Shown: in pieces, positions 1 to 64,000 of the stretch
Layout of the letters: each line of letters begins with the position of its first letter
How positions within the stretch are numbered: position 1 is the stretch's first letter
Source of the DNA: Candidatus Omnitrophota bacterium
GTDB lineage: Bacteria; Omnitrophota; Gorgyraeia; Zapsychrales; Fredricksoniimonadaceae
Assembly (NCBI GenBank): GCA_015232565.1
Contig: JADFZK010000010.1
Span: forward strand, 987-64,986
Reading direction: 5' to 3'
DNA: 64,000 bases
Position numbers and translations under genes: made by a program
The notes under the pieces: generated by a model
Seen by the model: only the letters and a program-made list of their open reading frames with translations
Told to the model about the DNA's origin: nothing
The model's database searches: none

Positions 1-492
1 TGTTATCTGCTGTTTAGCCGCCTGTTCCACATTTACCAGGGACTTCCAGTAAGCCGTGAAACCTTCCGACTGATGCCCGGCCTCTTTCTGGATCTCGGAA
101 ATTGCGAAAGGATACAAATGCAGGAGCGCAATGCGGCCGGCCAGAGTTTCGCCAATGCCCTTCATTAAAGCCCATTGCTGTGAACCGGTAAGGATCCATT
201 GCCCGGGAGTTTTATCCGCTTCGATCCTGGCCTTGATGTAGGGCAGAAGTTCGGGGACATTCTGGATCTCGTCAATTATGACCGGAGGAGAGTAGCGCTC
301 CAAAAAACCGCGAGGGTCTTCTGCGGCGTACTGGCGGATGTCCAGCTCATCCAGCAGGACGTACTTGTAGCGGTTGCCCAAACGCCGGGCCAGCGTGGTC
401 TTGCCGGCCCGCCGCGGCCCGCCAATATAAACCGCCGGGAAAGCAGTAACCGCATCAAACAAAGCAGGCTCGAGCAATCTGGTCGTGTACAT
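1..492 (-). CDS. AAA+ ATPase, DUF4143/AAA_14-type (partial; runs off the window start)
   Basis: Minus-strand translation starts at ATG 492..490 and reads MYTTRLLEPALFDAVTAFPAVYIGGPRRAGKTTLARRLG..., which contains a Walker A motif (GPRRAGKT). The frame is open to position 1. It is missing from the ORF track because it has no in-window stop. Confidence 0.75.
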   Translation of the reverse strand, partial: MYTTRLLEPALFDAVTAFPAVYIGGPRRAGKTTLARRLGNRYKYVLLDELDIRQYAAEDPRGFLERYSPPVIIDEIQNVPELLPYIKARIEADKTPGQWILTGSQQWALMKGIGETLAGRIALLHLYPFAISEIQKEAGHQSEGFTAYWKSLVNVEQAAKQQIT

Positions 493-622
493 GCTTGTAA
501 TTATAAAGTAGAACTTTAGTTTGTCAAGAGCAAAAAACCAGCCGCGGCCGACCTTGCCCCAGTCCCCGCCAGGGGATGTCGGATACGAAAATGATTCAAT
601 CTCTCGATCCGCTAAACAAGGA

Positions 623-676
623 CCAAAAAATAACAGCGCGGTATTCAATCCAGGCTGGGATTAAATACCGCGCTGT
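623..676 (-). terminator. Rho-independent terminator downstream of the porin gene
   Basis: There is a perfect 12-bp inverted repeat, acagcgcggtat (633..644) and ataccgcgctgt (665..676). On the minus strand it is followed by TTATTTTTTGG. Confidence 0.6.
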
Positions 677-696
677 TTCTGTGCTGACTAATTCAG

Positions 697-2037
697 TTAG
701 AACTTCAACGTTAAGGATGACATCAAACGATTGGCATCGCCTTCAACATCATCGGTGTATTTGGTCTGAAAATATTGGTACTCCAGGCCCAGCAACAGAT
801 CCTTACTCAGGCTGTATTTCAGATTGGTGTAGTAAGTACGGTTGTAATCCCAAACTGAACTGTTAGACATGGACGGTTGAACGTCCCGGGTAACGTCCTG
901 GCCAGCGCCAAAATTGGTTTCCACTTTTTTGGTTGGCTTTAAGGTCAATTCCACAAAACCGCCGGTGGACTGCACGCCCTTATAACCGTTAACCCCGGTA
1001 GCAGAGCCGCCCTGAAAATCATCAAGCTTGGCGCCGTTGTAACCTTCCGTCTTCAGGGAAAGCCAATCGGTGAACTTAAGCGTTAAGCCGGCGGTAACCG
1101 CCCAGATATCGGCATCGGTAGCGCCAGCGATAACATTACGGCCGTACGCACCGCCCACACCCAGCGTGGTGGCCACTCCGGCCACCTTGGTTTCATAACC
1201 CACGTAACCGGCACCCACCGGCACGCCGCTTTCTTCCTGCTGGGTATCATCGGTATCGATAGCGCCGAATTTGGACGTAAACTTGCCGCCCAGCATCTCG
1301 CCCCAGTTATTCGACACATAAACCATTGGATGACGCGTCCCGATATTTCCGGCGCGATACAGCACGCCGGCATTGATCAGATTAACGCTTAAAGGCGCAA
1401 AGAAATCCCAGTTCTGACCGGCCATCACGCCCCATTTGGCATAATCCAGCTGGGCATACGCCAAACGCAGCCGGGGATTATAAACTGACATGGACGTGGT
1501 AGACGAAGCCGTGCCGCCAGCAAAATCCATCTCGAACTTGCCGCTGACCTTACCGCCGTCCTCCAGATCGGGAGCTTTGAAATTCAACCCGAGGCGCGTG
1601 TCCTGGGCGGTGAAATTAATATCCTGGCCATCGCTGGCCACCCCCGCGATATTCTCGCGCGGAGCGTTAGACATGGACGCGGTGCCGCCCTGATCGGAAT
1701 CCGACCAGGCCGCCACTCCGGAAACAAACCCGTAAAGTTCAATATCCATCTTGGTCTTGAGGAAATTACCGGCGGCGGACAACGGAGCAGCGGGCGCCGC
1801 GGCTGCGGCCACGGACAGGGTCTTGGCTTTTACATCGGCCACTTCGGCGGCTTGCGAAACCTGCGCGCCTTTTAAGGCGCCGACTTCGGCTTTCAGCGCA
1901 GTATTCTCGGCCTCCAGCGCTTCCACACGTTTTAGGATATCTTCCAGCGTAACTTCGGCGCCGGCGGGAAAAGCATACCCGAAAGCGAAAACCGCCGACA
2001 TTATGAGCGCTAACACACCCTTACCTGTTTTTAACAT
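697..2037 (-). CDS. Outer-membrane porin with N-terminal coiled coil (DcaP-like architecture)
   Basis: It has a signal peptide, a coiled-coil segment (LEDILKRVEALEAENTALKAEVGALK), and a Gly/aromatic-rich region with beta-strand periodicity. The C-terminus ends ...SLTLKF with a terminal Phe. Confidence 0.6.
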   Translation of the reverse strand: MLKTGKGVLALIMSAVFAFGYAFPAGAEVTLEDILKRVEALEAENTALKAEVGALKGAQVSQAAEVADVKAKTLSVAAAAAPAAPLSAAGNFLKTKMDIELYGFVSGVAAWSDSDQGGTASMSNAPRENIAGVASDGQDINFTAQDTRLGLNFKAPDLEDGGKVSGKFEMDFAGGTASSTTSMSVYNPRLRLAYAQLDYAKWGVMAGQNWDFFAPLSVNLINAGVLYRAGNIGTRHPMVYVSNNWGEMLGGKFTSKFGAIDTDDTQQEESGVPVGAGYVGYETKVAGVATTLGVGGAYGRNVIAGATDADIWAVTAGLTLKFTDWLSLKTEGYNGAKLDDFQGGSATGVNGYKGVQSTGGFVELTLKPTKKVETNFGAGQDVTRDVQPSMSNSSVWDYNRTYYTNLKYSLSKDLLLGLEYQYFQTKYTDDVEGDANRLMSSLTLKF

Positions 2038-2134
2038 AAGCTTCTCCCCTGGTTTTTTACCGCTGGATATAAAATACAGTAAAAGAAGTATACAGCAGGC
2101 CTGACCCCAAGGTAAAGCAGGAAGGCAAGAATCT

Positions 2135-2317
2135 TTACTTCATGCCCAGCTTTTGCAAAAGCCACATCATCGGGCACCAGTTGGTAAAAGCCGATTGTAA
2201 AAGATTAAGCGCAATGAAAGCGGTGAACCACAGCCAAAGCGGGCTCACCAGATGCGCCAGCAACAGGCTGACCAAAAGAAACGTTCCGGCGATACCACGC
2301 AACATGCGCTCGATCAT
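2135..2317 (-). CDS. DUF2892/YgaP-like small inner-membrane protein
   Basis: This 60-aa protein has two TM segments and an MIERMLRGIAG...NWCP pattern typical of DUF2892. It is translationally coupled (ATGA) to the upstream RND gene. Confidence 0.45.
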   Translation of the reverse strand: MIERMLRGIAGTFLLVSLLLAHLVSPLWLWFTAFIALNLLQSAFTNWCPMMWLLQKLGMK

Positions 2318-5300
2318 AAAGCACCCCCCTTTGGTTTCATCATCATATAGTAGATCACCGGTATTGCGGTGCGCGACAACAACGTGGATGCCACTTCACC
2401 GGCTATTAACGCCAGCGCCAGACCCTGGAAGATCGGGTCGAACAAAATGACCGACGCGCCCACCACCACCGCGGCGGCGGTTAAAAGCATGGGCCGAAAC
2501 CGCTTGGCCCCGGCATCCACCACCGCTTCTTCCAGCGACATGCCTTCCCGGCGGCGCAGTTCGATAAAATCCACCAGGATGATAGCGTTGCGCACCACTA
2601 TCCCGGCCCCGGCGATCATGCCGATCATGGACGTGGCGGTAAAGAAAGTGCCGGTCATCCAATGGGCGGGCAGTATGCCGATCAGCGTCAGCGGAATAGG
2701 GAACATGATGATCAGCGGGGTCTTGAAAGACTGGAACCACCCGACGACCAAAGCGTATATCAAGAGCAAGACGATCGCAAAAGCGATCCCCAGGTCGCGA
2801 AAGACCTCGTAGGTCACCTGCCACTCGCCGTCCCATTTTACCGACCACCGCTCCCCGCCTTCCGGCATGGCCGTGAATAACTGATCCACCTGCTTCTGCT
2901 CACCGCCGGGCGGGACCAAAGCCGCGATCCGCGGCTTGAGGCTCAGGATAGCATAGACCGGGCTTTCCAGGCTGCCCTGCACATCGCCGGTAACATAGGC
3001 CACCCGTAAAAGGTTCTTATGATAAAGCACGGGATCGCGAAACCCTTCCTCCACGGTCACCAGGTCGCGCAAAGGGATCCGGTTGCCATAGCGGGACAAT
3101 ACCGCAACCTCCAGCACTCCGTCGAGCGACTGGCGTTTCTCGGCCGGCAGGCGCAAAACTATCTCGACGGGCTCGTTCTCACCGGACAAATGCGCCACAT
3201 CCGCGGCATTGCCTTTCAGGCTTTCGGCTACCAGGCCGGCGATAACTCCCGGAGACACGCCGTTAAGGGAAGCCAGGCGGGTGTTGATCCTTAAACGGTA
3301 AAGCTTTTCGGGCCGGGCGTTGAACGTATCGACATCGGTCACGTTATTATCGGACCGGAAAAGTTTTTCGATATCCTCGGCCAGCTGACGGCGGCCGGCC
3401 TCGGTGGGGCCGTAAACTTCGGTTACCAGCGTAGACAATACCGGCGGCCCCGGAGGCACTTCGGCCACCTGCACCCGGGCGCTGTATTTGGCCGCGATCG
3501 CGTGGATCTGCGGACGCACCGCCACTGCTATCGCATGGCTCTGGCGCTTACGTTCATCCTTACCCGCCAAATTAACCTGCAGATCCGCCTGCCAGGGGCT
3601 GGAACGCAGAAAATAATGCCGCACCAGGCCATTGAAATTATACGGAGCGCTGGCCCCGACATAGGCCTCGATATCACGCACTTCCGGAACAGTCTTGAGG
3701 TAATCGGCCATTTCATTGATAGCCCGGGCAGTCACCTGGACCGGGGTGCCTTCCGGCATATTAAGCACCACCTGGAATTCATTCTTGTTATCAAAAGGCA
3801 GCATCTTCACCTTAACCGCCTTAAGCGGCACCAGCAGGATGGACAAAAACAAAAGCCCGCCCATCGCCAAAAGGAAGTTCTTGCGCACCCGGGGCTTTTC
3901 AATAAGCGGTTTCATATACCAGCGGTATAACCGGGTGAGCCAGTCTTCCCGCTCGCCGTCCACATGCTCCTTAAGCGCCCCTTTTTGATGCGCCCCGCCG
4001 AGGATCCGGCACGCCGCCCAGGGTGTGGCCACAAAAGCCACCATCATGGATATAAGCATGGCCAGACTGGCGCCAATGGGGATCGGTCGCATATACGGAC
4101 CCATCAGCCCGCTGACAAACGCCATCGGCAGGATGGCCGCGATAACCGTTAAAGTGGCCAGGATAAGCGGGCCTTGCACCTCATTTACCGCGTCGATCGC
4201 GACCAGCAGGATATCCCGCCCGCGGTTTTTGGCCATGCGCAAATGCCGCACAATATTTTCCACGTCGACGATAGGGTCGTCCACCAGGATGCCGATCGAA
4301 AAGATCAGAGCAAAAAGAGTAATGCGATTAAGAGTGAACCCCATAAAGTAAAAACCGGCCAGGGTCAGCGCCAGCGTCATCGGAATAGCCACCGCCACCA
4401 CCCCCGCCTCACGCCAGCCAAGAACAAAACCGATGAGCACACTGACGCCCAGGACCGCCAGGGCCATATGGAAAAGCAATTCGTTGGATTTTTCCTCGGC
4501 GGTGTGCCCGTAATCGCGCGTTACGGTATATTCCACACCCGCCGGAATAACTCCGCCGCGCAAACCCTCCACCTTCTTTAATATCCTGCCGCATAACTGC
4601 GCGGCATTGGTGCCCTTGCGCTTGGAGACCGCCAGGGTGGCCGCCGCAAAAGGCCCCTTGTCCGCCACCGGCGAGTTTACGCCAAAGCGGATATTCACCG
4701 CACGGTCTTCCTGGTCCGGCCCGTCTACCACCCGCGCCACGTCCTTTAAATACACTTCGCCGCCCTGGCTCACGCCCACCACCAAATTCTCCAGGTCGCT
4801 TTTGGAACGAAAGAAAGCATCCGCTTCCACAAAGATCAGGTCCCGGTCGCCCTCGAGCTTGCCGGCCGCCTGCTTAACATTAGCGCGTTGGATAATAAGG
4901 GCGATCTCGGCCGGGTCAAGGATCCGCTCCCTGAGCCGGGCTCCGTCGAGCTCTACCCGGAACTGGCGCAAACGGCCGCCGGTTATCAGCGTTTCGGAAA
5001 CGTCCGGGATCGCCGCCACTTCATTCTGCACGTTGGAGACCACCTTGCGCAGGGCCACTTCGTCCAGCCGGGCCGCATGAAATGTCAAGGCCAGCACCGG
5101 CACATCGTCGATAGACCGCACTTTAATAAAAGGCTGAGTGCCGCCTTTGGCCAGCGAATCCAGGTTGGCATTCACCTTGCTGTAAAGCTTGATCAGGCTT
5201 CTTTCCACATCCTCGCCCACCTTGAAACGCACCGTGATAACGGCGCCTTCCGGGCGGATCATGGAATATATATATTCCACGCCGTTGATCTCCCAGAGCC

Positions 5301-5532
5301 GGCGCTCGCCCACGTTCACCACCCGCCGCTCCACCTCCTCGGTGCTGGCGCCGGGATAAGACACGAATATATCGAACATCGGCACGCTGATCTGCGGCTC
5401 TTCCTCGCGCGGCAGGTTAAGCACCGCCAGCAGGCCGATGACCACCGAGAAAATAATGATCAGGGGCGTAACCTTGGAACGGGCAAAAGCCCCGATCACT
5501 TTACCGATAAAACCGCTTTCCGAAGGCTCCAT
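2314..5532 (-). CDS. RND efflux transporter permease (AcrB/CzcA superfamily)
   Basis: The protein is about 1070 aa with 12 TM segments and two large periplasmic loops, the classic RND layout. The likely start is MEPSESGFIGK at 5532, preceded by a GAGGA Shine-Dalgarno site. The ORF-track start at 5592 would overlap the upstream gene. Confidence 0.9.
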   Translation of the reverse strand: MEPSESGFIGKVIGAFARSKVTPLIIIFSVVIGLLAVLNLPREEEPQISVPMFDIFVSYPGASTEEVERRVVNVGERRLWEINGVEYIYSMIRPEGAVITVRFKVGEDVERSLIKLYSKVNANLDSLAKGGTQPFIKVRSIDDVPVLALTFHAARLDEVALRKVVSNVQNEVAAIPDVSETLITGGRLRQFRVELDGARLRERILDPAEIALIIQRANVKQAAGKLEGDRDLIFVEADAFFRSKSDLENLVVGVSQGGEVYLKDVARVVDGPDQEDRAVNIRFGVNSPVADKGPFAAATLAVSKRKGTNAAQLCGRILKKVEGLRGGVIPAGVEYTVTRDYGHTAEEKSNELLFHMALAVLGVSVLIGFVLGWREAGVVAVAIPMTLALTLAGFYFMGFTLNRITLFALIFSIGILVDDPIVDVENIVRHLRMAKNRGRDILLVAIDAVNEVQGPLILATLTVIAAILPMAFVSGLMGPYMRPIPIGASLAMLISMMVAFVATPWAACRILGGAHQKGALKEHVDGEREDWLTRLYRWYMKPLIEKPRVRKNFLLAMGGLLFLSILLVPLKAVKVKMLPFDNKNEFQVVLNMPEGTPVQVTARAINEMADYLKTVPEVRDIEAYVGASAPYNFNGLVRHYFLRSSPWQADLQVNLAGKDERKRQSHAIAVAVRPQIHAIAAKYSARVQVAEVPPGPPVLSTLVTEVYGPTEAGRRQLAEDIEKLFRSDNNVTDVDTFNARPEKLYRLRINTRLASLNGVSPGVIAGLVAESLKGNAADVAHLSGENEPVEIVLRLPAEKRQSLDGVLEVAVLSRYGNRIPLRDLVTVEEGFRDPVLYHKNLLRVAYVTGDVQGSLESPVYAILSLKPRIAALVPPGGEQKQVDQLFTAMPEGGERWSVKWDGEWQVTYEVFRDLGIAFAIVLLLIYALVVGWFQSFKTPLIIMFPIPLTLIGILPAHWMTGTFFTATSMIGMIAGAGIVVRNAIILVDFIELRRREGMSLEEAVVDAGAKRFRPMLLTAAAVVVGASVILFDPIFQGLALALIAGEVASTLLSRTAIPVIYYMMMKPKGGAL

Positions 5533-5542
5533 AGAATTATCC

Positions 5543-6919
5543 TCAGTTCCCGTTGGTGATCCCGGCCGAGACCGCTTTAATCCCGTCGGCATTCAGCTGA
5601 CCGCTTAAGAACAACAAACGCGCCCGGGACGTGATCAAGCCCCAGCGCATTTCCGCCAGCGCGCTGGCCGCACTCAGCCGGGCATCGCGCGCATCTTCCA
5701 GATCGGTGATCGATTTCCGACCCTCGCTGTACAACGGCAGTAACATTTCAACCGCCCGGGCGGAGTCTTCGGCCATAGCCAGCACTACCGGATAATTAGC
5801 TTGTAACGCTTCGTAACGCGCGTTTTCCCGCGCCAGGTCGCTGGCGGCCGTATCCCGCAGGGCCTGCTGTTGTGCCAAAGCCAGCTCCAGCAAAGCGCTG
5901 GCTTCCTTTATACGGCCGGAACGGGCCGGGTCAAATAATGGCAAATCAGCCACCACCCCCAGCGCTGCGTTATTACCTCCCCGATCACCCAGGTCACGGC
6001 GATTATTAGTGCCATCGGCCGTTAAAGTAACGGTGGGCAGGATACTATCGCGAGCGCGTAAAACCTCTTCCCGCCGGGCATTTACCCGCGCCGCCAGCGC
6101 CACAAAGTCCGGTCGCGTTTCCTGGGCCTGGGCCAGCAAGTCCGCCGCCGGCACCCCGGCCGGTTCGGCCTTACCGGCTGACAGCGGCAAAGTAAATTCA
6201 CTGGCCAACGGAGCACCTCTCATAATATTCAGCAACAACCGCATACTCTTCACCTGACGGGTCAGCTCGTTGCGCGCCTGGCTAAAGCGTCCCGCACGGA
6301 CCCGGGCGGCATAAAAATCGGCCCCCAACACCAGGCCCTTGTCCTTAAGGTCCTGGGCCTTTTTAAGATCCTCGCCCGACGCGCTCACAGCTTCCTCGGC
6401 AATAACCAGCATTTGTTCCAGGGCCAGGGCGCCGGAATAAGCATCGTGCGCCAGCAGGAAGGCCTCCATAACCACGAATTTCTCGTCGGCCTGTGCGGCC
6501 TTGACCTGTTCACGGGCCGCACGCGCCGTGCGCACCGTGCGCATGGCGTCGAACAAGGGCCAGCGCAAATGTACCCCGCCCTGCAGGTCACGCTGATGGC
6601 GCGGAGTGTTTAAACGATTTAATTCGAAATCGGATTGGCTAAACCGCTCCTGACGCAACAACATGCCAAACACATTTACCGGATCATCGCTTTCGCTAAA
6701 CCCGGCCGTCACCGACAGGCTGGGCCAGAACCCGGCCGAGGCCTGCATTTTGCGCGCCCAGCTCAATTCCACCTCGGCCGCGGCCGAACGCAATCCGGGA
6801 TTATGCTCCACGACCTGCTGATAAAATTGATCAAAAGCCAACGACGGCGCCTCGGCGGCTTGCGCCCCGGCGGCCGCCAAAATGGTAACCAGCATCAGAC
6901 AAAATGATCGTATTCGCAT
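5543..6919 (-). CDS. TolC-like outer membrane efflux protein (OMF)
   Basis: It has a signal peptide and two repeated alpha-helical/coiled-coil halves typical of the OEP family. The start is refined to MRIRSFC at 6919, preceded by GGAGGA. Confidence 0.8.
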   Translation of the reverse strand: MRIRSFCLMLVTILAAAGAQAAEAPSLAFDQFYQQVVEHNPGLRSAAAEVELSWARKMQASAGFWPSLSVTAGFSESDDPVNVFGMLLRQERFSQSDFELNRLNTPRHQRDLQGGVHLRWPLFDAMRTVRTARAAREQVKAAQADEKFVVMEAFLLAHDAYSGALALEQMLVIAEEAVSASGEDLKKAQDLKDKGLVLGADFYAARVRAGRFSQARNELTRQVKSMRLLLNIMRGAPLASEFTLPLSAGKAEPAGVPAADLLAQAQETRPDFVALAARVNARREEVLRARDSILPTVTLTADGTNNRRDLGDRGGNNAALGVVADLPLFDPARSGRIKEASALLELALAQQQALRDTAASDLARENARYEALQANYPVVLAMAEDSARAVEMLLPLYSEGRKSITDLEDARDARLSAASALAEMRWGLITSRARLLFLSGQLNADGIKAVSAGITNGN

Positions 6920-6936
6920 AGCTATCCTCCGGTCAT

Positions 6937-7290
6937 TCAAATTTTAACTTGATAAACATAGGCCGCAACTGTTTCCACACAACCCAGGCAAGACAATTTA
7001 TGGCCGGCCCGGATCTCGCGGCATTTAGTGGAACCGGCCCGTTCCCGCAGGGCGCTTTCGCATTCTTTTATAATGGAAGACGGCGCTTTATCCAACAGAA
7101 ACCGGGCGGCGTAAAGAGAGCCGCATTCGCCCTCCGGCGCCCGGCCGCCGCCGTGCCCGGCAAAACGCGCGACCGTATCATCACTATAACTGAATTTGTC
7201 CTTGAAAGCATTTATTATAGTTTGCGCACAGTTCAGTTTGGCGTGGCCGTCTTTACCTGCATAATGGGCCCGGGCTTTTTCTATAGACAT
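6937..7290 (-). CDS. C_GCAxxG_C_C family putative redox-active protein
   Basis: The motifs NCAQTI, GGG...GECGSL, GSTKCREI and SCLGCV match the C_GCAxxG_C_C signature layout. Confidence 0.7.
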   Translation of the reverse strand: MSIEKARAHYAGKDGHAKLNCAQTIINAFKDKFSYSDDTVARFAGHGGGRAPEGECGSLYAARFLLDKAPSSIIKECESALRERAGSTKCREIRAGHKLSCLGCVETVAAYVYQVKI

Positions 7291-7302
7291 AAAGTTACCT
7301 CC

Positions 7303-7620
7303 TTATATTCTTTGGCTGCCGGCCCTTTCGCGCGCCAGCAAACGTGGGCAGTTTATCTTGATAGTTTTGCCCTTCACCAGCGCTTCGGCGATCTTGGCAT
7401 GCGCGCGCGCCACAGTATTCCCGAAAGTCTGGCGGGAAACCTTCATGCGCCGGGCGGCGTCGGCCTGATACAAGCCTTCCAGGTCGGCCAGGCGTACCGC
7501 TTCCAGCTCGTCCACCTCCAGCGCCACCTCTTGCCTAACGTCATCCGCGACGCCTTGCGGCTGGAAATAGAAAGCCTTAAGGTCCAAACAGATCTTGCGC
7601 TCCTTGCGCGGCCGGGGCAT
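7303..7620 (-). CDS. UPF0251/DUF134 DNA-binding protein
   Basis: The N-terminus MPRPRKERKI...YFQPQG and a C-terminal sigma-70 region-4-like HTH (VSRQTFGNTVARAHAKIAEAL) fit the family. The start is refined to MPRPRK, preceded by GGAGGGGAAG. Confidence 0.75.
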   Translation of the reverse strand: MPRPRKERKICLDLKAFYFQPQGVADDVRQEVALEVDELEAVRLADLEGLYQADAARRMKVSRQTFGNTVARAHAKIAEALVKGKTIKINCPRLLARERAGSQRI

Positions 7621-7650
7621 TATCTTCCCCTCCGCACAATTAATTGCCAC

Positions 7651-7826
7651 CCACTAATTATTAGCATATGCCAATAATAAAAGCTTTGGCCTGGAATGTC
7701 AAGGATGAAAATTCTACATTGATATTGGAAATATAATGTGTCCCGGTTTTCATGAACAGGAAACTTGACACCAGATTGAAACACTATTAGAATGTCAAAA
7801 TTGTTTAATAACAATAACGCGGATAA
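7651..7826. promoter_or_regulatory. AT-rich divergent intergenic region with repeated TGACA/ATGTCAA half-sites
   Basis: The region contains ggaatgtcaagg, cttgacaccag and gaatgtcaaaatt, i.e. TTGACAC...ATGTCAA palindromic arrangements. It lies between the divergent UPF0251 gene and the HTH regulator gene. Confidence 0.3.
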
Positions 7827-8414
7827 ATGATTTTTATGAAAGAATTTCTTTCCACGACCGAAGCTTCGAAGCTGTGCCAGGTGAACCGGCTTACCGTTAT
7901 CAACTGGGCCAACAAAGGGATCATACCGACGCACAAGACCCCTGGCGGCCACCGGCGCATCCTGAAAGACGACCTGCAAAAATTCATGAAGGAACACGGC
8001 ATGGACGCGGGCGGCTCGGAACTGGCTTCACCGGAAACCAGCTTTCGCTGGTGCTGGGACTACCACAAGGACGAGAAGTTCAAGAACCATAAATGCCGCG
8101 GCTGTCTGGTGCACCTGACCAACGCTAAAAAGTGCTACATGTTGCGCGAGAAAGTCGGGCATAAACGTATCTTTTGTAAAAACAACTGCGACGCCTGCCA
8201 GTACCGCAAGGACTACCTGGACAACTTTCAATGGTGCTGGGAGTTCCATCGCGAGAACGGCGCCTCCGGCCACAAGTGCACGGAATGCGTGGTCTTTCAA
8301 TCCGGAATCAAGAAATGCTACATCCTCCGCGAGGAAACCGGGCACAAAAAGATCTTCTGTAAAGCCGACTGCCAGGACTGCGATTATTATAAGAGAGTGG
8401 CGACCCAGCGCTGA
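7827..8414 (+). CDS. Excisionase/MerR-type HTH (HTH_17) regulator fused to two tandem Cys-rich repeats
   Basis: The N-terminus LSTTEASKLCQVNRLTVINWANKGIIPTHKTPGGHRRI is an HTH_17 domain. It is followed by two ~58-aa repeats, each of the form F.WCW.[FY]H..(7)HKC..C...(9)KCY.LRE..GHK.IFCK..C..C. Confidence 0.6.
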   Translation: MIFMKEFLSTTEASKLCQVNRLTVINWANKGIIPTHKTPGGHRRILKDDLQKFMKEHGMDAGGSELASPETSFRWCWDYHKDEKFKNHKCRGCLVHLTNAKKCYMLREKVGHKRIFCKNNCDACQYRKDYLDNFQWCWEFHRENGASGHKCTECVVFQSGIKKCYILREETGHKKIFCKADCQDCDYYKRVATQR

Positions 8415-8416
8415 AA

Positions 8417-8453
8417 GCCCCCTCCCCACACTCCGTTCGGCAGCGGGGGAGGG
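8417..8453. terminator. GC-rich hairpin between convergent genes
   Basis: The stem pairs ccccctcccc with gggggaggg around a 17-nt loop. The U-tract is weak. Confidence 0.3.
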
Positions 8454-8661
8454 CAATTATCAACAACGTTCCAAAACTGCCGGCTAAACTTTACTCCTTT
8501 TCCTCGTCCGACTTGTGCGCTACTTTACCGCTCAGGTACGCCACCGTACCGCCTACCAAAGCAAAAGCGCCTATTACAAAACACATTCCACAGAACATAA
8601 CTATCCCCCTTTTTGTTAACCCGTTAATTTAGTCCACTGGCCCGAAACCCTTCGCGCCCGG

Positions 8662-9288
8662 TCATTTCCGCCCGGTGATCAAGAACACACTGAAGACCCT
8701 TTCCTGCCCTTCGGCATCCGCCTTGCAGATCTGCGTGGCCTTGGAACAAGAAACCTCCCGAAAGCCGACCACCTCAAGCAAACGCACCAGTTGCACCCGG
8801 TCAAAACCAAGATGGAACACCCCGTCGTGGGAATCATGAAACCGCCCATCCTCCACATCCAGGTCCGCCAGGGCCAGGTGCCCGCCGTCTTCCAGGACTT
8901 TGTAAAACTGCTCCACCAGCATCCGGGTATCCTTCACATGATGCAAAGTCATACTGCTCATAACCAGATGATAACTTCCGGACAAACGCTCGTTCAGCGT
9001 AAGGTCCAGCAAATACGCCTTCATATTGCCGCCGCCGTGCTGGCGGGCCTTGGCCAGAAATACATCCAGCATACCCTTTGAAGTATCTACCCCCGTAACC
9101 GAACGCACCAGAGGGCGAATGTTAAACGACAAAAGCCCGGTGCCACAACCAAAATCGAGGACATCCATTCCCTCTTTTAAGCCCACCTGCCGCATTATTG
9201 CCGCGGCCACTTCTTTCGCCAGATTCGTCCTGAGGGGTGAATCATCCCAGGACTGGGCGTCTTTATCAAAATCCCGCACTTTCGTCAT
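8662..9288 (-). CDS. Class I SAM-dependent methyltransferase
   Basis: It has the motif-I sequence VLDFGCGTGLL and the overall Methyltransf_11/25 layout. Confidence 0.85.
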   Translation of the reverse strand: MTKVRDFDKDAQSWDDSPLRTNLAKEVAAAIMRQVGLKEGMDVLDFGCGTGLLSFNIRPLVRSVTGVDTSKGMLDVFLAKARQHGGGNMKAYLLDLTLNERLSGSYHLVMSSMTLHHVKDTRMLVEQFYKVLEDGGHLALADLDVEDGRFHDSHDGVFHLGFDRVQLVRLLEVVGFREVSCSKATQICKADAEGQERVFSVFLITGRK

Positions 9289-9427
9289 ACCTCACTACCC
9301 CTTAAAATCTTAAGAAACGTTAAACGTACTGCATAAGTTTCAACACCAAATCCGTCTACTACACACAGCATCTTCATGAACCACTTCAAACCAGTGCCGC
9401 CGGCACCGGTCATACAGGCGCGGTCGC

Positions 9428-10336
9428 TCAGGTGAGGGTATAAGGATTGCCGGTATTTAGCGCCGCCGGAATAAACGGATTCGCCCCCGCCCCGCCCTGG
9501 CCGGCATTAGGCGTACCGCTATTCAGCAAGGCCAGCGCCCGATTGATCGGCGTGGCATAACCGATACCCATATAGTTGTTCTCGGTAGCGCCGGCGGAGT
9601 TATTCACCCCCACCACCTCGCCCTTGATATTCACCAGCGGGCCGCCGCACGAACCCGGATAGATATTGATGTTCGTACGGAACTTGTTACTAAACTGCAG
9701 TCCAGCTACCGTGTAGGAATAATTATTATCGATGATCATGCCCGTCGCCATCAGGTTGCCGGTGCCGAAAGCATTGCCGGTGGCAAACACAATATCGCCG
9801 CGGTCCACCAGGTCGGAATTGCCAAATATGCCGACAGACTGAAAGTCCACATTGTTGGTTACCTGCAAGACCACCAGGTCACTGGCCGCGTCCCGCCGGC
9901 AAACTGCCACCGGATAACGCACCGGTTGAGCCCCGCTGGTCGCCACGAACAAATCACCGCCGCCCTGCACAATGTGCGCATTGGTCAAAACTATTTGCCG
10001 GGAAATGATCACGCCCGAACCCAGCAACTGCGGCTGGGCCTGGCCGGCCAGGTTAACATAAATGCTGACGGTGATGCGGTTCATGACATCCGCCACCTGG
10101 TTATAGGTATTCTCCAAAGCCCCGGTATTCATACCCGGCGCGGCTCCGGCCATGATCTGCCCGCCGCCCTGAGCCGGCGCAATAGCCACCGGTCCCGGTA
10201 CGGCTGTAACGGCCTGCCCCTGGGGGCCCGCCGCCGCGGCCTTGGGCCTGGACGAACAAGCCACCACCGCCAAAAGCACCAGCACACCCCCCGCCCAAAG
10301 CCATAATATTTTTTGTGAATCGTCTTTCTTCATCAC
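9428..10336 (-). CDS. Membrane-anchored trypsin-like (S1C/HtrA-type, no PDZ) protease paralog with Cys at the nucleophile position
   Basis: His is at LTNAHIV and Asp at ASDLVVLQ. At the position aligning with the canonical nucleophile motif GNSGGPL the sequence reads PGSCGGPLVN. The paralog at 15966..16892 has GSSGGPL there. Confidence 0.7.
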   Translation of the reverse strand: MMKKDDSQKILWLWAGGVLVLLAVVACSSRPKAAAAGPQGQAVTAVPGPVAIAPAQGGGQIMAGAAPGMNTGALENTYNQVADVMNRITVSIYVNLAGQAQPQLLGSGVIISRQIVLTNAHIVQGGGDLFVATSGAQPVRYPVAVCRRDAASDLVVLQVTNNVDFQSVGIFGNSDLVDRGDIVFATGNAFGTGNLMATGMIIDNNYSYTVAGLQFSNKFRTNINIYPGSCGGPLVNIKGEVVGVNNSAGATENNYMGIGYATPINRALALLNSGTPNAGQGGAGANPFIPAALNTGNPYTLT

Positions 10337-10373
10337 CGCGCCCCCTTTTGGTTACTCTTGACTGACCAATCTT

Positions 10374-12296
10374 TTAGACCCTAACCAGCCTTCGGCCCTT
10401 GCCTTCGCGGACAGTGACCCCCTGCTCATCAAAATACTCCAGTATTGGCACCGCCTGGTTACGGGAAAAACCGGTAACCTGCCGGAACGCTCCCAACTCC
10501 ACCACCGGACATTTCTCAAACAAAACTTTAAGCTTTTTAAGGCCGGCATTCACCTCGGCCGCCGACAGCAAATAATGATCCGCCGCCACCACCAGCCCCT
10601 CCTCGATCAACAGCCGCACCAGGAACTGCATTTCCTGGTCGGTAGCATTCAACCGGGCCTGCAGGGGCGCATACGGCGCCACGCCGTGTTCCGCGCCCAG
10701 CACCGCTTTTAAGATCAGCTCCTTCTGCACCTCCTGCCGGGCGCTCAACTCCGGGCTGTAGCCTCTTAAAGCCAGAACATTCTTCTCGACCACAATACGT
10801 TCACTATCCAGAAAAAGCGCCCGGATCCCGTCCCAACAAGCCGGATCCAGCCCCAGTGCGGAGCAGGCCTGCGCGCCGGGCATACCGCGGGCCGCCTTAT
10901 TGTCTTTATGATAACGGGCCAGTACGGCCGCCAGTTTCTCCTCCAGTTCCGCCACCCGATCAGCGGCAATCCACTGTGCCGGACCGACCGGCCGAAGAAC
11001 CCCGGCTTCCACCTTGGCAGCGACAATAGCCCGGCTGTTAACATTACCCGCCAACCCGGGCAGCACGCTGGAGTCAATGATCGTAAAACAACCCGCCAAA
11101 AGCTCGCTTTGAAACGGATCCTGCCCGGCGGCCGCCTGCCGCGCCCGTTCCAGCCTTTCCGGCGTCAAATAGGCCTTCTTCCGGCGCGGATCCACATTAC
11201 AGCTCAGGATCACCCCGCCGGCAATAGTCGCCGCCGGAGAAAGTGTGCGCAAAAGGAACCGGTCGCCCGCCGCCACCACCATCGGCTCGCCGGACTCCAC
11301 CTGCATGAACCCCTCCTCGCCGGGGCCCAGCGTATTGCGCCCCGTCAACAAACCCCACACCACCCGGGTAAACGTGCCGCAACAAAAACGCATTTCCTGC
11401 CGACGCTTGATGACCGCCGATTCATGCACATTGCGGACCGCCAGCACCAGCGCACCGGTCTCCTTAAAAACACCCGGTGCCGCCAGCGTCATACCGCGCT
11501 TGATGGCCGACGCCTTTATATCCCGGATAGTAATGGCCGAACAGGTATGCGCCTCGGCCTCCCGGGCATCATAACCATATTTCTGCACCGCCCGGCAAGC
11601 CGTGGCCACCGGGCCGGGAAAAAGTTCCAGCTTATCCCCCACCGCACAGCGCCCCGACAAAGGTATCCCGGTAACCACCGTTCCCACGCCCGGCGGAGAA
11701 AAAACCCGCTCGATATCCATGCGGAACGCCCGTTCGGCCGCCGGCGCCCGGGACACCACGCCCACCAGGCGCTCGATCTCCCGGCGCACATCCTCCAGGC
11801 CCTCGCCCGTCCGGTTGGACAGCAAAACCACCCGGGCCGGGCCAAAACCGTTGGCCGCCAGAAAAGCCGCCACCGCTTCTTTAACTTCCTGCTGCCGGGC
11901 AGACGTTACCAGGTCGATCTTGGTGATCACCGCCATTACTTGCGGCGCACCCAGCAAACTGACGATCTTTAAATGCTCGACCGTTTGCGGCATAATGCCG
12001 TCGTCGGCAGCCACTACCAGCACCAGCACATCAATAGCCGACGCCCCGGCCACCATGTTCTTGATAAAATCTTCATGCCCCGGCACATCAATAATACCCA
12101 CCATCCGCTCGCCCGAAAGCCGGCAGGGCGCAAAGCCCAGATCGATGCTCATCCCCCGCTGTTTTTCCTCGGGCAGGCAGTCGGTATCGCAACCGGTCAA
12201 CAATTTAACCAGCGCGGTCTTGCCGTGATCCACATGCCCGGCAGTGCCCACCATTACCGGCACGACCCTTAATTCCTGTTGACCCGGCACGCTCAT
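10374..12296 (-). CDS. selB: Selenocysteine-specific elongation factor SelB
   Basis: The GTP-binding motifs GTAGHVDHGKT and DVPGHEDF are present. A long C-terminal extension with winged-helix-like repeats follows. The gene is adjacent to selA and tRNA-Sec. Confidence 0.9.
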   Translation of the reverse strand: MSVPGQQELRVVPVMVGTAGHVDHGKTALVKLLTGCDTDCLPEEKQRGMSIDLGFAPCRLSGERMVGIIDVPGHEDFIKNMVAGASAIDVLVLVVAADDGIMPQTVEHLKIVSLLGAPQVMAVITKIDLVTSARQQEVKEAVAAFLAANGFGPARVVLLSNRTGEGLEDVRREIERLVGVVSRAPAAERAFRMDIERVFSPPGVGTVVTGIPLSGRCAVGDKLELFPGPVATACRAVQKYGYDAREAEAHTCSAITIRDIKASAIKRGMTLAAPGVFKETGALVLAVRNVHESAVIKRRQEMRFCCGTFTRVVWGLLTGRNTLGPGEEGFMQVESGEPMVVAAGDRFLLRTLSPAATIAGGVILSCNVDPRRKKAYLTPERLERARQAAAGQDPFQSELLAGCFTIIDSSVLPGLAGNVNSRAIVAAKVEAGVLRPVGPAQWIAADRVAELEEKLAAVLARYHKDNKAARGMPGAQACSALGLDPACWDGIRALFLDSERIVVEKNVLALRGYSPELSARQEVQKELILKAVLGAEHGVAPYAPLQARLNATDQEMQFLVRLLIEEGLVVAADHYLLSAAEVNAGLKKLKVLFEKCPVVELGAFRQVTGFSRNQAVPILEYFDEQGVTVREGKGRRLVRV

Positions 12297-13687
12297 TACA
12301 GCTCTCCCCTGGCCAGGCACTGCAATTGCCGGGCCACCACCAGCTCTTCGCCCGCAAACAAGGTGCGCATATCAAAATATAAAGCGTTAGCCTTGACCCG
12401 GCAGAACACCGAAGGCAAGCCGGCCCTGAGATATTCCGCCGCCGCTTCCACTCCCGGCAAGCCGGCTTCGGCCTGAGCAAAACTGACCCGCACCACCCGG
12501 GTGGGTATGCCCTCATCGGGCAAGGACCCGCTGCCAACATACGCCACATCATCTTCCACCACCGCCGTAACCCCGGGCTCGGCGGCCAGGGCCCGCACAA
12601 GGACCGCCGCCCGCGCATCCAGCTCCGGGCGGGACACACTTAACATCTGGTAGAAAGGCAAAGCCTCGCGGTAAGTGTCATTTACAAAATGCAATAAGGT
12701 GGCCTCCAGCGCCGCCAGGGTAAGCTTGCACACCCGGAACATCCGCGCAAAAGGATTCCGGCGTATGCGCTCGATATATTCTTTTTTACCGCAAATGATC
12801 CCCGACTGGGGGCCGCAGATCAGTTTGTCGCCGCTAAAACACACCACTGCCGCTCCGGCGGATAACGAGGCCCGCACCAGCGGCTCATCGGCCAGGCCAA
12901 AGCCCGACAGCGGCACCAGCGACCCACTGCCGATATCGTCTATTACCGGCAGGCCCTTCTGCCGCCCCAGCCCGCACAGGCCGGCGATATCCGGCACGCC
13001 GGCAAAACCGCGCACCCGGAAATTGGAAGTATGCACATGGATCAAGGCGCCGGTATTCTCGTTGATCGCCCGCTCATAATCATGCAAATGCGTGCGGTTG
13101 GTGGTGCCGACCTCGCGCATGCTGACCTGGCTTTGGGCCATCACATCCGGCATGCGGAATTCTCCGCCGATCTCAATAAGCTGGCCGCGGCTGATGATCA
13201 CCTGCCGGCCTGCCGCCAGGGTATTAAGCACCAGCATGGTAGCCGCCGCGTTATTGTTCACCACCGTTGCGGCCTCACAACCGGTCAGCTCGACCAGCAA
13301 CCGCTCCACTTTTTCCTCACGCAAAGAACGTTTCCCGGAAGCCAGCCCGGTCTGCAGGACCGAATAGGCCCCCATCCCGCCCAGCGCCGCCACCGCCTCC
13401 CGGCATAATGGAGAACGCCCCAGCCCGGTGTGCAGTAAAACGCCGGCCGCATTTACCGCCGCACGCCCCTCGGGAGCCGCCAGGCGCGTGAGCCGCTTGC
13501 GCAAACCGGCGGCCAGTTCACCATCCCCGGGAATACCGGCCAACGCCCCCGCATTTATCCGGGCGCGCAGGCCATCGAGCAAAGCGCGCAATTCCAGCTT
13601 GACCGCGCCATTGCCAAATTCCCGGCCCAGCGCGCGCACCGCATCGAGTTCCAATAATGCGGACACTGCCGGGATCTGCTTTAATAA
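12296..13687 (-). CDS. selA: L-seryl-tRNA(Sec) selenium transferase SelA (start uncertain, probably non-ATG)
   Basis: The motifs VVNNNAAA, LIEIGGEFRMPDVM, EVGTTNRTH and SFSGDKL are SelA signatures, including the PLP-lysine region. The first 41 codons of the listed ORF (12296..13810) overlap tRNA-Sec, so the real start must lie at or below 13687. A GTG at 13669 is one candidate. Confidence 0.85.
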   Translation of the reverse strand, partial: LLKQIPAVSALLELDAVRALGREFGNGAVKLELRALLDGLRARINAGALAGIPGDGELAAGLRKRLTRLAAPEGRAAVNAAGVLLHTGLGRSPLCREAVAALGGMGAYSVLQTGLASGKRSLREEKVERLLVELTGCEAATVVNNNAAATMLVLNTLAAGRQVIISRGQLIEIGGEFRMPDVMAQSQVSMREVGTTNRTHLHDYERAINENTGALIHVHTSNFRVRGFAGVPDIAGLCGLGRQKGLPVIDDIGSGSLVPLSGFGLADEPLVRASLSAGAAVVCFSGDKLICGPQSGIICGKKEYIERIRRNPFARMFRVCKLTLAALEATLLHFVNDTYREALPFYQMLSVSRPELDARAAVLVRALAAEPGVTAVVEDDVAYVGSGSLPDEGIPTRVVRVSFAQAEAGLPGVEAAAEYLRAGLPSVFCRVKANALYFDMRTLFAGEELVVARQLQCLARGEL

Positions 13688-13782
13688 TGGCGGAGGTGTA
13701 TGGGAATCGAACCCACCAGGGGCTTTATCAGCCCCGCGACAGTTTTGAAGACTGCGAGCATCACCAGACACTGAACACCTCC
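13688..13782 (-). tRNA. selC: tRNA-Sec (selenocysteine, anticodon UCA)
   Basis: The minus-strand sequence is GGAGGTGT...CTTCAAAAC...GGTTCGATTCC...ACACCTCCGCCA. It has an 8-bp acceptor stem, a TCA anticodon, a long variable arm, a G discriminator and CCA, and is 95 nt long. Confidence 0.85.
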
Positions 13783-13922
13783 ACAATGTGCCAATTCTCC
13801 GGTCCCACAATGGCCGGGAGAAGTTAATTTATACCAACTGAATAATTTGTTCCGTTACGCTTATACCGCACTGCTGATACCCCGGCTTGAGCGCCATTCC
13901 CGATGGCGCGCAAATTGGTCGT

Positions 13923-14252
13923 TCACCTGCCGTTGATCCGGTTTATCAGGTCCCCCGGCTGGATCCCGGCCCGTGCGGCCGCCGAACCCGGCTCTACCGA
14001 CACCACCGTACCCTTGCCCTCCAGGACCACACCCATCGGTAAAGTAAGCGTATTGGACCGCAAGGCCACCATCTGCATGGCTGAGCCCGCCGTGCTATTT
14101 ACTGGCGTGACCGGTATACCGGCCAACGGCCTTTGCGCCGCCGGCAGGCCAGCCGGACGCTGGGACACCACCCCGAACACCAGCAACAAAACCACCAGAA
14201 AAATGATCGCGTTCACTCTATGCGCTTCCAGGTAATCGAATATTTCTTTCAT
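13923..14252 (-). CDS. Small membrane-anchored PDZ-domain protein
   Basis: The likely start is MKEIFDYL. It has one TM segment (AIIFLVVLLLVFGVV) and a PDZ-like C-terminus (GVVLEGKGTVVSVEPGSAAARAGIQPGDLINRING). Confidence 0.55.
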   Translation of the reverse strand: MKEIFDYLEAHRVNAIIFLVVLLLVFGVVSQRPAGLPAAQRPLAGIPVTPVNSTAGSAMQMVALRSNTLTLPMGVVLEGKGTVVSVEPGSAAARAGIQPGDLINRINGR

Positions 14253-14292
14253 AGGATCTTTCTGGCCGCCCAGGCCGCTGATTAAATTATCC

Positions 14293-14763
14293 TCACTTAA
14301 CCGTGAACGTCTTGGAGAAACCCGTCGGCCCGCCGGACTCGGTGAGCTGTCCGCTGTTATATTTGGTAAGCGCCTCCTGCACATTATTGGCCAGGCCGCC
14401 GAACACCTTGACCCCCCGGCGCATCAAATGCTCAAAAGGCTCGGGCCCCACATTCTTGGCGATCACCACCCCCACCCGCTCGCGCACCAGCAGGCGGGCC
14501 ACATGCAAACCCGCCTCATGGGTGGTATTTACAAAACGATTGGCCACAAAGATCGCCGTATTATGCTTGAAATCATAGACCGCAAAATAGGGCGCCCGCG
14601 AGAACACCGGCGATACCGGCGACAACAGCGAAGGCTCATCGGCCGGCACGGCCACCACATAAGGGAACACATGCGGCCGGAACGACAAAAGCATTACCGG
14701 GCTGAACAGCAGAAAAACGATCGGGATCAGAAAGTGATACCAGCTCAGTTTGATCGGCCCCAT
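14293..14763 (-). CDS. Membrane-anchored NifX/NafY-like (dinitrogenase FeMo-cofactor-binding domain, PF02579-type) protein
   Basis: One TM segment is followed by YVVAVPADEPSLLSPVSPVFSRAPYFAVYD...GVVIAKNVGPEPFEHLMRRGVKVF. This matches the HFGRAP.F.IYD...GIG..A...L...GI.V pattern. The start is refined to MGPIKL at 14763, giving a TAATG overlap with the upstream gene. Confidence 0.6.
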   Translation of the reverse strand: MGPIKLSWYHFLIPIVFLLFSPVMLLSFRPHVFPYVVAVPADEPSLLSPVSPVFSRAPYFAVYDFKHNTAIFVANRFVNTTHEAGLHVARLLVRERVGVVIAKNVGPEPFEHLMRRGVKVFGGLANNVQEALTKYNSGQLTESGGPTGFSKTFTVK

Positions 14764-15650
14764 TATTTCCCCCCGCGTGTGGTCTTTTTTAACGCCAGCT
14801 CTCTTTGCGGCAGGGCGCTGACCAGTTTTATGTGCTTGCAATCCGTACACTCCAGGCAACGGATACAATCCTTCATGTTCGGATCCTCATATACCTTCAT
14901 GCCTTCGGGGCATTTCTTCTGGCAAAGGTTGCACTCGGTACACCCGTCATCAACCTTGAGTTTCATAATGCTGACTTTATTGAAGAACGACCAGAACAGC
15001 CCCATCGGGCAAATGTACTGGCAGAACGGGCGCTTGGAAACCACGAACAGCCACAGCACCACTCCCAATATCGCCAGCTTCAGCGCGAACAACCAGCCCA
15101 CCGAACCCGGCTCAATTGTCGGCGCGCCAGTAGTAGGATTGATCGGATTCCATAATATCCACGGAATACCGGCAGTCACCGTGCCTACCGGGCACAATTT
15201 GGAGAACCAGTGCTCGGTAGTCAGGAACGGCAGGATAATTATGAAAATGATCAACATGATCCACGGCAAAACGCCCCAGTAATACGGTATGTCGATCTTG
15301 ACCGACTTGATCTTGTAAACCATTTCCTGGAACAGCCCCACCGGGCAAACCCAGCCGCAAACCATGCGGCCCACCAGTAATCCCACGATCATCAAATGCC
15401 CCACCAGAAAAAACGGAAACTGGTGGATAGCCGAATAGTGTTGCATGACCCCCAACGGGCAGGCGAAAGCCGCCGTGGGGCAAGAGTGGCAATACAGGAA
15501 CGGCAGGCACACGCTCTTGAACAGCCCCGTATAGATCTGGTTCTGGTAGATCACCGCCACGTAAACATTGGTAATGATCAGCCCGAAGAACTGGGTGGCC
15601 CGCCTAAAAGGATGTAACAGATTCATAATACGCCCATTAATGGTTAACAA
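14763..15650 (-). CDS. NapH/MauN-type polyferredoxin membrane protein (4Fe-4S)
   Basis: It has multiple TM helices with CxxxCP motifs (CHSCP, CGWVCPVG, CPVG, CPMG). The C-terminus carries two Cx2Cx2Cx3CP ferredoxin motifs (CTECNLCQKKCP and CIRCLECTDC). Confidence 0.7.
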   Translation of the reverse strand: MLTINGRIMNLLHPFRRATQFFGLIITNVYVAVIYQNQIYTGLFKSVCLPFLYCHSCPTAAFACPLGVMQHYSAIHQFPFFLVGHLMIVGLLVGRMVCGWVCPVGLFQEMVYKIKSVKIDIPYYWGVLPWIMLIIFIIILPFLTTEHWFSKLCPVGTVTAGIPWILWNPINPTTGAPTIEPGSVGWLFALKLAILGVVLWLFVVSKRPFCQYICPMGLFWSFFNKVSIMKLKVDDGCTECNLCQKKCPEGMKVYEDPNMKDCIRCLECTDCKHIKLVSALPQRELALKKTTRGGK

Positions 15651-15726
15651 TACTCCGCCCTTGACCGCCTTGACCCGCCCGGGGCACCCGGCCCCGCACG
15701 GCTCACTGAATGCCGATACACGACAG

Positions 15727-15879
15727 TCAGAGCGTGGATGAAGTCTGATAATCCTCGAAAGGATTGCCCAGCATTATCCCGATCACCGACAGTACCACCC
15801 CCACCGCCAGCACGATCCAGAACATCCGGCCGTCATCGGGCCCGATCAGCAACATGATCTTTTTTAGCTTGTCACCCAT
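15727..15879 (-). CDS. Small (50 aa) membrane protein, not in the ORF track
   Basis: It is preceded by a GAGGGG Shine-Dalgarno site. The translation is MGDKLKKIMLLIGPDDGRMFWIVLAVGVVLSVIGIMLGNPFEDYQTSSTL, and it fills the gap between coupled genes. Confidence 0.35.
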   Translation of the reverse strand: MGDKLKKIMLLIGPDDGRMFWIVLAVGVVLSVIGIMLGNPFEDYQTSSTL

Positions 15880-15965
15880 AACACCCCTCGTAAAACCGTT
15901 CCCCGTTCCGCTTTTCCCTAACCGCTTTTACCAGTGCACACGGCACCGGATCAAATTGGCGCCCC

Positions 15966-16892
15966 TCAGGCCACCGGCAAGGCGAACTGTTTATCGGCCA
16001 GCGCACCTCCCGGATACTGGCCGCCAGCCAGCACCGCGCTATCGGCCGCCGGCACACCGCTCTTTTGCAAAAGCGCCAGCGCCCGATTGATCGGCATGGC
16101 AAAACTTATGCCTGTGAACTTGCCCTGCGGGTTATACACCGCCGTATTAATACCCACGATATCGCCGTTGATGTTCGCCAGAGGCCCGCCGCTGGACCCG
16201 GGATAAGTGTAGGACTCCGTACGGATCATATTGTGATAGGTCATCCCGCCCACCGAGAACGATTGCGTACGGTCGCACACCACGCCGGTGGTAAAAACAT
16301 TCCCCGAACCAAACGCATTACCCATGGCAAAGACCAGGTCGCCGGCGCTCACGTTATCGGAATTCCCCAGGTCGGCCGACGGCAGAACCGTAAGCGTATC
16401 GATCTTCATCAAAGCCAGGTCATTGGCCTTATCCGACAGCACCATACTGGCCGCATAAGTCATTTCGGTATTAGTCGGAGTATAAACCGTCACCTGGATG
16501 TCCGTGGCACCGCCCACCACATGATAATTGGTAAGCATATACTGGTCGGCGATGATCACGCCCGAGCCGCTCACCTGCTCCGGCACCCCGTTGATGACCT
16601 TGCCGCCGGTGATGCGGGCGCAAATATGGTTCATATTATGCGCGATGTTGTTATACACCTTCTCCAGCGAAGCCGCCGACAGCGTGGGCGCGCCGCTGGT
16701 GTAAACCGGGTGCTTATAACCGATCCAGTGTTCGGCCATCTCGATCTGGAACATATGCCAGGCCATATTAAAATTGGCCACTATCGCCACCGGAACAATT
16801 ATGCCCGTCAAAAAAATTATCCAGACCGACAATTGCACATTGTCGCTAATATTAAACCAAGCCTTATTCGGTTGCTCTTTAGGGGATATCAT
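15966..16892 (-). CDS. Membrane-anchored trypsin-like serine protease (HtrA-type catalytic domain, no PDZ)
   Basis: The real start is MISPKEQ... at 16892, which makes an ATGA overlap with the upstream ATPase gene. His is at LTNYHVV, Asp at ANDLALMK, and the nucleophile motif reads GSSGGPLAN. Confidence 0.8.
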   Translation of the reverse strand: MISPKEQPNKAWFNISDNVQLSVWIIFLTGIIVPVAIVANFNMAWHMFQIEMAEHWIGYKHPVYTSGAPTLSAASLEKVYNNIAHNMNHICARITGGKVINGVPEQVSGSGVIIADQYMLTNYHVVGGATDIQVTVYTPTNTEMTYAASMVLSDKANDLALMKIDTLTVLPSADLGNSDNVSAGDLVFAMGNAFGSGNVFTTGVVCDRTQSFSVGGMTYHNMIRTESYTYPGSSGGPLANINGDIVGINTAVYNPQGKFTGISFAMPINRALALLQKSGVPAADSAVLAGGQYPGGALADKQFALPVA

Positions 16893-17716
16893 TGGACCGC
16901 CTCCAGGAATTTGCCTACCTCGGCCGAGGCGCCCGCCGTGCGCCGCGCCTGCCCGCAGGCGATCAGCGCGGCACCCCGCGCCGCGGTCATCTGCGGCGCT
17001 TCCGCAATGATCACGTTCCGGTCGAGCGCGTCGGAAAGCGCCCGCGCCATGCCCGGGATCAAGGCCACCCCTCCGGTAAAGACCACCGGGCCGTTTACCC
17101 GGCCGGCCAGCATGGCCACAATGCGCCGGGCCACCGAATGCTGTACCCCGGCCGCCAGATTGGCCGGCGCCTCTTCCGCGGCCAGCAGGCCCACGATCTC
17201 GGTCTCGGCAAAAACCGCGCACATACTGCTGATGATCGACGGACACGCCGCTTTTTCGGCCATTGCTCCCAGATCCTTAAGTCCAGTTTCCAGCCGCACC
17301 GCCACGATCTCCAGGAACCGCCCGGTTCCAGCCGCACACCGGTCATTCATCACAAAATCATAAACCAGTCCCCGTTCGTCGAGCCGGATCACTTTACTGT
17401 CCTGCCCGCCGATATCTATAATGGTGCGCGCGTTCGGCACCTGCGCTATCACGCCATAAGCCTGGCAGGTAATTTCGGTCACCGCGGCATCCGCCCATTC
17501 GACGGCACTGCGCCCGTAGCCAGTAGCGATCACCCGGGAAACATCCTCGCGCCCCAGGCCCGCCTGGCCCAGAACCTGTTTAAAAAGATCATGCGCCAGG
17601 GCCGCCTGCCGCACCCCCTGGTCGCAGATCCCGGAGGCGATCAACTGCCCAAGACCCTCATCGATGACCACCACCTTGATAGTGCGCGAACCCACATCCA
17701 CTCCGGCATATAACAT
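16889..17716 (-). CDS. BadF/BadG/BcrA/BcrD-type ATPase (HgdC-like activator of 2-hydroxyacyl-CoA dehydratase-type enzymes)
   Basis: The motifs GVDVGSRTIK, TGYGR, IIDIGGQDSKVI, FVMNDRCAAGTGRFLE, CAVFAETEIV and FTGGVAL give near-collinear motif conservation with HgdC. Confidence 0.85.
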   Translation of the reverse strand: MLYAGVDVGSRTIKVVVIDEGLGQLIASGICDQGVRQAALAHDLFKQVLGQAGLGREDVSRVIATGYGRSAVEWADAAVTEITCQAYGVIAQVPNARTIIDIGGQDSKVIRLDERGLVYDFVMNDRCAAGTGRFLEIVAVRLETGLKDLGAMAEKAACPSIISSMCAVFAETEIVGLLAAEEAPANLAAGVQHSVARRIVAMLAGRVNGPVVFTGGVALIPGMARALSDALDRNVIIAEAPQMTAARGAALIACGQARRTAGASAEVGKFLEAVQ

Positions 17717-17719
17717 AAA

Positions 17720-19138
17720 CTACCGCTCTTTCCTTTGGTTCCTGACAGTTTCTACCAATGCTTCCAGCCGCGTCCGCAAAGTCCCCTGCAAAGGGTCACA
17801 GACCGAGGGCACTTCTATCTCCAGCACCGGACAATTCCCGGCCGCCGTCACTATTTCCCGAATAACTTCGCCCTCCAGGGCGCAGTGACTGGCCCCGGGG
17901 ATACGGGAAATTATCAAAGCCTCCGAACCAAAAGCGCGCATATCGCGCTGAATGCGTTGCGCCCGTTCCTGGGCCGTACCCGCCATCGGATCGGCCAGCG
18001 CCACGCGCGCCAGGGCTTCCAAAGGCGGAATATCATCCGGTATCTGGTCCAGGGCATGGGTAAACAAATAATCCGTCCCGCAGATCCGCCCGCCGCACTC
18101 CTCCAGCAGGTTCATAGCTTTCAGGTCGGCCACCGGGTTAACCCAGAACACCCGCACTGCGTCCCGGCCATGAAACCCCACCCCCCGCCCGGTCCGCTCC
18201 CGGACCGTGGCCAGTAACTCCTCCAACACCACCAGCGTTTCGGCGCGATCGGAACAATAATGCAAGGCCAGCATCTCGGCCACCAGCAACTCCAGGGCCG
18301 GCAAAGGCGCCAGCCCGGCGGTAAATACTGCTCGGCGCAATTCCGCCAGGCAAGACCGCACTTTATTGGCCTGATGGATACTGGCCGCCAGCATCCGGTC
18401 GGTCAGCTTGACATTGCACTGCATGGTAAAACCTGTTATTACGCGCGCCAGCTCGGCCTGGACAAAAGCCACCTGCCCGGCACCGGCCCGCGCACCGCCC
18501 GGCAATAACGCCGCTTTCTCACCCGGCTCAGGTTCCCGCCGTTGAGGCAGTTCCCACCACAATACCGGATGCCCCAGGCCTTCCACCCGCTGGGCGATCG
18601 CCGAAAAATCATCACAAGTCGCGCCCACACTGCAAACCAGCAGGTCCGGCCGCGGAAAATGCTCCCCGGAAACAAAAGCCCCCAGCATGGCGCGAACCGG
18701 ACAAAACGACTCGTCCACTCCCAGGCGGTCAGCGATCGCCAGCAAACCGGCATTGTCTTCCAGCAAACACGGCAGCCACCACGCTCCGTCCGGATAAAAC
18801 GCCACCAGATCCGGATAAGCGCAGGCAATGACCGGCACCGTACCCAGGTCTTTCATGGCCCCGATCAGTGTTTTACCGGCCAACCGGGCCTGGCGCAAAC
18901 GATCTTCCTCGGTCAGCAAAAAGTTCCACAGTTTAAGCGCCGCAAAAGAATTGTCGAACTGCAGCCGGGCCAGGCGCGTATTCCCGCTCCGCACATGCCG
19001 CCCCAGCAAACCGCCATAACCGGCGTCCCGGGGTTCCAATGACCCCGCGCGCTCGTAAGCCTCGTCCCATTCCTCCAGCGTGATCTGCCGTGGAACCGCT
19101 ACCGGGCCCAGCGCCCGCTCTGCCAGGCAAAGGCTCAC
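17720..19138 (-). CDS. 2-hydroxyacyl-CoA dehydratase / DCCP-like subunit (HGD-D family)
   Basis: Cysteine ligand-type motifs FCPVRAMLG, VGATCDDF and GASHCALE are present. The gene is coupled to the activator ATPase gene. Confidence 0.65.
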   Translation of the reverse strand: MSLCLAERALGPVAVPRQITLEEWDEAYERAGSLEPRDAGYGGLLGRHVRSGNTRLARLQFDNSFAALKLWNFLLTEEDRLRQARLAGKTLIGAMKDLGTVPVIACAYPDLVAFYPDGAWWLPCLLEDNAGLLAIADRLGVDESFCPVRAMLGAFVSGEHFPRPDLLVCSVGATCDDFSAIAQRVEGLGHPVLWWELPQRREPEPGEKAALLPGGARAGAGQVAFVQAELARVITGFTMQCNVKLTDRMLAASIHQANKVRSCLAELRRAVFTAGLAPLPALELLVAEMLALHYCSDRAETLVVLEELLATVRERTGRGVGFHGRDAVRVFWVNPVADLKAMNLLEECGGRICGTDYLFTHALDQIPDDIPPLEALARVALADPMAGTAQERAQRIQRDMRAFGSEALIISRIPGASHCALEGEVIREIVTAAGNCPVLEIEVPSVCDPLQGTLRTRLEALVETVRNQRKER

Positions 19139-20202
19139 CGTAAACCCTCCATAAAAGCCCCGATACGATTTCGGACACGCTCGTTCATTCTTCCGCCGTC
19201 CAACTCAATATCCAGCAACGGCACCTCCAGCGCCGCGCGAAAACGCTCGGCTTCTGCATGCCATTTATCGCACCACAAGTGGCGCACAAAAACCACCCCG
19301 CGCACTTGCCGGGACCGGACCGCTTTTTCCATCCAGGCGAAGATCCCGCTGTTCGGCCGCTGAAAAACATCGGGGATCGCGCGAAAATACGCTTCCGTCA
19401 ACACGCCGGTCGGGTCCTCCTTGATGCGCCGCAAATCAAGCCGCGCCGGAAAAGCCCGCTCTCCCGACTCGGTGCCGTTAAAGACCACTTCGGCGCCATG
19501 ATCGGCAAAAACATCAAACAAGTCGAACTGGCGCGCGGTTAAAGGCCCGCCGATAAAACCCACCGGGACCGAGCCCGCATACGGCCGCCCGCAAGCCAGG
19601 CCGGCGAAATTCTCGTCCCGCACCTTGCCGTTCTCGCCAAAAAACTGCAATTCACGCGCAAAATCACCAGCCGACAGATCGTTCTGGCGCGCCAACACCA
19701 TCCGGCGGTTAATATCGTATTCCAACAGTATCGACACCAGGCGCTCCGGCTCCACCCGTTTACCGCCCAGCGTTACACAAAAACGGCCCAGCCGCTCCAG
19801 CTCGGCGGCATATAACGCGCTAACCTCGGGCGTGCCGCAGGTGGACGGCACATTCATCAGAAAACACGGCACCTTAGTACGCAAATTTATCAGATCGGCT
19901 CCCCGGCGCATCTGGTCGCAAGTAGTTACCAGCACTACTCCCAGGACCTGGGGATCGCTTACGGCCTCGTTAATGAACCCGCGCATATATGCGCAAACCC
20001 CGGACTCCACACTCACCGGCGGCGCACCCGAGCCGCCACAAAAAGCACTGCCGCCGGAAGTCATCCGCCACGGCACCAGGCCATGCGCCGCTATCCATTC
20101 CGCCGGCACAAAAGGACTGGTAAAGATGATCTTTTTTCCCCGCCGCAAAGCCGTACCCGGACTATCCATGGTTGCACCCCTGGCGGCCTTTAACAGTCTC
20201 AA
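19135..20202 (-). CDS. HGD-D family subunit (smaller paralog)
   Basis: The motifs GVCAYMRGF, VTTCDQMRR and HLWCDKW are present. It overlaps both neighbours. Confidence 0.6.
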   Translation of the reverse strand: MRLLKAARGATMDSPGTALRRGKKIIFTSPFVPAEWIAAHGLVPWRMTSGGSAFCGGSGAPPVSVESGVCAYMRGFINEAVSDPQVLGVVLVTTCDQMRRGADLINLRTKVPCFLMNVPSTCGTPEVSALYAAELERLGRFCVTLGGKRVEPERLVSILLEYDINRRMVLARQNDLSAGDFARELQFFGENGKVRDENFAGLACGRPYAGSVPVGFIGGPLTARQFDLFDVFADHGAEVVFNGTESGERAFPARLDLRRIKEDPTGVLTEAYFRAIPDVFQRPNSGIFAWMEKAVRSRQVRGVVFVRHLWCDKWHAEAERFRAALEVPLLDIELDGGRMNERVRNRIGAFMEGLR

Positions 20203-21361
20203 ACAACGATTGCACCCGCAAACTCAACCGGGCGTTATCGGAGGGCGAATAATCTGTCTCGATCTTCAGGTAAGGCATTCTCAGCTTGTCCTCGGCCAGC
20301 GCCTTAACGGCCTGGGCTTCTATATCGTAAGTCAGGCAGGTCCGCCAGACCACTTCGATCACACACTCCGCCCGGTATTCCCCGGCCAGAGCCTCCAGCC
20401 GCTCCAACCGCCGGTCGTTAGGCGTCATCACCGAACAGGGCAAATGAAAATATTTCGCCGCTAGCGCCCGTAACAGGTCCGGGGCATCAATGTCAATATC
20501 TTCCAGCACCGGCTTCTCGCCGGAACAGCTCTCCTGGCACACCACCAGCCCGCCATTATCCTCGATCAGGCCCAGCACGCGCTCGGCGCCGTGCGGCAAA
20601 GGCACGCCCGTCAGCAAAACCCGCACGCGCTTACCGGCCGCCGGCTTTATTTCCCGTCCGGCCAACCAGGCCGCGGCTTTGGAATACTGCTCGTGATCTT
20701 GCGGCAAACCGGCGATCAGGCTTCTCATCCCCAGCAATTCACGCCCGGTCAACGGCGGGCAAGCGCTTTGCATCAACCCGGCCAGCTCCCGCTTAAGGCG
20801 GCGGTCGCGATTCATTACCACGACGGCTTCTTTAAGCTTCTCATCCGTGATCTCAACCGCAAAACGTGCTTCCAGTTCTTTCCGCAACTTTCTCAGCTCG
20901 GCCACCCAATGCTCAAAAGCATCGGCATCGCGGGATTTTTGCGGCAATTCCAGCACATACATCGGATGCCGCTGGCCCAGCAATTCATACATTTTCTTTT
21001 TTCCGTCACAAGTGGTCTCCGCCACCACCAGACTGGCCATTTCCAGGAACGGATTGGCTTTTTCCAGGCTGTACCCAAAAGTCGACTTGATCAACGGACA
21101 AAGATTGGCCGGCAAAACCCGCTCCGCCGGCTCTACCATTTCCGCCGACCCGCCGCATAAGCACACCGGCACGCCACCCGCGGCCATGATCAGCTCCCGG
21201 GGGGTGAATTCACACATGATCCCCACGACCGGCGCCCCCTGGCTTTTACGCAATCGGGCATACGCCAGGCAATTCTGCACTTGGCCGGCAAAATGCTCCA
21301 GCGGACCGCCGTCCTGCGCCCGCGCCACCACCTGATCTTTTGTTCCGCAACATCCGGCCAT
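20162..21361 (-). CDS. HGD-D family subunit
   Basis: The motifs VGIMCEFTPRELIMAAG, ETTCDGKKKMYELL, CQESCSG and WRTCLTYD are present. Confidence 0.65.
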   Translation of the reverse strand: MAGCCGTKDQVVARAQDGGPLEHFAGQVQNCLAYARLRKSQGAPVVGIMCEFTPRELIMAAGGVPVCLCGGSAEMVEPAERVLPANLCPLIKSTFGYSLEKANPFLEMASLVVAETTCDGKKKMYELLGQRHPMYVLELPQKSRDADAFEHWVAELRKLRKELEARFAVEITDEKLKEAVVVMNRDRRLKRELAGLMQSACPPLTGRELLGMRSLIAGLPQDHEQYSKAAAWLAGREIKPAAGKRVRVLLTGVPLPHGAERVLGLIEDNGGLVVCQESCSGEKPVLEDIDIDAPDLLRALAAKYFHLPCSVMTPNDRRLERLEALAGEYRAECVIEVVWRTCLTYDIEAQAVKALAEDKLRMPYLKIETDYSPSDNARLSLRVQSLFETVKGRQGCNHG

Positions 21362-21390
21362 CCAGCACTCTTTCTTTACACCAGCCCCGG

Positions 21391-22983
21391 TTAACTTTTA
21401 GCAGCCTTGTCCCGGCAGGCCTGAAGGCACTCGCCATAGAACATTTTGACCGGCGCCCCGCCCACCAGGACCGCGCACCACATAACCTCGTCGAGCTCGG
21501 CGGGCGTAATGCCCATGGCCAAAGCTTTAGCGTAATGCAAATTAAAACAACCATGACAGCGCTGGAGCAAAACCAGCGCGAACAAGATCAATTCTTTGGC
21601 CCTTTTATCTATCACCCCGCTCGCCGTTACACTGGCCACCAGGTCGCCAAATGCCTTGGCCGATCCATTAGCCGTCGAAGCTAACCCTGCCGAAGCCGCG
21701 CCTTCCGCCATGCCCGTACAGCAGCACGCCGGCTCTTTATGCCCATCCTGTTTTTTATCCCCGCTCATTGCGCCCTCGCTTTTAGTCATCACCAGTTCAA
21801 TAGCCCCGCACCGGGCCGCCACCACTTCGCCTATCACCGCCGCGCCGGCACCGCGCGCTTTAAGTTCGCTCACCAACTCGCCCAAACGCGCCAGCGGTAC
21901 AGCTATCATCAGGCCGCCCGAAGTCTCGGCGCCCAATCCCAAATATTTATATTCATTGCCCACATCGGCGTCAGCGCATAATTCTGCGCCCACGAACTCC
22001 GCGTTACGCTCGCTGGCCCCGGATATAACCCCGGCCCGTAACAGGTCCAGCGCTCCGGAAAAGGCCGGCAAAGCATCCGCGTAGACCCGGGCCGCGGTGC
22101 CGGAATGACGCATCATGCGCAATAAATGCCCGAACAACCCAAACCCGGTTATGTCGGTGCAAGCCGAAACGCCCACCTTGACCATTGCCGCGGCGGCTTC
22201 CTTATTAAGAAGCATCATGGACTGTTCAGCCTCCAGTAACCCGGCCGCATGCTCCCGCCCTAACTGGCGCGCAAAAGTCAGGACCCCGGTGCCCAGCGGC
22301 TTGGTAAGCACCAGCACATCGCCCGGCCGGGCCGTTTCCAGGGCAACCGCCGCACCGTTCAAGATCTCCCCGGTGATGGCGAACCCCAGCTTGACCTCGG
22401 TATCTTTAATGCTATGCCCGCCCAGCAAAGCGCAGCCGGCGCTGGCCAGTGTTTCCATAGCGCCTTTTAACATCAGGAACATGATCTCTTTATCGTGAGT
22501 TTCTACCGGGAACGCCAGAATGCTCAGCGCAGTACGCGGCACCGCGCCCATGGCATAAATATCAGAAAGGCAATTGGCGGCGCAGATCTTGCCGAAGGTT
22601 AACGGGTCATCTACGCAAGGAGTGAAAACATCCACCGTCTGGACCAGCGTGGTGCCGGCATTGATCCGGTAAACACCGGCGTCATCCGCGGCGGCCAGGC
22701 CGGAAAGTACAGCGGGATCATCGACCGCCGGAAGGCGCGCCAGCAAGCCCTCCAGGTCGGCCGCCGGGATCTTGGAGGCGCAACCCGCGCTTGCGCTCAT
22801 GGCGGTCAGCTTGACACTGGCAATATCCACCGGAGTCGGCCGCTCGCCGGCACAAGGGCACAGGTCACATTCCAACAAGCTCGCGCACGGACAGGCCTGC
22901 TGGACATCACAAATGCAATGCCCCAGCGCCCTGGAACGCCCCATAACCCGGGCGCGAATCGTGTGTTTATTGTTTTCTGCCAT
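21391..22983 (-). CDS. selD: Selenide, water dikinase (SelD, Cys type) with Cys-rich N-terminal extension and C-terminal AhpD/CMD-like domain
   Basis: The SelD core includes MSASAGCASKIP, which aligns with the active-site GCGCK, and a PurM-like fold. The N-terminal ~55 aa are Cys-rich (HCICD..CPC..CDLCPC). The C-terminal ~110 aa carry an AhpD-like CxxC-type motif (LQRCHGCFNLHYAKALAMG). Confidence 0.8.
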   Translation of the reverse strand: MAENNKHTIRARVMGRSRALGHCICDVQQACPCASLLECDLCPCAGERPTPVDIASVKLTAMSASAGCASKIPAADLEGLLARLPAVDDPAVLSGLAAADDAGVYRINAGTTLVQTVDVFTPCVDDPLTFGKICAANCLSDIYAMGAVPRTALSILAFPVETHDKEIMFLMLKGAMETLASAGCALLGGHSIKDTEVKLGFAITGEILNGAAVALETARPGDVLVLTKPLGTGVLTFARQLGREHAAGLLEAEQSMMLLNKEAAAAMVKVGVSACTDITGFGLFGHLLRMMRHSGTAARVYADALPAFSGALDLLRAGVISGASERNAEFVGAELCADADVGNEYKYLGLGAETSGGLMIAVPLARLGELVSELKARGAGAAVIGEVVAARCGAIELVMTKSEGAMSGDKKQDGHKEPACCCTGMAEGAASAGLASTANGSAKAFGDLVASVTASGVIDKRAKELILFALVLLQRCHGCFNLHYAKALAMGITPAELDEVMWCAVLVGGAPVKMFYGECLQACRDKAAKS

Positions 22984-23123
22984 GACCGGGCCGTTCTTTC
23001 GTCGGCGTGCCTTGACAGGCCCGCAATTAAACAGTATGATGTTTTACAATATATCGATTTTTAACAATTTACCATGGAATTATACATTACCTTTTTCACA
23101 ACGCAAGGACTTTCTACTGCCAT
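22984..23123. promoter_or_regulatory. AT-rich divergent promoter region between selD and the YceI-like gene
   Basis: A locally AT-rich stretch (ttaaacagtatgatgttttacaatatatcgatttttaacaattt) lies between divergent start codons. Confidence 0.4.
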
Positions 23124-23708
23124 ATGAAGACTTACAACCAGACCACGGCGGCTTGTTATATTTACACTTTCAAGAAGGGCCTGCTCTCTGCTTTGGCCCA
23201 TGACCTGAAGATCCAAGTTTTTAAGTTTGAGATAAAAACCACTGGCAGTACGAAGGATACCGCGGACTGGAAAAACATTGAGGCCAGGTTTGATGCCGCC
23301 AGCCTACGCACTGTTTGCGCCATGAAGGACGGCGCGCGCTCTCCGGCAAAACTGTCGGATCAAGACAAGCGCGATATTGACCGGAACATCATTAATGCGG
23401 TTTTACACTCGCAGGAATTTCCCGGCATCACCTTTCGCTCCAGCAGTATTACCCGGCGAAAATCCGGCGTGGTTATCAAAGGCGCACTGACCATTTGCGG
23501 CCAAACCCGCACCATTACTCTCCCGGTCCAGGAATTAAATACCTGTTATCGCTCCGAACTGGTCATCGACCAGCGCGACTTTGGCATCCAGCCCTTCAGC
23601 GCCTTAATGGGAGCAATGCAAATTAAGCCGGAGATCATCGTGCGGATCGAGCTGGGTAAGGTTACGGCGAAGGCACCGCTATCGGAGCATTGTCCGACAG
23701 ACCCATAA
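23124..23708 (+). CDS. YceI-like periplasmic/lipid-binding domain protein
   Basis: ITFRSSSI...GVVIKGALTICGQTRTITLPV resembles the conserved core of the YceI family. The 3' end overlaps the convergent giant gene by 47 nt. Confidence 0.5.
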   Translation: MKTYNQTTAACYIYTFKKGLLSALAHDLKIQVFKFEIKTTGSTKDTADWKNIEARFDAASLRTVCAMKDGARSPAKLSDQDKRDIDRNIINAVLHSQEFPGITFRSSSITRRKSGVVIKGALTICGQTRTITLPVQELNTCYRSELVIDQRDFGIQPFSALMGAMQIKPEIIVRIELGKVTAKAPLSEHCPTDP

Positions 23709-26700
23709 ACTCTGGCAAGGCCACCAGCAATGGACTGATATCAACAATTATCGGCGCAAGGCCCACAGAACTTTGTAATTGCCGGATCATCGCCGGATCA
23801 AGATCAAATTTAACGCCTGGCCCTTCACCCTCCAACCGGAGATCGAGCTTGTCCCGGGCCAGATCAATACCGCCCACCTCGTCAATGAGCCCTACGGCTG
23901 GTGCACCCGCCATCGAGCTGTCAAACGGGACAAGATAAGCCTTGGCCGCACCAGTTGAATCCAGGTAGTACTTCCCACCCAGATAGCCGCCGATCTTGTC
24001 CAGGCCGTAATCCACTTCCTGTTTTCCATACCGGTTTTCAACAAAACCTCCCGAACCAAAATACTTCCCATGCCCCGGCTGGCCGATAAGAAAGCGCCTT
24101 GCGCCAATATGTTGGGCGAATTGCCGTGCATACTCGACCATGCCACTGCCCACCGCGTTCATTAAAGGCTCGATGCGCTCATAATCAGCATTGATCTCCA
24201 GGTTCTGGATCACCAGGCTGCCGTCCGTGGCGATATACAACCACGCCGCGGCCATGGTCTTTTGCGTATCTTCATCAATGACCTCAAGGACATTCAGCCC
24301 TTCATCGATCAGCCGGTCCATCATCGCATCCGGATATTGATTGGAATTCATCCCCAAACAGCAATTGGTAAAATCCCCGATAAACAAATCGTGCCCAGGA
24401 TTACGCAGGATCGGCCTGACCAAAAAATGCCGACGCTGTTTCCCAAGATCCTTTTGATATTCCGGATTATCCATCCTCGCCTGGAGCGTGGCAATACGCT
24501 CGCCCAAATGCGTGACCATTTCCAGCAGAGGAACATTGTGCTGAACATTCTCTGCTGAAACCAGCCTGCTCTGTATTGCTAACAGCATTTTCAGATTAGT
24601 ACGCTCCGCGATCGCCGAAACGATATCGCGCTTCTTTGCAGCGCCCACCACCCTAATGGCTGACACCAGCCCCCGAGGATCCCTAACAGCCGCCAGGCCG
24701 CTCTGTTTTAAGAACTGCATCAACGCCTCACGCTGGTCAGGCTCCAGCTCAGCATTCAATGTATTCACAATGTAATTCGCCACCACCCCGGCATCAGCCA
24801 CCGGGTCGTACTCTTGCATGGAATTCTCATGATACAGAAAAGCCCCTTCCGGCATTCTGCTGTTTCCGGCTCTGCCTAACCAGCGCTCAACATCGATCCC
24901 CGCACCAGCCAGAGCCTCACGCACCAACTTGTTGTGCTGTGCGATCAACTTTCCCTGTTCATTCGCCTGCTCGGTGTCTTCTATAAAAACCCAGAACCGC
25001 CCCTGCAACATGGCCGCTACCAACGCCCGAAACCGCTCATATTTCTCCGGCGTATTTCCCTTTATAAATAACAAAGCATCCCGGATCCGGGAAAGATAAG
25101 GCATATATAAACTTTGCCCCGCCTCCGCCGAAACTGCTTCGGCGGGAACTTCAAGATAACTGGCGAGCTCACCCATGAACAAGCCCTCCAGGTGCTTCGC
25201 CAGATCCGTAACGCTCATTGGCTCTGACAGGGCGTTGAGTATTTCTACGCAACGCCGGCCTTTCCCCAGATCAATAAACCCCGCCATCGTGTTAATGACT
25301 TTAAATAATGTCGTCATATCTACCCGAAAAGCCTTTCGCGAAATCTTTTCGTGCTCCACCCGCATTCGTTCCAGCACACCGCGCAAAGCCTGCATAGCCG
25401 CCCCATTGCGCAGAAAACTTTGTTTGCTTCCCAGAAACCTGACCACTACCGGCACGCCACCATTATTCTTCAGGGAAGCAGTAATATATTGCGCGCCTTG
25501 TCCGGGCAAAAAAGCCTCCAAAGCGCCCACCAGCGGCAGATATTCCCTCTGAAACACATCTCGGCTGATCTGGCGATCCTCGGAGGATCCTTTGTTCGCT
25601 TCATCCAAAGCCGACACAACATCCGTTAGCAAAGCGTCTTCACGCTCCACGCTCGGCACATCGAGACCAGACACCCAATCAAGAACATATGCATTGCCGA
25701 GCACCAAAAGCCCCCGGCGATCCCAGAACTCATACTGCTTTATTGCTTCAGGCCCCGTCTGGCCTTGCTCAACCATTCTCAGGCAAAGCGCTCCTAGTGC
25801 ATTTACAATAGCGCATTGTACAACCATCCTGGCACTCTTCAGTCGGAATTCCAGATCACCGATTGTCATTCGACCCTGCTCAACCTCCCTTATGTAAAGC
25901 AGGGTCAACGCATTCCCGATATTACGCAACGCCTCTGAATCATACTCGACCTTCTCAAGCGCCTCCATATCAACAATTGCCATCTTCCCGAGCTTGATGC
26001 GAAGCGTGTTTAGCGCATTCCTGAACGCAGGCTCTATAAGTGAATCATTGGCGCTCTTTTCCGCACGAGCCTCAAAAGCCTCCATTGTCATTTGCCCTTG
26101 TTCCACCCTCCTCAGGTAAAGCGTCCCCAGCGTAAGCGCAATCGCACACCGCACATTTACCGCTTCAATTTTATACTCGGACTCCAAAGCCTCTATAGTC
26201 AATTTTTCTTGCTCAACCAGGCTTATGTACAGAGCGATCAACGCCTCATGGTTCGCCAGCCTTAACTCTGAATCACCCAGTGTCCTCAGACGACTCTCCA
26301 GACCATCTTTGGTCCATCGGCCTTGCTCGATCAAATGCAAATAGATCAACACCAACCCATTCATGATCGCCCTGCGCACCTTCCAATCTTCTTCCGTCAT
26401 TAAGCGTAATTCTAAAGCCTCCTTGGTCGTCTGACCCTGCACCACCATCTTTAAGTAAAGCGAGCCCGAACCCTTTATGATCTGCGGCACTACATCCAGA
26501 TTTGGCTCACGCTTCAGGAAAGCCTCCATAACCTCCGCTGACACTTGTCCTTGTTCGAGCTTCCTTAAGTAAAGCTTACCCAGCAATTCAAGCGCTTGCT
26601 GAAGACTTTGATTGCCTTCTACCGCCCTCCAACGGTTTTCAAACATATCCAAGGTCATCCGGCCTTGCTCGACCATCTTCTCGTCAAACATTAGCACCAC

Positions 26701-28419
26701 ATCAACAAGCGCACGCTCCACTGCGGAATCATGCTCTTTATTAATACGGGCCCTTAAAACATCCAAAGAGATCGCCCGGCCTTGCTTGACCATCCTCGAA
26801 TATAGCAAGCCCAGCGCATGCACAACCGCTTGCCGCCCATATCGATTGTCAACCTCCAGGCGAGCCTCTAATGCGCCAATCGTCATTGTTCCTTCTTCAA
26901 CCATATTTAAATAGTGCACACCCAACGCATTCACGACAACGTGCCGCAAATACACATTCTCCAGGCGAGCTTCTAATGTGCCGATCGTGATTTCGTTTTG
27001 CTCGACACTCTTCACATAATGAAGGCCCAACACGTTCTCGATCGCGTCCTTCACGGCCTGACCCCCACTAGCACTCATCAGGCGGGCCTCTAAAGAATCT
27101 ATTGTCAACAGGCCTTTCTCGACCATCTTTGAATAAATTGCAGTCAGCACAGCCACCAATGCTTTGTTCACAAGCGAATACGCTCTGTTTGGCTGAGACT
27201 CCAGGGCGATCAGTTTCTTAAAGAAATTTTCCGTTTTATCAGGACGGGCTGTTTGTCCGGCGTCAACATTCATCTGCGCACCATCTATCATTGCCATATC
27301 TATTTTCACAACGACCATGGTATGGCTAGACGAACCTGCATCAAATTTAGCGCGATCCCTGGTTGTACGATAAACCAGCGGATCAACAATACCGGAGAAA
27401 CCCACGCCCCCGGAGAAATACTTCCGCGGGACCGCTTGCTGAGCGGCCGGATCAAGATCGTCCTTTATATAATTGAATGAACCCTTCCTGAACGCCTCAA
27501 CATATTGAGCCCAAATCTGCTCCTTCTCCTTCCTGTTCTCAATATCCACGCCGCCAGTCTTCCTTTGGTCAACATAGGCCCCGCCAAAGACGGTCTCCCT
27601 GACCTTGTCTTTATACCAAACCGCCAGGATCAGCGCAGAATAGACCTGACGTAATTGCGCAAAGTTTTTGCCTTCGTTGATCTCATTTTCAAGTATCGGG
27701 ATCACTACTTCGCGTAGGATGTTTTTGGCGATTTCGTTTGGGGCAATTGTGGGGTTTGGCGTTGAGGTAGAGACCTGGGTTGCAAAATAATCCGTTTCGA
27801 GCATTACTTTTAGGCGGCTTTTTATTACATAGGCCGCCTTTTGGTTTTCGTACACTACTGCTTTTTCCGGTACGATCCATACTTTGTTGAAGGTATCGAG
27901 CGGGATATCGGTGGTGCCGTATTTGGCATATACGGCCTTATAGACCCGGGCCCAGAAAGCCCTGCCGATTTCTCCTTCCGGATAAATAACCGATGCCGTA
28001 ACCTGCTTAAGCAGATAATCCTGGGCCAAAACATCACGCCCCATCTCCGTAACACCAAAAGCCTCCGGGACAATACGCTCGCGCTCGTATGGAGAAAGGT
28101 TTACCCAAAGATCTTTCTCGGGAACAGTGACCGAAGTCAGGAAGTACTTTATCAGGCGGGACGATTCCGCTCTCAACTCCTCGGCCGATGCACTGGAATC
28201 GCCTTGATCAAGTATAAATTCCAAACGGAACGGATTTTCTCTATCAACCTTAATACCTTTTAACAAAGGCGCCTGGAAGGCCGAGCTCAAACCCACCATC
28301 TGGCCGGGCGCGGGCAAAAGAACACTCTCCGCACGAACACCTGTTGCGGTTAGCAGAAAACAGATCAAGGTAACAAAAGCCACCCACTTACGCACGCACA
28401 CCCCCCCTACAACTGCCAC
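23662..28419 (-). CDS. Giant (1585 aa) secreted protein with about 11 tandem ~37-aa alpha-helical repeats (HEAT/PBS-lyase-like?)
   Basis: It has a signal peptide. A central array of repeats follows the form [VR].AI.NALG.LYLR.VEQG.MT.EALEARL. The C-terminal domain is Gly/Tyr-rich (GHGKYFGSGGFVENRYGKQEVDYGLDKIGGYLGGKYYLD). Confidence 0.6.
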   Translation of the reverse strand: MAVVGGVCVRKWVAFVTLICFLLTATGVRAESVLLPAPGQMVGLSSAFQAPLLKGIKVDRENPFRLEFILDQGDSSASAEELRAESSRLIKYFLTSVTVPEKDLWVNLSPYERERIVPEAFGVTEMGRDVLAQDYLLKQVTASVIYPEGEIGRAFWARVYKAVYAKYGTTDIPLDTFNKVWIVPEKAVVYENQKAAYVIKSRLKVMLETDYFATQVSTSTPNPTIAPNEIAKNILREVVIPILENEINEGKNFAQLRQVYSALILAVWYKDKVRETVFGGAYVDQRKTGGVDIENRKEKEQIWAQYVEAFRKGSFNYIKDDLDPAAQQAVPRKYFSGGVGFSGIVDPLVYRTTRDRAKFDAGSSSHTMVVVKIDMAMIDGAQMNVDAGQTARPDKTENFFKKLIALESQPNRAYSLVNKALVAVLTAIYSKMVEKGLLTIDSLEARLMSASGGQAVKDAIENVLGLHYVKSVEQNEITIGTLEARLENVYLRHVVVNALGVHYLNMVEEGTMTIGALEARLEVDNRYGRQAVVHALGLLYSRMVKQGRAISLDVLRARINKEHDSAVERALVDVVLMFDEKMVEQGRMTLDMFENRWRAVEGNQSLQQALELLGKLYLRKLEQGQVSAEVMEAFLKREPNLDVVPQIIKGSGSLYLKMVVQGQTTKEALELRLMTEEDWKVRRAIMNGLVLIYLHLIEQGRWTKDGLESRLRTLGDSELRLANHEALIALYISLVEQEKLTIEALESEYKIEAVNVRCAIALTLGTLYLRRVEQGQMTMEAFEARAEKSANDSLIEPAFRNALNTLRIKLGKMAIVDMEALEKVEYDSEALRNIGNALTLLYIREVEQGRMTIGDLEFRLKSARMVVQCAIVNALGALCLRMVEQGQTGPEAIKQYEFWDRRGLLVLGNAYVLDWVSGLDVPSVEREDALLTDVVSALDEANKGSSEDRQISRDVFQREYLPLVGALEAFLPGQGAQYITASLKNNGGVPVVVRFLGSKQSFLRNGAAMQALRGVLERMRVEHEKISRKAFRVDMTTLFKVINTMAGFIDLGKGRRCVEILNALSEPMSVTDLAKHLEGLFMGELASYLEVPAEAVSAEAGQSLYMPYLSRIRDALLFIKGNTPEKYERFRALVAAMLQGRFWVFIEDTEQANEQGKLIAQHNKLVREALAGAGIDVERWLGRAGNSRMPEGAFLYHENSMQEYDPVADAGVVANYIVNTLNAELEPDQREALMQFLKQSGLAAVRDPRGLVSAIRVVGAAKKRDIVSAIAERTNLKMLLAIQSRLVSAENVQHNVPLLEMVTHLGERIATLQARMDNPEYQKDLGKQRRHFLVRPILRNPGHDLFIGDFTNCCLGMNSNQYPDAMMDRLIDEGLNVLEVIDEDTQKTMAAAWLYIATDGSLVIQNLEINADYERIEPLMNAVGSGMVEYARQFAQHIGARRFLIGQPGHGKYFGSGGFVENRYGKQEVDYGLDKIGGYLGGKYYLDSTGAAKAYLVPFDSSMAGAPAVGLIDEVGGIDLARDKLDLRLEGEGPGVKFDLDPAMIRQLQSSVGLAPIIVDISPLLVALPEFMGLSDNAPIAVPSP

Positions 28420-28557
28420 TACAAAGCTGTCGACCCAAATACCCAGCCACTACAAGTATTTACTATATTGTTGGGAAAACAAGGGGGGCACGGCCAAAAA
28501 CGGGAAAGCGTTTTCTTCTCGACGAGAGGCGGAAAAAATACTTAAAATATCCAGCAA

Positions 28558-29478
28558 TTATTTCAACTTACCGCGGATATGCACCAGGCATTTGCGGCAT
28601 TTGTCTTTTTTGTCGGCGGCGCGGCCCTGCATCTGGCCGTCGCACCAGGTATGATCGATCTCCCAGCACTTGGCCCCATGATTGGGAAAGGAAGGGCACT
28701 GCACCTGGCGTTCGGGCGGGCAATTAAGGATCTCCCAGCAGTTGGATTTCATGGTCGTCGCGCAATAAACCTTCAGATCGCCGGTGTGTTTGCGCATGTC
28801 CCCGATCAGGCGGTCCCAGGCTTCCTTGCTTTCCAGATCCTTGGGTAAAGGCCGCCGCTCGATCCGTTCCAGGAACATTTCCACCTTGCGGCAATGATCC
28901 CGCAGGGCATCGAGCAAATGTTTGGTGCGCACATTTACTTCATCATCAGGCATGGCATCGCGCCATACCTCAAAGCCGCCCAGCACACGGCCTTTCTTGT
29001 CGATCAACGGCCCCGCCGAAACCACTATCGCATGCTCACGGCCCATGCGGTCGTTCACTTTCACCCTCTTGCCCACCACCGACTTACGCGTCTTCATGGC
29101 CTGCTTGATAGCGCAATGCCGCTCACAAAGGTCGCTGTTAAAGATCTGCGCGCAATTTACCTTGCCCACTGCATCGTTGAGCTTTAATCCGGTGAATTCC
29201 AGGCAAGCCGGGTTCATGAACTGGATCTTCATGTCCTTGTCGACCACAAAAAACGGGTAGGTGGAAGCGCGCAGGATGCTAACGGCAAATGCGGCCATAT
29301 CCTCAAATTCACCGAAAGCCTTGGTTTTGGATGACAGGAAATCCAGGAAATCGTTCTGGGCTCCGTCTTCTTTAGGCTCGACGACCTTTTTACTGCCATG
29401 CGAGGCTTCGGTAGTCTTTAAGGGCTGTTTAAACTCCCTGAGCTCACCCAGGATCCTGGCCATGCGATCGAAATTCAT
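28558..29478 (-). CDS. PAS-domain protein with C-terminal Cys-rich (8 Cys) putative metal/redox-sensing module
   Basis: The PAS-like core is FFVVDKDMKIQFMNPACLEFTGL...GKVNCAQIF. The C-terminus reads NCWEILNCP..(5)C..(8)CWEIDHTWCDG..(12)CRKC. Confidence 0.55.
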   Translation of the reverse strand: MNFDRMARILGELREFKQPLKTTEASHGSKKVVEPKEDGAQNDFLDFLSSKTKAFGEFEDMAAFAVSILRASTYPFFVVDKDMKIQFMNPACLEFTGLKLNDAVGKVNCAQIFNSDLCERHCAIKQAMKTRKSVVGKRVKVNDRMGREHAIVVSAGPLIDKKGRVLGGFEVWRDAMPDDEVNVRTKHLLDALRDHCRKVEMFLERIERRPLPKDLESKEAWDRLIGDMRKHTGDLKVYCATTMKSNCWEILNCPPERQVQCPSFPNHGAKCWEIDHTWCDGQMQGRAADKKDKCRKCLVHIRGKLK

Positions 29479-30386
29479 TATCCGCCTCCCAAGTCAGTAT
29501 AAAGATCCACTGTGTCAATTTCCGCAAACGCGCCCGTAAGCGCGGCCCGCACAGCGCCCGTTCGCTCCAGCTCCTCGGCTACCAGAATGCCCGTCGGCCC
29601 CTGTAAAGTGATCCCCAGCCAAAACTTCTTGCCGACCCGCCGGAACTTGATATTGCGCACGCTGTAGGGCGCAAAGTCCCGGGCCACCAGCACTTCGATC
29701 CGCCGCCGGAACCCGGAATCCGGCACCTGGTCGAGCACCGCCTGCAGATTGCTGGTCCAGTGCCCCAGGGCATCTTTGACGATAATCGCCCCCACTATTA
29801 AAGCCGCAAACTTGTCGCAAATCGCGAACGCCGGCCCGATCTGCGCCACCAAGATCGCCACGATCACCGCGCCCGACGAGAAAAGATCCGCCCCGGCATG
29901 ACAGCCATTAGCCACCAATCCCGGGCTATCCAGCCGGGTGCCGGCACAAAAATTATAACGGTACATCATATACGTCAAGAAAGCCGACACTACCACGATC
30001 GGGAGCGCCATAATATCCGGCTGGACAAACTCCCGCCGGAAGATCGCCAGCAAATTTGACAACACAATATATAACCCCAGGCCGATGAGCACACTAAAAG
30101 CAGACAGCGCGGCAATGAACTCGGCTTTGGCATAACCAAAAGGAAAACGCTCGTCCGACTGCCGGCCGGAAAAAACCAGGCTGATCATAATAAGGATACT
30201 GGTAGCCACACAAGACAAGGACTGCAAGCCGTCCGCGATCAGCCCGGAACTGTTGGTAAATACCCCGCCCGCCAGCTTGAGTCCCGACATCACCACATTG
30301 CCGGCCACCGTCCACATAAGGATCTTTTTGGAACAACTCCGGCAGACACCCAGATCTTCCGACGGGCACATTGGCTGTTCGCTCAT
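29478..30386 (-). CDS. mamB: Cation diffusion facilitator (CDF) transporter, MamB-like (N-terminal CxxC)
   Basis: It has the CDF signature FGYAKAEF, six TM segments, a C-terminal cytoplasmic domain, and an N-terminal CRSCS motif like the CxxC at the MamB N-terminus. Confidence 0.65.
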   Translation of the reverse strand: MSEQPMCPSEDLGVCRSCSKKILMWTVAGNVVMSGLKLAGGVFTNSSGLIADGLQSLSCVATSILIMISLVFSGRQSDERFPFGYAKAEFIAALSAFSVLIGLGLYIVLSNLLAIFRREFVQPDIMALPIVVVSAFLTYMMYRYNFCAGTRLDSPGLVANGCHAGADLFSSGAVIVAILVAQIGPAFAICDKFAALIVGAIIVKDALGHWTSNLQAVLDQVPDSGFRRRIEVLVARDFAPYSVRNIKFRRVGKKFWLGITLQGPTGILVAEELERTGAVRAALTGAFAEIDTVDLYTDLGGG

Positions 30387-31273
30387 GCCGGCTCCTTTTG
30401 CACAAAACCCACCAAAAGCTCATGCGGCACCGTGAACTTTTTATGCAAAAGCTCCCGCACCTTGCGGCCCTGCGCCACCGCTTCTTTCATGGAAGACTCC
30501 CCGGCCACCTGCAGGGTCACCATGATCTCCAGCAAATGCCCCGACCGGCTGACCCGTAAGGCCGCCAGCCCGACCGCCGGCCGGATACGCAGGATCAAGG
30601 CCCGCACCTGACCCACGGTCTGCGGATCGCCCGACGCATCCATCAAACCCTTAAACGCCGACTTCAAAAAAGTGCAGCCGTAAATGATCAAAAAGAACGC
30701 GGTCAGGATCGCACAGGCGTAATCCAGCAAGGAAGAACCGTTCCGCGCTATGATCACCGCAACAACTGTCATAATGGAAAGCAAAAAGTCTGCATTCAGC
30801 AAAAATGAAACTTCCCGGGCATCGATCTCCGGAACATTCCGGCCCGCCGACCGGATCCACCACATGAGCCCCAGGCTGGCCAATGCCGTGGCCAGCGCCA
30901 CCCCCGCCGCCAGCATTTGCGGCGGATAAAGCGTATGAAAGAAAACCATATGCCCGATCGAGAACAAAAGCGCACTGGTGCTCAGGGTAATTATCATGGA
31001 CGTCCCCAGGACAATGATAAATTCCAGCTTGTCCGGATTAAAATACATCCGGCCCGCGCGCCCGGGATGCGAACGCCCGATCCGCACCAGGCTCACTACC
31101 GCGATAAACACCCCGAACAACGCAAATATACCCGCCACCAGCAGACACTTGGAACCGGCGATCACGCCGAACACCACCTTGAGCGCTCCGGAGGCCAGGA
31201 AGAAATAGAACAGCGCGTAAGCCGTTAATTCTTTCTGCTCTTTTACAGCGTCGAAACTCTTCTTTATCATCAC
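30383..31273 (-). CDS. mamM: Cation diffusion facilitator transporter, MamM-like
   Basis: It has CDF topology and is ATGA-coupled to the preceding CDF gene. It lacks an N-terminal CxxC. Confidence 0.55.
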   Translation of the reverse strand: MMIKKSFDAVKEQKELTAYALFYFFLASGALKVVFGVIAGSKCLLVAGIFALFGVFIAVVSLVRIGRSHPGRAGRMYFNPDKLEFIIVLGTSMIITLSTSALLFSIGHMVFFHTLYPPQMLAAGVALATALASLGLMWWIRSAGRNVPEIDAREVSFLLNADFLLSIMTVVAVIIARNGSSLLDYACAILTAFFLIIYGCTFLKSAFKGLMDASGDPQTVGQVRALILRIRPAVGLAALRVSRSGHLLEIMVTLQVAGESSMKEAVAQGRKVRELLHKKFTVPHELLVGFVQKEPA

Positions 31274-31298
31274 CCGTTCCTTGTATTAAATTGCGCCA

Positions 31299-32042
31299 TT
31301 AGGGCGCGGCTTGTAACCCCAGGATAGTATGGCAATTGGAACACACACCCCGAAAATTATGCGGCACCTGCGCGGTAGCCGCGGGAATAGCAATGTCGGG
31401 ATTAACCACATGGCAGTTCTCGCATACCCCGCGGAACTGGTGCAGCATCTGGGCATCACGAAATATCGGCGGCGGGCTTAAAGGCTGAACAGCCGCCACT
31501 CTTTGCAAACCGGTATTGCCCTGCACCGGCACCCGCAACATTCCCTGGCAGCGCGGACAGCGCGTATAACCGCGGTTCCAGTAGTTAGCGTCGTTAAAAA
31601 CAAAATTGCACTGCGGGCAACGTAAAGCTCCGGCGTTCTGGCCGGCCCCGGCTCCTAACCCCAACCCCATACCCATACCCGGCTGTCGGCCGGGAACCGG
31701 GCACGGCACCCAGGCCGCGGGCTGGGCGCAACCCGGCGTAAAACCCACCTGCTGGGCACACCCGGGAGCAAACGCCACCGGTAACGCACCCGTCGCCGGC
31801 GCCGGTGCGCCCGGAAAACACTGGGTCACTGTAGGACAAGTGGCACAGGCCGGCGGCACATATGCCGCCTGCTGGCCAGCGGCCGTACCCGCGCCAACCG
31901 GCTGTCCGGGCAATGGCACATCGCCGCCCTTGAACATGGCCACGCAAAACAACGTGACCAGTAAGGTGACCGTAATGCCCGCGATCCAGACATTCTTTGC
32001 ATTGGTCGTCGTACAACTTGTGCCGTCTTTATCGTGCTCCAT
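31299..32042 (-). CDS. mamT: Membrane-anchored double-magnetochrome c-type cytochrome (MamT-like) with zinc ribbon and Gly/Leu repeats
   Basis: One TM segment is followed by a GMGMGLGLGAGAG stretch and a zinc ribbon (RCPQCN...RCPRCQ). The C-terminus has two P..H..RG.C..CH motifs (PPIFRDAQMLHQFRGVCENCHVV and VPHNFRGVCSNCHTI). Confidence 0.7.
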   Translation of the reverse strand: MEHDKDGTSCTTTNAKNVWIAGITVTLLVTLFCVAMFKGGDVPLPGQPVGAGTAAGQQAAYVPPACATCPTVTQCFPGAPAPATGALPVAFAPGCAQQVGFTPGCAQPAAWVPCPVPGRQPGMGMGLGLGAGAGQNAGALRCPQCNFVFNDANYWNRGYTRCPRCQGMLRVPVQGNTGLQRVAAVQPLSPPPIFRDAQMLHQFRGVCENCHVVNPDIAIPAATAQVPHNFRGVCSNCHTILGLQAAP

Positions 32043-32075
32043 AGAACGATCCCTTTCGTTGCCTTTATGCCGGAT

Positions 32076-32522
32076 TTATATTCCGCCTGGACGGATACCC
32101 ACCCGGCCGTAAACCAGCGTTTGCTTGCCTGCCCGCTCTACCGTAAACGTTACCCGTTCATTGATCCCGGTGGTGCGGATCAAATACTGAGACTGGTCCT
32201 GGCTTATTACGCTCGCGCCATTCCAGCGTTGCAAAACATCGCCCTCGCGCAAACCCGCGCTCTCGGCGGGCGACCCCTTGAAGACCCGCGAGACCAGAAC
32301 GCCATTGGCCGCCATCAGGTCATACTGGCGCCGCACATCGGCCGTCAGCTCGATGGTCTCAACCCCCAGCCACAGCCGGGGGTCCACAGTCCGGAACCGG
32401 AAGTTCCACCCGTCAGCAAAAACCATCACCAGATAAACCACCGCCACCAGCACCAGGCCCGCGGCCATATTGATGATAGTGGCCTTGGAGCCCTCCTTGC
32501 TATACCGCCCGGACTGACTCAT
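32076..32522 (-). CDS. Small membrane-anchored PDZ-domain protein
   Basis: One TM segment is followed by a PDZ domain (GVLVSRVFKGSPAESAGLREGDVLQRWNG). Confidence 0.55.
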   Translation of the reverse strand: MSQSGRYSKEGSKATIINMAAGLVLVAVVYLVMVFADGWNFRFRTVDPRLWLGVETIELTADVRRQYDLMAANGVLVSRVFKGSPAESAGLREGDVLQRWNGASVISQDQSQYLIRTTGINERVTFTVERAGKQTLVYGRVGIRPGGI

Positions 32523-33361
32523 GGCTTCTTCCCCTCGGGACTTTTCGCGCCGATCCGAACTTTAACGCTATCGCACTTTAAACAATTAAAACAGCGCACA
32601 CACACCGAACTGCCGGGATCGTCGCTGATATTAATATCCACCGGACAAACCTCGCGGCATTTCTGGCAGTCCCGGCATTTCCCGGGGTCCACATCAAGCT
32701 GTAACAGGCTGTGCCGGTTAAAGAATCCGAATATCGCCCCCAGCGGGCACGCCAGCTTGCAGAACGGGCGCTTGGCAAAAACAAAAAAACCTACGAACAA
32801 GACCGCGATCAAAACCTTGATCACGAAAAGAAAACCCAGAGTGGAAGTGGCTACCGCCGGCTCACCGTAAACCGGAATGACCGGATTCCACAAGACCCAC
32901 GGAAAAGCCGCTTGCAATGTTCCCATCGGGCATAATTTAGAGAACGAAGTCTCCTGAGTTACCAGCGGGAACAGCACCACCAGCAAAGCCAGCACCAGAT
33001 AACGCGAAACCGCCAGTTTGAGAGGAATATGGATCTTGATACTTTTGATTTTGTACAACAAGTCCTGCATGAACCCGAAAGGGCACAACCAGCCGCAAGC
33101 CAGACTGCCCACTGTCACTCCGATAGCCGTCAGGTAACCTGCCACCAGGTAGGGGAACTTATGGATGGTCATAAAATGCTGGATGGTCCCGATGGGGCAG
33201 GAGAAGAACGCCGACGGACAACTGTGGCAATTTAAGAACGGCACGCACGCGCTTTTAAGCGGGCCCTGATAAACCTGCCGGGTCTTGAAGAACCCCAGAT
33301 ACAGGTTCGACAAAACCAGCGTGCACCACTGCACCGTTTCCCTTAATCTTTGCAGATCCAT
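32519..33361 (-). CDS. NapH/MauN-type polyferredoxin membrane protein (paralog of 14763..15650)
   Basis: The start is refined to MDLQRL at 33361 by alignment with the paralog. It has CHSCP, CGWLCPFG, CPMG and CPLG motifs. The C-terminus carries CRDCQKCREVCP and CVRCFNCLKC. Confidence 0.65.
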   Translation of the reverse strand: MDLQRLRETVQWCTLVLSNLYLGFFKTRQVYQGPLKSACVPFLNCHSCPSAFFSCPIGTIQHFMTIHKFPYLVAGYLTAIGVTVGSLACGWLCPFGFMQDLLYKIKSIKIHIPLKLAVSRYLVLALLVVLFPLVTQETSFSKLCPMGTLQAAFPWVLWNPVIPVYGEPAVATSTLGFLFVIKVLIAVLFVGFFVFAKRPFCKLACPLGAIFGFFNRHSLLQLDVDPGKCRDCQKCREVCPVDINISDDPGSSVCVRCFNCLKCDSVKVRIGAKSPEGKKP

Positions 33362-33365
33362 AAAC

Positions 33366-33497
33366 CTACTCCAGTCCAATGCAGGCCATACACATGGTCG
33401 CGCCGTTATTTTGCGTTTCCAGCGCATCGTTAGCGCTGTCGCCGATAAGGAATAAAATAAAGACCACAAAAAGAACCAGTATCACTTTTTTACCCAT
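33366..33497 (-). CDS. Small (43 aa) signal-peptide/membrane peptide, not in the ORF track
   Basis: It is preceded by a GGGAGG Shine-Dalgarno site. The translation is MGKKVILVLFVVFILFLIGDSANDALETQNNGATMCMACIGLE. Its stop lies 3 nt before the refined NapH-like start. Confidence 0.3.
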   Translation of the reverse strand: MGKKVILVLFVVFILFLIGDSANDALETQNNGATMCMACIGLE

Positions 33498-33528
33498 CCC
33501 CAACCTCCCGGTTCACACCCGCCAAATT

Positions 33529-33882
33529 TTATTGCGCTTCAATCCAGGTCATATGTTCCTTACACCGCGGACAGACCGGAAAACCCATCTGACCGCAGGC
33601 CGGGCACACAAAGTTGCCGGCGAACCCGTTCCAGAACATAGCCACCTTGCAAGTGGGGCACATCGGCACGCCCTTCGAACCGCATTTAGGGCATACCGCG
33701 TTAACATTGTGCTGAATAACTTTCATAACCACGTTATTACGGATCAAAGCCCGCGCCGACAAGGACTGAAACTTGCCGACCGCGTAAGCGGTATATACCG
33801 ACAAGAACACCACCAGCAAGGCCCCGGTGATAATAAGCCGGCCGCGATCCTGTTCATTAATGCCCGACTTTAACTGCGCCAT
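33529..33882 (-). CDS. Membrane-anchored double zinc-ribbon protein
   Basis: One TM segment is followed by CPKCG..(6)CPTC and CPACG..(6)CPRC. Confidence 0.5.
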   Translation of the reverse strand: MAQLKSGINEQDRGRLIITGALLVVFLSVYTAYAVGKFQSLSARALIRNNVVMKVIQHNVNAVCPKCGSKGVPMCPTCKVAMFWNGFAGNFVCPACGQMGFPVCPRCKEHMTWIEAQ

Positions 33883-34592
33883 TAAAATACCCTCACTTTC
33901 GGGCTGACCAGCCCGGCATCCAGCGGGGACGCCACCGCCACCACCTCATGCATGGCGCCATTGCACTTCGGGCAAGCAGCCGGCATTTTCCCGCCGGCAG
34001 CCGTCTCCGACAAACGATAATTGCAGTCAAAGCAAATATAAAACTTCCCCTGCACAATACGTCCCAGGTTCGCCTGGGTATCAAAAGAATTACAGGCCAC
34101 CGCCTTCTTGCTGTTGGTAATACCAAAATGCGCCGGCACATTTTCAGCCGTCAATTTAGTCAGGCCATCCGGGAAATCATTCAAAGCTTGCCAGGCGGTA
34201 CCATGGATATCGGTATACACTTCGACCCGCGCCGCGTCGAAAACCCGGAACGGCTCAAAGCCCACGTTATTACCCAACACCACATCCACATTCATCGCGG
34301 CCAGCATTTGTGCCGAGCGCAAGCCGGCGGCGTGCTGGCTGTCCATGAATTTGTTCGGCACAGCCTTATAGGTCTTCTTGGCGCGGTCACAAATAATATA
34401 GAACGGCGCCCGCCCGAAAAGATAAGATACCGGGCTGGTTATATCCTTGCCCGTAGCCGCGATCGCCACAATGACCGCCTTGCGGCCGGTAAGCACCAGC
34501 GGATTACTTTGCTCCCAGGTCATTTGCCCGATCACCGCCCCCAGGGCGGCAAGAAAGATCAACAGGAACAAGAGCTCTTTATTTTTGATCAT
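33882..34592 (-). CDS. Membrane-anchored NifX/NafY-like domain protein with C-terminal zinc ribbon
   Basis: It has a signal/TM segment, then KAVIVAIAATGKDITSPVSYLFGRAPFYIICD...VVLGNNVGFEPFRVFDAARVEVY, a PF02579-type pattern. The C-terminal zinc ribbon is CFDCNY...CPKCNG. Confidence 0.6.
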   Translation of the reverse strand: MIKNKELLFLLIFLAALGAVIGQMTWEQSNPLVLTGRKAVIVAIAATGKDITSPVSYLFGRAPFYIICDRAKKTYKAVPNKFMDSQHAAGLRSAQMLAAMNVDVVLGNNVGFEPFRVFDAARVEVYTDIHGTAWQALNDFPDGLTKLTAENVPAHFGITNSKKAVACNSFDTQANLGRIVQGKFYICFDCNYRLSETAAGGKMPAACPKCNGAMHEVVAVASPLDAGLVSPKVRVF

Positions 34593-34764
34593 TTTATAAT
34601 TATGTCTTTTTGTAGATTTTCACAATGAGTATACAATTTTAACATTTCAGACCAAAAAAAATTACGTCCGCCTTAACAGTCTCACAACGATTCACAACCA
34701 CTCATGAAACCCAAATCATTACCTCATATGCCATGAACCCGAAACCCGCCGGTTGCAGTGTTGC

Positions 34765-35150
34765 GGCGCAAAGGTAAAGCCTTTTGGCTCGCTGATGATC
34801 CTTTCCGCCGCGTTCATAGAATTTAGAGCACCGCTACGGATAAACCAACCCTCATTATACAATCCGACGGGGTTTGAGTCGGATGGCAATAGTTGTAAAA
34901 GATCCAACGCGTTAGACATACCCTCCGCGCTGCTCTAAATTCATGAACCCGGATAATGCACCAACACATAAACGACATGCACCCAGCCGGGTAACCTTGG
35001 CTAACATAAAACTCTCAAATCGTTGGCCAAGCTTGAGTTTTATGAGCCAACCCTTCGGGCGGATTTTTCTATTGAAAAATCCGGGATTAACGCCCTTGTA
35101 AACACAGTGGCGGGGATCATATGCGAGCCAAAAGGCTTTACCTTTGCGCC
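34765..35150. repeat. Non-coding element bounded by perfect 28-bp terminal inverted repeats, with internal hairpins (MITE-like or structured RNA)
   Basis: ggcgcaaaggtaaagccttttggctcgc at 34765..34792 is the exact reverse complement of 35123..35150. There is a second internal near-inverted pair (aatttagagcaccgc / gcgctgctctaaatt) and a hairpin at about 34995..35050. No convincing ORF is present. Confidence 0.5.
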
Positions 35151-35221
35151 TTGCAGGTGCGCCCACGCCTGTTTTCTACCAGCAACTCATGCCAATCATG
35201 CCACCACTAAACACTTTTGTT

Positions 35222-35932
35222 CTATTTAATAGGCAAAAAGCCTTCCATCTCGCCTTCACCGACCCACAGCACGGCCTGTTTTTTGCGCGTACTGCGCAAA
35301 TAAGTGATCTTGTAATTCTTCTCCGGCGGCACCGCGGCCAGCATAGCCTTGAACTGCTTGAAGCTGGTAATATCTTTGGCGTTAAAAGACAGCAGAATAT
35401 CTCCCGGTTGCAACATCGCCTTGGCCGCCCAGGAATTGCCCATGACGCCGGTGATCTTAACCTTGCCCGCGCCCACTTCTACCGCCTCCACGCCCATTAT
35501 CTTAACCAACTCCGGCGCCGCCTGCCCCGGCTCAATAGCCGGCGCTCCGGTCATAGCTGCGGCCATGGCACCGGGCTGTAACATCATTCCCGAACCACCA
35601 TAAACTTGCGGCTGACCCTGTCCGGCATAATAACCTTGCCCACCACCCTGGCCCGCATAAAAGCCCTGGCCGCCACCCTGCCCGGCATAATACCCCTGAC
35701 CCGCCCCTTGCGCGGGATAATAACCCTGCGCCCCGCCGGCGGGAGCGCCAGCCGCAACCGGACAAACAAAACCCGGAGTATTCAAAGCGGCCTGCTTAAA
35801 CATATCGGCGGTCTGCACCTCATGAAAAGCATCCTGCGCCGTATCCTGCACCGTGTTATTATTAACCGCGGCAATTACCAGCACCACCAGAAAAGTGATC
35901 CCGCAGATCATAATGATATTTTCTTTGCTCAT
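35222..35932 (-). CDS. Membrane-anchored protein with (A)GQGGGQG[YF]Y tandem repeats and a C-terminal PDZ domain
   Basis: One TM segment is followed by GAQGYYPAQGAGQGYYAGQGGGQGFYAGQGGGQGYYAGQGQPQVY. The PDZ domain reads VKITGVMGNSWAAKAMLQPGDILLSFN. Confidence 0.55.
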   Translation of the reverse strand: MSKENIIMICGITFLVVLVIAAVNNNTVQDTAQDAFHEVQTADMFKQAALNTPGFVCPVAAGAPAGGAQGYYPAQGAGQGYYAGQGGGQGFYAGQGGGQGYYAGQGQPQVYGGSGMMLQPGAMAAAMTGAPAIEPGQAAPELVKIMGVEAVEVGAGKVKITGVMGNSWAAKAMLQPGDILLSFNAKDITSFKQFKAMLAAVPPEKNYKITYLRSTRKKQAVLWVGEGEMEGFLPIK

Positions 35933-35962
35933 GAGCTTCCCCTAGGTTTTCCAACAGCCGGG

Positions 35963-37003
35963 TTATACCAGAAACAGTTTTATCGCCAGCACAATAAGTA
36001 TCACTACAAACAAATAAAGCGTGATCTTGGTGTTCAGCTTGGGCGCAATGCGCGCCCCGGCTTGCGCACCAACAATAACGCCAATCCCCATCCACACCGC
36101 TTCCGCATAGCAAACATTACCCAGAAAAACATGCGGCAGCAACGCGATAGCGCAGGTCAACAATGTTACAAAGTGACTGGTCGCAGTAGCGATATGCGAA
36201 GGGTACCTTAACAAAAAGATCAGGATCGGCACCTGAAAAACCCCGCCGCCAATGCCTAAGAAACCGCAGAAGAAACCCAAAGCCAGGTTTAAAGATACGC
36301 CCAGCTTATCGTTAGCAAAGAAATCGTACTTGACGCCAAAAGCGTCCATGAACTTCACCCGGCGGAAGCCGCCCGCTTTGGCTTCTTTTAACAAAGTCTT
36401 GGTTTGCGCCGCGGTTTTATCCAGCCGGCCAATACTGAAGATCGTATAAAACGACAGAAATACCAGGAAAACACCGAAGATAATATTGAAGAACGAAAGA
36501 TTTATCAAATGGTGGGTAAAGCTGGAAATAAGCGCACCCGGCATGGCCGCCAGCGTGAACTTTAACCCGCCCTTATAATCGATCCGTTTCTGCAGGGAAT
36601 ACCCCAAACAGCCCGAACCCGCATTCAGGAATACTATGAATAACGAGGTGGCCACCAGCAACTCGTTCTCCCAGCCGTAAAAGAACACCAGCAAAGGCAG
36701 AATGATCGGACCGCCGCCAATACCCACGATAGTGCCATAACAACCAATAGCAAAACCGGTGAACAAAAGCACCCACCAGGCCGGCAGGTCGGCAGGTACT
36801 GCCGCGCCCGGCATGCCCGGCTGAACGCCCACCGCTCCGGCGGCGCCATTCAGCGCCACCTGCATGGTCGACAAGGTTTGCGGCGCCGGCTTGTTAGACG
36901 AGCTGAACATCGCCACCAGGATCACGATCATCAGGACGAGCGCCGCGCCGATCTTGGCGTAGCTCTTCCAGTCGTGTTGCACTTCGTCGTTCATTTGGAA
37001 CAT
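35963..37003 (-). CDS. TauE/SafE (DUF81) family membrane transporter
   Basis: It has two repeated 4-TM halves with GxGGG motifs (VGIGGGPIILPLL and LGIGGGVFQVPIL). Confidence 0.75.
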   Translation of the reverse strand: MFQMNDEVQHDWKSYAKIGAALVLMIVILVAMFSSSNKPAPQTLSTMQVALNGAAGAVGVQPGMPGAAVPADLPAWWVLLFTGFAIGCYGTIVGIGGGPIILPLLVFFYGWENELLVATSLFIVFLNAGSGCLGYSLQKRIDYKGGLKFTLAAMPGALISSFTHHLINLSFFNIIFGVFLVFLSFYTIFSIGRLDKTAAQTKTLLKEAKAGGFRRVKFMDAFGVKYDFFANDKLGVSLNLALGFFCGFLGIGGGVFQVPILIFLLRYPSHIATATSHFVTLLTCAIALLPHVFLGNVCYAEAVWMGIGVIVGAQAGARIAPKLNTKITLYLFVVILIVLAIKLFLV

Positions 37004-37021
37004 ACAGACCTCATTACCCGA

Positions 37022-38824
37022 TTACGGGAGCAGACTTAAAAAGATGATATAAAAAGACGCGAGCACAAGGACCACAATAGCGAACGGAATACCCCGGCGG
37101 CTATAACTGGCAAACGATAAACCTTCCTTGTTCTTGAGGTCTTTCCCCATTTCCTCTACCAGCGTTTGCGAAACCACCCCGGCGCTGGCGCCCGAAATAC
37201 AAGCGCACGCCCCGGCGATCGAGCCCAGGTTGAGCGCCCACCACACCACATCGGTAAAATCCGCAAAGCCCGAATGCATAACTATCGGCACCAGAAAAGC
37301 GGTGGCCGGCCCGGCATTCATCAGGGCGGTAAAGATCGCCATGGTGAGCATCAGCAAAATAGGATACAGGATCTTGTTGCCCATGGACAGCGTGACCAAA
37401 GTATCCGACACCACTTTAAGGAGCCCCGAATACAAAGCGCCGCCCACGATCAAAAACAAAGCAATAAAGAACAGCATGTCCGTGAGGCTGATCTTCTTGA
37501 TGACTTCCCGCGCCTTGTGATTCTCGAGCGCCAGCAAAAGAAAACCGCCGCCCAGCGCGATAGGCGCCAAACGCACTTTAAAGAACGGCAGCACCAAGAA
37601 AGCCACCAGCACACAACCTAAAACGATCAAAACCCGCTTGATCCGCGGCCAATCCATCTTCATAGCCGACAGCTCGTCTTCCACCTGAGCCAGGAAAGCC
37701 TTCTCCAGCTTGATGGAACGGTGCTTCTCTTTATGGCGGAATTCGGTGTACCACATGAACCACAGGAAAACGCCCAACAGGATAGCGCAGATCGGCCCCA
37801 TGACAATAAGGAAATCCAGGAAAGACAAACCGGCGGAAGACGCCATTAACATGTTGGAAAAATCCCCCACCGGAGTCATATTGCCGCCGATAACCGAGGA
37901 AATAAGTTCGGATACGATCACCGGGATCGGGTCAAAATTAAGCCCCCGCGCCACATAAATGGTTATGGGAATAACCACCAGAATGATCGAAATATTATTA
38001 ACAAACGCTGACGCCACCGCGGTCACCACGCACAGGGCAAAGACCACTTTCATAGTATTGGCCTTGAACATCACCACTATTTTCTTGGCACAGAATTCAA
38101 AAACCCGCAAGTCTTCGAGAAAAATAGTAAAAATGCTCATGCCCATAAAAATGAAGATCGGGCTCATATGAATAGCATCGAACGCTTCGGTCTGGTTATA
38201 AAAACCAAACGCCGTCCCCGCCAAAAGCATCAGCACCGCGCCCAGCGTAACGCATACTGTACGATTGAATAAATTAAGGAAGAGCATGGCAAAAGTGATC
38301 GCCACGATAACCAGCACCACCAGAATATTCCGGCCGCTGGGTCCGAACAGGTCGACCCCGGCATTCATGGGCAGGCGCTCGCTCATGGTAAGCTTGCCAC
38401 CATTGCGCATGATCACAAAAGTCACTTTATCGCCCGGCTTGTTCTGCGACATTAAAAACGCCAGATGGCTGGCCGACTGGATATCGACATTATTGTACTT
38501 AAGGATCACATCGCCGCGGCGAATATCGATCAGCCGCCGGGCCGCGCCTTTGGGCACATTGTTAACCAGCACGCCCGCCACCACCGGCAGGTTGAATTCC
38601 TTGGCAATGACCGGGTTAACCGTAATGCCGTCAAACTCGATAGCGCTCGAACCGCCCGATTGCGCCAAACGCGGCGTACCGCGCTGGGGCATCTGCCGGC
38701 TGTCAATAAACAACGCCGCCAGGACGATCACCACCACCAAAGCAATGGCCGTTTCCATGAACGGAAAGCTCTTTATGCGCTTCAAGCCGTCTTCCTGCAT
38801 TGACCTTCTGATATTTAACGCCAT
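37022..38824 (-). CDS. PDZ-domain fused to ArsB/NhaD-superfamily ion permease (MamN-like transporter?)
   Basis: An N-terminal TM segment is followed by a PDZ domain (AGVLVNNVPKGAARRLIDIRRGDVIL). A ~450-aa polytopic permease follows, with two repeated halves typical of the ArsB/NhaD/CitMHS fold. Confidence 0.6.
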   Translation of the reverse strand: MALNIRRSMQEDGLKRIKSFPFMETAIALVVVIVLAALFIDSRQMPQRGTPRLAQSGGSSAIEFDGITVNPVIAKEFNLPVVAGVLVNNVPKGAARRLIDIRRGDVILKYNNVDIQSASHLAFLMSQNKPGDKVTFVIMRNGGKLTMSERLPMNAGVDLFGPSGRNILVVLVIVAITFAMLFLNLFNRTVCVTLGAVLMLLAGTAFGFYNQTEAFDAIHMSPIFIFMGMSIFTIFLEDLRVFEFCAKKIVVMFKANTMKVVFALCVVTAVASAFVNNISIILVVIPITIYVARGLNFDPIPVIVSELISSVIGGNMTPVGDFSNMLMASSAGLSFLDFLIVMGPICAILLGVFLWFMWYTEFRHKEKHRSIKLEKAFLAQVEDELSAMKMDWPRIKRVLIVLGCVLVAFLVLPFFKVRLAPIALGGGFLLLALENHKAREVIKKISLTDMLFFIALFLIVGGALYSGLLKVVSDTLVTLSMGNKILYPILLMLTMAIFTALMNAGPATAFLVPIVMHSGFADFTDVVWWALNLGSIAGACACISGASAGVVSQTLVEEMGKDLKNKEGLSFASYSRRGIPFAIVVLVLASFYIIFLSLLP

Positions 38825-38902
38825 GATACTGATCCCCGGTTATTAACCTTGGTTCCGGGCCGGAATAACCCCGGCCCCTGCACTTGCTCTTTATGAAACA
38901 AA

Positions 38903-39709
38903 CTACTTTACGACCTCATTAGCAATAACATTACCCATCGGGCCGCTTTTCAGCCCGGTGACCTGCCGCTCCACCTGCTCACGATTGCCGGCGTTCGAAA
39001 GGCCCGGCTCGCGATAATCGATAATGGTATTCTTGTCGAGGTCGTTATCCACAATCGCGTAATGGAACATGCTCTCCCGATACCCGAACACGAAAGCATA
39101 GATACAACCGGGCACTTCTTTCACCGCGGCGTGGAAAATACTGGCCGCCTTGTTATATTCCATCCGGCTGTCGGCAATACGGTTCTCGCTGATGATCAGG
39201 GCGTTCATCAAATCCTGGAAATTGGTACTCAGCTTGAGGTCGGGATACGCTTCCGCCACGGCCAGCAGTTTGGTCATCGAACTCTTGAAAGCCTCGGGCT
39301 TCATTTTGCTGAAATCGTCTATGCCGATGTTCTTGAGCACGTCCACCATCATTTCCGACTTGCCGGCATTGCCCGTGCGCGAATCGGCCATGTATTTGTA
39401 CAGGATCCGTTCATGCTCGGCATAAGCCAGCACCATCCGGGCCAGGTTGGCCGCCAGGTTCCGTTTGCGCTGGAGCTGGACCTCGATCTGATGCTGTTCC
39501 ATGTCGGTAAAACGCGACAGGTTAATGAACTTGTTGTAATAATAGATCCCAGGCAGAATGATAACCACTGCAATGACCACCGCCCATACGCCCTCCCGGC
39601 TTTGCAGGTTCTTAAAATCGATCTTCTGCCACCAGTGCCGGCCGACCGGCTTAAGCTCGCCGAGCTCGCTGGGGAAAAGGCGTTTTATTGAATCCGTTAC
39701 CATACTCAT
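38903..39709 (-). CDS. mamQ: LemA family protein (MamQ-like)
   Basis: An N-terminal TM segment is followed by the LemA core QHQIEVQLQRKRNLAANLARMVLAYAEHER. Confidence 0.7.
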   Translation of the reverse strand: MSMVTDSIKRLFPSELGELKPVGRHWWQKIDFKNLQSREGVWAVVIAVVIILPGIYYYNKFINLSRFTDMEQHQIEVQLQRKRNLAANLARMVLAYAEHERILYKYMADSRTGNAGKSEMMVDVLKNIGIDDFSKMKPEAFKSSMTKLLAVAEAYPDLKLSTNFQDLMNALIISENRIADSRMEYNKAASIFHAAVKEVPGCIYAFVFGYRESMFHYAIVDNDLDKNTIIDYREPGLSNAGNREQVERQVTGLKSGPMGNVIANEVVK

Positions 39710-39770
39710 GACTGGTCTCCCGTTGCACTCAAACCCGCCAGGGGCCGCCTGGCCCGCCGGTTAAACGATC

Positions 39771-40586
39771 TTAATGGCCGGAACGCTTCTGGCCGCGCTC
39801 GAGATCCATGGCTTTCTTGAAACAAACAATAGCGTCGTTATGGTTACCGTTGCTCTCGTATAAAAACCCGAGGGCCTGATAATACACCGCCTGACGCGGC
39901 TCCAGGTCGATAGCCTTCTTGTAGAACTTCTTGGCCTCTTCCACATTCTCGGTCTTCTCGTAGCAGGTGCCCAGGTGATAATAACTGTCGGCATGCTCCT
40001 CGTTGACCTCAATGGCCTTCAGCAGATAAGGGATCGCTTCGGCATACTCTTCCTGCGAAACCAGGCAATCGCCCAGCTCGGTGATAATATTGATGTCGCT
40101 CTTCTCAATCTTCTCGGCCTTCTTCAGGTACTCGACCGCTTCCTTGCACTCATCCATGTTCTTGTGGCACATGGCGAGCATATAAAGGATATCGGCATCT
40201 TCGGAGTTTTCCTCTTCGTAGTGCAGGAAATAATTAAGGGCTTTTTCGAAATCACCCTTTTCAAAATATTTGTAACCCTGCTCCTTGTTGAAAGAAGCCT
40301 TGGTCTGTTCAGGCGCCACAAAAACACTCTGATAGGCGTTCGTCAGGCCGTTGATAATGCGCTCGGCGGTAGACAGCGTTACATTAGCGGCCACCTTTAA
40401 CTGCTGGTCAAAGCCAGGCGCCTTGGGCGCTTTGGATCTTCTGGCGCGGGCGTGATGATGCGGCTTTTTCTCCGCCGCCGCCGCCTCATTACCCTCGACC
40501 AGCGACGCTTCATCGATATCCGCCGAAGCATTCTCTGCCTTCTCGATCTCTTCGTGATGCCTTTTATGTTTCTTAAGCTCTTCCAT
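39771..40586 (-). CDS. mamA: TPR-repeat protein (MamA-like)
   Basis: There are about 5 TPR units (e.g. AEAIPYLLKAIEVNEEHADSYYHLGTCYEKTENVEEAKKFYKKAIDLEP). It sits among the CDF, LemA and magnetochrome genes. Confidence 0.65.
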   Translation of the reverse strand: MEELKKHKRHHEEIEKAENASADIDEASLVEGNEAAAAEKKPHHHARARRSKAPKAPGFDQQLKVAANVTLSTAERIINGLTNAYQSVFVAPEQTKASFNKEQGYKYFEKGDFEKALNYFLHYEEENSEDADILYMLAMCHKNMDECKEAVEYLKKAEKIEKSDINIITELGDCLVSQEEYAEAIPYLLKAIEVNEEHADSYYHLGTCYEKTENVEEAKKFYKKAIDLEPRQAVYYQALGFLYESNGNHNDAIVCFKKAMDLERGQKRSGH

Positions 40587-40617
40587 GTTCCCCTCCTGTT
40601 AACCTAATTGAAAATAT

Positions 40618-41526
40618 TTATTTCCGGGCCGCCTGGGCCAAAGCTTTCGGCGTTATGTTCTCTTTACATGTAAACGCCACCGTAACGTCCTTGATCTGCG
40701 TATATTTCCGCATTAAAGCCTGCCGCACTTCCCGCGCAATAGCATGGCCTTCCTGCACCGTGTTACGCGGATCGATAATGATCTCCATATCCACCCAGGC
40801 ATGCTGACCCACCCGACGGGCATGCACATAATTAACGCCCTGGACCTGGCGGTATTTCAATACTTCGGCCTCGATCACCTTTTCCTTGTCGCCGGGCAGG
40901 GCTTCATCGATCAAATTCTTGAACGATTGCAAGCCCAGGGTGACCGCCGACTTGCCGATCATCAACCCCACAAAGATCGCGGCCAGCGCGTCGATGATGG
41001 GAAACCCGATATTGGCCGCAAAGACCCCGAACAAAACCGCGATGCTGGAGAGCATATCGGAACGGTTCTCCTGGGCATTGGCGATCATGGCCGGCGAGTT
41101 CAGCTTTTTGCCCACGCAAAAACCATACGATGACAGGATGAAGTTCGCCAGAATCGCCACCAAAGCGGCAAAGAACGCCGCCATGTGCGGCGGATGTATT
41201 TGGCCGCTCACAATAACCCCGATCGCGTCGATCAAAATCATGCAGGCTATACCAAAAAGCAAAATATAAGCAAAAACCGCGCCCAGGAACTCCGACTTGC
41301 CCAGCCCCCAGGGATATTTCTTGTCGTCCTTGTGGCTCGACAGGCGGACGGTGATGATGACCATCAAAGTCGTGGCTACGTCCGTACCGCTGTGAAAACC
41401 GTCGGCCACCAGGCCTTTGGAATTGGCCGCGTAACCGATATAGATCTGAAATATCGCCAGCGTAAGGTTCCCCATTAAGACGATCCAGGGAACGATCTTG
41501 CCGCATTTAACACATTTTTCTTGCAT
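40618..41526 (-). CDS. mamB: CDF transporter, MamB-like (N-terminal CxxC)
   Basis: The N-terminus MQEKCVKCGK and the motifs HSGTDV and AQENRSDM match the CDF layout. A C-terminal cytoplasmic domain is present. Confidence 0.7.
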   Translation of the reverse strand: MQEKCVKCGKIVPWIVLMGNLTLAIFQIYIGYAANSKGLVADGFHSGTDVATTLMVIITVRLSSHKDDKKYPWGLGKSEFLGAVFAYILLFGIACMILIDAIGVIVSGQIHPPHMAAFFAALVAILANFILSSYGFCVGKKLNSPAMIANAQENRSDMLSSIAVLFGVFAANIGFPIIDALAAIFVGLMIGKSAVTLGLQSFKNLIDEALPGDKEKVIEAEVLKYRQVQGVNYVHARRVGQHAWVDMEIIIDPRNTVQEGHAIAREVRQALMRKYTQIKDVTVAFTCKENITPKALAQAARK

Positions 41527-41575
41527 GCCTGAAACCTTACCTTAAATAAATCGTCAGCGCCAAAGCCTGTTACCC

Positions 41576-42472
41576 TCAGGTATCCGCTGGCACATCCTGG
41601 ATAAAAATATTGCCGATGTATTTGTCTTCACTGCGCAACAAAGCCCGCACCGACTGGTTTATGTGCTTGGCTTCCAGCACGCTGATCTCCGGGCTGAGCT
41701 GTAAACCGATATCCAGGACGATCTGCCGGCCGGTCTGGCGCGCCCGCACATGCTTGATACGCACAATACCTTTGATCGTAACGATACTGCGCCGCAATTT
41801 CTCCAGATAATCCTCGGGCAGATTGGTGTCCATGATACCCTTCAGGCCCGACTTCAAGATCCCGAAACTGGCATGCAGAACGTGCACGCACTCAAAGATC
41901 GCGATAGCCGGATCCACCCAGTGCAGCCCCATGCGCGTAACCACTACACCGATAGCCACCAGCAAAGAAGAAATAACGTCGATCTTGTTATGCTCGGCAT
42001 GCGCTTTGAGCGACGGGCTGTTAAGCTCTTCACCGCTGCAACGCGAAAATTTGTAAATAAAAGCGCTGATGACCGCGCTCAGGATCGCCACGAAGAACAC
42101 CACCGAGTGCTGGACCACGAACGTGCGCTTGGCTATGACAATGAACGAACTTAAGATCAGCGCCAGCGTGCCGAGGATCATGATGACGCTCATCACTACC
42201 TGGGCGATGAACTCGATCTTGCCGTAGCCGTAAGGATAACGGTGATCGGCCGGCTTCTTGGAATACTTGACGCCTATAATTACAACGATCGAAGAAAAAA
42301 CATCGCTCAGATTGCAAAGGCCGCTGCCAATAAGCGCGCGACTGCGCCCCATGAACCCCACGAAAAGCTTGAAAGCCGCCAGGAACAGGTTCGCCAGGAT
42401 GCCGGCGAAGATCGTTTTGCGCGCACAACCTTCGCACTTCTCCGAACTTTTTTTCTTCGGCTCAGGCCTCAT
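41576..42472 (-). CDS. CDF transporter (MamB/MamM-like paralog)
   Basis: It has the N-terminal motif CEGC, the CDF signature YPYGYGKIEF, a six-TM topology and a C-terminal cytoplasmic domain. Confidence 0.65.
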   Translation of the reverse strand: MRPEPKKKSSEKCEGCARKTIFAGILANLFLAAFKLFVGFMGRSRALIGSGLCNLSDVFSSIVVIIGVKYSKKPADHRYPYGYGKIEFIAQVVMSVIMILGTLALILSSFIVIAKRTFVVQHSVVFFVAILSAVISAFIYKFSRCSGEELNSPSLKAHAEHNKIDVISSLLVAIGVVVTRMGLHWVDPAIAIFECVHVLHASFGILKSGLKGIMDTNLPEDYLEKLRRSIVTIKGIVRIKHVRARQTGRQIVLDIGLQLSPEISVLEAKHINQSVRALLRSEDKYIGNIFIQDVPADT

Positions 42473-42737
42473 CTTCGAACAGCTCCCCGTCGTCTTCCTT
42501 GGCCTCTAAAGCCTGACGCTTCTTGCGCATCTTGGAACCGAAATGCACCATTACCCAGAACATATTCGACAAACCCAGCAAGTAGGAAATAGCGATAATG
42601 ATTATCAACCCGCACTGGCGCCCCTTAAAGAACGGGATCCAGATCCGGACCGGTTCCAGGTTCTCGAAAATGAACATCCCCATAAAAAGGAGAAACAACA
42701 AAACAGCAATGATCTTGAGTATCAGTTTTATTTTCAT
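42462..42737 (-). CDS. Small two-TM membrane protein (LapA/DUF1049-like; MamI/MamL-type candidate)
   Basis: The 91-aa protein has two hydrophobic helices and a charged C-terminal tail. It overlaps both neighbours. Confidence 0.4.
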   Translation of the reverse strand: MKIKLILKIIAVLLFLLFMGMFIFENLEPVRIWIPFFKGRQCGLIIIIAISYLLGLSNMFWVMVHFGSKMRKKRQALEAKEDDGELFEDEA

Positions 42738-43954
42738 ATCGCCGGCTTTAATATCAGGTGACAGTTCTTACATTTTCCCCGGTATTCGTGCGGCGCCACC
42801 GCCCCTTTGGTGATGGGCGGAGGATTAGGCAGGATATCGCCGGCATCCGTCGGCAACTGGCCGCCGGTTATCATGATGATATGGCACGCGGTACACGGCT
42901 TGCTCCGGTTGCGATGCGGGCTTAAAGCACCCGGCGTTATGGGCTGGGCCGCTTCGTTCTGGGAAAAACCAATGGTACGGGTGGAAACGAACGTAAACTC
43001 CATTAACTGCCCTCTCCGCGACACCTGCACATCGGCCTTACGGCGGTTCTTGACCCGGCGCGTAGCCTCGGTGAACGCCACCAGGTCCGGCGTGGCGTAA
43101 TTCTCCACCGCCACCACCATATCGCCGGCCAAAATACCGGACTCGGCAGATTCCAGCGAGATCTCATCGACCAGCAAACCCTTTTGATGGGGCGGGATCT
43201 TGTATTCGGTAGCCAGTTCCGGCGTCAGCGGTATAAGCTCCATGCCCAGCCAATGACCTTCAATAAGTTCTTTCTGCGCAGCGCCCTGTTCTTTGGGTGA
43301 AGGCAAAACGACCGACGGCACCGCAGGGGCATTCGCCGGGTTCATGGCCGCGGCCTCGGCGGTTTCAGCCGGCGCCCGGTTACCCATTGCTCCGGCCGGC
43401 GCAAAAGCCACCGGGCTTAAAGGCTGGCCGGCATCGGGCGCGGTAACAGCCTGCGCCATCGCGGTCGGACCTGCGGCCACCGGCGAGGAAACAACGCCGG
43501 TAGTGCCGGGGTCAATATTCAAAGCTTTCTTGAGCTTGTCGTGCAAGCCAACCATGTGCTCCATGGTAATAAAAAGCGGCTGGCCATTGCGCAGAATATC
43601 CAGCAGAACGCCCTGCTCCAGGCTGGTGACCTTGGTGACCTTAAGGAAATCCGCCAGATTGGCCACCTTCCGGTTATTGATCCCCTTGATCAGGTCGCCA
43701 CTACGCACCCCCGCCGTATAAGCCGGGTCTTCACACCAATCCACCACCACCCCGGTCTCGTCCTTAGGGATGGCGAACTCCATTTGCAAAGCGGAGGTCG
43801 GATTAGACACCGTCATGCCGCCCCACTCGGCGTCGCCGGCCCCGATGTGCATCAGCGCGGCCACTATCAGCAAACCCACCACGATCAGCAGGGTCAGCAG
43901 AATATTCCGCTTCCATCTTTTATTGCGATATTGGCTTAATTCAGCGTCGATCAT
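42734..43954 (-). CDS. mamP: Membrane-anchored two-PDZ, double-magnetochrome c-type cytochrome (MamP/MamE-like without a protease domain)
   Basis: One TM segment is followed by PDZ1 (GVRSGDLIKGINNRKV) and PDZ2 (GILAGDMVVAVENYATPDLVAF). The C-terminus has PHRNRSKPCTACHII and PHEYRGKCKNCHLI. Confidence 0.7.
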   Translation of the reverse strand: MIDAELSQYRNKRWKRNILLTLLIVVGLLIVAALMHIGAGDAEWGGMTVSNPTSALQMEFAIPKDETGVVVDWCEDPAYTAGVRSGDLIKGINNRKVANLADFLKVTKVTSLEQGVLLDILRNGQPLFITMEHMVGLHDKLKKALNIDPGTTGVVSSPVAAGPTAMAQAVTAPDAGQPLSPVAFAPAGAMGNRAPAETAEAAAMNPANAPAVPSVVLPSPKEQGAAQKELIEGHWLGMELIPLTPELATEYKIPPHQKGLLVDEISLESAESGILAGDMVVAVENYATPDLVAFTEATRRVKNRRKADVQVSRRGQLMEFTFVSTRTIGFSQNEAAQPITPGALSPHRNRSKPCTACHIIMITGGQLPTDAGDILPNPPPITKGAVAPHEYRGKCKNCHLILKPAI

Positions 43955-43966
43955 AGATCCGTTCTG

Positions 43967-44230
43967 CTATTCTTGGGCGATCGTTTTGGGGTTAAGCTCG
44001 ATCCGTTCAATACCGATATTACATTCCTTACAAACCCACAGGTCCCTTTTCGCCGTACTCATATATATCCCGATCAACAAAAGCGGTACGCCCAGCACCG
44101 CGCCGATCCAGAATAAAGTTGCCAGCACGCCGGCCACGATCAGAAAACCGGCCACTTTCCGGTTATAGCGGGGACCTGAATAAAGCTGCATTACGCCGTT
44201 ACAATGTGAACAAACTATGGGTTTGGCCAT
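43967..44230 (-). CDS. Small zinc-ribbon membrane protein
   Basis: The motifs CSHCNG and CKECN flank one TM helix. Confidence 0.4.
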   Translation of the reverse strand: MAKPIVCSHCNGVMQLYSGPRYNRKVAGFLIVAGVLATLFWIGAVLGVPLLLIGIYMSTAKRDLWVCKECNIGIERIELNPKTIAQE

Positions 44231-44247
44231 GATCTTTCCTTCCGAAT

Positions 44248-44508
44248 TTAATCCTGATTGGCGATAAGAGCATCGATCGCTTTTTCTTTTTCCACATCAA
44301 TAACCACCGGCGCATTGTCGGCCCGCTCAACCGGAACAGGCGCCTGAGGCCGCGTTGTTCTGGTAACTGCCGCCGGCTGGGCCGCTTTCCTGCCTACCGG
44401 CTCGACGGAGTCCACCTTGGCAGGCTTCTTCCCCGTGAGCGACAAACCCACACCCACCGCCGCCGCTATAGCCGTAAAAGCCCAGATCGAAAATGGTTCC
44501 ATAGCCAA
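44248..44508 (-). CDS. Small single-TM protein with Pro/Ala-rich tail
   Basis: This 86-aa protein has an N-terminal TM segment (FSIWAFTAIAAAVGVGLSL). Confidence 0.35.
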   Translation of the reverse strand: MAMEPFSIWAFTAIAAAVGVGLSLTGKKPAKVDSVEPVGRKAAQPAAVTRTTRPQAPVPVERADNAPVVIDVEKEKAIDALIANQD

Positions 44509-44570
44509 ATCTCCTTATATTTCCTGCGCCCGGAACGGCCAACACCTGCCGCCAGGCCGCACCGATCGTT

Positions 44571-46181
44571 TTACTTAATAGCCATATGCGCCACGTTCGG
44601 ATCCTGCGCGGCGTTATTTTGCGCCTGATTAACCTGCGCCTGGTAATTCGGGAACTGATTGTTGGGCATAGCATTCGCATTATTAACCGCACCCGCCGTC
44701 GGCGCTATTTGATGGCAATTCGAACATACCCCGCGATAATTATGCGGCAGTGAAGCGTTAGCGGGGATCGTGATATCCGGATTGACCACATGGCAGTTCT
44801 CGCACACTCCCCGGAACTGGTGGAGCATGGCGGCATCCCGGAAGATCGGCGGCGCATTACCCAGCCCGGCGGGCCCCGGCGCGGCATTCATCGCCCCGCC
44901 ATTTTGGGCCAGAGCCACCCGCGCGGCCGAAGCCGTGCGCTTCATGATCTGCCCGCAATTCGGGCAACGCGGAAATTCATTGGCGCCCTGCTGGGAATGC
45001 ATCAGCCAGTTACAATTGGGGCACTGGAACGTGCCCATCATATCGGGATTCGGGCTGAAGAAATTAGCCTGCTGGGCCGGCACTTCCGGCGCCTCAACAA
45101 AAGGATTTACGATCTTGTTCGGATTATACATATCCAGCGCCATCTGGCCGCCGCAATTGGGGCACGGGGGAAAAGCGTTGCCCTGGCGCGCCGCCTTCAT
45201 ACGCCAGTTGCACGTGGGGCACACAAAAGCCTGCTGGCCCCAGTTAAACAAACCCACCTGTTGCATTTGATTCGGCACCAGGCAATTAGGCTGGTTCATG
45301 ATCTGCATACCATAGTTCATGCCCTGGGCATTCTGCATACCCTGGCCAAAACCCGCTCCCGCTCCACCCTGGAGCATGCCGCCCTGAACCCTGGCCGGCA
45401 AAGGACACGGCACCTGGTTCATGCCCATGCCCTGTTGCACCGGAGCGCCCATCGGCATGCCCTGGTTCATACCGCCCTGCGGCATCTGGCCCGGCAGAGG
45501 ACACGGCACCTGATTCATGTTCATGCCCTGGCCTTGGGCCCGCATATTTTGCATCCCCACATCCGCCGGAATGCCCTGCGGCATCATATTCGACACCATC
45601 GGACAATTGGGCCCGATGCACGGCGGCATTCCCGGAGCCATAGCTCCCGGAGCTTGCGCCGGATTATTAGGCAACGGCGCTGCTGATATCCTTGCCTGGC
45701 GGTACAAAGAAATAACTTTCTGCGCCCGGCCCTGATACCCGCCGAAAACCCGGATGCCAAACTGCAGTAAAACATTGTAGGTCTGCTGATCCACACTGCC
45801 CACGATAACCGCTTCCTCGCCTTTACCGGCGATCAGATAGGTCAGCTGGGTGTTGGGCTGTTGCCCGAGGTACGGGTTCTTGATAACTTCCAAAAGCTTT
45901 TTGCTCAGGGGATTGACCACCAAAAAATACCGCGCTTCAGGTAAAGTGGGCGCCACCGTGGACGCCAGCGAGCGGCCATTGGCCGCGATCACGATCTTGC
46001 CGCAAGCCGGATTGCCCCGCGCCGCGTTCTGCGCTTCGGAAGAAAACAGTGCGTAAACCCCCACGATCAAGATCAGAATGATCGCGCCGAAAATAAAAAT
46101 TGTGTTAAGGTCGGCGCTCTGAAACCGGGCCTTGATATCATCCAAAGTGATCTTAACCAGCTTTTGCGGCGTTTTAACCAT
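44571..46181 (-). CDS. Multidomain membrane protein with NifX-like domain, Met/Gln/Gly-rich linker, two zinc ribbons and two C-terminal magnetochrome CXXCH motifs
   Basis: A TM segment is followed by KIVIAANGRSLASTVAPTLPEARYFLVVN...AVIVGSVDQQTYNVLLQFGIRVF, which is PF02579-like. Next come an M/Q/G/P-rich low-complexity region and two zinc ribbons (CPTCNW...CPNCGG and CPNCNW...CPNCGQ). The C-terminus has PPIFRDAAMLHQFRGVCENCHVV and LPHNYRGVCSNCHQI. Confidence 0.65.
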   Translation of the reverse strand: MVKTPQKLVKITLDDIKARFQSADLNTIFIFGAIILILIVGVYALFSSEAQNAARGNPACGKIVIAANGRSLASTVAPTLPEARYFLVVNPLSKKLLEVIKNPYLGQQPNTQLTYLIAGKGEEAVIVGSVDQQTYNVLLQFGIRVFGGYQGRAQKVISLYRQARISAAPLPNNPAQAPGAMAPGMPPCIGPNCPMVSNMMPQGIPADVGMQNMRAQGQGMNMNQVPCPLPGQMPQGGMNQGMPMGAPVQQGMGMNQVPCPLPARVQGGMLQGGAGAGFGQGMQNAQGMNYGMQIMNQPNCLVPNQMQQVGLFNWGQQAFVCPTCNWRMKAARQGNAFPPCPNCGGQMALDMYNPNKIVNPFVEAPEVPAQQANFFSPNPDMMGTFQCPNCNWLMHSQQGANEFPRCPNCGQIMKRTASAARVALAQNGGAMNAAPGPAGLGNAPPIFRDAAMLHQFRGVCENCHVVNPDITIPANASLPHNYRGVCSNCHQIAPTAGAVNNANAMPNNQFPNYQAQVNQAQNNAAQDPNVAHMAIK

Positions 46182-46250
46182 GTGAACTCCGTCGTTATTT
46201 TAATAATTACCAACCACCGGCACAACTGCAAGACTTGATACAAAATCGGC

Positions 46251-46844
46251 TTATCTGACCACCGGGCCGTACTGGAAAGCCTGGCCCAAAAGCGGCGAGC
46301 CTAACTGCCAACTGCCTTTATTCGGCCCCATCAGGGGGCCATATTTATAAGCGAAGGGAATACTGATGTATGTGTTCTCGCCGTTCCGAAAAATATCCAG
46401 CAAGATCCCGCCGGTGAACCGGGAGCCGTTCGCCACCTTGATAAACTCGCCCTGCGTAGGTACCGCCCGGCGGCTGATAGAAACAATAACGTCCCCGGTC
46501 TTAACCCCGTACTTTAAGGCTTCCTGGGTACCCTCGCTGATAACGAACATCCCGCGGATCCGGGCCGGGATCTTGAATTCTTTCCTGATGACTTTGGAAA
46601 GCTCGGCGACCTCCATACCCAGCCAGATCATACTGCCGCCCGGCTTTATGACTACCGGCGTAACCGCTTCCCGGGCCTCGGCCGCTTCCGGCAAAACTTC
46701 CGCCGCCCGCAAAGAAGCCACCAGCCAGGAAAACCCTATAACCACCGCCAGCACAATACCGCCCAAAACGAGCGGCTTATGCCGCGCAAACTCGACCGAG
46801 CGCTGGACTATTTTCTGCAGTGGGGTCTGAACTTTATGTTTCAT
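46251..46844 (-). CDS. Membrane-anchored PDZ-domain protein
   Basis: One TM segment is followed by a PDZ domain (GMFVISEGTQEALKYGVKTGDVIVSISRRAV). Confidence 0.5.
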   Translation of the reverse strand: MKHKVQTPLQKIVQRSVEFARHKPLVLGGIVLAVVIGFSWLVASLRAAEVLPEAAEAREAVTPVVIKPGGSMIWLGMEVAELSKVIRKEFKIPARIRGMFVISEGTQEALKYGVKTGDVIVSISRRAVPTQGEFIKVANGSRFTGGILLDIFRNGENTYISIPFAYKYGPLMGPNKGSWQLGSPLLGQAFQYGPVVR

Positions 46845-48214
46845 TGTAATTTAACCAGGACCTCGTCGGCCTTGCCATTGCGCAACAAGCGCACGTTCAC
46901 ATTGTCGCCCGCCTTGAAATGGGTGACCACTTTGGGTATGTCGCCGGTCTCGGTAATTTCCACTCCCGCTACGGACAGGATAATATCCCCGCGCATGATC
47001 CCCGCAATAGCCGCCGGCGAACCATCAAGAATGCGGTTCACCAGCACGCCCTTGCCGACGGGTATGCCATACTGCTTGGCAATAATGGAATCCACCGCCA
47101 TGACCTCGATACCAAAATGCACCGGCACCGGGCCTTGCTGAAGGTGGCTGAATTTGGTAAGCGCCACGTTCACCAGGCCTTTTTTATCCAGAGGCACGGC
47201 GTAGCTCTTGCCCAAATTGGCCGAAAGGAAATCTTTGCAATTATTAATGGGGATCGCGAACCCCGTACCGCTGAAAACACCCGTCGGCGCATAGATCGCT
47301 GTATTGATACCGATGACCTCGCCTTTCATGTTCACCAAGGGCCCGCCGGAAGAACCGCGGTTGATGGAAGCATCGGTCTGAAAAAGATCCTTGTAACGCA
47401 CACCGTCGATCACCATGGATTTGCGATTGCCGCTGATTATGCCGCTGGTCACCGTTTGCTCGATGCCGAACGGACTGCCCACCGCCACCACATAATCGCC
47501 CACCTGGGTCCAGCTGGAGTCACCGATCTTGGCCTCCACAAACGGCCCGTCGGTAGTTTTAAGCTTTAACAAGGCCAGGTCCGCATTGGCATCCTGCGCC
47601 ACGATCTCGGCCGGATAATCGCGGGCCGGAGTGCCGAACACCGTCACCATTACATCGGTGGCGTCCTGGGTAACGTGATAATTGGTCAGGATATAACCGC
47701 GATCGTCGACGAACACGCCGGAGCCGATCTTTTCGTAACCTTTGTTGGCAATAAATTTGTCGATCACGCCGTCAAAGGGCGGCACGAACTTGAGGTTCTG
47801 CGCATCGACCACCGGCTGGCGCGCCGCCCGCGGGATACGCCGGGCATGGATATCGCACACCGTCGGAATAATGGAATTTACCGCGTCCTTGAGAGAATCC
47901 TGAAACCCGCCGCCATTCACCTGCGCGGCCACCAGCTGCATGCCGCCGTTAGGCGTAGCCTTGGTAAGCCCCGCCCGCTGAAGGTTAGGATCCACGGCCA
48001 TGGCCGCCGGCATAACATTCCTGGGAAAAGACGGCTCCCCCACCATGGAGGTAACAGCCTTGGGCACATTGGGAGTTTCGAATTCGACGGGGGTAAAGAT
48101 CTCCTGCCTTTTAAGCACCACCCACAGCACCGACATTACCGAAACGCCCACCAGCCCCAGGATCCAGGGTCGGATAGACTGATTACAAAATTCGTCATTA
48201 TGATCGTCTGGCAT
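46841..48214 (-). CDS. mamE: HtrA/DegP-family serine protease with C-terminal PDZ domain, membrane-anchored (MamE/MamO-like)
   Basis: His is at LTNYHVT, Asp at ADLALLKL, and the nucleophile motif reads GSSGGPLVN. The PDZ domain is GVLVNRILDGSPAAIAGIMRGDIILSVAG. An N-terminal TM segment is present. Confidence 0.8.
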   Translation of the reverse strand: MPDDHNDEFCNQSIRPWILGLVGVSVMSVLWVVLKRQEIFTPVEFETPNVPKAVTSMVGEPSFPRNVMPAAMAVDPNLQRAGLTKATPNGGMQLVAAQVNGGGFQDSLKDAVNSIIPTVCDIHARRIPRAARQPVVDAQNLKFVPPFDGVIDKFIANKGYEKIGSGVFVDDRGYILTNYHVTQDATDVMVTVFGTPARDYPAEIVAQDANADLALLKLKTTDGPFVEAKIGDSSWTQVGDYVVAVGSPFGIEQTVTSGIISGNRKSMVIDGVRYKDLFQTDASINRGSSGGPLVNMKGEVIGINTAIYAPTGVFSGTGFAIPINNCKDFLSANLGKSYAVPLDKKGLVNVALTKFSHLQQGPVPVHFGIEVMAVDSIIAKQYGIPVGKGVLVNRILDGSPAAIAGIMRGDIILSVAGVEITETGDIPKVVTHFKAGDNVNVRLLRNGKADEVLVKLQ

Positions 48215-48228
48215 TCAAAAACCCCGCG

Positions 48229-48450
48229 TTAAAATAATACCTTGGCTGAACCGGTGGTATCCGCTATTACCGGAGCCGGAACGGTTTGCACCGCGCTCCG
48301 GGGCGCCTTATGTACGCGCTTCTTGGCCCGGCGCCGGGCCGCGCTGTCCTTGGTCTCAAAAAAGACCGCGCCCGCAATGACCACGCAAACCACCACGATC
48401 ACCATGAACCCGAACCACGGACTAAAACATTTTTCGCTCTTGCCAAACAT
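48229..48450 (-). CDS. Small single-TM protein with basic tail (MamL-type candidate)
   Basis: This 73-aa protein has one TM segment (FGFMVIVVVCVVIAGAVFF) followed by RRRAKKRVHK. Confidence 0.35.
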   Translation of the reverse strand: MFGKSEKCFSPWFGFMVIVVVCVVIAGAVFFETKDSAARRRAKKRVHKAPRSAVQTVPAPVIADTTGSAKVLF

Positions 48451-48505
48451 GGCTCACCCGTTTTTTACCGATTGATCAAAGCCGCTACGTTCAAGTCCTG
48501 AAAAA

Positions 48506-48676
48506 TCACTTCTTCTCTTTGAGGAATTTCAAACCAGTATTAAGAGCCACCAGACCGCCAATGAAAATAGCCAAAGGCATGGCGCCGCGCAGAAAATCGC
48601 CGAAATTATCCCACCAGCCAATGATACCGATAATGCCCAGAACTGCCGCGATCGAACCACCAATAATATGAACCAT
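48506..48676 (-). CDS. Small (56 aa) two-TM protein, MamI-like candidate; below the ORF-track size cutoff
   Basis: It is preceded by a GGAGAAACAC Shine-Dalgarno site before the ATG. The translation is MVHIIGGSIAAVLGIIGIIGWWDNFGDFLRGAMPLAIFIGGLVALNTGLKFLKEKK. It fills a gap between coupled genes. Confidence 0.4.
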   Translation of the reverse strand: MVHIIGGSIAAVLGIIGIIGWWDNFGDFLRGAMPLAIFIGGLVALNTGLKFLKEKK

Positions 48677-48723
48677 GTGTTTCTCCTTCCCTTACGAGTT
48701 AATGAAACCCTGCCCACTGTATT

Positions 48724-49128
48724 TTAAACGTGTTCTACCGGATGAACTTTATGCCCCAACGCGGCAATATATTTACCGGAAAGAAAAGCGCCCTGTTTCA
48801 CAATATTGCCAAACTTGTGTTTCTGCTTCTCCAGGAATTGCCCAACCGCTACCGGCTCCTTGGCCCGCGCACCAAGCTCCAGCAAAGCCGCAGCCGCGGG
48901 TTCAACCGGAACCGCAGACGAAACCGCACCCGCTGAAAAATCAGCAGGTTGATCATTAACATGACTTTTTTGGAGAAGTTCCAGAACAGCGGTGCGGGGT
49001 ATACGCTGATGGCCGCCCAGAGTAGCTTCGGAACGCAGCTTGTTCTTCTTGACCCAGTTAAGGACCGTGAAGCGGGTGACGTGAAATATTTTGGCAGTTT
49101 CAGAAGTAGTTAAATAATCTGTCTGCAT
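48724..49128 (-). CDS. Excisionase/MerR-type HTH (HTH_17) regulator, first gene of the biomineralization operon
   Basis: LTTSETAKIFHVTRFTVLNWVKKNKL...GGHQRIP is the same HTH_17 type as the N-terminus of 7827..8414. Confidence 0.6.
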   Translation of the reverse strand: MQTDYLTTSETAKIFHVTRFTVLNWVKKNKLRSEATLGGHQRIPRTAVLELLQKSHVNDQPADFSAGAVSSAVPVEPAAAALLELGARAKEPVAVGQFLEKQKHKFGNIVKQGAFLSGKYIAALGHKVHPVEHV

Positions 49129-49361
49129 TTAAGCTTGGGTCCTAACTCTTTATGAAGTATGAAATTATGTATGTGCTAAATTTACCCGAACAACGAATTT
49201 ATAAAGTATAAATTGCAATATTTAAAAGGCAACAATTTTTGCTGTTTTTGAATTTTGTAAAGTATATATATTCAATAAAAACAAGTCAAGAAAAGTTTTA
49301 AACAGAATTGATTTTTAAAGGCAGGATTGTTGAAATCGTTGAACTTCGGGCGGAGAGCGGA
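49129..49361. promoter_or_regulatory. Strongly AT-rich promoter region upstream of the long minus-strand operon
   Basis: About 200 bp are much more AT-rich than the flanks (taaattgcaatatttaaaaggcaacaatttttgctgtttttgaattttgtaaagtatatatattcaataaaaac). Confidence 0.5.
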
Positions 49362-50198
49362 TCAGAGAAAAGCGTTGGTGCGGTAAAAAGCCAGGCGGCC
49401 TTCAACATTTTCCACGATCAAAGCTTCAACATTTTTTTGTGCGCGGACAAACTCGATTCCCCGGGCGCCACCCATTACACAAAGAGCGGTAGACATTTCG
49501 TTAGCGGCTTGAGTGGAATCCGCAATGACCGTAACACTGGCCGCACCGGTTTGCGGATAACCACTGCGGGGGTCAATAATGTGCGCGTATTTCTGGCCAT
49601 TGATCAAGGCAAACTTTTCGTAATTCCCGGAAGTGGAGACCCCGCGCCCGTTTAACTCTATATCCTGCAAGACCTTTTCTTTGTGAAAAGGGTCCTGCAC
49701 TCCAACCTTCCAGGCATATTCACCCTTGTTCAAACCGCGGGCAAAGATCTCGCCGCCGCCATCAACCATAAAATGTTCCACCCCGGCTTCTTCCATAATA
49801 GCGGCCACCTCATCACAGAAGTATCCGGAAGCCGGCGAACCCAGATCGATCATCAGGCCTTTTTTCATAAAAAACACCTGATCCGGCGCTACGAAACGTA
49901 AATTCTGATAGCCGACTTTGGCTTTGGCGATATTAATGGTGTCCGGATCCGGAAGGCGGTTATTGACTGCGGCTTCCTGCCACAGCTTGACCAGCGGGAA
50001 AATGGTCATATCGTAAGCGCCGTTGGTCAAACGGGCGTATTCCATGGAACGCGAAAGTATCTTGTAAAGATCCGCCTGGACCCGCACGCCTTCAAAACCC
50101 AGGGCGTTAAGCCAGGCCAGGTTACCCTCCTTCAGACCGGCATGAACATTAATGTTCTGCTGAATATTCTCGGCTTTTTGCCAGCAGGCGCGGGACAC
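49362..50198 (-). CDS. ApbE-family FAD:protein FMN transferase, apparently N-terminally truncated
   Basis: The core motifs AYDMTIFPLVKLW, GLMIDLGSPASGY, HFMVDGGGEI and VSTSGNYE are present. An in-frame stop lies 7 codons upstream of the first Met. No signal peptide or first beta-hairpin is present. A repeat element lies ~115 bp upstream. Confidence 0.6.
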   Translation of the reverse strand: MSRACWQKAENIQQNINVHAGLKEGNLAWLNALGFEGVRVQADLYKILSRSMEYARLTNGAYDMTIFPLVKLWQEAAVNNRLPDPDTINIAKAKVGYQNLRFVAPDQVFFMKKGLMIDLGSPASGYFCDEVAAIMEEAGVEHFMVDGGGEIFARGLNKGEYAWKVGVQDPFHKEKVLQDIELNGRGVSTSGNYEKFALINGQKYAHIIDPRSGYPQTGAASVTVIADSTQAANEMSTALCVMGGARGIEFVRAQKNVEALIVENVEGRLAFYRTNAFL

Positions 50199-50312
50199 CC
50201 CGGCAATATCGATCCCCGGCTTATAAAAACAATGGATCCAGACAGTAGTCCCAAAGTAAGGCCGGATCTCATAATATTCGGTTAAAAATGTTGAAATTGT
50301 TGAATCCTTCCG

Positions 50313-50466
50313 CTAGTGTGGTGATTCACATATCTCTTTACATTTGAATCACCACACTGGAGCAATGGAGCAATCGAAAATGGAGAAATATTAAAACATT
50401 TGGCTCCATTGCGGTCTATTTTCGATTTTCCAATGCTCTTCAAATGTAAAGAAGCGTCAGACACAC
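50313..50466. repeat. 154-bp imperfect-palindromic repeat element, copy 1
   Basis: It has a 13-bp stem hairpin (gtgtggtgattca N16 tgaatcaccacac) plus an extended imperfect palindrome. It is more than 95% identical to 57919..58072. Confidence 0.75.
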
Positions 50467-50539
50467 AACTCTAAATAATACATGTTTAGCGAATAGAGAG
50501 ATTGAATCATTTTCGCTAAATATATACACTAAACAAGCG

Positions 50540-51307
50540 CTAATATCTTAAATATTTGCGACACAGGCCGGTTAAATACAGCGGAACCGTGAATATGCCA
50601 ATGAAAGATTCCATGACCGCTACGATCTTGGTAAAACCTACCGGAGACATGTTCTCGGGGCCCACCTTGGTATAACTGGTAAAGCTGAAATATATAGCCT
50701 GAATCAGGCTGGGCTCAACTATCACTCCATCCCGGCTCAAATGCCCGTAGGTATAAAAAATCGCGCAGATCAATATGAAAACCAAACCAAACCCTACCGT
50801 ACGATGCGGCCGCTCACCATAGCCCCATAATAAGGAAGCGAAGGTTAAGGAGATCAGGGGTATTATCCGCTTGCTGAAGAACTGCAGGTTAAAACCAATA
50901 CCCACATTGTCCTTGGTCTTTTTGGTGCGGAACAGATCCTGGATCAAAAACTGCCGGTAAGCCTCCTTGGACTTGAACAGGCACTCGGAAAGTGAAGTAT
51001 TATCATGATCGCGCTCATAGGCAATAGCGGCATACTTGTAAAGCATAGCCGAATATTCCAGGTCCCGGGAAGCCTCGGCCTCCAGAGCCGCTTCCTCATA
51101 TAGTGAAGCCACGCGATGATAAGTTTTTTCTCCCAGGATCAGAGCCCGGCTGCTGGCCGCGGCCGCCAGGCAAATAGCCGCCCGGTCATGCTTTTCCTGC
51201 CGCTGAAAAGCCTTGGCGGCTTGCAAATAACGCTCGCCGGCTTCCGCGTACTTCTCTTCACCCAGCAATTCGTGGGCTTCCTGTTCCAGGGTCTTGCGCT
51301 CGGGCAT
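50540..51307 (-). CDS. Ion-channel-like membrane protein (Ion_trans_2-type pore region) with N-terminal helical cytoplasmic domain
   Basis: The C-terminal AIYFSFTSYTKVGPENMSPVGFTKIVAVMESFIGIFTVPLYLTGL resembles a 2-TM pore module with a degenerate selectivity filter. Confidence 0.4.
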   Translation of the reverse strand: MPERKTLEQEAHELLGEEKYAEAGERYLQAAKAFQRQEKHDRAAICLAAAASSRALILGEKTYHRVASLYEEAALEAEASRDLEYSAMLYKYAAIAYERDHDNTSLSECLFKSKEAYRQFLIQDLFRTKKTKDNVGIGFNLQFFSKRIIPLISLTFASLLWGYGERPHRTVGFGLVFILICAIFYTYGHLSRDGVIVEPSLIQAIYFSFTSYTKVGPENMSPVGFTKIVAVMESFIGIFTVPLYLTGLCRKYLRY

Positions 51308-51309
51308 AC

Positions 51310-51642
51310 TTAAAAACTCCTTAAAGCCTCTTGATGGCTTTCGAACATTTTGAACAGCTTGTGGACCTTGGTGATCTCAAAAACATTCACGATCTTTTTG
51401 TTCACATGGCACAGGCACATACGGCCATTAACCTTGCCCAGGTTCTGGCACACCTCGATCAAAGCGGCAATGCCCGAACTGTCAATGAACGGCACCTTGG
51501 CAAAATCTATAAGCACCTTGGCATTCCGCTCTTTTAAAATGGGCTTGAAGGTTTCCTTGAACTTGTGGGCGCTTTCCATATTAAGCTCACCCTCCAGCAC
51601 AATAAGCCGGATATCATTGATCTTTTCGAATTTAATGTCCAC
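51310..51642 (-). CDS. STAS-domain anti-sigma-factor antagonist (SpoIIAA/RsbV-like)
   Basis: This 110-aa protein has the motifs IDFAKVPFIDSSGIAALIE, with the conserved phosphorylatable Ser in the DSSG context. Confidence 0.8.
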   Translation of the reverse strand: MDIKFEKINDIRLIVLEGELNMESAHKFKETFKPILKERNAKVLIDFAKVPFIDSSGIAALIEVCQNLGKVNGRMCLCHVNKKIVNVFEITKVHKLFKMFESHQEALRSF

Positions 51643-52051
51643 CGGATCGGTCTCCTGTTAATGGCATAACCATTTTAATAGTGCGGCCGCCATTGGAAAA
51701 ATCTACCGCACCCATGGTCTGCCGGATCAAATATATTCCCCGGCCATGATTCTTGCCTATATTCTCCGGAGCGGTAGGATCGGGCACCGCGCCGGGGTCA
51801 AACCCCTGGCCCTGATCGGTAATTTCCACGGCCAGGCAGCGGGGATCGGCCGCTATCTTAACCCACACCGCCAAATGCTTGTTACATTTATTGCCATGCT
51901 TGATGGCGTTTATCAACGCCTCCTGCAAACACAACTTCAGGCCGAATACCTGATCGTCATTGAGCCCCAGCGGCCGCAAACGCCGCAGCCACGCCTCAAT
52001 AAAAACAGGCGCCCGGTCGGGATCGGAAGGCAGTTTTTCCTCAATTAGCAT
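51632..52051 (-). CDS. Anti-sigma regulatory factor Ser/Thr kinase (RsbW/SpoIIAB-like, HATPase_c)
   Basis: The motifs EALINAIKHGN and GRGIYLI fit a GHKL ATPase fold. The gene overlaps the STAS gene. Confidence 0.75.
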   Translation of the reverse strand: MLIEEKLPSDPDRAPVFIEAWLRRLRPLGLNDDQVFGLKLCLQEALINAIKHGNKCNKHLAVWVKIAADPRCLAVEITDQGQGFDPGAVPDPTAPENIGKNHGRGIYLIRQTMGAVDFSNGGRTIKMVMPLTGDRSGGH

Positions 52052-53951
52052 CTGGGCTCATTTTGATCTTGACCGCCACCAGGGTAATGTCGTCCTGTTG
52101 TTTTAATTTACCGCGGAACCGGATCACGTCCTGCGCGATCGCCTGCACCAGCTGATGCGCATCCATTTCCCGCCGGGCTTCGACGAAAGCACTTAAACGC
52201 TCCAGGCCGTACATCTCGCCTTTACTGTTGGCCGCCTCGGTAACGCCGTCCGTATAATAAATAAAGATATCCTGCGGGTCAAATTTTTTCTCCCCGCCCG
52301 AATAAACACCATTCATCATCCCTAACGGCAGGCCGTCCTCCACATCCAGGCTCACTCCGGGCCGGCCCCGGCCAAAATATAAAACCGGCATATGCCCGCC
52401 ATTGGCATACTGCATTACCCGGCGCTGCAGGTCGAAACGGGAATAAAAAACGGTCACAAAACGGTCCGAGGTGTGCTCGCGCACGATCTTCTCGTTAAGA
52501 TCCCACAAAGCTTTTTCCGGCCGCACCCCCGGTTGGGCAAAAAACTTGAACGAACTCACCGCCATGGCCATAAAAAGGCTGGCGGGGAAACCCTTGCCCA
52601 TAACGTCGCCGATCATCACGCCCAGATCATTCGCACCCGAAGAATTAACATCATACAGATCGCCGCCCACTTCCCGGGCGGTGAGCATGAGTGCGCCAAC
52701 ATCAACACCGGCGATCGCGGGCAATTCCGCCGGCAAGAAACTGTCCTGGATCTGTTTTGCCAGCCGAAACTCATTGTCCAGGACGATCTTTTCCTTAAAA
52801 TGCAAGACCGACCGGTACAACAGGCCCACCACATAAAGGGCCGCACAAACCACCAGCGGATAAAAAACATCGATCCACAGCCCCAGCTTGTTAAAGAGCA
52901 TATAGGCGATCACCAGAAAGATCGCGGCCACTTCCAGCAGGATACCGAAAGCCAGCGCCGGTGAAACCTTAACACAAGCCAGGACAACCAGGGCGCAAAG
53001 CCCAAAAAGGATGCCCAGGTTCTGCCAGCGCGATGCGCGGGTAATAAATTTGCCATTAACCAGGGAATTAAAGATGTCGGCGTGAATGCCAATGGAAGGA
53101 TACAAAGGCTCCAGCGGACTGGGATGCATATCGGTGGTCCCGTCGGCGGTCAGGCCCACCAGGCAAACCTTGCCCTTAAAGACCGCCAGGTCCAGCCGGG
53201 GCTTACCCGCCGCCGCGGCAGCTGCGGCCGGGGTGGACTGAGCCGCATAAGACTGTAAAATGTCGGCATAAGAATAATGTGCAAAAGAATCCGCCCAGGG
53301 GCCGGCAAAATTAACCAGCAAATTGCCCTGCTCATCGAGAGGCACCTTCCGAACGGGGGCCTGGCGCTGGAGAAAATCCAGCCCTACCTGATACGCCAGC
53401 GACGGATACTGCCGGCCCTGATAATCCACGAATAAAGGCACCCGGCGGAACTTGCCGTCGCTGTCGGGAATAACATTTATATAGCCCGTCCCGCGAGCCG
53501 CACGCGCCAGCTTTTCCTGGTTCTGCGCGGCCAGCCGCACCGCCTTGGGCACAGCACTGTCGGAGCTATCGGCCAACTCAAAAACATAGGGTAGATACAC
53601 ATTGCCGGCCAGGCGCATGGCCAGGCGAAACTCGTCGTCGCCGCGCTGGGGCTCGCTAAAAAACATGTCGAACACCACCGCCCGGGCGCCGGCGCGGGAA
53701 AGCGCCTCCACCAGTTTGGCGTGATACCCGCGGTCCAGCGGGAAAAGCCCCAGGGATTTGATCGTATCGTTATCGATCTCGACAATAACCACCTGGTCAG
53801 TGCGCTCGATAGCCGGGCGCAAACGGAAGCGCAGGTCCAGCGCATCGAGCTCGTTCTTCTCGAACACCCGGAAATACGATCCGCCCCATAAAGCCAGGGC
53901 AACCAGGACCAGAAGCAGGACCAGTAATTTTTCTTTGTAGTGGTTTATCAT
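52041..53951 (-). CDS. CHASE2-sensor PP2C/SpoIIE-type phosphatase (RsbU-like partner-switching input)
   Basis: The N-terminus has a periplasmic CHASE2-like region with TM segments. The C-terminal PP2C domain includes GGDLYDV and GDVMGKG. Confidence 0.75.
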   Translation of the reverse strand: MINHYKEKLLVLLLVLVALALWGGSYFRVFEKNELDALDLRFRLRPAIERTDQVVIVEIDNDTIKSLGLFPLDRGYHAKLVEALSRAGARAVVFDMFFSEPQRGDDEFRLAMRLAGNVYLPYVFELADSSDSAVPKAVRLAAQNQEKLARAARGTGYINVIPDSDGKFRRVPLFVDYQGRQYPSLAYQVGLDFLQRQAPVRKVPLDEQGNLLVNFAGPWADSFAHYSYADILQSYAAQSTPAAAAAAAGKPRLDLAVFKGKVCLVGLTADGTTDMHPSPLEPLYPSIGIHADIFNSLVNGKFITRASRWQNLGILFGLCALVVLACVKVSPALAFGILLEVAAIFLVIAYMLFNKLGLWIDVFYPLVVCAALYVVGLLYRSVLHFKEKIVLDNEFRLAKQIQDSFLPAELPAIAGVDVGALMLTAREVGGDLYDVNSSGANDLGVMIGDVMGKGFPASLFMAMAVSSFKFFAQPGVRPEKALWDLNEKIVREHTSDRFVTVFYSRFDLQRRVMQYANGGHMPVLYFGRGRPGVSLDVEDGLPLGMMNGVYSGGEKKFDPQDIFIYYTDGVTEAANSKGEMYGLERLSAFVEARREMDAHQLVQAIAQDVIRFRGKLKQQDDITLVAVKIKMSPDAN

Positions 53952-53960
53952 AAAGGCGCG

Positions 53961-55031
53961 TTACGCAGCGGTTTGAACATACTCGGAATAGCTCACGTCC
54001 TTCAAGCTGACGAAAACCGCCATAGCCTTAACCAGCTTTAACTGCCGGTATTCTTCCTGGGTGATCTCCACATGGAGGCGCTCGCCGGTATCGGCCTTGA
54101 GGTTAACCTTGACCAGCGTGCCGGCGGGATTAATGAACTCCACCACCGCCTTGAGCGAAGTGCCCTTGCCGGGCCCGCGCGAAAGCCGGAACTGGTTGGG
54201 GCGCACATACAGCTTGGCCGCCTTGGGCTGGTCCACCGAAAGGCCCGGCACTTCCAGCGCCGTGTCGCCGATGATCGCCTTGCCCTCGGCCAGCCGGCAG
54301 TGAAAGAAATTAACATTGCCCAGGAAGTTCAGGACGAAAGCATTGACCGGATTATGATAAACGTCCTCCGGCGTGCCCACCTGCTCGATGCGCCCCTGGT
54401 TCATGACCACAATGCGGTCGGCCACCTCCAGCGCTTCTTCCTGGTCGTGCGTAACAAATAAAGTGGTAATGTGCGATTCGTCGTGGAAACGCCTCAGCCA
54501 CAGGCGCAGTTCCTTGCGCACCTGCGCGTCCAGCGAACCAAAAGGCTCGTCCAGCAAAAGCACGCGCGGCTTGACCGCCAAAGCCCGGGCCAGGGCGATC
54601 CTCTGCCTTTGCCCGCCGGACAATTGCCAGGGATAACGGTCCACCACCCACTCCAGCTGGATAAGCTTGAGCAGTTCCGTAACCTTCTCGCGGATCTTTT
54701 GCTCCGACGGCCTAACCGGCCGCGGCTGGACCCGCAAGCCGAAAGCGATATTCTCAAAGACCGTCATATGCCGAAAAAGCGCGTAGTGCTGGAACACAAA
54801 ACCCACTCCGCGATCCTTCACCTTCTGATCGCGGGCGTCCTGGCCGCTAAAAAGCACCTGGCCGGCATCATGAAAATCGAGCCCCGCCACGATGCGCAAT
54901 AGCGAGGTCTTGCCCGAACCCGAAGGCCCCAGCAAAGCCAACAGTTCGCCGTTCTCTACCTTAAGGCTGACATTATTCAACGCCTTGAACTGGCCAAAAT
55001 TCTTGTGGATATTCCTGACTTCGATGCTCAT
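53961..55031 (-). CDS. cysA: Sulfate/thiosulfate ABC transporter ATP-binding protein
   Basis: Walker A is GPSGSGKT and the ABC signature is LSGGQRQR. The C-terminus has a TOBE domain. Confidence 0.9.
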
Positions 55032-55852
55032 GCCGTATGCCCCCGACGGATAACCGCCTCAATAACAGTTTTAGCGACCAGCGTAACAATGGCCAGCAAC
55101 ACCAGAATGGATGCCGCCGCAAAAGCCGCGGCCGACTGGTATTCATTATACAATATCTCCACGTGCAAAGGCAGGGTATTGGTGAGCCCCCGGATATGTC
55201 CGGAAACCACCGACACCGCGCCGAATTCGCCCATAGCGCGCGCATTGCACAAAATAATGCCGTAAAGGATACCCCAGCGGATATTCGGCACCGAGACCAT
55301 CCAGAAAGTCTTCCAGCCGCTGGCCCCCAAAGTAAGCGCCGCTTCTTCCTCCTCGTTACCCTGCGAGCGCATTACCGGAATAAGCTCGCGCGCCACCATC
55401 GGGAACGTTACGAATATCGTCGCCAGGATTATACCCGGCAAAGCAAAGATCACGTGGATATTATGCGCCCTCAGCCACGGCCCCAAAGCGCCCTGGGCGC
55501 CAAAGATCAAAACGAAGATCAGCCCGGCGATCACCGGCGAGACCGAAAGCGGCAGGTCAATAAGCGAGAGCAAAAGGTCCCGGCCTTTAAAATCGAACTT
55601 GGCAATGGCCCAGGAAGCCGCCACGCCAAACACCAGATTCAACGGCACCGCCACCAGCGCCGTTATGACCGTCAGGCGCATAGCCGCCAAAGCATCCGGA
55701 TGCGCCAGCGCCTGCAAATACACCACCCAGCCCTTGGAAAAAGCATGATAAAAAACACAGATCAGCGGCAGGACAATAAAAAGGCCAAAGAATCCCAGCG
55801 CGATCCCAATGAACAATCTCCTGATAACAACCGGTTCGGTGCGTGTGTTCAT
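55028..55852 (-). CDS. cysW: Sulfate ABC transporter permease CysW
   Basis: It has the ABC permease fold with an EAA-like loop and is ATGA-coupled to cysA. Confidence 0.85.
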
Positions 55853-55859
55853 GCCAGGC

Positions 55860-56699
55860 TCAAACCTTTCCCAGATTCTTCGAGGTCAACCATTGAAAAT
55901 AATTCGCCGCCGCCAGCAGGACAAAAGAGATCAACAGCATGCCGATGGCAATGGCCGTTGCACCCGCGTAATCGTATTGTTCCAGTTTGGTCATAATAAG
56001 CAAAGGCGCGATCTCGGTCTTCAGGGGCATATTCCCGGCAATAAAGATGACCGACCCGTATTCCCCGATCGCCCGGGCAAAAGCCAGCGTTACCCCGGTC
56101 AGCAAGGCCGGAAAAATAACCGGTAGAATAACCAGCCGCACAGTCTGCCAGCGGTCCGCGCCCAGCGAAGCGGCGGCTTCCTCGATCTGCGGGTCGAGGT
56201 CTTCCAGCACCGGCTGAACAGTGCGCACCACAAAAGGCAACCCAATAAAAGTTAAAGCCACCGTGATCCCGAACGGCGAAAAAGCGCCCTTGATACCCAG
56301 CACATTCAGGAATTGCCCGATCCAGCCGGTGGGCGCGTACAATTCGGTAAGCGTAATGCCCGCCACCGCCGTAGGCAAAGCCAGCGGGAAATCCACCAGG
56401 GCATCCACTATGCGCTTGCCCGGAAAAGAATAGCGCACCAGCACCCACGCCACAATGGAACCGAACACCGCATTCACGCACGCGCTGGCAAAAGCCGTCC
56501 CGAAACTTAACCGGTAAGCCGCCAGGGTCCTGTCGGCCGTGATCACGCTCCAGAACTGCGCCATTCCGAGCGACGAGCTCTTGATAAATAGCATGGCCAA
56601 CGGAATGAGCACGATCAGGCTCAAATAGAATATCGTAAAACCCAGGGATAAAGAAAACCCCGGCAGGATGCTTTTCTTGACGAAACCCGGCTTCATAAA
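55860..56699 (-). CDS. cysT: Sulfate ABC transporter permease CysT/CysU
   Basis: It is an ABC permease. The start is refined to MKPGFV at 56699 to avoid overlapping sbp. Confidence 0.85.
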   Translation of the reverse strand, partial: FMKPGFVKKSILPGFSLSLGFTIFYLSLIVLIPLAMLFIKSSSLGMAQFWSVITADRTLAAYRLSFGTAFASACVNAVFGSIVAWVLVRYSFPGKRIVDALVDFPLALPTAVAGITLTELYAPTGWIGQFLNVLGIKGAFSPFGITVALTFIGLPFVVRTVQPVLEDLDPQIEEAAASLGADRWQTVRLVILPVIFPALLTGVTLAFARAIGEYGSVIFIAGNMPLKTEIAPLLIMTKLEQYDYAGATAIAIGMLLISFVLLAAANYFQWLTSKNLGKV

Positions 56700-56703
56700 A
56701 GAA

Positions 56704-57726
56704 TCATTTCTTTTGATAGATCTGGTCGAAGACGCCATTGTCCGCAAAATGCGTTTGCTGGGCCTTCTGCCAGCCGCCGAAAACCGCGTCTATCGTTATA
56801 AGCTCGATCTGTTTGAATTGCCCGGCATATTTCTGCACCACCTCCGCCAGGCGCGGGCGATAATGATTCTGCGCCGCGATCTCCTGGCCTTCGGGAGTAT
56901 AAAGATATTCCAGGTACGCCTGGGCTAACGAACGGGTGCCATGCCGGTCCACATTACCATCCACCAAGGCTACTGCCGGTTCGGCCAGGATGCTCAGTGA
57001 AGGCGCCACGATCTCATACCCGTCGGCGGAGAACTGGTTCACCACCAGGTACGCCTCGTTCTCCCAGGCCAGCAGGACATCGCCGATCTTGCGTTCCACA
57101 AAAGTAGTGGTCGACCCGCGCGCGCCGGAATCGAGCACCGGCACATTCTTGTACAGCGCGGCCACAAATTCCCGGGCCTTGGCCTCGTCATTGTTAAAGT
57201 TCTTAAGCGCATATCCCCACGCCGCGAGGTAATTCCAGCGCGCCCCGCCGGAGGTTTTGGGGTTGGGAGTAATCACACTGACCCCGGGCTTTACCAGGTC
57301 GTTCCAATCCTTGATCTGCAAAGGATTGCCCTTGCGCACCACAAAAACAATAGTCGAGGTGTACGGCGCGCTGTTGTCCGGCAAGCGCGTCTGCCAATCC
57401 ACCGGCAGAAGGCCGGAATTCTTCGCTATAGCGTCAATGTCGTAGGCCAGGGCCAGGGTGACCACATCGGCCTCCAGGCCGTCGATCACCGAGCGGGCCT
57501 GTTTGCCGCTGCCGCCATGCGACTGCTGGACCGTAACCGCCGCACCGGTTTTTTTCTGCCAGAAATCCGTAAAAGATTTATTGAAAGCCTGGTAAAGCTC
57601 CCGGGTAGGATCATAAGAAACATTCAGCAAAGCCAAGCCGCCTTCCGCCCGCGCCGGCGCCGCAAAAGAAGCCCCCCCGACCACCAGCACCGCCGCCACC
57701 AGCACTCCCAGCCATTTTACGTTCAT
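56704..57726 (-). CDS. sbp: Periplasmic sulfate-binding protein
   Basis: It is near-collinear with E. coli Sbp: [66 protein letters not shown] and [20 protein letters not shown]. Confidence 0.95.
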
Positions 57727-57918
57727 ACCCGCCCTTTCTGGTTATAAAACATCAGCTCCACCACTCCGCCGCCATACTGTACAAAATATTTTAACAATTT
57801 TATTCCTTTAATCATAACTGTCCAGCCAAATAAAGTTCCGGCCACTCCCCAAGCCGCCCCAACGCTCTTAATTTTTCATTTTGAATTGTAGTGCAAGTGG
57901 CAAGCAAATATCGGAAGG

Positions 57919-58072
57919 CTAGTGTGGTGATACACATATCTCTTTACATTTGAATCACCACACTGGAGCAATGGAGCAATCGAAAATGGAGAAATAATTA
58001 AACATTTGGCTCCATTGCGGTCTATTTTCGATTTTCCAATGCTCTTCAAATGTAAAGAAGCGTCAGACACAC
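57919..58072. repeat. 154-bp imperfect-palindromic repeat element, copy 2 (direct orientation relative to copy 1)
   Basis: It is near-identical to 50313..50466. The mismatches are gattcacat vs gatacacat and aaatattaaaac vs aaataattaaac. Confidence 0.75.
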
Positions 58073-58075
58073 TAC

Positions 58076-58122
58076 ACTAGTGTGGTGATTCATGATTTTC
58101 TTAACATTTGAATCGCCGCACT
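58076..58122. repeat. Degenerate third copy of the hairpin module
   Basis: ctagtgtggtgattcatgattttcttaacatttgaatcgccgcac retains the stem arms with 2 mismatches. Confidence 0.5.
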
Positions 58123-58214
58123 GGAACTGGCTATTGCAATAAAAAAACCGAACAAACTTAAACGGGCTATGCTACAAGAACAATTGTCCAATTTTGATCA
58201 GACCATTACCTGGT

Positions 58215-58901
58215 CTATAACAAGTTGAATCGATACCCGATCCCCGGCTCGTTAACAATACGCTTTGGCTGTGCCGGATCTTCTTCGATCTTTTGCCGGA
58301 GATGATTGAGGTAAACACGAACGGAGTTAAGCTTCTCTTCGTTATCGGTCGCCCAGACATCCCTCAGGATCTGGCGCATTGTAAGGACGCGGCCAGCATT
58401 CTTGCTAAACAAGGTCAGCAGTCCATATTCGATCGACGTAAGCTTAAGCGGCTGTCCATTAAGCGTAGACACTCGCGTATTAAACTCCAGCCTGAGTCCC
58501 GCATTATCAAAAACCTCGTCAATAATGCCCGGCGTGGTCTTGCGCCGAAGCACTGCCTGAAGGCGCGCCGTCAGCTCGACCGCCGAGAACGGCTTGGTCA
58601 CATAGTCATCCGCGCCATTCTCGAGGCACCTGACCTTCACCTCTTCCTGCCCCCGGACAGAAACCATAATAACAGCCACATCACTGATCTCCCGGATCCG
58701 CAAAAGAACCTCTGAACCCTCCATGTCCGGCAAGCCCATGTCCAGCAACACGGCGTTAGGCTTTTTATAAACAAGCTCGGAAAGCCCCTCTCTGCCGGTA
58801 CCGGCAGAGATCATGGAGTATCCGGCATGAGTCAGAATGACCCGGAACAGTTTCTGGATCTGCGGCTCATCATCAATGACCAAAACCAGCCCTTTGGACA
58901 T
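58215..58901 (-). CDS. kdpE: OmpR-family response regulator KdpE
   Basis: A receiver domain (LVIDDEPQI...LLDMGLPDMEG) is followed by a winged-helix domain. It lies immediately downstream of kdpD. Confidence 0.85.
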   Translation of the reverse strand: MSKGLVLVIDDEPQIQKLFRVILTHAGYSMISAGTGREGLSELVYKKPNAVLLDMGLPDMEGSEVLLRIREISDVAVIMVSVRGQEEVKVRCLENGADDYVTKPFSAVELTARLQAVLRRKTTPGIIDEVFDNAGLRLEFNTRVSTLNGQPLKLTSIEYGLLTLFSKNAGRVLTMRQILRDVWATDNEEKLNSVRVYLNHLRQKIEEDPAQPKRIVNEPGIGYRFNLL

Positions 58902-58903
58902 CT

Positions 58904-61588
58904 TTATGCCCTCTCTTTATCAATGACAGGCAATGATACAGACATCATAAACCCGCGCGGAGACAAGTTCGCGGCCTCAACACTGCCATTGTTCAGTTCA
59001 ATGAACCGCCTGGAAATGGACAACCCCAACCCCAGGCCGCCCTTCCTCGTCTGAGACCCGCGATAAAACTTATCGAAGATCCTGGCCAGGACATCCCTGG
59101 GGATGCCGCCGCCCTGATCTATGATGTTGATCAGGACCTTCTGGTTCAAGGCATTAACCTTTACATCAACATCACCTTGCGCAGGGCCATGGGTCAGCGC
59201 ATTATTGATCATATTCTTCAAGGCCTGGGTCAGCATATAGAAATCCACCTGAACAACCAGCGGCTCATGCGGGCATTCAACCTTCACCCTGTTCCTGTTG
59301 CTGCCGATCACCGCCTGCTTGACCGCTTCGGATACAACATCCTTCACATCACACAAAGCGTAATTGGGCTTAAAGTTCCCCGTGTCCAGCCTGGTCAGGT
59401 CCAGGACAGCATCAACACTGTTAGTTAACCGCAAACTGGCCAACCGGCTTTCCTCCAACAACTCCAGGGCATCCTTTGGCCATTCATGATACAACAACAG
59501 CGCATCCAGGTACCCGGCAATGATCGTCAGCGGCGTCTTGAGTTCATGCGACAAATTATCCAGAAGGGCGCTCTGCAATTTTTGGGTATCTTCCTTCATC
59601 CTTGCCTCACGGGAGATCCGCAACAGCCCATCCTTCTCCAACATCAGCGTCATGAGCGCCGTGAACGACTCCAGCAAGGTCCTTTCTGCCAGATCCAGGC
59701 GGGCATTGTCTGCCAATTTAATAACAAGCACGGCCCGTACGATGCCGGATGAAATGAGCGGTAAATACATGAGAGGCTGTTGCGGCAAGGTATCACTGAA
59801 GCGTCCGGCTGATTTCTTGTTGGCAATAACCCAGTGAAGCAAGCCTTTCTGCTCATCCGTCAGGCTGATCTGATCTCCCAGCACCCCGTCAAAGACCGGT
59901 TCCCCGGCATCATTAGCCATAACGACAGAACTATTCGAATGACAAAGCACATTGATCTGCCCCGTCCCCACCCGCATGGCCTGCGGCAAATCAACCGTAG
60001 CCGCCAACGCGCGCGTTAACGCATACAATGCTTCCGAACGAACACGCTGGCGGCGCTCGATCTCTCGCTGATGCCTTAACTGCGAGGTGATGTGCCCCAT
60101 CATAAGCGCAACCACAAAGAACATCGCCAGCATCGCCACGTCATAATGATTGTGGATCATGAATGTAAACCTGGGGGCAATAAAAATATAATCCCACCCC
60201 AGGGCACACAACAATGCCAGCATGAACGACGCGCTGCGCCCCAAAAACACTCCGCTCAAGGCCACTACCAGTAAATAAACCAGCCCCAGGGTCTGGTACC
60301 CGGCAAAAGGGCTCAACACCCACGCAACGGCCGTAGCCACTGCGAACATACCCAGGCTTAACCCATATTCCAAAGGCTTCACCTGTGGCACGACCGGAGG
60401 TTTCCTGGCCGGGAAAGGGGCCTCCGAGGAAGAAAGCCGGACAACATGAACATCGATCTGATCGCTGAGATCAACCAGCCGGTCTGTCAACGTTGGCTTG
60501 CCCAGCCAGCGCTGCCAGGGCTTTAAGGAAGACTTGCCGACAATAATCTGGGTGGCTTGCTCCTTCCGGGCCGTATCAACGATCACCCGCGCCAGGTCAT
60601 CACCCTCCTTATGGACAACCTCCGCCCCCAAAACACGCGCCAGGGTCAAATTCTTGAGGACCCGGTCTTTCTCCTCCTCACCTAACGGCATGGAACCTTC
60701 AACGTGCAATGCGACCCAGGAAGCATCCAGCATCCCGGCCCAGCGGCGGGTCATGCGAATAAGCGATTCGGAGAACGGCGTGGCCCCGACAGCCACCAGG
60801 ATCCGCTCGCCGCTCTGACAAGATCCGGACAACCCCCGGGCCGACATCAGCGAACGCAAATTCCGGTTTACATGGGCCGCCGTTAACCGCAAGGCCATCT
60901 CCCGAAGGGCGGTCAGGTTCTCGGTCTTAAAAAAATTATCAGCCGCATCTTGCGCGCGATCAGCAACATAAACCCTGCCTTCGGCCAGGCGCTTGCGCAG
61001 TGCCTGCGGAGAAAGATCGACCAGGGCGATCTCGAACGCCTCATCGAGAATAGTGTCCGGGACGGTTTCGCCGACAACGATCCGGGTCACGGCATGAATA
61101 TCTTCCCGGTGGCTTTCCACATGCTGGACATTGAGTGTTGTAAAAACATCGATCCCGGCAGACAACAGCTCCAGGACATCCTGATAACGCTTGGGATGAC
61201 GGCTTCCGGGGACGTTGGAATGGGCCAGCTCATCAACTATTACCAGCTGAGGACGGACTTTCAGGATCTCATCGATGTCCATTTCCTCGAATGACCGGTC
61301 CCGATACGAAACAAGCTTGACTGGTATCCGGTCCAGGCCCTGGGTAAGTGCTTCGGTCTCAACGCGCCCATGTGTATAAACGATCCCGATCACAACACGC
61401 AAGCCATCCGCTTGACGCTGACGCGCCTCCTGCAACATGGCATAAGTCTTCCCCACACCAGGGCACATCCCGAAGAAGATCTTGAGCTTGCCCCGCTGGG
61501 CGTCCTCGTTGTGAATGTTCAATAACAGCGCATCCGGATTAGGCCTATCCATGCCGTATATCTTACTTTCATCCGCCATATTTGGCAC
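58904..61588 (-). CDS. kdpD: Sensor histidine kinase KdpD
   Basis: The KdpD N-terminal domain (GMCPGVGKTYAML) is followed by a Usp domain, four TM segments, a GAF-like region, HisKA (SHELKTPL) and HATPase_c. Confidence 0.9.
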   Translation of the reverse strand: MPNMADESKIYGMDRPNPDALLLNIHNEDAQRGKLKIFFGMCPGVGKTYAMLQEARQRQADGLRVVIGIVYTHGRVETEALTQGLDRIPVKLVSYRDRSFEEMDIDEILKVRPQLVIVDELAHSNVPGSRHPKRYQDVLELLSAGIDVFTTLNVQHVESHREDIHAVTRIVVGETVPDTILDEAFEIALVDLSPQALRKRLAEGRVYVADRAQDAADNFFKTENLTALREMALRLTAAHVNRNLRSLMSARGLSGSCQSGERILVAVGATPFSESLIRMTRRWAGMLDASWVALHVEGSMPLGEEEKDRVLKNLTLARVLGAEVVHKEGDDLARVIVDTARKEQATQIIVGKSSLKPWQRWLGKPTLTDRLVDLSDQIDVHVVRLSSSEAPFPARKPPVVPQVKPLEYGLSLGMFAVATAVAWVLSPFAGYQTLGLVYLLVVALSGVFLGRSASFMLALLCALGWDYIFIAPRFTFMIHNHYDVAMLAMFFVVALMMGHITSQLRHQREIERRQRVRSEALYALTRALAATVDLPQAMRVGTGQINVLCHSNSSVVMANDAGEPVFDGVLGDQISLTDEQKGLLHWVIANKKSAGRFSDTLPQQPLMYLPLISSGIVRAVLVIKLADNARLDLAERTLLESFTALMTLMLEKDGLLRISREARMKEDTQKLQSALLDNLSHELKTPLTIIAGYLDALLLYHEWPKDALELLEESRLASLRLTNSVDAVLDLTRLDTGNFKPNYALCDVKDVVSEAVKQAVIGSNRNRVKVECPHEPLVVQVDFYMLTQALKNMINNALTHGPAQGDVDVKVNALNQKVLINIIDQGGGIPRDVLARIFDKFYRGSQTRKGGLGLGLSISRRFIELNNGSVEAANLSPRGFMMSVSLPVIDKERA

Positions 61589-61619
61589 TCATTTCTTGCT
61601 GCAAAGAAATTCAAAACAC

Positions 61620-62222
61620 TTAAGGTTGCGAAGCTGGCTTGAGCCCGTCTAACGCCAGATTAACCTTAAGGACATTAACGACAGGCTCCCCCAATAATCC
61701 CAAGAAACGCCCACTCATGTTCCGGCCGACGACCTGCCTTACAGCCGCTTCCGGCAACTTCCTTAACCCGGCAACACGCGCAAGCTGATAATTCACTCCC
61801 GCCAGGCTCAAGTGCGGATCTAGGCCGCTCGCCGAAGCCGTTACCAGATCAACAGGGACTAAAGCCTGATTGCCCGGATCAACAGCTTTAAGCACAAGTA
61901 TCCTTGCCTTGACCGAAGCGGCCAAGGCCGGATTAGACGGCCCCAGATTAGAGCCAGATGATGCCGAGGCATTGTACGCCGGAGTTGTTGCCGAAAGCCT
62001 GCCCCAGAAATACTTTGGGTCATCAAAATTCTGCCCGATCAATGTGGAGCCGACACACTGCCCGCCACCCGGACAGATCAGGCTGCCGTTAGCTTGTTTG
62101 TGAAAAAACACCTGCGCCATACCGGTAACGATCAGTGGATAAACGCCTCCGGTGATCACGGTTAACACAATGAAGATCATTATTGCCGGACGGATCTGCT
62201 CGCGAAACATATTCACCCCCAT
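61620..62222 (-). CDS. kdpC: K+-transporting ATPase subunit KdpC
   Basis: The N-terminal TM segment and the PLIVTG and ASGLDPHLS motifs are present. Confidence 0.85.
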   Translation of the reverse strand: MGVNMFREQIRPAIMIFIVLTVITGGVYPLIVTGMAQVFFHKQANGSLICPGGGQCVGSTLIGQNFDDPKYFWGRLSATTPAYNASASSGSNLGPSNPALAASVKARILVLKAVDPGNQALVPVDLVTASASGLDPHLSLAGVNYQLARVAGLRKLPEAAVRQVVGRNMSGRFLGLLGEPVVNVLKVNLALDGLKPASQP

Positions 62223-64000
62223 TTATGACAAATGTAAAATTACCAGGATCATGTCGATCAATTTAATGCCCACAAACGGCGTTACCAGTCCGCCCAGCCC
62301 ATAGATCAGGAGATTATCCCTCAACAAACGGCTCGCCGGCATAGGCCTGTAGGGCACGCCAAATAATGACAGCGGAATAAGAAAGATAATGATCAGCGCG
62401 TTAAATATAACCGCCGACAATACCGCGCTTTGCGGCGTTGCCAGGTGCATGATGTTAAGCGCATTCAAGGCCGGATAAGTCCCCGCAAACGCGGCCGGAA
62501 TGATGGCAAAATATTTCGACACATCATTAAAGATGCTGAAGGTTGTTAAAGACCCGCGCGTCATAAGAAGTTGTTTGCCGATCTCAACGATTTCAATCAG
62601 CTTGGTCGGGTTCGAATCCAGGTCCACCATATTCCCGGCTTCTTTGGCCGCCTGCGTTCCGGTATGCATGGCAACGGCTACATCGGCTTGTGCCAGGGCC
62701 GGGGCATCATTGGTGCCGTCTCCGGTCATAGCCACCAGCCGGCCGCCGGCCTGCATTTCACGAATAAGCCTCAGCTTGGCTTCCGGCGTTGCCTGGGCAA
62801 GAAAATCATCCATCCCAGCTTCCGCCGCGATAGATGCCGCTGTTAAAGAATTATCTCCCGTGATCATGATTGTCCTGATCCCCATGCGCCGAAGTTCAGC
62901 GAACCGCTCTTTGATCCCCCCCTTGATAATATCCTTAAGCTGGATCACGCCCAGAACACGGCTGTTCTCACAAACCGCCAACGGCGTGCCACCGCTCCTT
63001 GAAATAGTCTCGATCGTTGCTTTCAAGTCCTCCGGGAACACTCCTCCGTGGATCTTGACGTAGTTCTCAATCGCCTCAACAGCGCCCTTCCGGATCTCTC
63101 TCCCGCCCCCAAGATCAACCCCGCTCATCCTGGCCTGGGCGGTGAAAGGGACAAATTTTGCCTCTATACTATTGATCTGCCTTTCCCGGATACCATATTT
63201 CTGTTTTGCCAGTATAACGATACTGCGGCCTTCCGGAGTCTCATCGGACAAAGATGAAAGCTGTGCGGCATCAGCTAACGCCTCAAGGCCAATGCCGCAA
63301 GCAGGATAGAACGCCACTGCCTGACGGTTCCCCAGCGTGATCGTCCCGGTCTTATCAAGAAGAAGAACGTCCACATCCCCGGCGGCTTCCACGGCACGCC
63401 CGGATGTAGCGATAACATTGGCCTGGATCATCCGGTCCATGCCGGCAATACCAATGGCGGGAAGCAAGCCCCCTATAGTCGTTGGAATAAGGCAGACCAG
63501 CAGCGCCACCAATACAGTAACCGAGATCACTTCGCCATGACCGGCCGCAGTAACGCTATAGATCGAGAACGGCAACAGAGTGACCGTAACCAGAAGAAAA
63601 ATGATCGTAAACACGACCAAAAGAATAGTAAGAGCGATCTCGTTCGGGGTTTTCTGCCGCCGGGCCCCTTCCACCATCGCGATCATGTGATCCAGAAAAG
63701 TCTCTCCGGGATTCGCCGTGATCCGCACGACCAGCCAATCAGACAAAACACGTGTGCCGCCAGTGACGGCCGAACGATCGCCGCCGCTTTCCCGAATAAC
63801 GGGCGCACTCTCGCCAGTGATCGCGCTCTCGTCAACCGACGCAACCCCCTCGACAACTTCCCCGTCCATGGGAATAATATCTCCGGCCTCAACCAATACC
63901 ACATCTTCCTTGCGCAAGCTATTTGCCGGAACCGTGGTGCAAACTGAACCACGGGACGGCGTTGACAATTTCTTTGCCGGAGCATCCTTTCTTGTTTTCC
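62223..64000 (-). CDS. kdpB: K+-transporting P-type ATPase subunit KdpB (partial; continues past the window end)
   Basis: The P-type motifs [15 protein letters not shown] and [13 protein letters not shown] are present. The frame is open to position 64000. Confidence 0.9.

What the first reader, a model, noticed from the sequence alone, without database searches (positions are those of the whole stretch)
28558..49361. Magnetosome-type biomineralization gene cluster in a single ~20-kb minus-strand operon
The operon combines gene types that are the signature of magnetosome formation. It has a TPR protein (MamA-like, 39771..40586) and a LemA protein (MamQ-like, 38903..39709). It has four CDF transporters in two tandem pairs (29478..31273 and 40618..42472), three of them with the N-terminal CxxC seen in MamB. 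It has a membrane-anchored HtrA/PDZ protease (46841..48214). Three proteins end in paired P..H..RG.C..CH motifs that match the magnetochrome (MamP/E/T/X) heme-binding signature (31299..32042; 42734..43954; 44571..46181). Small MamI/L-like membrane proteins are also present. The operon is headed by an HTH regulator and a 200-bp AT-rich promoter. No mamK/actin-like or feoB gene was seen in the window. Several duplicated or non-canonical genes are interleaved (NifX-like, NapH-like, PDZ-permease, zinc-ribbon proteins). This suggests either a divergent lineage or a composite magnetite/greigite-type cluster.
Basis: partly seen in the sequence, partly recalled or inferred. Interest (0 to 1): 0.9.

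Follow-up and report, generated by a model that had tools for sequence, protein, structure and literature searches.

The report
Omnitrophota magnetosome gene cluster, already public
This is a real gene cluster for building magnetic iron-mineral organelles (magnetosomes) in an uncultured Omnitrophota bacterium, but this contig and this type of cluster are already public, so the finding is correct rather than new; the less expected thing is a selenium-dependent gene module next to it.

Summary
Window 28558-49128 carries 25 credible minus-strand genes. These include MamI, MamE-like HtrA, MamP, MamM, MamB, MamA, MamQ, PDZ-MamN and a TauE (MamO C-terminal-like) protein. Three proteins pass Pfam's magnetochrome threshold.

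The proteins are 100% identical to GenBank MBF0386914-932, from a 'Candidatus Omnitrophica' MAG on a 67,996-bp contig. They appear to belong to the same batch as the magnetically enriched MAGs of Lin et al. 2020. Gene order matches more than 20 Omnitrophota magnetosome clusters. The kind is therefore already known.

- It is probably two fused units, not one operon: M1 is mamAB-like (49128-35222) and M2 is a redox/second-CDF module (34592-28558).
- The second CDF pair is an old Omnitrophota paralogue pair, not evidence for a greigite cluster.
- mamK and feoB really are absent from the window.

Conserved neighbours extend the region. Upstream lie ApbE, an ion channel and a STAS/RsbW/SpoIIE switch. 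Downstream lies module M3: SelD, a double-cubane reductase, HtrA-like, NapH-like and NifX-like proteins, and a PDZ protein with a conserved in-frame UGA, followed by selC-selA-selB. I found no description of this PDZ selenoprotein. Its link to magnetosomes is plausible but unproven.

The parts
49129..49361 (.). AT-rich spacer upstream of the head gene; putative promoter region of M1
   Evidence: 29% GC against 55% for the window. The best minus-strand sigma-70-like matches are at 49289-49261 (10/12) and 49232-49205 (9/12). Consensus matches only; the spacer is not conserved at nucleotide level in relatives.
48724..49128 (-). HTH_17 (excisionase/MerR-like) DNA-binding protein heading M1
   Evidence: Pfam HTH_17 36.7 bits. 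An HTH_17 gene sits at the same position in most Omnitrophota loci.
48506..48676 (-). MamI homologue (56 aa, 2 TM)
   Evidence: NCBIfam MamI is the only hit: 46 bits, below the cutoff of 80. 62-93% identical in 22 of 26 related loci.
48229..48450 (-). Conserved small single-TM protein between MamI and MamE
   Evidence: Homologues at the same position in at least 11 loci. No family match.
46841..48214 (-). MamE-like membrane-anchored HtrA protease with one PDZ and no magnetochrome domain
   Evidence: Trypsin_2 110 bits plus PDZ. NCBIfam MamE 263 bits against DegP/HtrA 297. His/Asp/Ser motifs are intact.
46251..46844 (-). TM-anchored PDZ protein; its start overlaps the MamE gene by 4 nt
   Evidence: Weak PDZ_1/PDZ_2 hits; best NCBIfam hit is the PDZ region of MamP. 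Conserved in nearly all loci.
44571..46181 (-). TM - NifX-like domain - P/Q/G/M-rich linker - two Cys4 knuckles - two magnetochrome haem motifs
   Evidence: MCR 48.7 bits; Nitro_FeMo-Co 23 bits (below threshold); zinc-ribbon hits. Present in all Omnitrophota loci, with three tandem copies in L020.
44248..44508 (-). Small single-TM protein
   Evidence: Homologues in L011, L012 and L002. Annotated in GenBank, judging by accession numbering.
43967..44230 (-). Small TM protein with CxxC...CxxC
   Evidence: 46-74% identical in 23 of 26 loci, always directly upstream of mamP.
42734..43954 (-). MamP homologue (TM, two PDZ, two magnetochrome motifs)
   Evidence: MCR 48.9 bits; NCBIfam MamP 215 bits, below the cutoff of 300. 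100% identical to MBF0386929.1.
42462..42737 (-). Small 2-TM protein with a basic then acidic tail
   Evidence: Conserved between mamP and mamM in type-A loci. No significant family match.
41576..42472 (-). MamM-type CDF transporter
   Evidence: NCBIfam MamM 243 bits is the best hit (FieF 114). Site-A residues are C-D-H-D by alignment to YiiP.
40618..41526 (-). MamB-type CDF transporter
   Evidence: NCBIfam MamB 236 bits is the best hit (FieF 115). Site-A residues are H-D-E-D. Matches PDB MamM and MamB C-terminal domains.
39771..40586 (-). MamA homologue (TPR)
   Evidence: NCBIfam MamA 148 bits over the full model 4-204/204; the next family scores 70 bits.
38903..39709 (-). MamQ homologue (LemA)
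   Evidence: Pfam LemA 96 bits. NCBIfam MamQ is the only hit, at 98 bits.
37022..38824 (-). PDZ-MamN fusion (CitMHS/ArsB-type permease with an N-terminal TM and PDZ)
   Evidence: NCBIfam MamN 256 bits over 4-435/437; CitMHS 157 bits; PDZ_2 36 bits. 600 aa in relatives too.
35963..37003 (-). TauE/SafE permease, homologous to the C-terminal half of MamO
   Evidence: Pfam TauE 172 bits. NCBIfam MamO residues 373-648.
35222..35932 (-). TM - (GQGYYA)n low-complexity repeat - PDZ protein; last gene of M1
   Evidence: PDZ hits; repeat read directly from the sequence. Conserved position in type-A loci.
34593..35221 (.). 629-bp gap between M1 and M2, with no conserved ORF; junction of the two fused units
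   Evidence: 45% GC. L011 has an HTH_17 gene here. L028, L029 and L030 have M2 as a separate operon headed by that HTH. No remnant of the HTH is detectable in the gap.
33882..34592 (-). M2: TM - NifX-like domain - C-terminal Cys4 knuckle
   Evidence: Nitro_FeMo-Co 53.8 bits. Weak rubrerythrin-like hit at 185-215, below threshold. Conserved in L011, L015, L019 and L027-L030.
33529..33882 (-). M2: TM plus double Cys4 (zinc-ribbon-like) protein
   Evidence: Zinc-ribbon family hits, all below gathering score. Conserved position.
32519..33469 (-). M2: NapH-type membrane polyferredoxin
   Evidence: Fer4_5 55 bits. NCBIfam NapH/MauN 54 bits, below cutoff.
32076..32522 (-). M2: TM-anchored PDZ protein
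   Evidence: PDZ_2 40.5 bits.
31299..32042 (-). M2: TM - Cys4 knuckle - two magnetochrome motifs; C-terminus paralogous to that of 44571-46181
   Evidence: MCR 32.8 bits. Near-identical motif strings PPIFRDA.MLHQFRGVCENCHVVNPD in both proteins.
30383..31273 (-). M2: divergent MamM-like CDF with a degenerate transport site (CDF-M2)
   Evidence: Cation_efflux only 28 bits; best NCBIfam hit MamM at 86 bits. Site A is F-G-L-D. Forms its own clade in 7 genomes.
29478..30386 (-). M2: divergent MamB-like CDF (CDF-B2) with N-terminal CRSC
   Evidence: NCBIfam MamB 141 bits against FieF 76. Site A is Q-C-H-D. In the word-indexed search, the only close homologues (E<=1e-70) are Omnitrophota or unnamed metagenome proteins.
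28558..29478 (-). M2: PAS plus two-CW (Cys-rich) domain protein, with no output domain
   Evidence: PAS 44 bits. NCBIfam two_CW_domain 38 bits, above the cutoff of 35. Always the last gene of M2.
49362..53951 (-). Conserved upstream neighbours: ApbE flavin transferase, ion-channel protein, STAS, RsbW-like kinase, CHASE2-SpoIIE phosphatase
   Evidence: Pfam. Same genes next to M1 in most loci; in L028 they lie between M2 and M1, all co-directional.
23662..28419 (-). 1585-aa secreted protein with repeats; an insertion, not part of the cluster
   Evidence: Absent between the PAS and YceI genes in L027, L029 and L030. Its tetranucleotide profile is the outlier, r about 0.62 against 0.90-0.97 for the other segments. 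Only a weak HEAT_2 hit.
8662..22983 (-). Module M3: SelD-AhpD; double-cubane reductase plus two paralogues; activase ATPase; HtrA-like protease T1; 50-aa TM protein; NapH-like; NifX-like; PDZ selenoprotein; tRNA-Sec; SelA; SelB; Cys-nucleophile HtrA-like T2; methyltransferase
   Evidence: NCBIfam SelD 305 bits, double_cubane 389 bits (cutoff 350), CoA_E_activ 237 bits. The same order follows M2 in L027, L029 and L030, and recurs in L031-L035 and L040.
13826..14252 (-). TM-PDZ selenoprotein: in-frame TGA at 13923-13925, SECIS-like hairpin about 13885-13910
   Evidence: TGA at the same position, with a conserved read-through peptide, in 15 independent sequences. Predicted homologues all end at this residue. 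A 7-bp hairpin is kept in 5 of 5 sequences, with one compensatory change.
13688..13782 (-). tRNA-Sec (selC)
   Evidence: Rfam RF01852 75 bits. ARAGORN anticodon TCA.
7827..8414 (+). HTH_17 regulator with Cys-rich C-terminus; orthologue of the regulator that heads M2 in other genomes
   Evidence: 47-49% identity to the M2-head HTH of L011, L028 and L029. Same position and opposite strand at the end of M3 in L033 and in an ENA contig.

Best explanation
This is the magnetosome gene cluster of an uncultured Omnitrophota bacterium (class koll11). It directs formation of membrane-bounded magnetic iron-mineral crystals.

Shown here, by homology and synteny only:
- A mamAB-like unit M1: HTH, MamI, small TM protein, MamE-like, PDZ, NifX/Cys4/magnetochrome protein, two small TM proteins, MamP, small TM protein, MamM, MamB, MamA, MamQ, PDZ-MamN, TauE, PDZ.
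- Fused behind it, a second unit M2: NifX-like, Cys4 protein, NapH-like, PDZ, magnetochrome protein, CDF-M2, CDF-B2, PAS/two-CW.

Inferred from work on Magnetospirillum and Desulfovibrio magneticus (reviewed in PMC9840458, PMC7017999):
- MamI, MamQ and MamB shape the vesicle, and MamA coats it.
- The HtrA/PDZ proteins sort and process cargo.
- A MamB/MamM heterodimer brings Fe(II) into the lumen.
- MamN and TauE handle protons and anions.
- The three magnetochrome proteins oxidise Fe(II) to set the Fe(II)/Fe(III) ratio.

My own inference for M2: the NapH-type polyferredoxin links the quinone pool to the lumenal haems. The second CDF pair is a transporting subunit (site Q-C-H-D) with a partner that has lost its transport site (F-G-L-D).

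The mineral (magnetite or greigite) and the chain-organising genes cannot be read from this window.
For: - Magnetochrome domains are above Pfam threshold in three proteins.
- Mam models are the top NCBIfam hits for the A, B, M, N, P, Q and I homologues.
- Proteins are 100% identical to GenBank entries from a 'Candidatus Omnitrophica' MAG on a 67,996-bp contig.
- 21 of the 26 loci that encode a MamP relative are labelled Omnitrophota, most from the magnetically enriched MAGs of Lin et al. 2020. Many share this gene order (PMC7602337, PMC5955933).
- M2 is conserved as a unit in at least 5 genomes.
- All genes are intact and tightly spaced.
- Tetranucleotide composition matches the flanks, r = 0.90-0.93.
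- Nucleotide identity to the nearest relative is an even 72-82% across M1, M2 and M3, consistent with vertical inheritance.
Against: - No NCBIfam Mam model reaches its equivalog cutoff. Those cutoffs look tuned to close relatives of the cultured reference strains.
- mamK, mad28 and feoB are absent from the window.
- No Omnitrophota bacterium of this clade has been cultured, and nothing here shows expression or crystals.
- Assignment of this MAG to the Lin 2020 set rests on accession series and elimination, not on a direct record look-up.
- The mineral type is disputed: Fe3O4-type in PMC7602337, but grouped with the greigite set in PMC7449369.
Confidence: 0.88

Rival explanations
1. A composite cluster in which M2 (second CDF pair plus an extra magnetochrome protein) is the remnant or core of a greigite-type magnetosome gene set fused to a magnetite-type set.
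For: - Two MamB/MamM-like pairs and duplicated magnetochrome, NifX, NapH and PDZ genes lie in one array.
- Coexisting Fe3O4- and Fe3S4-type clusters are reported in two Omnitrophota bins.
- Omnitrophota Mam proteins grouped with the greigite set in one study (PMC7449369).
- CDF-B2 has a Cys in its transport site.
Against: - M2 has no second mamA, mamQ, mamI or mamE.
- M2 is present in many Omnitrophota MAGs that Lin et al. did not flag as Fe3S4-type: the loci I assign from WGS accession order to nDJH15_bin6, nCal1_bin2 and nMBP_bin3, and nCal2_bin1.
- CDF-B2 and CDF-M2 each form a separate deep clade next to, not inside, the MamB and MamM clades.
- Close homologues of CDF-B2 are found only in Omnitrophota or unnamed metagenome proteins.
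- No named greigite reference sequence could be included, so the phylogenetic test is incomplete.
Confidence: 0.06
2. A silent or relic magnetosome cluster in an organism that does not make magnetosomes, as described for Rhodovastum atsumiense (PMC9938234).
For: - mamK and feoB are missing from 64 kb.
- The M2 head regulator has been displaced about 26 kb away.
- A foreign-looking 4.8-kb gene is inserted behind M2.
- Related clusters occur in lake and groundwater MAGs that were not magnetically enriched (L003, L011, L014).
Against: - No frameshifts or truncated core genes; gaps are tight.
- Composition is native.
- Divergence from relatives is even across the modules at nucleotide level.
- The closest relatives come from magnetic collections (PMC7602337).
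- mamK is also absent within +/-10 kb of mamP in every Omnitrophota locus examined. Its absence here is therefore the lineage norm, not decay.
Confidence: 0.05
3. A generic metal-efflux and periplasmic-redox operon unrelated to magnetosomes.
For: - Individually, CDF, HtrA, TPR, LemA, NapH and PDZ proteins are all common housekeeping families.
- MamE scores lower than generic HtrA.
Against: - Magnetochrome domains in three proteins. By established knowledge this domain is known only from magnetosome proteins; I did not test that here.
- MamI, MamQ, MamA, MamN and MamP models are the best or only hits.
- The combination matches published magnetosome clusters.
Confidence: 0.01

Closest known systems
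Omnitrophota magnetosome gene clusters (Lin et al. 2018, PMC5955933; Lin et al. 2020, PMC7602337; Omnitrophica single-cell genome SCGC AG-290-C17 in Uzun et al. 2020, PMC7449369)
   Same: - Same gene set and order as L001, L003, L006, L011, L014, L026 and L027.
- Protein identity is 60-92%.
- The window's own proteins are GenBank entries from such a MAG.
   Different: - Here M2 is fused directly behind M1 without its own HTH gene. It shares this with L027, which I assign to nCal1_bin2. L011 keeps the HTH, and L028-L030 have M2 elsewhere.
- A 1585-aa gene is inserted after M2.
- Family kpj58rc relatives (L002, L007, L012, L016) instead have FixC/FixX after the HTH and haem-biosynthesis genes straight after mamP.
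mamAB-like plus mad clusters of Desulfobacterota and Nitrospirota (D. magneticus RS-1, strain FSS-1, Ca. Magnetobacterium; PMC7951924, PMC9840458)
   Same: - MamE without magnetochrome.
- Separate PDZ and magnetochrome proteins.
- A TauE-only MamO fragment.
- Redox accessory proteins; Mad6 and Mad9 are assigned redox roles in PMC9840458, and my recollection is that Mad6 is NapH-like.
   Different: - Orthology of the NapH-like and NifX-like genes to Mad6/Mad9 was not tested.
- No Mad or Man protein families were searched, because none of the four libraries available here is known to hold Mad or Man models. The only repeat protein that might recall Mad23 (23662-28419) proved to be an insertion.
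- mamK and mad28 are not next to the core.
- The PDZ-MamN fusion, the NifX-Cys4-magnetochrome fusion and the second CDF pair are not features I can find described for those clusters.
mamAB operon of Magnetospirillum (genetic reference system)
   Same: Homologues of MamI, E, P, M, B, A, Q and N, and of the TauE half of MamO.
   Different: - All scores fall below NCBIfam equivalog cutoffs.
- No hits to the NCBIfam models for MamK (absent), MamT (weak hits only) or MamX (weak hit only). No MamH-type (MFS) or MamK-type (actin) domain was found in any ORF. MamL, J, R, S, U, Y and mms genes were not specifically testable.
- MamE lacks haem motifs, and MamN carries a PDZ domain.
Planctomycetota magnetosome clusters (L023, L024)
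   Same: - Sister clades to the Omnitrophota MamB and MamM in the NJ tree, as also noted in PMC7602337.
- MamP C-terminal half is 61-65% identical.
   Different: - L023 has mamK directly after mamB. No Omnitrophota locus does.
- No M2-type CDF pair was seen there.
Double-cubane cluster protein systems and bacterial Sec-insertion operons (comparison for module M3)
   Same: - NF040772 is met above cutoff, and an activase ATPase is present.
- selD, selC, selA and selB are all present.
   Different: - These genes are joined in one operon with membrane-anchored HtrA-like, NapH-like, NifX-like and PDZ proteins that are paralogues of magnetosome-cluster genes.
- The PDZ protein itself carries the Sec codon. 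No NCBIfam model covers it.

Membership tests
Magnetosome gene cluster (mamAB-type core) | Clustered homologues of mamA, mamB, mamM, mamQ, mamI, mamE and mamP | tested here: met
   All seven lie within 38.9-48.7 kb on one strand. Mam models are the best NCBIfam hits except for MamE, where HtrA scores slightly higher.
Magnetosome gene cluster (mamAB-type core) | Magnetochrome (paired CXXCH) proteins | tested here: met
   PF18509 is above its gathering score in three proteins, with two motifs each.
Magnetosome gene cluster (mamAB-type core) | Actin-like mamK in or near the cluster | tested here: not met
   No MamK-type actin or MreB-family protein in any ORF; the only actin-fold protein is a BcrAD/HgdC-type activase. 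tblastn with a Planctomycetota MamK gives nothing at E<=10 in the window or in any Omnitrophota locus. It may lie on another contig.
Magnetosome gene cluster (mamAB-type core) | MamO (degenerate protease fused to TauE) | tested here: inconclusive
   The TauE half is a separate gene (35963-37003). PDZ-less HtrA-like genes lie 19-26 kb away in M3, with intact His/Asp/Ser or His/Asp/Cys. No fused MamO.
Magnetosome gene cluster (mamAB-type core) | NCBIfam equivalog cutoffs for the Mam proteins | tested here: not met
   MamA 148 against cutoff 200, MamB 236/350, MamM 243/350, MamQ 98/250, MamP 215/300, MamI 46/80, MamN 256/500, MamE 263/800. These are distant homologues, not equivalogs of the reference proteins.
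Magnetosome gene cluster (mamAB-type core) | Host makes magnetosomes or is magnetotactic | not testable with these tools
   Indirect only. Relatives, and probably this MAG, come from magnetically collected cells (PMC7602337).
Omnitrophota-type magnetosome cluster | Lineage-specific gene order shared with published Omnitrophota clusters | tested here: met
   Collinear with L001, L003, L006, L011, L014, L026 and L027 from the HTH gene to the last PDZ gene.
Omnitrophota-type magnetosome cluster | Sequence belongs to an Omnitrophota genome | tested here: met
   Four proteins are 100% identical to MBF0386914, MBF0386926, MBF0386929 and MBF0386932, labelled 'Candidatus Omnitrophica bacterium'. The exact bin (nHGR_bin18) is inferred by elimination only.
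Greigite-type (Fe3S4) magnetosome gene set | A second, near-complete set of mam genes | tested here: not met
   Only a CDF pair, one magnetochrome protein and NifX, NapH and PDZ genes are duplicated.
Greigite-type (Fe3S4) magnetosome gene set | Grouping with reference Fe3S4-type MamB/MamM in a phylogeny | not tested
   No named greigite references were obtainable. The NJ tree of locus-derived CDFs shows B2 and M2 as separate old clades.
Mad proteins (Mad6-like, Mad9-like) | Orthology to Desulfobacterota Mad6 and Mad9 | not tested
   Domain level only: NapH/Fer4_5 and Nitro_FeMo-Co. PMC9840458 describes Mad9 as ferredoxin-like, so the NifX-like genes may not be Mad9.
Bacterial selenoprotein (PDZ protein 13826-14252) | In-frame UGA conserved across homologues, with a conserved peptide after it | tested here: met
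   TGA at the identical position in 15 sequences, followed by TTNL[RSG]AI... and, wherever the contig allows, a true stop 31-40 codons later. More than 20 cluster representatives end exactly there.
Bacterial selenoprotein (PDZ protein 13826-14252) | SECIS-like hairpin just downstream of the UGA | tested here: met
   A 7-bp core stem 16 nt after the UGA in 5 of 5 sequences, with one CG-to-UA compensatory change. Caveats: the single-sequence energy is not exceptional (z = -0.42), and there is no Rfam SECIS match.
Bacterial selenoprotein (PDZ protein 13826-14252) | Sec machinery in the genome | tested here: met
   selD (305 bits), tRNA-Sec (75 bits), SelA and SelB are all in the same gene array.
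Bacterial selenoprotein (PDZ protein 13826-14252) | Selenium incorporation | not testable with these tools
   Needs 75Se labelling or mass spectrometry.

The most novel reading that the evidence does not exclude
In this Omnitrophota lineage, magnetosome formation draws on a selenium-dependent, low-potential redox module (M3). M3 encodes an ATP-driven double-cubane-cluster reductase and membrane-anchored HtrA-like, NapH-like and NifX-like proteins. It also encodes a previously undescribed PDZ selenoprotein with its own selD-selC-selA-selB genes. On this reading, M3 is co-regulated with the second CDF/magnetochrome unit and works in the same compartment. The selenoprotein itself is well supported. 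The functional link to magnetosomes is the uncertain step.
Probability: 0.3. Interest if true: 0.7.

Novelty: already known. Interest (0 to 1): 0.3.

Why it matters
As a magnetosome cluster it adds nothing new. The contig is in GenBank, and Omnitrophota clusters of this architecture were published in 2018 and 2020.

Four results from this check may be useful:
- A gene-by-gene map of the Omnitrophota cluster in three modules, showing which 'odd' genes are conserved parts.
- The second CDF pair is an old paralogue pair with one degenerate subunit, which argues against reading it as a greigite signature.
- mamK is consistently absent from the core locus in this phylum.
- A conserved PDZ selenoprotein sits with its own Sec machinery next to paralogues of magnetosome redox genes. 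If that module acts in biomineralization, selenium availability would become a testable variable for magnetosome formation in deep-branching lineages.

Tried and rejected
- Exact-sequence contig look-ups for MamB and MamP returned nothing. The source was identified through cluster membership instead.
- ORF 16065-17363 (+) was considered as a Mad28 or actin candidate. It was rejected: Arg/His-rich, no Pfam or PDB match, and antisense to a real HtrA-like gene.
- The 1585-aa protein (weak HEAT hit) was considered as a Mad23-like scaffold. It was rejected as an insertion: absent in L027, L029 and L030, and a compositional outlier.
- A remnant of the M2 head regulator was sought in the 629-bp gap. 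None was found. The orthologue is at 7827-8414.
- An Rfam search for a SECIS family gave no hit, and the single-sequence fold was not better than shuffles. The case for Sec rests on comparative evidence.
- Searching with a Planctomycetota MamK to locate an Omnitrophota mamK failed. The 120 listed hits are all 69% or more identical to the Planctomycetota query; the few that carry a name are Planctomycetota.
- The metagenome scan for PDZ-Sec loci found no magnetochrome motif on those mostly short contigs. This lowers, but does not remove, the M3-magnetosome link.
- Structure prediction was not used. No conclusion depended on it.

Full report
**1. What is there**

Between 28558 and 49128 the minus strand carries 27 mechanical ORFs, of which 25 are credible genes. 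Intergenic gaps run from -11 to 78 nt, except one gap of 629 nt at 34593-35221. The two ORFs inside that gap (34719-34919 and 34912-35166) have no homologues in any related locus. The run of GenBank accession numbers for this contig also leaves no room for them.

Pfam and NCBIfam scans of every ORF give the following order, 5' to 3':

| Coordinates | Assignment |
|---|---|
| 48724-49128 | HTH_17 protein |
| 48506-48676 | MamI |
| 48229-48450 | small TM protein |
| 46841-48214 | MamE-like HtrA protease with one PDZ |
| 46251-46844 | TM-PDZ protein |
| 44571-46181 | TM / NifX-like / Cys4 / two-magnetochrome protein |
| 44248-44508, 43967-44230 | two small TM proteins |
| 42734-43954 | MamP |
| 42462-42737 | small 2-TM protein |
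| 41576-42472 | MamM |
| 40618-41526 | MamB |
| 39771-40586 | MamA |
| 38903-39709 | MamQ |
| 37022-38824 | PDZ-MamN fusion |
| 35963-37003 | TauE permease (C-terminal half of MamO) |
| 35222-35932 | TM / GQY-repeat / PDZ protein |
| 34593-35221 | gap |
| 33882-34592 | NifX-like protein with a Cys4 knuckle |
| 33529-33882 | double-Cys4 protein |
| 32519-33469 | NapH-type polyferredoxin |
| 32076-32522 | TM-PDZ protein |
| 31299-32042 | second small magnetochrome protein |
| 30383-31273, 29478-30386 | two divergent CDFs |
| 28558-29478 | PAS plus two-CW protein |

**2. Is it more than chance?**

Pfam's magnetochrome model is passed above its gathering score by three proteins: 32.8, 48.9 and 48.7 bits against 30.4. 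Six of the eight CXXCH motifs in all six frames of the window lie in these three proteins.

For MamA, MamB, MamM, MamN, MamP, MamQ and MamI, the Mam model is the best or only NCBIfam hit and outranks housekeeping models. Examples are MamB 236 against FieF 115 bits, MamN 256 against ArsB 34, and MamA 148 against the next TPR family at 70. None reaches the equivalog cutoffs. The proteins are distant homologues of the reference proteins, as expected for a deep-branching lineage.

Three of the four CDFs have an N-terminal CxxC. The spacer 49129-49361 is 29% GC and holds the best minus-strand promoter-like matches. Such matches are not enriched over the region as a whole, so they are weak evidence.

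**3. Where it comes from**

MamP, MamB, CDF-B2 and the NifX/magnetochrome protein are 100% identical to GenBank MBF0386929, MBF0386926, MBF0386914 and MBF0386932. These are labelled 'Candidatus Omnitrophica bacterium', on a contig of 67,996 bp.

Relatives in the same searches carry HQL locus tags and JADF/JADG accession prefixes. These belong to the 168 MAGs that Lin et al. 2020 (PMC7602337) recovered from magnetically collected cells; 20 of them are Omnitrophota.

Comparing the 20 bins in their Supplementary Table 2 with the loci I retrieved leaves nHGR_bin18 as the likely source (genus GCA-2753745, GC 51%). The only other unmatched bin, nS315_bin24, has 37% GC. This is inference by elimination. 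It fits one further observation: the cluster region of the bin I assign to nCal1_bin2 is also about 4% richer in GC than its genome.

Omnitrophota magnetosome clusters with conserved content and order were first described by Lin et al. 2018 (PMC5955933).

**4. Comparison with relatives**

A genome scan with a MamP alignment returned 26 loci, 21 of them Omnitrophota. tblastn and ORF maps show two architectures:

- **Type A:** the window, L001, L003, L006, L011, L014, L020, L026 and L027. These have the whole of M1 in the same order.
- **Type B:** family kpj58rc (L002, L007, L012, L016). These have FixC/FixX after the HTH and a run of haem-biosynthesis genes directly after mamP, with mamM, mamB, mamA and mamQ elsewhere.

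Look-ups around CDF-B2 homologues show that the part from NifX-like to PAS (M2) is a conserved unit:

- In L028, L029 and L030 it is a separate operon headed by its own HTH_17 gene with a Cys-rich tail.
- In L011 that HTH sits between M1 and M2.
- In the window and in L027, M2 follows M1 without it.

The window's orthologue of that regulator is at 7827-8414 on the other strand (48% identity). The '20-kb operon' is therefore most likely two units joined at the 629-bp gap.

Upstream, five genes accompany M1 in most loci and lie between M2 and M1 in L028: ApbE, an ion-channel protein, STAS, an RsbW-like kinase and a CHASE2-SpoIIE phosphatase (49362-53951).

**5. The second CDF pair and the greigite idea**

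An NJ tree of all CDFs from the loci shows four clades: MamM, MamB, CDF-M2 and CDF-B2. Each of the extra clades contains six or seven Omnitrophota genomes on long branches. Planctomycetota sequences are sister to the canonical clades (no bootstrap).

Close homologues of CDF-B2 are found only in Omnitrophota or unnamed metagenome proteins.

Aligned to YiiP (D45/D49/H153/D157), the transport-site residues are:

| Protein | Site A residues |
|---|---|
| MamB | H-D-E-D |
| MamM | C-D-H-D |
| CDF-B2 | Q-C-H-D |
| CDF-M2 | F-G-L-D |

CDF-M2 has lost three of the four ligands and scores only 28 bits on the Pfam model. It is probably a non-transporting partner.

M2 has no second mamA, mamQ, mamI or mamE, and it occurs in bins that Lin et al. 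did not flag as Fe3S4-type. I therefore reject the composite magnetite/greigite reading. The caveat is that no named greigite references could be put in the tree.

The mineral made by Omnitrophota remains disputed in the literature (PMC7602337 against PMC7449369).

**6. mamK and feoB**

No ORF in the window has a MamK-type actin or a FeoB domain. The only actin-fold protein is a BcrAD/HgdC-type activase.

A MamK from a Planctomycetota magnetosome locus finds nothing in the window or in any Omnitrophota locus at E<=10 (L023 14187-15344; family confirmed; search). The literature reports MamK and Mad28 in Omnitrophota (PMC10653835). They are presumably encoded elsewhere in the genome.

**7. Composition**

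The cluster is not a compositional island. GC is 54.5% against 55.2% for the window. Tetranucleotide profiles of M1 and M2 correlate with both flanks at r = 0.90-0.93.

The outlier is the 1585-aa gene at 23662-28419 (r about 0.62). That gene is also missing at this position in L027, L029 and L030, so it is an insertion and not part of the cluster.

**8. How it most likely works**

What is shown here is homology, domain architecture and conserved linkage. The functions are transferred from genetics in Magnetospirillum and D. magneticus (PMC9840458, PMC7017999):

- vesicle formation: MamI, MamQ, MamB;
- coat: MamA;
- sorting and proteolysis: MamE and the PDZ proteins;
- Fe(II) import: MamB/MamM;
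- proton and anion handling: MamN and TauE;
- Fe(II) oxidation: the magnetochrome haems of MamP and the two NifX/Cys4-associated proteins.

For M2, I infer that a quinol-linked NapH-type iron-sulfur protein feeds or drains the lumenal haems, working alongside a second iron transporter. I infer that the PAS/two-CW protein and the HTH/Cys-rich regulator provide redox-responsive control. None of this is tested.

**9. Outside the given coordinates: module M3**

Downstream of the insertion lies a tightly packed minus-strand array:

| Coordinates | Gene |
|---|---|
| 21391-22983 | SelD fused to an AhpD-like domain (305 bits) |
| 20162-21361 | double-cubane-cluster reductase (389 bits, cutoff 350) |
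| 19135-20202, 17720-19138 | two divergent paralogues of it |
| 16889-17716 | activase ATPase |
| 15966-16892 | membrane-anchored HtrA-like protease without PDZ |
| 15727-15879 | 50-aa TM protein |
| 14763-15650 | second NapH-like protein |
| 14293-14763 | third NifX-like protein |
| 13826-14252 | TM-PDZ protein |
| 13688-13782 | tRNA-Sec |
| 12296-about 13680 | SelA |
| 10374-12320 | SelB |
| 9428-10336 | second PDZ-less HtrA-like protein |
| 8662-9288 | methyltransferase |

In the second HtrA-like protein, the nucleophile position is Cys in all three orthologues examined.

The same order follows M2 in L027, L029 and L030. It recurs in a different order of Omnitrophota (L033, nW3_bin14) and in metagenome contigs.

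**10. The PDZ selenoprotein**

The PDZ gene stops at a TGA in the middle of its PDZ domain, and the reading frame continues. Four lines of evidence point to selenocysteine:

- An exhaustive HMMER search showed that more than 20 cluster representatives, mutually 50% identical or less, all end at the aligned residue ('...INRING[RKQSA]').
- In 14 homologous DNA sequences the codon is always TGA. It is always followed by TTN/SL[RSG]AI...VR..R.G.N and, wherever the contig allows, a true stop.
- A hairpin beginning 16 nt after the UGA is kept in five of five sequences, with one compensatory change.
- tRNA-Sec, selA and selB follow immediately.

This is the standard comparative signature of a selenoprotein. 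No NCBIfam model covers it. No paper in the held library connects selenoproteins with magnetosome clusters.

The link to magnetosomes is indirect:

- Its genes are paralogous to M1 and M2 genes.
- It is adjacent to M2 in three species.
- The M2-type regulator sits at its end.
- There is direct adjacency to magnetochrome genes in L034 (Fur-FeoB-FeoA-MCR-PAS-SelD-...) and in L035.

Against the link, ten further metagenome contigs carry the module without any magnetochrome motif, though most of them are short.

**11. Verdict**

The finding is correct and its main interpretation is supported. It rediscovers a published kind of cluster on a public contig, so novelty is 'already known' and interest is low. 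The M3 selenoprotein module is the only part that a specialist might not expect. I rate it separately as the novel case.

Noticed in passing
window 13826-14252 (-), TGA at 13923-13925; also L031, L033-L035, L037-L046: A TM-anchored PDZ protein with a conserved in-frame UGA (motif INRING[RK]-U-TTNLRAIG), a conserved read-through tail and a SECIS-like hairpin. Gene callers truncate it everywhere. No curated family exists and I found no literature on it.
   Followed up: yes
window 8662-22983 (-): A conserved operon joins selD-AhpD, a double-cubane-cluster reductase with its activase ATPase, HtrA-like, NapH-like and NifX-like proteins, the PDZ selenoprotein and selC-selA-selB. It follows the magnetosome unit M2 in three species. 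In L034 and L035 it is next to magnetochrome genes.
   Followed up: partly
window 9428-10336 (-); L033 10182-11060; L034 14084-14986: An HtrA-fold protein after selB keeps the His and Asp motifs but has Cys at the nucleophile position (PG[SVT]CGG/APL) in all three orthologues. The paralogue T1 has Ser.
   Followed up: partly
window 23662-28419 (-): A 1585-aa secreted protein with about ten 45-residue repeats (V..ALG.LY..MVEQG.MTI..LE.RL). It is a compositional outlier and is absent at this position in relatives. Function unknown.
   Followed up: partly
L002, L007, L012, L016 (family kpj58rc), e.g. L012 11167-21048: In these relatives a full set of haem-biosynthesis genes (read by eye from the translations as a siroheme-synthase N-terminal-like protein, HemA, HemC, CobA/HemD, two radical-SAM AhbC/D-like proteins, HemB, two Lrp-like AhbA/B-like proteins and HemL) follows directly after the magnetochrome gene mamP. 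FixC/FixX follow the head HTH gene.
   Followed up: partly
window 49362-53951 (-): ApbE flavin transferase, an ion-channel protein and a STAS/RsbW/CHASE2-SpoIIE partner-switching set are syntenic with the magnetosome cluster across Omnitrophota families. In L028 they are embedded between M2 and M1.
   Followed up: partly
window 28558-29478 (-) and 7827-8414 (+): Both the PAS protein that ends M2 and the HTH regulator that heads M2 in other genomes carry Cys-rich CW-type C-terminal regions. The two-CW domain is above cutoff in the PAS protein. This may be a shared redox or metal-sensing device.
   Followed up: no
window 55037-56433 (+) and 16065-17363 (+): Long plus-strand ORFs without any family match. 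The second is clearly antisense to a real minus-strand gene. The first set probably lies antisense to ABC-permease genes between CysA (53961-55031) and the binding protein (56704-57726).
   Followed up: partly
L023 14187-15344 (Phycisphaeraceae MAG): A MamK-family gene directly follows mamB in this Planctomycetota magnetosome locus, unlike in any Omnitrophota locus examined.
   Followed up: yes

What the first reader, a model, noticed from the sequence alone, without database searches (positions are those of the whole stretch)
32076..34592. Second copy of the PDZ/NapH-like/NifX-like module with added zinc-ribbon proteins inside the mam operon
The paralogous NapH-like protein (32519..33361) and NifX-like protein (33882..34592, carrying its own C-terminal CxxC...CxxC ribbon) are separated by a double zinc-ribbon membrane protein (33529..33882) and a 43-aa peptide. 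Similar CP.C(N/G)...CP.C ribbons recur in 31299..32042, 43967..44230 and twice in 44571..46181. This points to a shared metal-binding or protein-interaction motif specific to this cluster.
Basis: seen in the sequence. Interest (0 to 1): 0.55.

Follow-up and report, generated by a model that had tools for sequence, protein, structure and literature searches.

The report
Magnetosome redox module with cysteine ribbons
Inside a magnetosome gene cluster of an uncultured Omnitrophota bacterium sits a conserved gene block: a Mad6/NapH-like iron-sulfur membrane protein, its tiny CxxC partner peptide, and membrane-anchored NifX-like, PDZ and four-cysteine "ribbon" proteins; an older copy of the block in the same window appears to use selenocysteine, so the block is probably a redox relay for making magnetic crystals.

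Summary
Window 32076-34592 (- strand) encodes a NifX/ORP-like protein with a C-terminal Cys4 ribbon, a 117-aa membrane protein with two tandem Cys4 ribbons, a 43-aa membrane peptide ending in CMAC, a NapH-family (Mad6-like) polyferredoxin and a PDZ protein. An ancient paralogous copy lies at 13824-15879.

Gene order and ribbon cysteines are conserved in magnetosome clusters of Omnitrophota, Planctomycetota and Hydrogenedentota, and partly in Elusimicrobiota-like and Desulfobacterales loci. The ribbons are therefore not specific to this cluster. At family level they are not generic either: a stereotyped module (F-x-CPxC-NWRM...FP-x-CPNC-G-x-x-M) occurs 0-4 times in relatives of the 536-aa NifX-magnetochrome protein.

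The unexpected result concerns the "43-aa peptide". It is the obligate upstream partner of this NapH-like subfamily in 69 of 80 species-level loci, including non-magnetotactic phyla. In 22 loci its first Cys codon is TGA, followed by a SECIS-like hairpin. In this window the first copy has such a UxxC peptide and a PDZ gene with a conserved in-frame TGA, directly upstream of tRNA-Sec, selA and selB.

Best reading: a trans-membrane redox relay feeding lumenal Cys/heme centres. This is inferred, not shown. Novelty: new variant of a known kind, plus a probable new selenoprotein family.

The parts
33882..34592 (-). NifX2: N-terminal membrane anchor, a NifX/MTH1175/ORP-like domain, and a C-terminal Cys4 ribbon (C187, C190, C207, C210)
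   Evidence: Pfam PF02579, 53.8 bits. PDB profile hits to MTH1175 (1.3e-16) and ORP (7.7e-9). Foldseek to ORP 2wfb, TM 0.85 normalised by target. Ribbon cysteines invariant in 22 homologs. Ribbon profile E 1.8e-6.
33529..33882 (-). ZnR117: single-pass membrane protein with two tandem short Cys4 ribbons (CPxCG-x6-CPxC, twice)
   Evidence: 25 homologs, all unnamed. Cysteines conserved. AlphaFold2 model with beta-hairpin knuckles, pLDDT 77.5. Only 38 hits among 1.84 billion representative proteins.
33366..33497 (-). 43-aa membrane peptide, probably N-in/C-out, with C-terminal tail ...ETQNNGATM-C-MA-C-IGLE. This is the Cys form of the NapH-partner peptide.
   Evidence: Called as a gene in related contigs. 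Found upstream of the NapH-like gene in 69 of 80 loci. Flank charges +2/-2. No Pfam or NCBIfam family.
32519..33361 (-). NapH2: Mad6-like NapH-family polyferredoxin membrane protein with CX3CP motifs and two 4Fe-4S cysteine motifs
   Evidence: Fer4_5, 55.3 bits. NCBIfam NapH/MauN 54 bits against a cut-off of 213. 46-51% identical to the orthologs in Desulfamplus and other Desulfobacterales magnetosome clusters. Invariant cysteines.
32076..32522 (-). PDZ2: membrane-anchored single PDZ domain
   Evidence: PDZ_2 3.4e-10. Syntenic ortholog in every related locus.
31299..32042 (-). 247-aa protein: membrane anchor, CATCPTVTQCFP motif, one long Cys4 ribbon, two magnetochrome (CxxCH) units
   Evidence: MCR, 32.8 bits. 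Ribbon profile E 6.3e-6. 52% identical to the C-terminus of the 536-aa protein. Single hydrophobic helix.
44571..46181 (-). 536-aa protein: membrane anchor, weak NifX-like domain, two long Cys4 ribbons, two magnetochrome units (an FmpB-like combination)
43967..44230 (-). 87-aa protein with CSHC and CKEC on either side of a hydrophobic hairpin. A split Cys4 arrangement, not the CPxC ribbon.
   Evidence: Ortholog present in L001.
15703..15879 (-). First-copy partner peptide with an in-frame TGA at 15727-15729: ...TSSTL-U-LSC-IGIQ-stop. Candidate selenopeptide.
   Evidence: The TGA aligns with Cys in 47 homologs. Hairpin after the TGA. Codons after the TGA vary synonymously between loci.
14763..15626 (-). 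NapH1: first-copy NapH-family polyferredoxin
   Evidence: Fer4_5 2.2e-18. 42% identical to NapH2. Same arrangement in L027 and L032.
14293..14763 (-). NifX1: first-copy NifX-like protein, membrane-anchored, without a ribbon
   Evidence: PF02579 5.4e-18. No cysteine at all.
13824..14252 (-). PDZ1: first-copy PDZ protein. Its PDZ domain continues in frame across a TGA at 13923-13925 (...INGR-U-TTNLRAIG...).
   Evidence: Truncated PDZ match. TGA and downstream peptide conserved in L027, L032 and L038, followed by a hairpin.
13688..13782 (-). tRNA-Sec (selC), directly downstream of the first-copy module
   Evidence: Rfam RF01852, 75.1 bits. ARAGORN tRNA-SeC. Same position in L027, L032 and L038.
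10374..13681 (-). selA (12296-13681) and selB (10374-12320)
   Evidence: NCBIfam selA 465.8 bits against 267.9, selB 301.8 against 242.25.

Best explanation
What it is (well supported). The region is the cysteine-type copy of an ancient two-gene membrane unit: a ~45-aa single-pass peptide with a C-terminal CxxC/UxxC tail, followed by a NapH-family polyferredoxin (the Mad6 protein of magnetosome clusters). In the Omnitrophota-Planctomycetota-Hydrogenedentota type of magnetosome cluster, this unit is embedded in a fixed block. The order is: membrane-anchored NifX/ORP-like protein with a Cys4 ribbon, membrane-anchored tandem-ribbon protein, peptide, NapH-like protein, membrane-anchored PDZ protein, ribbon/magnetochrome protein, and two CDF transporters.

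How it probably works (inferred).
1. The NapH-like protein takes electrons from the quinol pool or a cytoplasmic donor through its two [4Fe-4S] clusters and membrane CX3CP cysteines.
2. It exchanges them with the redox-active CxxC tail of the peptide on the periplasmic/lumenal face.
3. From there, reducing equivalents reach the other lumenal cysteine centres and the magnetochrome haems that set the Fe(II)/Fe(III) balance for crystal growth. These cysteine centres are the Cys4 ribbons (possibly rubredoxin-like Fe(Cys)4 sites), the CATCP...C motifs and the NifX-like cluster carrier.
4. The PDZ proteins hold the partners together.
For: Shown:
- Domain identities.
- Gene order conserved in three phyla.
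- Ribbon cysteines invariant in the NifX-like and 117-aa families.
- One ribbon profile links three proteins of the window. The module is repeated 0-4 times in 47 of 57 relatives of the 536-aa protein.
- The peptide lies upstream of the NapH-like gene in 69 of 80 species-level loci.
- In 22 loci the first Cys codon is TGA. The downstream xxCIG codons are kept and vary synonymously. A hairpin follows, with its apical loop at +22 to +25. 98% of cells pair against 28-65% in slid controls, and 79% against 41-62% with 0 of 500 shuffles reaching the covariation score.
- The window carries tRNA-Sec, selA, selB and selD next to the TGA-type copy. tRNA-Sec follows the same module in three other genomes.

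Established knowledge:
- Sec/Cys pairs mark redox-active sites (PMC9312934).
- Mad6 consists mostly of a NapH domain, and a mad6 mutant of Desulfovibrio magneticus RS-1 makes fewer particles. FmpB combines magnetochrome and NifX domains (PMC4287615).

Inferred:
- In the 247-aa and 536-aa proteins the ribbons lie between the only hydrophobic helix and the c-type haem motifs. They must therefore be on the periplasmic/lumenal side, where haem c is attached.
- Distant relatives fuse the short tandem ribbons, the CATCP motif and the long ribbon in one chain with a single hydrophobic helix at the N-terminus.
- Outside magnetotactic bacteria, the peptide/NapH pair neighbours an exported AhpC/TSA-redoxin in 19 of 50 loci and a pyridine-nucleotide-disulfide oxidoreductase.
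Against: - No metal, redox or topology measurement exists.
- The positive-inside rule is ambiguous for the 117-aa protein (flanks +1/+3) and for NifX2 (+1/+1), so their ribbons could be cytoplasmic.
- In characterised NapH the Fe-S clusters face the cytoplasm (my own knowledge), and no route across the membrane has been demonstrated.
- The Sec/Cys argument concerns the peptide, not the ribbons.
- The ribbon of the 247-aa protein is absent in many orthologs.
- By fold, the ribbons look like ordinary structural zinc ribbons: PriA cysteine-rich region and TFIIB, Foldseek E >= 0.009.
- The in-cluster PDZ2 has Ser where PDZ1 has the TGA codon.
Confidence: 0.5

Rival explanations
1. The ribbons are structural zinc (or disulfide) knuckles that act only as protein-protein docking modules. 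Together with the PDZ domains they scaffold magnetosome-membrane complexes. Electron transfer runs through the Fe-S and haem groups alone.
For: - Fold search finds only generic zinc ribbons.
- Pfam hits are to zinc-ribbon families, all below their cut-offs.
- Copy number varies from 0 to 4 and the ribbon is lost in some orthologs, as expected for adaptor modules.
- There are many PDZ partners in the cluster.
Against: - The ribbons fused to magnetochromes must be periplasmic/lumenal, an unusual place for classical zinc ribbons.
- They always co-occur with redox proteins.
- The NifX2 ribbon weakly resembles the rubrerythrin-like Fe(Cys)4 domain, 18.6 bits against a cut-off of 32.
Confidence: 0.3
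2. The NifX-like domains and Cys4 ribbons are iron or iron-sulfur carriers rather than electron carriers. They hold Fe or Fe-S units in the lumen and hand them to the growing mineral, possibly an iron sulfide, since Omnitrophota Mam proteins cluster with the greigite group. The peptide/NapH pair only keeps their thiols reduced.
For: - The NifX/ORP family binds metal clusters. ORP is the best structural match, and MrpORP is a weak NCBIfam match for NifX1.
- C68 and C167 are invariant in the NifX2 family.
- Two CDF iron-transporter genes follow the block.
- Mam proteins of Omnitrophica clustered with the greigite subgroup, although these bacteria are believed to make magnetite (PMC7449369).
Against: - NifX1 has no cysteine at all.
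- FmpB with a NifX domain occurs in the magnetite producer RS-1.
- No sulfur-mobilising genes were seen in the block.
Confidence: 0.15
3. The recurrence of CxxC pairs is chance or compositional, and the 'module' is an accident of annotation.
For: Short cysteine motifs are common, and the individual Pfam zinc-ribbon scores are below threshold.
Against: - Cysteines are invariant across families down to 46% identity.
- Synteny holds in three phyla.
- The profile hits only these four ORFs in the whole six-frame window.
Confidence: 0.02

Closest known systems
Mad6 (NapH-domain protein of Desulfobacterota magnetosome clusters)
   Same: It is a NapH-family Fer4_5 membrane polyferredoxin encoded inside a magnetosome cluster. 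It is 46-51% identical to the orthologs in Desulfamplus and other Desulfobacterales clusters. The RS-1 mutant makes fewer particles (PMC4287615).
   Different: Here it occurs twice, as Cys-type and Sec-type paralogs. It is flanked by NifX-ribbon, tandem-ribbon and PDZ genes. No paper I could search mentions its conserved upstream partner peptide.
FmpB / 'MamP-like' of Desulfovibrio magneticus RS-1 (magnetochrome + PDZ + NifX/NifB domain)
   Same: It combines a NifX-like domain with magnetochromes on one membrane-anchored chain, as the 536-aa protein does. It belongs to the same functional neighbourhood.
   Different: The domain order is reversed here (NifX first, magnetochromes last). There is no PDZ in the chain. 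One to four Cys4 ribbons are inserted between the domains. NifX2 is a separate protein without haem.
NapH/NapG quinol dehydrogenase, and the CcoG (FixG) cupric reductase of the same Fer4_5 superfamily
   Same: Membrane helices with CX3CP motifs, plus two C-terminal 4Fe-4S motifs.
   Different: Scores are far below the NapH and CcoG family cut-offs (54 against 213 bits; 15.5 against 316.7). There is no napA, napG or cco context. A CxxC/UxxC peptide partner is not known to me for NapH or CcoG.
MTH1175 / TM1290 / orange protein (ORP) branch of the NifX-NafY 'dinitrogenase FeMo-cofactor' family
   Same: Sequence and predicted fold of the NifX2 core match.
   Different: NifX2 is membrane-anchored and carries a C-terminal Cys4 ribbon and two extra invariant cysteines. 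It sits in a magnetosome context with no nif or Mrp genes nearby.
Zinc ribbon / rubredoxin-knuckle domains (TFIIB ribbon, PriA cysteine-rich region, rubrerythrin C-terminal domain)
   Same: Two CPxC(G) knuckles on beta-hairpins, and tandem arrangement as in double zinc ribbons.
   Different: No curated family threshold is reached. The flanks are stereotyped (F-x-CPxC-NWRM...FP-x-CPNC-G-x-x-M). The probable location is periplasmic/lumenal. The association is exclusively with magnetosome-type loci among the loci examined.
DsbD/CcdA-type trans-membrane thiol-disulfide relays (functional analogy only)
   Same: A membrane protein is paired with an extracytoplasmic CxxC acceptor. In non-magnetotactic loci it neighbours exported TlpA/AhpC-like redoxins. 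The Sec/Cys exchange is typical of thiol oxidoreductases.
   Different: No sequence relationship was seen. The membrane partner here carries Fe-S clusters. The analogy rests on inference.

Membership tests
NapH/MauN family (TIGR02163) / Pfam Fer4_5 | Fer4_5 membrane domain with CX3CP motifs | tested here: met
   PF12801: 55.3 bits (NapH2) and 66.4 bits (NapH1) against a cut-off of 22. Invariant CGWxCP and KLCPxG motifs.
NapH/MauN family (TIGR02163) / Pfam Fer4_5 | Two C-terminal 4Fe-4S cysteine motifs | tested here: met
   C229, C232, C235, C239-P240 and C254, C257, C260, C263 are invariant in 7 sequences.
NapH/MauN family (TIGR02163) / Pfam Fer4_5 | Score at or above the curated NapH cut-off (an equivalog of nitrate-reductase NapH) | tested here: not met
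   54 and 61.8 bits against 213.05 for TIGR02163. 48.5 and 51.5 bits against 234 for NF007013. It is NapH-like, not NapH.
Mad6 (magnetosome-associated, Desulfobacterota) | NapH-domain protein encoded within a magnetosome gene cluster and orthologous to Desulfobacterota Mad6 | tested here: met
   It lies in a cluster with MamE-, MamA-, MamQ- and MamB/M-like genes. After Omnitrophota and Planctomycetota, the best species-level hits are Desulfamplus and other Desulfobacterales magnetosome loci, including D. magnetovallimortis, at 46-51% identity over 268 aa.
Mad6 (magnetosome-associated, Desulfobacterota) | Needed for normal particle number | not testable with these tools
   Known only for RS-1 (PMC4287615).
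NifX/NafY/NifB-C 'Nitro_FeMo-Co' (PF02579) | Pfam gathering score and the family fold | tested here: met
   53.8 bits (NifX2) and 65.5 bits (NifX1) against 26.3. Foldseek to ORP, TM1290 and MTH1175 with probability 1.00. The 536-aa protein scores only 23.2 bits, below the cut-off.
NifX/NafY/NifB-C 'Nitro_FeMo-Co' (PF02579) | Role in nitrogenase cofactor assembly (nif gene context) | tested here: not met
   No nif genes were recognised among the ORFs of the window. The context is a magnetosome cluster.
Zinc ribbon (Pfam Zn_Ribbon_TF, Zn_ribbon_6, DZR) | Two CxxC knuckles on beta-hairpins | tested here: met
   Motifs. AlphaFold2 models show short strands around each knuckle, pLDDT 75-85.
Zinc ribbon (Pfam Zn_Ribbon_TF, Zn_ribbon_6, DZR) | Curated family threshold | tested here: not met
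   Best scores are 26.6 against 29, 24.1 against 25 and 23.4 against 27.3.
Zinc ribbon (Pfam Zn_Ribbon_TF, Zn_ribbon_6, DZR) | Binds Zn(II) | not testable with these tools
   Needs metal analysis of the purified domains.
Rubredoxin / rubrerythrin-type Fe(Cys)4 domain | CxxCG...CPxCG knuckles and a match to a family profile | tested here: inconclusive
   CPxCG knuckles are present. The NifX2 ribbon gives 18.6 bits against a cut-off of 32 for NF033497, the rubrerythrin-like domain. No Pfam rubredoxin hit.
Bacterial selenoprotein (for the TGA forms of the peptide and for PDZ1) | In-frame TGA aligned with Cys in homologs, with the coding sequence conserved beyond it | tested here: met
   Peptide: 22 TGA loci against 47 Cys loci, with xxCIG kept and synonymous codon changes. 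PDZ1: the TGA and 32 downstream residues are conserved in 4 loci, but the paralog PDZ2 has Ser at that position, not Cys.
Bacterial selenoprotein (for the TGA forms of the peptide and for PDZ1) | SECIS hairpin just 3' of the UGA | tested here: inconclusive
   A conserved hairpin has G-rich or GU loops at +22 to +25, with compensatory pairs. In the window's own peptide the homologous stem is weak (4-6 pairs with a bulge), and RNAfold prefers other pairings. No Rfam SECIS family reached threshold. bSECISearch was not available.
Bacterial selenoprotein (for the TGA forms of the peptide and for PDZ1) | Sec-insertion machinery in the genome | tested here: met
   tRNA-Sec. selA, selB and selD are all above their NCBIfam cut-offs.
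Bacterial selenoprotein (for the TGA forms of the peptide and for PDZ1) | Selenium incorporated into the polypeptide | not testable with these tools
   Needs 75Se labelling or mass spectrometry.

The most novel reading that the evidence does not exclude
The ~45-aa CxxC/UxxC peptide and its NapH-like polyferredoxin form a previously undescribed two-component trans-membrane redox system. It is widespread: candidate division WOR-3, Zixibacteria, Stahlbacteria, Ignavibacteria, Desulfobacterales, Omnitrophota and others. The peptide would be a new selenoprotein family. Magnetotactic bacteria recruited the system as Mad6 and coupled it to lumenal rubredoxin-like Cys4 ribbons. If so, selenium-dependent thiol/selenol chemistry takes part in magnetosome biomineralisation, including in Desulfamplus magnetovallimortis, whose genome carries the TGA form.
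Probability: 0.35. Interest if true: 0.85.

Novelty: new variant of a known kind. Interest (0 to 1): 0.68.

Why it matters
How deep-branching magnetotactic bacteria control the Fe(II)/Fe(III) balance in the magnetosome is unresolved. Mad6 and FmpB have mutant phenotypes, but their partners are unknown, and some Elusimicrobiota clusters lack magnetochromes altogether.

This analysis gives Mad6 a conserved partner peptide whose Sec/Cys exchange marks it as redox-active. It also defines a family of ribbon proteins that travel with it. Both yield concrete, testable candidates:
- the peptide gene and the gene upstream of mad6 in Desulfobacterales clusters such as that of D. magnetovallimortis BW-1;
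- ribbon domains for spectroscopy.

It would add a probable selenoprotein family that gene callers truncate or miss. It would also link selenium supply to magnetosome formation. Outside magnetotaxis, the peptide/NapH-like pair may be a new route for moving reducing power across the membrane in many uncultured anaerobic phyla.

Tried and rejected
- Exact look-ups of the window's own proteins in the contig index found nothing. The source was identified from protein names instead: 100% identical NCBI entries from a 'Candidatus Omnitrophica bacterium' MAG, locus tag HQL20, contig of 67,996 bp.
- Pfam and NCBIfam have no family for the peptide or for the 87-aa protein.
- Fold search of the 117-aa protein gave only generic zinc-ribbon matches with E >= 0.009, so no functional lead.
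- I looked for an HTH_17 regulator gene in the 630-bp gap at 34593-35221, where relatives have one. There is none. The ortholog is at 7827-8414 on the + strand. The promoter and terminator scans of the region were no better than shuffles.
- Rfam at gathering threshold found no SECIS family, only tRNA-Sec.
- Literature searches found no paper in the held library that links the following. The foundational mad-gene paper of 2013 was not found there, so whether the peptide or the pre-Mad6 protein already carries a mad number (mad3-5) could not be settled.
  - mad genes with NifX or NapH;
  - Omnitrophota clusters;
  - Elusimicrobiota clusters;
  - selenocysteine with magnetosomes;
  - selenoproteins with NapH;
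  - mad3, mad4 and mad5.
- Rejected: that the second copy is a recent duplication. NapH2 is closer to Planctomycetota (56%) and Elusimicrobiota-like (51-52%) proteins than to NapH1 (41%).
- Rejected: that the TGA in the peptide is a plain stop. The downstream codons are conserved at the protein level with synonymous changes.

Full report
**Context**

The window is a magnetosome gene cluster (MGC) with all genes on the - strand, from about 28.5 to 48.2 kb. Its products include:
- MamE-like trypsin/PDZ, MamA-like TPR, MamQ-like LemA and a TauE-family protein;
- a PDZ-CitMHS transporter fusion;
- four CDF transporters;
- several PDZ and magnetochrome proteins.

Three of its proteins are 100% identical to NCBI entries from a 'Candidatus Omnitrophica bacterium' MAG (locus tag HQL20, contig 67,996 bp). 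Twenty Omnitrophota MTB genomes were reported by Lin et al. 2020 (PMC7602337).

**1. The observation**

- 33882-34592 is a NifX/NifB-type protein (PF02579, 53.8 bits against 26.3) with CFDC-x16-CPKC near its C-terminus.
- 33529-33882 is a single-pass protein with two CPxC-x7-CPxC units.
- 33366-33497 is a 43-aa peptide.
- 32519-33361 is a NapH-like Fer4_5 protein.
- 32076-32522 is a PDZ protein.

The first copy of the module lies at 13824-15879. NapH1 and NapH2 are 42% identical (E 6e-95). NifX1 and NifX2 are 34% identical (E 5e-18).

Ribbons recur in the 247-aa magnetochrome protein (31299-32042) and twice in the 536-aa NifX-magnetochrome protein (44571-46181). These two proteins also share 52% identity over their ribbon-plus-magnetochrome C-termini.

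The 87-aa protein (43967-44230) is the one exception. Its CSHC and CKEC are split by a hydrophobic hairpin and do not match the ribbon profile.

**2. The ribbons are a conserved, specialised family**

The NifX2 family has 56 members, 46-100% identical and nearly all about 235 aa. In an alignment of 22 of them, C187, C190, C207, P208 and C210 are invariant, as are C68 and C167.

The 117-aa family has 25 members, none with an informative name. Five of its eight ribbon cysteines are invariant and three are nearly so. The two halves are an evident tandem duplication: V-CPxCG-xxG-x-P-x-CPxC-xxx-M-x-W.

Relatives of the 536-aa protein carry 0 to 4 copies of one stereotyped module, F-[VIL]-CPxC-N-W-R-M-x6-(N/G)-x-(F/Y)-P-x-CPNC-G-x-x-M-A. 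The spacer between the knuckles is 15 residues in 88 of 106 modules. 47 of 57 proteins have at least one copy.

A profile of these modules, run over the six-frame translation of the whole window, picks out only four ORFs. They are the 536-aa protein, NifX2, the 247-aa protein and, more weakly, the 117-aa protein.

A profile of the 117-aa family, searched against 1.84 billion representative proteins, gives only 38 hits at E <= 1e-3. Only one of them is below 1e-10. Nearly all 38 share the same layout: one N-terminal hydrophobic helix, then tandem short ribbons. Many add a CATCP...C motif and a long ribbon. Two are clearly unrelated repetitive proteins.

By fold, the domain is an ordinary double zinc ribbon (PriA cysteine-rich region, TFIIB; Foldseek E >= 0.009). 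All Pfam zinc-ribbon scores are below threshold. At fold level the ribbons are therefore generic. At family level they are narrow and context-bound.

**3. Synteny**

The order is: NifX-ribbon, 117-aa ribbon protein, 43-45-aa peptide, NapH-like, PDZ, magnetochrome protein, two CDF genes. It is kept in:
- another Omnitrophota genome (L001);
- a Planctomycetota MAG (L003, where the 117-aa gene is present but was not called);
- a Hydrogenedentota MAG (L004);
- five Omnitrophota species representatives and one MAG labelled Clostridia (L019) from the species-level genome scan.

Elusimicrobiota-type contigs carry a related block: an HTH_17 regulator, a tandem-ribbon protein, the peptide (uncalled), NapH-like and PDZ. 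Another tandem-ribbon relative sits in a classical MGC between MamE-like and CDF genes, with HEAT-repeat and ferredoxin genes nearby.

In Desulfobacterales MGCs the order is MamE-Nter-like protease, peptide, a membrane protein with a degenerate ribbon (FVCPxHG...PxCPxCGQxM), then Mad6.

The ribbon of the 247-aa protein is variable. It is present in 2 of 5 Omnitrophota orthologs from that scan and absent in the Planctomycetota and Hydrogenedentota orthologs. Its CATCPxVxQC motif is always present.

No ribbon or 117-aa profile hit occurs in the roughly 50 non-magnetotactic loci examined.

**4. What the parts resemble**

- NapH2 and NapH1 are NapH-like but far below the NapH, NosR and CcoG family cut-offs. 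They are orthologous to Mad6, which consists mostly of a NapH domain. A mad6 mutant of RS-1 makes fewer particles (PMC4287615).
- The NifX2 core matches MTH1175 and TM1290 by sequence (1.3e-16 and 2.1e-16). It matches the Desulfovibrio gigas orange protein by predicted structure (TM 0.85, rmsd 1.4 Å).
- The combination of a NifX domain with magnetochromes is known from FmpB of RS-1.
- Reviews propose Mad6 and Mad9 as redox controllers (PMC9840458).
- I found no paper that mentions the ribbons, the peptide or selenocysteine in MGCs. The held library lacks some key subscription papers.

**5. The small peptide is the key to function**

Across 80 species-level loci selected by the NapH-like protein, 69 encode the peptide. 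In nearly all of these it lies 140-330 nt upstream of the NapH-like gene. This includes candidate division WOR-3, Zixibacteria, Stahlbacteria, Ignavibacteria and others that have no Mam genes nearby.

The peptide has a basic N-terminus, one hydrophobic helix and an acidic tail ending in (N)G(A/S)x(L/M)-C-x-x-C-(I/M)G(I/L). The flank charges of +2 and -2 predict an N-in, C-out orientation.

In 22 loci the first Cys codon is TGA. These include all the Desulfamplus and most other Desulfobacterales MGC loci examined (among them D. magnetovallimortis), and several other lineages. The following codons still read xxCIG..-stop. Between loci those codons differ synonymously: CTG/CTT/CTC/CTA for Leu, TGT/TGC for Cys, ATC/ATA for Ile, GGC/GGG/GGA for Gly. 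Translation therefore continues past the UGA.

A hairpin follows, with its apical loop at +22 to +25 from the UGA and G-rich or GU loops. This is close to the geometry of the E. coli fdhF SECIS as I recall it.
- In ten Desulfobacterales sequences, 98% of cells pair against 28-65% in slid controls, with one compensatory UA/CG pair.
- In nine other sequences, 79% pair against 41-62%. Four pairs change on both sides, and 0 of 500 shuffles reach the covariation score.

**6. The first copy in this window is the selenocysteine type**

Upstream of NapH1, at 15879-15703, a good Shine-Dalgarno sequence and ATG open a 58-codon gene. It reads ...NPFEDYQTSSTL-TGA-LSCIGIQ-TGA.

The PDZ gene of this copy stops at a TGA (13925-13923) in the middle of its PDZ domain. 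The frame continues with 32 residues that complete the domain. The TGA, the downstream peptide and a following hairpin are conserved in two other Omnitrophota genomes and one deltaproteobacterial genome.

Directly downstream lie tRNA-Sec (Rfam 75.1 bits; ARAGORN), selA and selB. selD is 7.6 kb upstream. All three sel genes are above their curated cut-offs. tRNA-Sec follows the same module in L027, L032 and L038.

The window thus holds two ancient paralogs:
- a Sec-type unit: peptide-U, NapH1, NifX1, PDZ1-U, selC, selA, selB, flanked by MamE-like proteases;

NapH2 is closer to Planctomycetota and Elusimicrobiota-like proteins than to NapH1, so the split is old.

**7. Mechanism**

Shown: gene content, conservation, the Sec/Cys exchange and the sel gene linkage.

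Established: Sec/Cys pairs mark redox-active residues (PMC9312934); magnetochromes are c-type haem domains; and Mad6 and FmpB mutants make fewer particles.

Inferred:
- The ribbons in the 247-aa and 536-aa proteins lie between the only hydrophobic helix and the haem motifs. They must therefore share the periplasmic/lumenal side with the haems.
- Distant relatives fuse short ribbons, the CATCP motif and long ribbons on one chain. That places the short ribbons on the same side too.
- The peptide tail is predicted to be outside.
- Outside magnetotactic bacteria, the pair neighbours an exported AhpC/TSA-redoxin in 19 of 50 loci, and in some loci a pyridine-nucleotide-disulfide oxidoreductase with an Fe-S domain.

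The most economical model is a trans-membrane redox relay. The NapH-like Fe-S protein passes electrons to the peptide's CxxC/UxxC tail. From there they reach lumenal cysteine centres and haems that poise iron for mineral growth. PDZ proteins act as organisers.

Weak points:
- The topology of NifX2 and of the 117-aa protein is ambiguous by charge.
- The metal in the ribbons is unknown. Zn-structural, Fe-redox and disulfide forms are all possible.
- In characterised NapH the clusters are cytoplasmic.

**8. Verdict**

The module is a new variant of the known Mad6/FmpB redox set of deep-branching magnetotactic bacteria. It is enriched with a family-specific Cys4 ribbon domain, and I found no description of these ribbons.

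A conserved partner peptide of Mad6-like proteins appears to be a selenoprotein in many lineages, including a paralog in this very window that sits beside the selenocysteine machinery.

Noticed in passing
window 15703-15879 (- strand); TGA at 15727-15729: An unlisted small gene upstream of NapH1 encodes the partner peptide with an in-frame TGA where homologs have Cys (...TSSTL-U-LSCIGIQ). It is a candidate selenopeptide. 22 of 80 related loci have the TGA form, including Desulfamplus magnetovallimortis.
   Followed up: yes
window 13824-14252 (- strand); TGA at 13923-13925: The first-copy PDZ gene is not truncated. Its PDZ domain continues in frame across a TGA. The TGA, 32 downstream residues and a hairpin are conserved in L027, L032 and L038. 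It is a candidate Sec or read-through site. The paralog PDZ2 has Ser there.
   Followed up: partly
window 13688-13782 (tRNA-Sec), 12296-13681 (selA), 10374-12320 (selB), 21391-22983 (selD): The full selenocysteine machinery is embedded between magnetosome-related genes. tRNA-Sec directly follows the NapH1/NifX1/PDZ1 module here and in three other genomes. SelD carries a C-terminal AhpD-like domain.
   Followed up: yes
loci L035-L087 (candidate division WOR-3, Zixibacteria, Stahlbacteria, Ignavibacteria and others): The peptide + NapH-like pair is widespread outside magnetotactic bacteria. It often lies near an exported AhpC/TSA-redoxin (19 of 50 loci), and in some loci near a Pyr_redox_2/Fer4_20 oxidoreductase. 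The peptide has no Pfam or NCBIfam family.
   Followed up: partly
window 31299-32042 (residues 66-77); also L001, L003, L004, L006, and P0142, P0144, P0150, P0172: A second conserved three-cysteine motif, CATCPTVTQCFP (CxxCP-x4-C), occurs in 1-3 copies in every ortholog of the 247-aa magnetochrome protein. It is fused to the ribbons in distant relatives.
   Followed up: partly
window 7827-8414 (+ strand); also 48724-49128 (- strand) and the C-terminus of 28558-29478 (- strand): A MerR-like HTH_17 regulator has two Cys-rich CW(E/D)YH...CxxC...C...CxxxCxxC repeats. Its orthologs sit immediately upstream of the ribbon/NapH block in L001, L005 and L006. The PAS protein of the cluster ends in a weakly similar Cys-rich segment. 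These may be redox- or metal-sensing regulators of the module.
   Followed up: partly
window 34593-35221: A 630-bp stretch upstream of NifX2 has no convincing ORF. The related Omnitrophota genome (L001) has the HTH_17 regulator gene at this place. No Rfam match and no above-background promoter or terminator signal.
   Followed up: partly
L021 9490-9870, L022 7370-7720, L014 (between the peptide and Mad6): Desulfobacterales magnetosome clusters encode, between the Sec peptide and Mad6, a membrane protein with a degenerate ribbon (FVCPxHG-x15-PxCPxCGQxM; the second knuckle is lost in BW-1). It may correspond to a numbered mad gene, but I could not check which.
   Followed up: partly
window 43967-44230 (- strand): An 87-aa protein has CxxC at both ends of a hydrophobic hairpin, a split Cys4 site probably on one face of the membrane. 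It is conserved in L001 and has no family match.
   Followed up: partly
window 35222-35932 (- strand): A PDZ protein with tandem GQGYYAGQG/GGGQGFYAGQG repeats between its membrane anchor and its PDZ domain.
   Followed up: no
window 29478-31273 and 40618-42472 (- strand); L001 15900-16994: The cluster has two pairs of CDF transporters. The related genome L001 additionally has a CDF-NifX fusion protein (364 aa) downstream of the PAS gene.
   Followed up: no
window 37022-38824 (- strand): A fusion of an N-terminal PDZ domain with a CitMHS/ArsB-type permease. It is conserved as a 600-aa protein in L001.
   Followed up: no
window 23662-28419 (- strand): A 1585-aa protein with about 15 degenerate helical repeats (...LxxLYLRMVEQGxMTxExxEARL...) lies at the downstream end of the cluster. 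Not analysed.
   Followed up: no

Follow-up and report, generated by a model that had tools for sequence, protein, structure and literature searches.

Short palindromic repeats beside the magnetosome gene cluster of an Omnitrophota genome: probable MITE-like elements with an IS630-type target

The tetranucleotide of REP elements in E. coli is GTAG. Correia elements (NEMIS) of Neisseria show a TA duplication, and both these and the ERIC/IRU elements of enterobacteria can sit in 5′ untranslated regions, where they alter expression. TA is likewise duplicated by elements of the IS630 family, and the account of their target choice in PMC2170065, which cites Tenzen & Ohtsubo 1991, gives the preferred site as a TA within 5′-CTAG-3′. 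The repeats described here lie in a stretch of 64,000 nucleotides (the window), which is part of a magnetotactic Candidatus Omnitrophica MAG, and they adjoin its magnetosome gene cluster. A literature search on the repeat motif returned nothing relevant.

Comparison of the window with itself gave a direct repeat of 162 nt (50312–50473 and 57918–58079), the copies being 97% identical with five substitutions, which bears out the >95% identity that a first-pass annotation of this DNA had claimed for two palindromic copies. The identity ends exactly at TA dinucleotides on both sides, and the element is about 160 nt (161–162) long in the window (Table 1). Hairpin 1, at the left end, has the form gtgtggtgattca-N16-tgaatcaccacac, as had been described; the arms are exact in copy 1 and have one left-arm mismatch in copy 2 (gtgtggtgatAca). 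Hairpin 2 of copy 1 contains the motifs GGAGCAATGGAGCAATCGA and GCTCCATTGCGGTCTATT, which are conserved in the family described below. The terminal inverted repeats of both copies start directly after the TA, with ends of the form TA-GTGTGGTGAT, and are 35 nt long, imperfect and gapless, with 25–26 of the 35 positions complementary (71–74%). The degenerate third hairpin reported earlier was also recovered: the right CTAG of copy 2 (58077–58080) doubles as the start of a partial third unit, which folds weakly (z −2.0) and which we infer to be older than the full copies. The window thus carries two full copies and one fragment in 64 kb.

On either strand the element folds much more stably than shuffled sequence (z about −6). 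Its only ORF encodes 60–64 aa, the translation of which had no homologue among 5.8 billion proteins. No terminator-like site was found inside either copy on either strand, and no promoter-like site inside the element. Searches with Rfam 15 gave only generic microRNA-hairpin models for the element, at 12–29 bits against thresholds of 50–96 bits, no match in the relatives' loci, and in the window a tRNA-Sec only. Terminator, promoter carrier, Rfam RNA and island att repeat were each considered as identities for the element and rejected. Beside copy 1 lies a 33-nt sequence (Table 1), part of which (TATTC...GCTAAACAT) recurs upstream of ApbE in a related locus (L003).

Table 1. Positions of the repeat copies, their parts and the neighbouring genes in the window
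Feature	Position	Strand	Remarks
Element copy 1	50313..50474	+	left flank CTAG 50313-50316, right flank CTAA 50471-50474
Putative duplicated TA, copy 1	50314-50315 and 50472-50473		
Hairpin 1, copy 1	50315..50358	+	14-bp arms 50315-50328 / 50345-50358, loop 16 nt
Hairpin 2 (long, central), copy 1	50359..50438	+	8-nt repeats: GGAGCAAT GGAGCAAT CGAAAAT GGAG ...
Right terminal inverted repeat, copy 1	50439..50473	+	25/35 complementary to left end 50314-50348
Element copy 2	57919..58080	+	CTAG flanks left and right
Partial third unit	58077..58125	+	hairpin 1 only; 84% identical to full copies, 49 nt
33-nt segment next to copy 1, on its upstream side	50483..50515	-	inverted recurrence at 586-618, 31/33 identical
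Bracketed block	50540..57726	-	sbp, cysT, cysW, cysA, CHASE2-SpoIIE phosphatase, HATPase_c_2, STAS, Ion_trans_2 (Pfam)
ApbE (FAD:protein FMN transferase), 311 aa	49362..50297	-	probable ATT start 50297-50295
Shine-Dalgarno-like GGAAGGA	50305..50311	-	7 nt before ATT, directly after element end
In-frame TAG closing ApbE frame upstream	50313..50315	-	target TA + native G

Family members in other genomes were sought by a metagenome scan in which the query was a 19-mer from hairpin 2. The scan recovered copies of the same architecture at L089 (two copies), L096, L097 (one plus a half copy) and L102. The family architecture consists of (C/G)TAG, hairpin 1, GGAGCAATGGAGCAATCGA ... GCTCCATTGCGGTCYATTG and an inverted-repeat right end ...GGCTAG, with element lengths of 161–236 nt. 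One member sits in a Candidatus Eisenbacteria-like genome, and a second subfamily, in the same Eisenbacteria locus (L106, 7655–7800), shares the architecture but has a different sequence. Outside the window the copies occupy spacers beside unrelated housekeeping genes, in both orientations relative to these genes; the 1.8-kb L089 holds its two copies in opposite orientation, 570 nt apart. In L089b and L097 the terminal inverted repeats define the ends as they do in the window copies. The hairpin 2 motifs GGAGCAATGGAGCAATCGA ... GCTCCATTGCGGTCYATT are nearly unchanged across the family, and the terminal hairpin varies by paired substitutions. The internal hairpin is more conserved than the ends across two phyla, in part an ascertainment effect of having used the hairpin-2 19-mer to retrieve the relatives. 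Hairpin 2 has one case of a compensatory change, from A-U to U-A in L089b.

The left-end pattern TAGTGTGGTGATN{12,18}CATTTGAATC had no matches in the genome and metagenome collections, and a viral-contig scan and a plasmid BLAST gave no match to the element. A scan for the architecture (CTAG + hairpin + GGAG) was uninformative, with more matches in shuffled sequence than in the real window, and a formal pair count on hairpin 1 was dropped, MAFFT having set the two subfamilies one register apart. The element is of an ordinary kind, and as far as these checks reach its family has not been described before; in uncultivated phyla the family can serve to mark recent local transposition.

TA stands at both ends of every complete copy, the right-hand TA being either duplicated or element-borne. 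The left junction reads C|TA|G in eight of nine copies; at the right junction TA is followed by G in four of five and by A in the fifth. At the Eisenbacteria-like locus the stop codon of bmp, a TAG, is where the element begins (gaatcc-TAG|tctgg), and at two empty sites (L110 and L111) gaatc(g/c)-TAG is followed by unrelated sequence with no element. Since the bmp TAG is present in these empty relatives, the (C)TAG is target DNA. For the window copies there is no exact empty site, because the relatives are only 71–75% identical to the window in ApbE; in the ion-channel/ApbE spacer, they become homologous to the window again from (TA)GCGGA(A)GGATTC, exactly where the element stops. The element is short (below about 500 bp), has no coding capacity and is bounded as a unit by terminal inverted repeats, as in MITEs, and its junctions agree with TA insertion mainly within CTAG, the preference known from the literature for IS630/Tc1-mariner elements. 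The copies and the fragment are therefore likely to be short, non-coding, non-autonomous MITE-like mobile elements with an IS630-type target.

Copy 1 abuts the ribosome-binding region of ApbE, a gene that the first-pass annotation had described as lacking its N-terminal ~35 aa, with an in-frame stop seven codons upstream. Both statements proved wrong. Upstream of the GTG at 50198 the frame is open for 38 codons, to a first in-frame stop at the TAG 50315–50313, and these codons encode the conserved ApbE N-terminus in the ortholog alignment; the extended ORF spans the Pfam profile of ApbE in full (1–266/266). The alignment, which had been suggested as a check, places the start of the orthologs (M-x-(D)STIST) at the position equivalent to that of the extended ORF, essentially the outcome named beforehand as contrary to truncation. 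The distance of 115 bp between copy 1 and ApbE holds for the mechanical GTG-start ORF only, and not for the gene as read here. NCBI protein P0001 (311 aa, 100% identical) begins at the ATT 50297–50295. A canonical start codon is absent in the window and also in L003 and L004, which have no element copy; upstream of ApbE these two relatives have the same layout of GGAGGA, 7 nt and ATT, and the upstream stop is common to both (TAA in L003 at the window's TAG 50315–50313). Over the first 40 codons, the window and L003 differ by 13 synonymous and 9 non-synonymous codons, and of the 31 base changes 21 fall on third positions. Judged by these sequence comparisons, ApbE is full length, not truncated, and its translation probably starts at ATT 50297–50295. 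The probable ATT start would explain why gene callers truncate this ApbE; the NCBI product for L003 and L004 has 294 aa, without the conserved N-terminus. This ApbE, beside the magnetosome cluster, should not be labelled a pseudogene. Insertion of the element inside the ApbE coding sequence was also considered and rejected, with no signal-peptide-like fragment upstream of either copy.

The element might instead be of the REP/REPIN type, with hairpin 1 and its 5′ (C/G)TAG as a REP unit and the full element as an inverted REP doublet around a linker, moved as single-stranded DNA by a RAYT tyrosine transposase without target duplication. In all members a perfect 14-bp palindrome has (C/G)TAG at its foot, the pairing of hairpin 1 stays perfect while its sequence differs between subfamilies, and L089a has GTAG, as in E. 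coli REPs; a solitary hairpin-1 unit adjoins a full copy, and copies form local clusters (window, L089 and L097). We nevertheless regard this as unlikely, given that the empty-site comparison assigns the left-end (C)TAG to the native target (the bmp stop codon), that the two ends are mirror images over 35 nt, as in ordinary terminal inverted repeats, that the two L089 copies are opposite in orientation at such a short distance, and that no RAYT gene was seen in the window or the relatives' loci. Both window copies lie upstream of operons on the same strand, which together with the strong fold and the single compensatory change in hairpin 2 would fit a shared cis-regulatory element, a structured RNA or operator coupling sbp-cysTWA with ApbE and the mam genes. 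Such a role is very unlikely: the same spacers are empty of the element in three syntenic relatives, copies at other loci adjoin unrelated genes and point either way relative to them, the 97% identity extends to the loops and so points to recent copying rather than conservation, and neither an Rfam family nor a promoter-like or terminator-like site was found in the element.

More improbable still is that the repeats bound an inserted or rearranged segment or a genomic island. The first-pass annotation was correct in the genes that it placed between the direct repeats (ion channel, partner-switching module and sbp-cysTWA, all confirmed by Pfam, with the HATPase_c_2 protein being anti-sigma kinase-like), and it read the repeats as a boundary of this 7.4-kb block and as a sign of a genomic-island context for the magnetosome cluster. 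Neither interpretation was supported. A locus search in the genome collection with ApbE matched mainly distant phyla and gave one useful Omnitrophota locus. The order cysT-cysW-cysA...CHASE2/SpoIIE-STAS-Ion_trans_2-ApbE-HTH_17-MamI-MamE is collinear in three related Omnitrophota loci (L001, L003 and L004), none of which has the element in the corresponding spacers. Because the gene order is the same in three relatives without the element, the 7.4-kb block is ancestral and not an insertion. From cysT onward the block is collinear with the relatives, and so is the point where it joins ApbE and the mam genes; synteny breaks only at the sbp/kdp side, at copy 2, where sbp and the upstream kdpE/D/C/B are not syntenic with the relatives, which speaks for a boundary, but the relatives also differ among themselves there. 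Pfam found no integrase or transposase in the window, its sole tRNA is the tRNA-Sec at 13688–13782, 36 kb away, and the composition profile has no GC step at either repeat. The conserved neighbourhood of cysTWA, partner-switching module, ion channel, ApbE, HTH regulator and mamI is a stable feature of the clade, and the repeats should not be used to place the magnetosome cluster of this Omnitrophota genome on a mobile island. The least probable explanation is an assembly artefact, in which a repeat-induced misjoin of the MAG created the second copy or the junction at copy 2. The source is a 67,996-bp MAG contig, and repeats of ~160 nt can mislead short-read assemblers; against a misjoin, the copies differ at five positions, the relatives' synteny confirms both sides of copy 1, and sbp beside cysT is a natural operon.

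We therefore return to the MITE-like element, and the earlier suggestion of a dispersed REP/MITE-like palindrome is upheld in this form by the terminal inverted repeats, the sharp ends of identity, the empty orthologous sites and the members in other genomes. Its movement would depend on a transposase supplied in trans from another part of the genome, most probably one of the IS630/Tc1-mariner type, which would cut the element at its inverted repeats; the element would then re-insert at a TA that lies within (C)TA(G), with duplication of this TA. In the window, an old copy may have inserted upstream of sbp and decayed into the 49-nt fragment, after which the younger copy 2 would have landed in the CTAG at the fragment's end. 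Its sister, copy 1, which is 3% different, would have entered the spacer that separates the ion-channel gene from ApbE, just before the ribosome-binding site of ApbE. These insertions would have left the 7.4-kb block in place and ApbE unbroken. Counting against a MITE, neither the window nor ~1.5 Mb of the relatives' loci yielded a transposase whose ends match. The (C/G)TAG at the foot of a perfect hairpin, which also resembles REP elements, and the conservation of the internal hairpin beyond the ends across phyla, which is unusual in a MITE, were likewise counted against it.

It is conceivable, if doubtful, that the element forms an undescribed class spanning phyla (Omnitrophota and Eisenbacteria-like), in which the central hairpin would be a functional module and not filler. 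Such a module could be a binding platform for the transposase or a host factor, or it could act as RNA. If the central hairpin is functional, the copies inserted ahead of the sulfate-uptake operon and just ahead of the ribosome-binding site of ApbE might alter the expression of genes beside the magnetosome cluster.

Among known systems, Correia and ERIC/IRU elements are also intergenic imperfect palindromes of about 100–160 nt, but they have no sequence similarity to this element and occur in other host phyla, and no internal promoter-like site was detected in the element. REP/REPIN (RAYT) sequences share a tetranucleotide at the foot of a palindrome (GTAG in REPs, (C/G)TAG here), strong hairpins and an extragenic occurrence as singlets and doublets, whereas here the tetranucleotide is target DNA at one empty site, and the element is 161–236 nt long with a long conserved linker hairpin and no known RAYT gene. 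The element departs from IS630/Tc1-mariner MITEs in that its left end is also a perfect local hairpin, that conservation across two phyla is higher in its internal hairpin than at its ends (in part through ascertainment), and that no partner transposase was found. It resembles them in being short, non-coding and intergenic, in its imperfect terminal inverted repeats with TA at both ends, in left junctions inside CTAG, the reported preferred target of IS630, and in new copies landing at the ends of old ones.

The palindromic element forms a 162-nt direct repeat in the window (copies 1 and 2; 97% identity, five substitutions), followed by a partial third unit, in agreement with the first-pass annotation, which had described a near-identical pair and a degenerate third hairpin. 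The core, read there as two arms around 16 nt, was exact in copy 1, whereas the corresponding stem in copy 2 has one mismatch. The inverted-repeat ends coincide exactly with the limits of identity between the two copies, and the element folds with a z of about −6 relative to shuffled sequences on either strand. No further copies were found in the 64-kb window by blastn-short or nhmmer.

Positions of the element, of features in the window and of related features in the compared loci
Feature	Position	Description
Copy 1	50312-50473	Flanked by CTAG and CTAA
Hairpin 1, copy 1	50315-50328 + 50345-50358	Left end; 14-bp perfect stem, 16-nt loop
Central hairpin (hairpin 2), copy 1	50359-50438	Long, made of 8-nt repeats
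Right end, copy 1	50439-50473	Gapless 35-nt inverted repeat of left end; 25-26/35 positions complementary
Copy 2	57918-58079	Flanked by CTAG and CTAG
Third unit	58077-58125	84% identity to the element across 49 nt; first four bases are the right CTAG of copy 2
ApbE, mechanical start	50198	GTG
ApbE, upstream in-frame stop	50315-50313	TAG
ApbE, most likely start	50297-50295	ATT
33-nt sequence	50483-50515 (-)	Directly upstream of copy 1 and ApbE
33-nt sequence	586-618 (+)	94-126 nt upstream of AAA_14 ATPase gene at window end
selB, selA, tRNA-Sec	10374-13810 (-)	One end of magnetosome region; tRNA-Sec at 13688-13782
1585-aa ORF	23662-28419 (-)	Between magnetosome genes and selenophosphate-synthetase-like gene
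50-nt inverted repeat	34765-34814 + 35101-35150	84% complementary, around 286 nt
Spacer palindromes of relatives	L003 9776-9897; L001 9857-9980	L004 has the same sequence as L003
Public ApbE calls	L003 10001-10885; L004 8847-9731	P0004, 294 aa
Second-subfamily element	L106 7655-7800	Eisenbacteria-like locus
Half copy	L097 8290-8403	Hairpin 2 3' arm and right end only

Every gene of this region is encoded on the minus strand. Along it, a partial kdpB, kdpC, kdpD and kdpE are followed by the third unit and copy 2, then by sbp, cysT, cysW, cysA, a CHASE2-SpoIIE phosphatase, a HATPase_c_2 kinase, a STAS protein and an Ion_trans_2 channel, so that the ion channel, partner-switching genes and sbp-cysTWA do lie between the copies as first annotated. 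Next come the 33-nt sequence, copy 1, ApbE, an HTH_17 regulator and the magnetosome genes (MamE-like proteases, magnetochrome proteins, two cation-efflux pairs, a TPR protein and a LemA protein), and beyond these selA, selB, tRNA-Sec and an RND efflux pump. The selenocysteine genes are near MamE-like protease, NifB/X-like and 4Fe-4S genes; the mechanical selA ORF (TTG start 13810) overlaps tRNA-Sec, so the true selA start must be further downstream. The 1585-aa ORF had no Pfam match; within it a diverged unit recurs at least 6-7 times, at intervals of 105-117 nt (about 37 aa) or multiples of these. Midway along the magnetosome gene cluster, the 50-nt inverted repeat occupies part of a 630-nt non-coding spacer; it may represent a further small mobile element or else a structured transcript.

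The 7.4-kb block between the copies was compared with the surroundings of the closest ApbE orthologs, in related Omnitrophota loci: L001 (a 247-kb ENA contig; ApbE 71% identical), L003 (GCA_015233765.1) and L004 (GCA_002753745.1; both 75%), and also L005. The order and orientation of cysT-cysW-cysA, CHASE2/SpoIIE, STAS, Ion_trans_2, ApbE, HTH_17, MamI and MamE are kept in the first three; L001 has three additional genes between cysA and CHASE2/SpoIIE, and HATPase_c_2 before STAS. L005 shows ApbE-HTH_17-MamI-MamE as far as the contig end. The element is absent from all four loci by blastn-short and nhmmer. Because these element-free relatives are collinear, the block and its junction with the ApbE/mam genes are ancestral in the clade, and the newcomer is the element, not the block. 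The proposal that the repeats mark the boundary of an inserted block or genomic island is therefore contradicted by synteny, and Pfam detected no integrase or transposase in the entire 64-kb window. All that survives of it concerns copy 2, which lies near a point of general variability: gene content upstream of cysT varies both between the window and the relatives and from one relative to another (feoAB in L003/L004, a PMT_2/TPR gene in L001). A misassembly on the kdpE side of copy 2 is an unlikely alternative, in view of the five differences between the two copies and the conserved gene order surrounding copy 1. The ion-channel/ApbE spacer of the relatives carries strongly folding palindromes of its own (dG −62 and −66 kcal/mol; z −5.4 and −6.9), unrelated in sequence to the window element; that of L003 has inverted ends GGGACTGTCG and TAATG on either flank. 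Small palindromic elements seem to have landed in this spacer more than once.

ApbE had been described as lacking about 35 N-terminal residues, with an in-frame stop 7 codons upstream. The frame is in fact open for 38 codons above the GTG, as far as the TAG, and these codons encode RKDSTISTFLTEYYEIRPYFGTTVWIHCFY, the conserved N-terminus of orthologs, which begin M-x-(D)STIST without a signal peptide; the gene is hence not truncated. The extended ORF covers positions 1-266 of the 266 of Pfam ApbE, the GTG-start ORF only 32-266. Over the first 40 codons, the window and L003 differ by 13 synonymous and 9 non-synonymous codons, with 21/31 base changes at third positions, indicating that this stretch is translated in both lineages. 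Unusually, no ATG, GTG or TTG occurs between the TAG and the GTG. The start is most likely the ATT, as judged from a strong Shine-Dalgarno-like GGAAGGA (GGAGGA in L003/L004) 7 nt before it, first eight codons nucleotide-identical to those of L003/L004, and the start of the 100% identical NCBI protein P0001 (311 aa; 'Candidatus Omnitrophica bacterium' MAG, 67,996-bp contig) at this codon. The element-free L003/L004 also lack a canonical start (TAA GCG GAG GAT TCA ACA ATT, against TAG CGG AAG GAT TCA ACA ATT in the window), and the absence of such a start thus predates the insertion or is independent of it. With no canonical start available after the upstream TAA, the public call in these two loci begins at an internal ATG (MIWVHCFY) and leaves out about 20 conserved N-terminal residues; here too ATT is likely the start.

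The two copies of the 33-nt sequence (CGAAAATGATTCAATCTCTC.AT.CGCTAAACA; 31/33 identical) are inverted and 49.9 kb apart, with no more in the window or the compared loci. L003 keeps TATTC...GCTAAACAT upstream of ApbE. The two copies may represent part of a common promoter or operator.

A left-end pattern gave zero matches in genome and metagenome collections, while a 19-mer from hairpin 2, GGAGCAATGGAGCAATCGA, matched 19 metagenome contigs. Four of these (L089, L096, L097, L102) hold the full architecture, in five full copies and one half copy; the remaining matches look like chance or coding sequence. In each, (C/G)TAG is followed by a hairpin 1 of different sequence, GCCTGGAT...ATCCAGGC, and immediately by GGAGCAATGGAGCAATCGA ... 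GCTCCATTGCGGTCYATTG; in L089b and L097 the right end, ...GCAGGCTAG, mirrors the left. Since the 19-mer is common by construction, membership is supported independently by the second motif, by CTAG and by the directly adjoining hairpin 1. The copies, 205-236 nt in length, lie in spacers beside unrelated housekeeping genes (a NUDIX-like hydrolase; bmp and an ABC ATPase; a LysR-like gene and a peptidase), in either orientation relative to these genes. A full copy lies 2.4 kb away from the L097 half copy, which has CTAG on either side. RarA of L096 shares 82% identity with the RarA of a Candidatus Eisenbacteria MAG, which places the family in at least two phyla, and the same Eisenbacteria locus with the element in place was found in four assemblies. 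This locus (L106) also carries a second subfamily of the same architecture and different sequence, with CTAG, the hairpin CCGGGAGGAT...ATCCTCCCGG and then 8-nt repeats (GGAGAAAC AGAGAAGC GGAGAGAC ...) that form a long hairpin. Across phyla the central hairpin is better conserved than the ends, partly through ascertainment bias from 19-mer retrieval, and hairpin 1 changes by paired substitutions (RNAalifold: both sides changed in 6/28 pairs); this pattern is the single feature meriting a second look. No description of the family was found: it had no Rfam 15 or plasmid BLAST match, and full-text motif searches gave no relevant result.

Homology with the region upstream of the relatives' ApbE restarts at (TA)GCGGA(A)GGATTC, right after the element end. 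In L106 the element starts at the bmp stop codon (gaatcc-TAG/tctggattg); the empty sites of two relatives read gaatcg-TAG and then a 66-nt spacer (L110) or gaatcc-TAG-cgccc (L111). As this TAG is also present without the element, the left-boundary (C)TAG is host target sequence. The left junction is C/TA/G in 8/9 copies, and the right is TA+G in 4/5 and TA+A in 1/5. A REP/RAYT element is a less likely alternative. In its favour are a perfect palindrome with the tetranucleotide (C/G)TAG at its base, a REP-like feature, and the existence of solitary hairpin-1 units; against it, the TAG at bmp comes from the host and the 35-nt inverted repeat is of an ordinary kind. A shared regulatory RNA or operator is unlikely, as the element is absent from syntenic relatives, is inconsistently oriented to neighbouring genes across the family, matches nothing in Rfam and contains no promoter-like or terminator-like sites.

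In kind, the element is an ordinary MITE-like repeat, in line with the REP/MITE-like family proposed in the first-pass annotation, without the boundary role, and the main worth of the analysis is a correction: no island boundary and no truncated ApbE. According to PMC2170065, IS630-family and Tc1-mariner elements duplicate TA, and IS630 favours TA within 5'-CTAG-3' (its reference Tenzen & Ohtsubo 1991). The right-end TA would then be the target duplication. A flanking C, TA and the element's first G recreate CTAG, making the element ends themselves targets, which would explain why copy 2 lies exactly against the third unit, probably an older fragment. With TA at either end inside CTAG, the element bears the IS630/Tc1-mariner signature, and probably derives from such elements, being non-autonomous and mobilised in trans by a transposase of that type.
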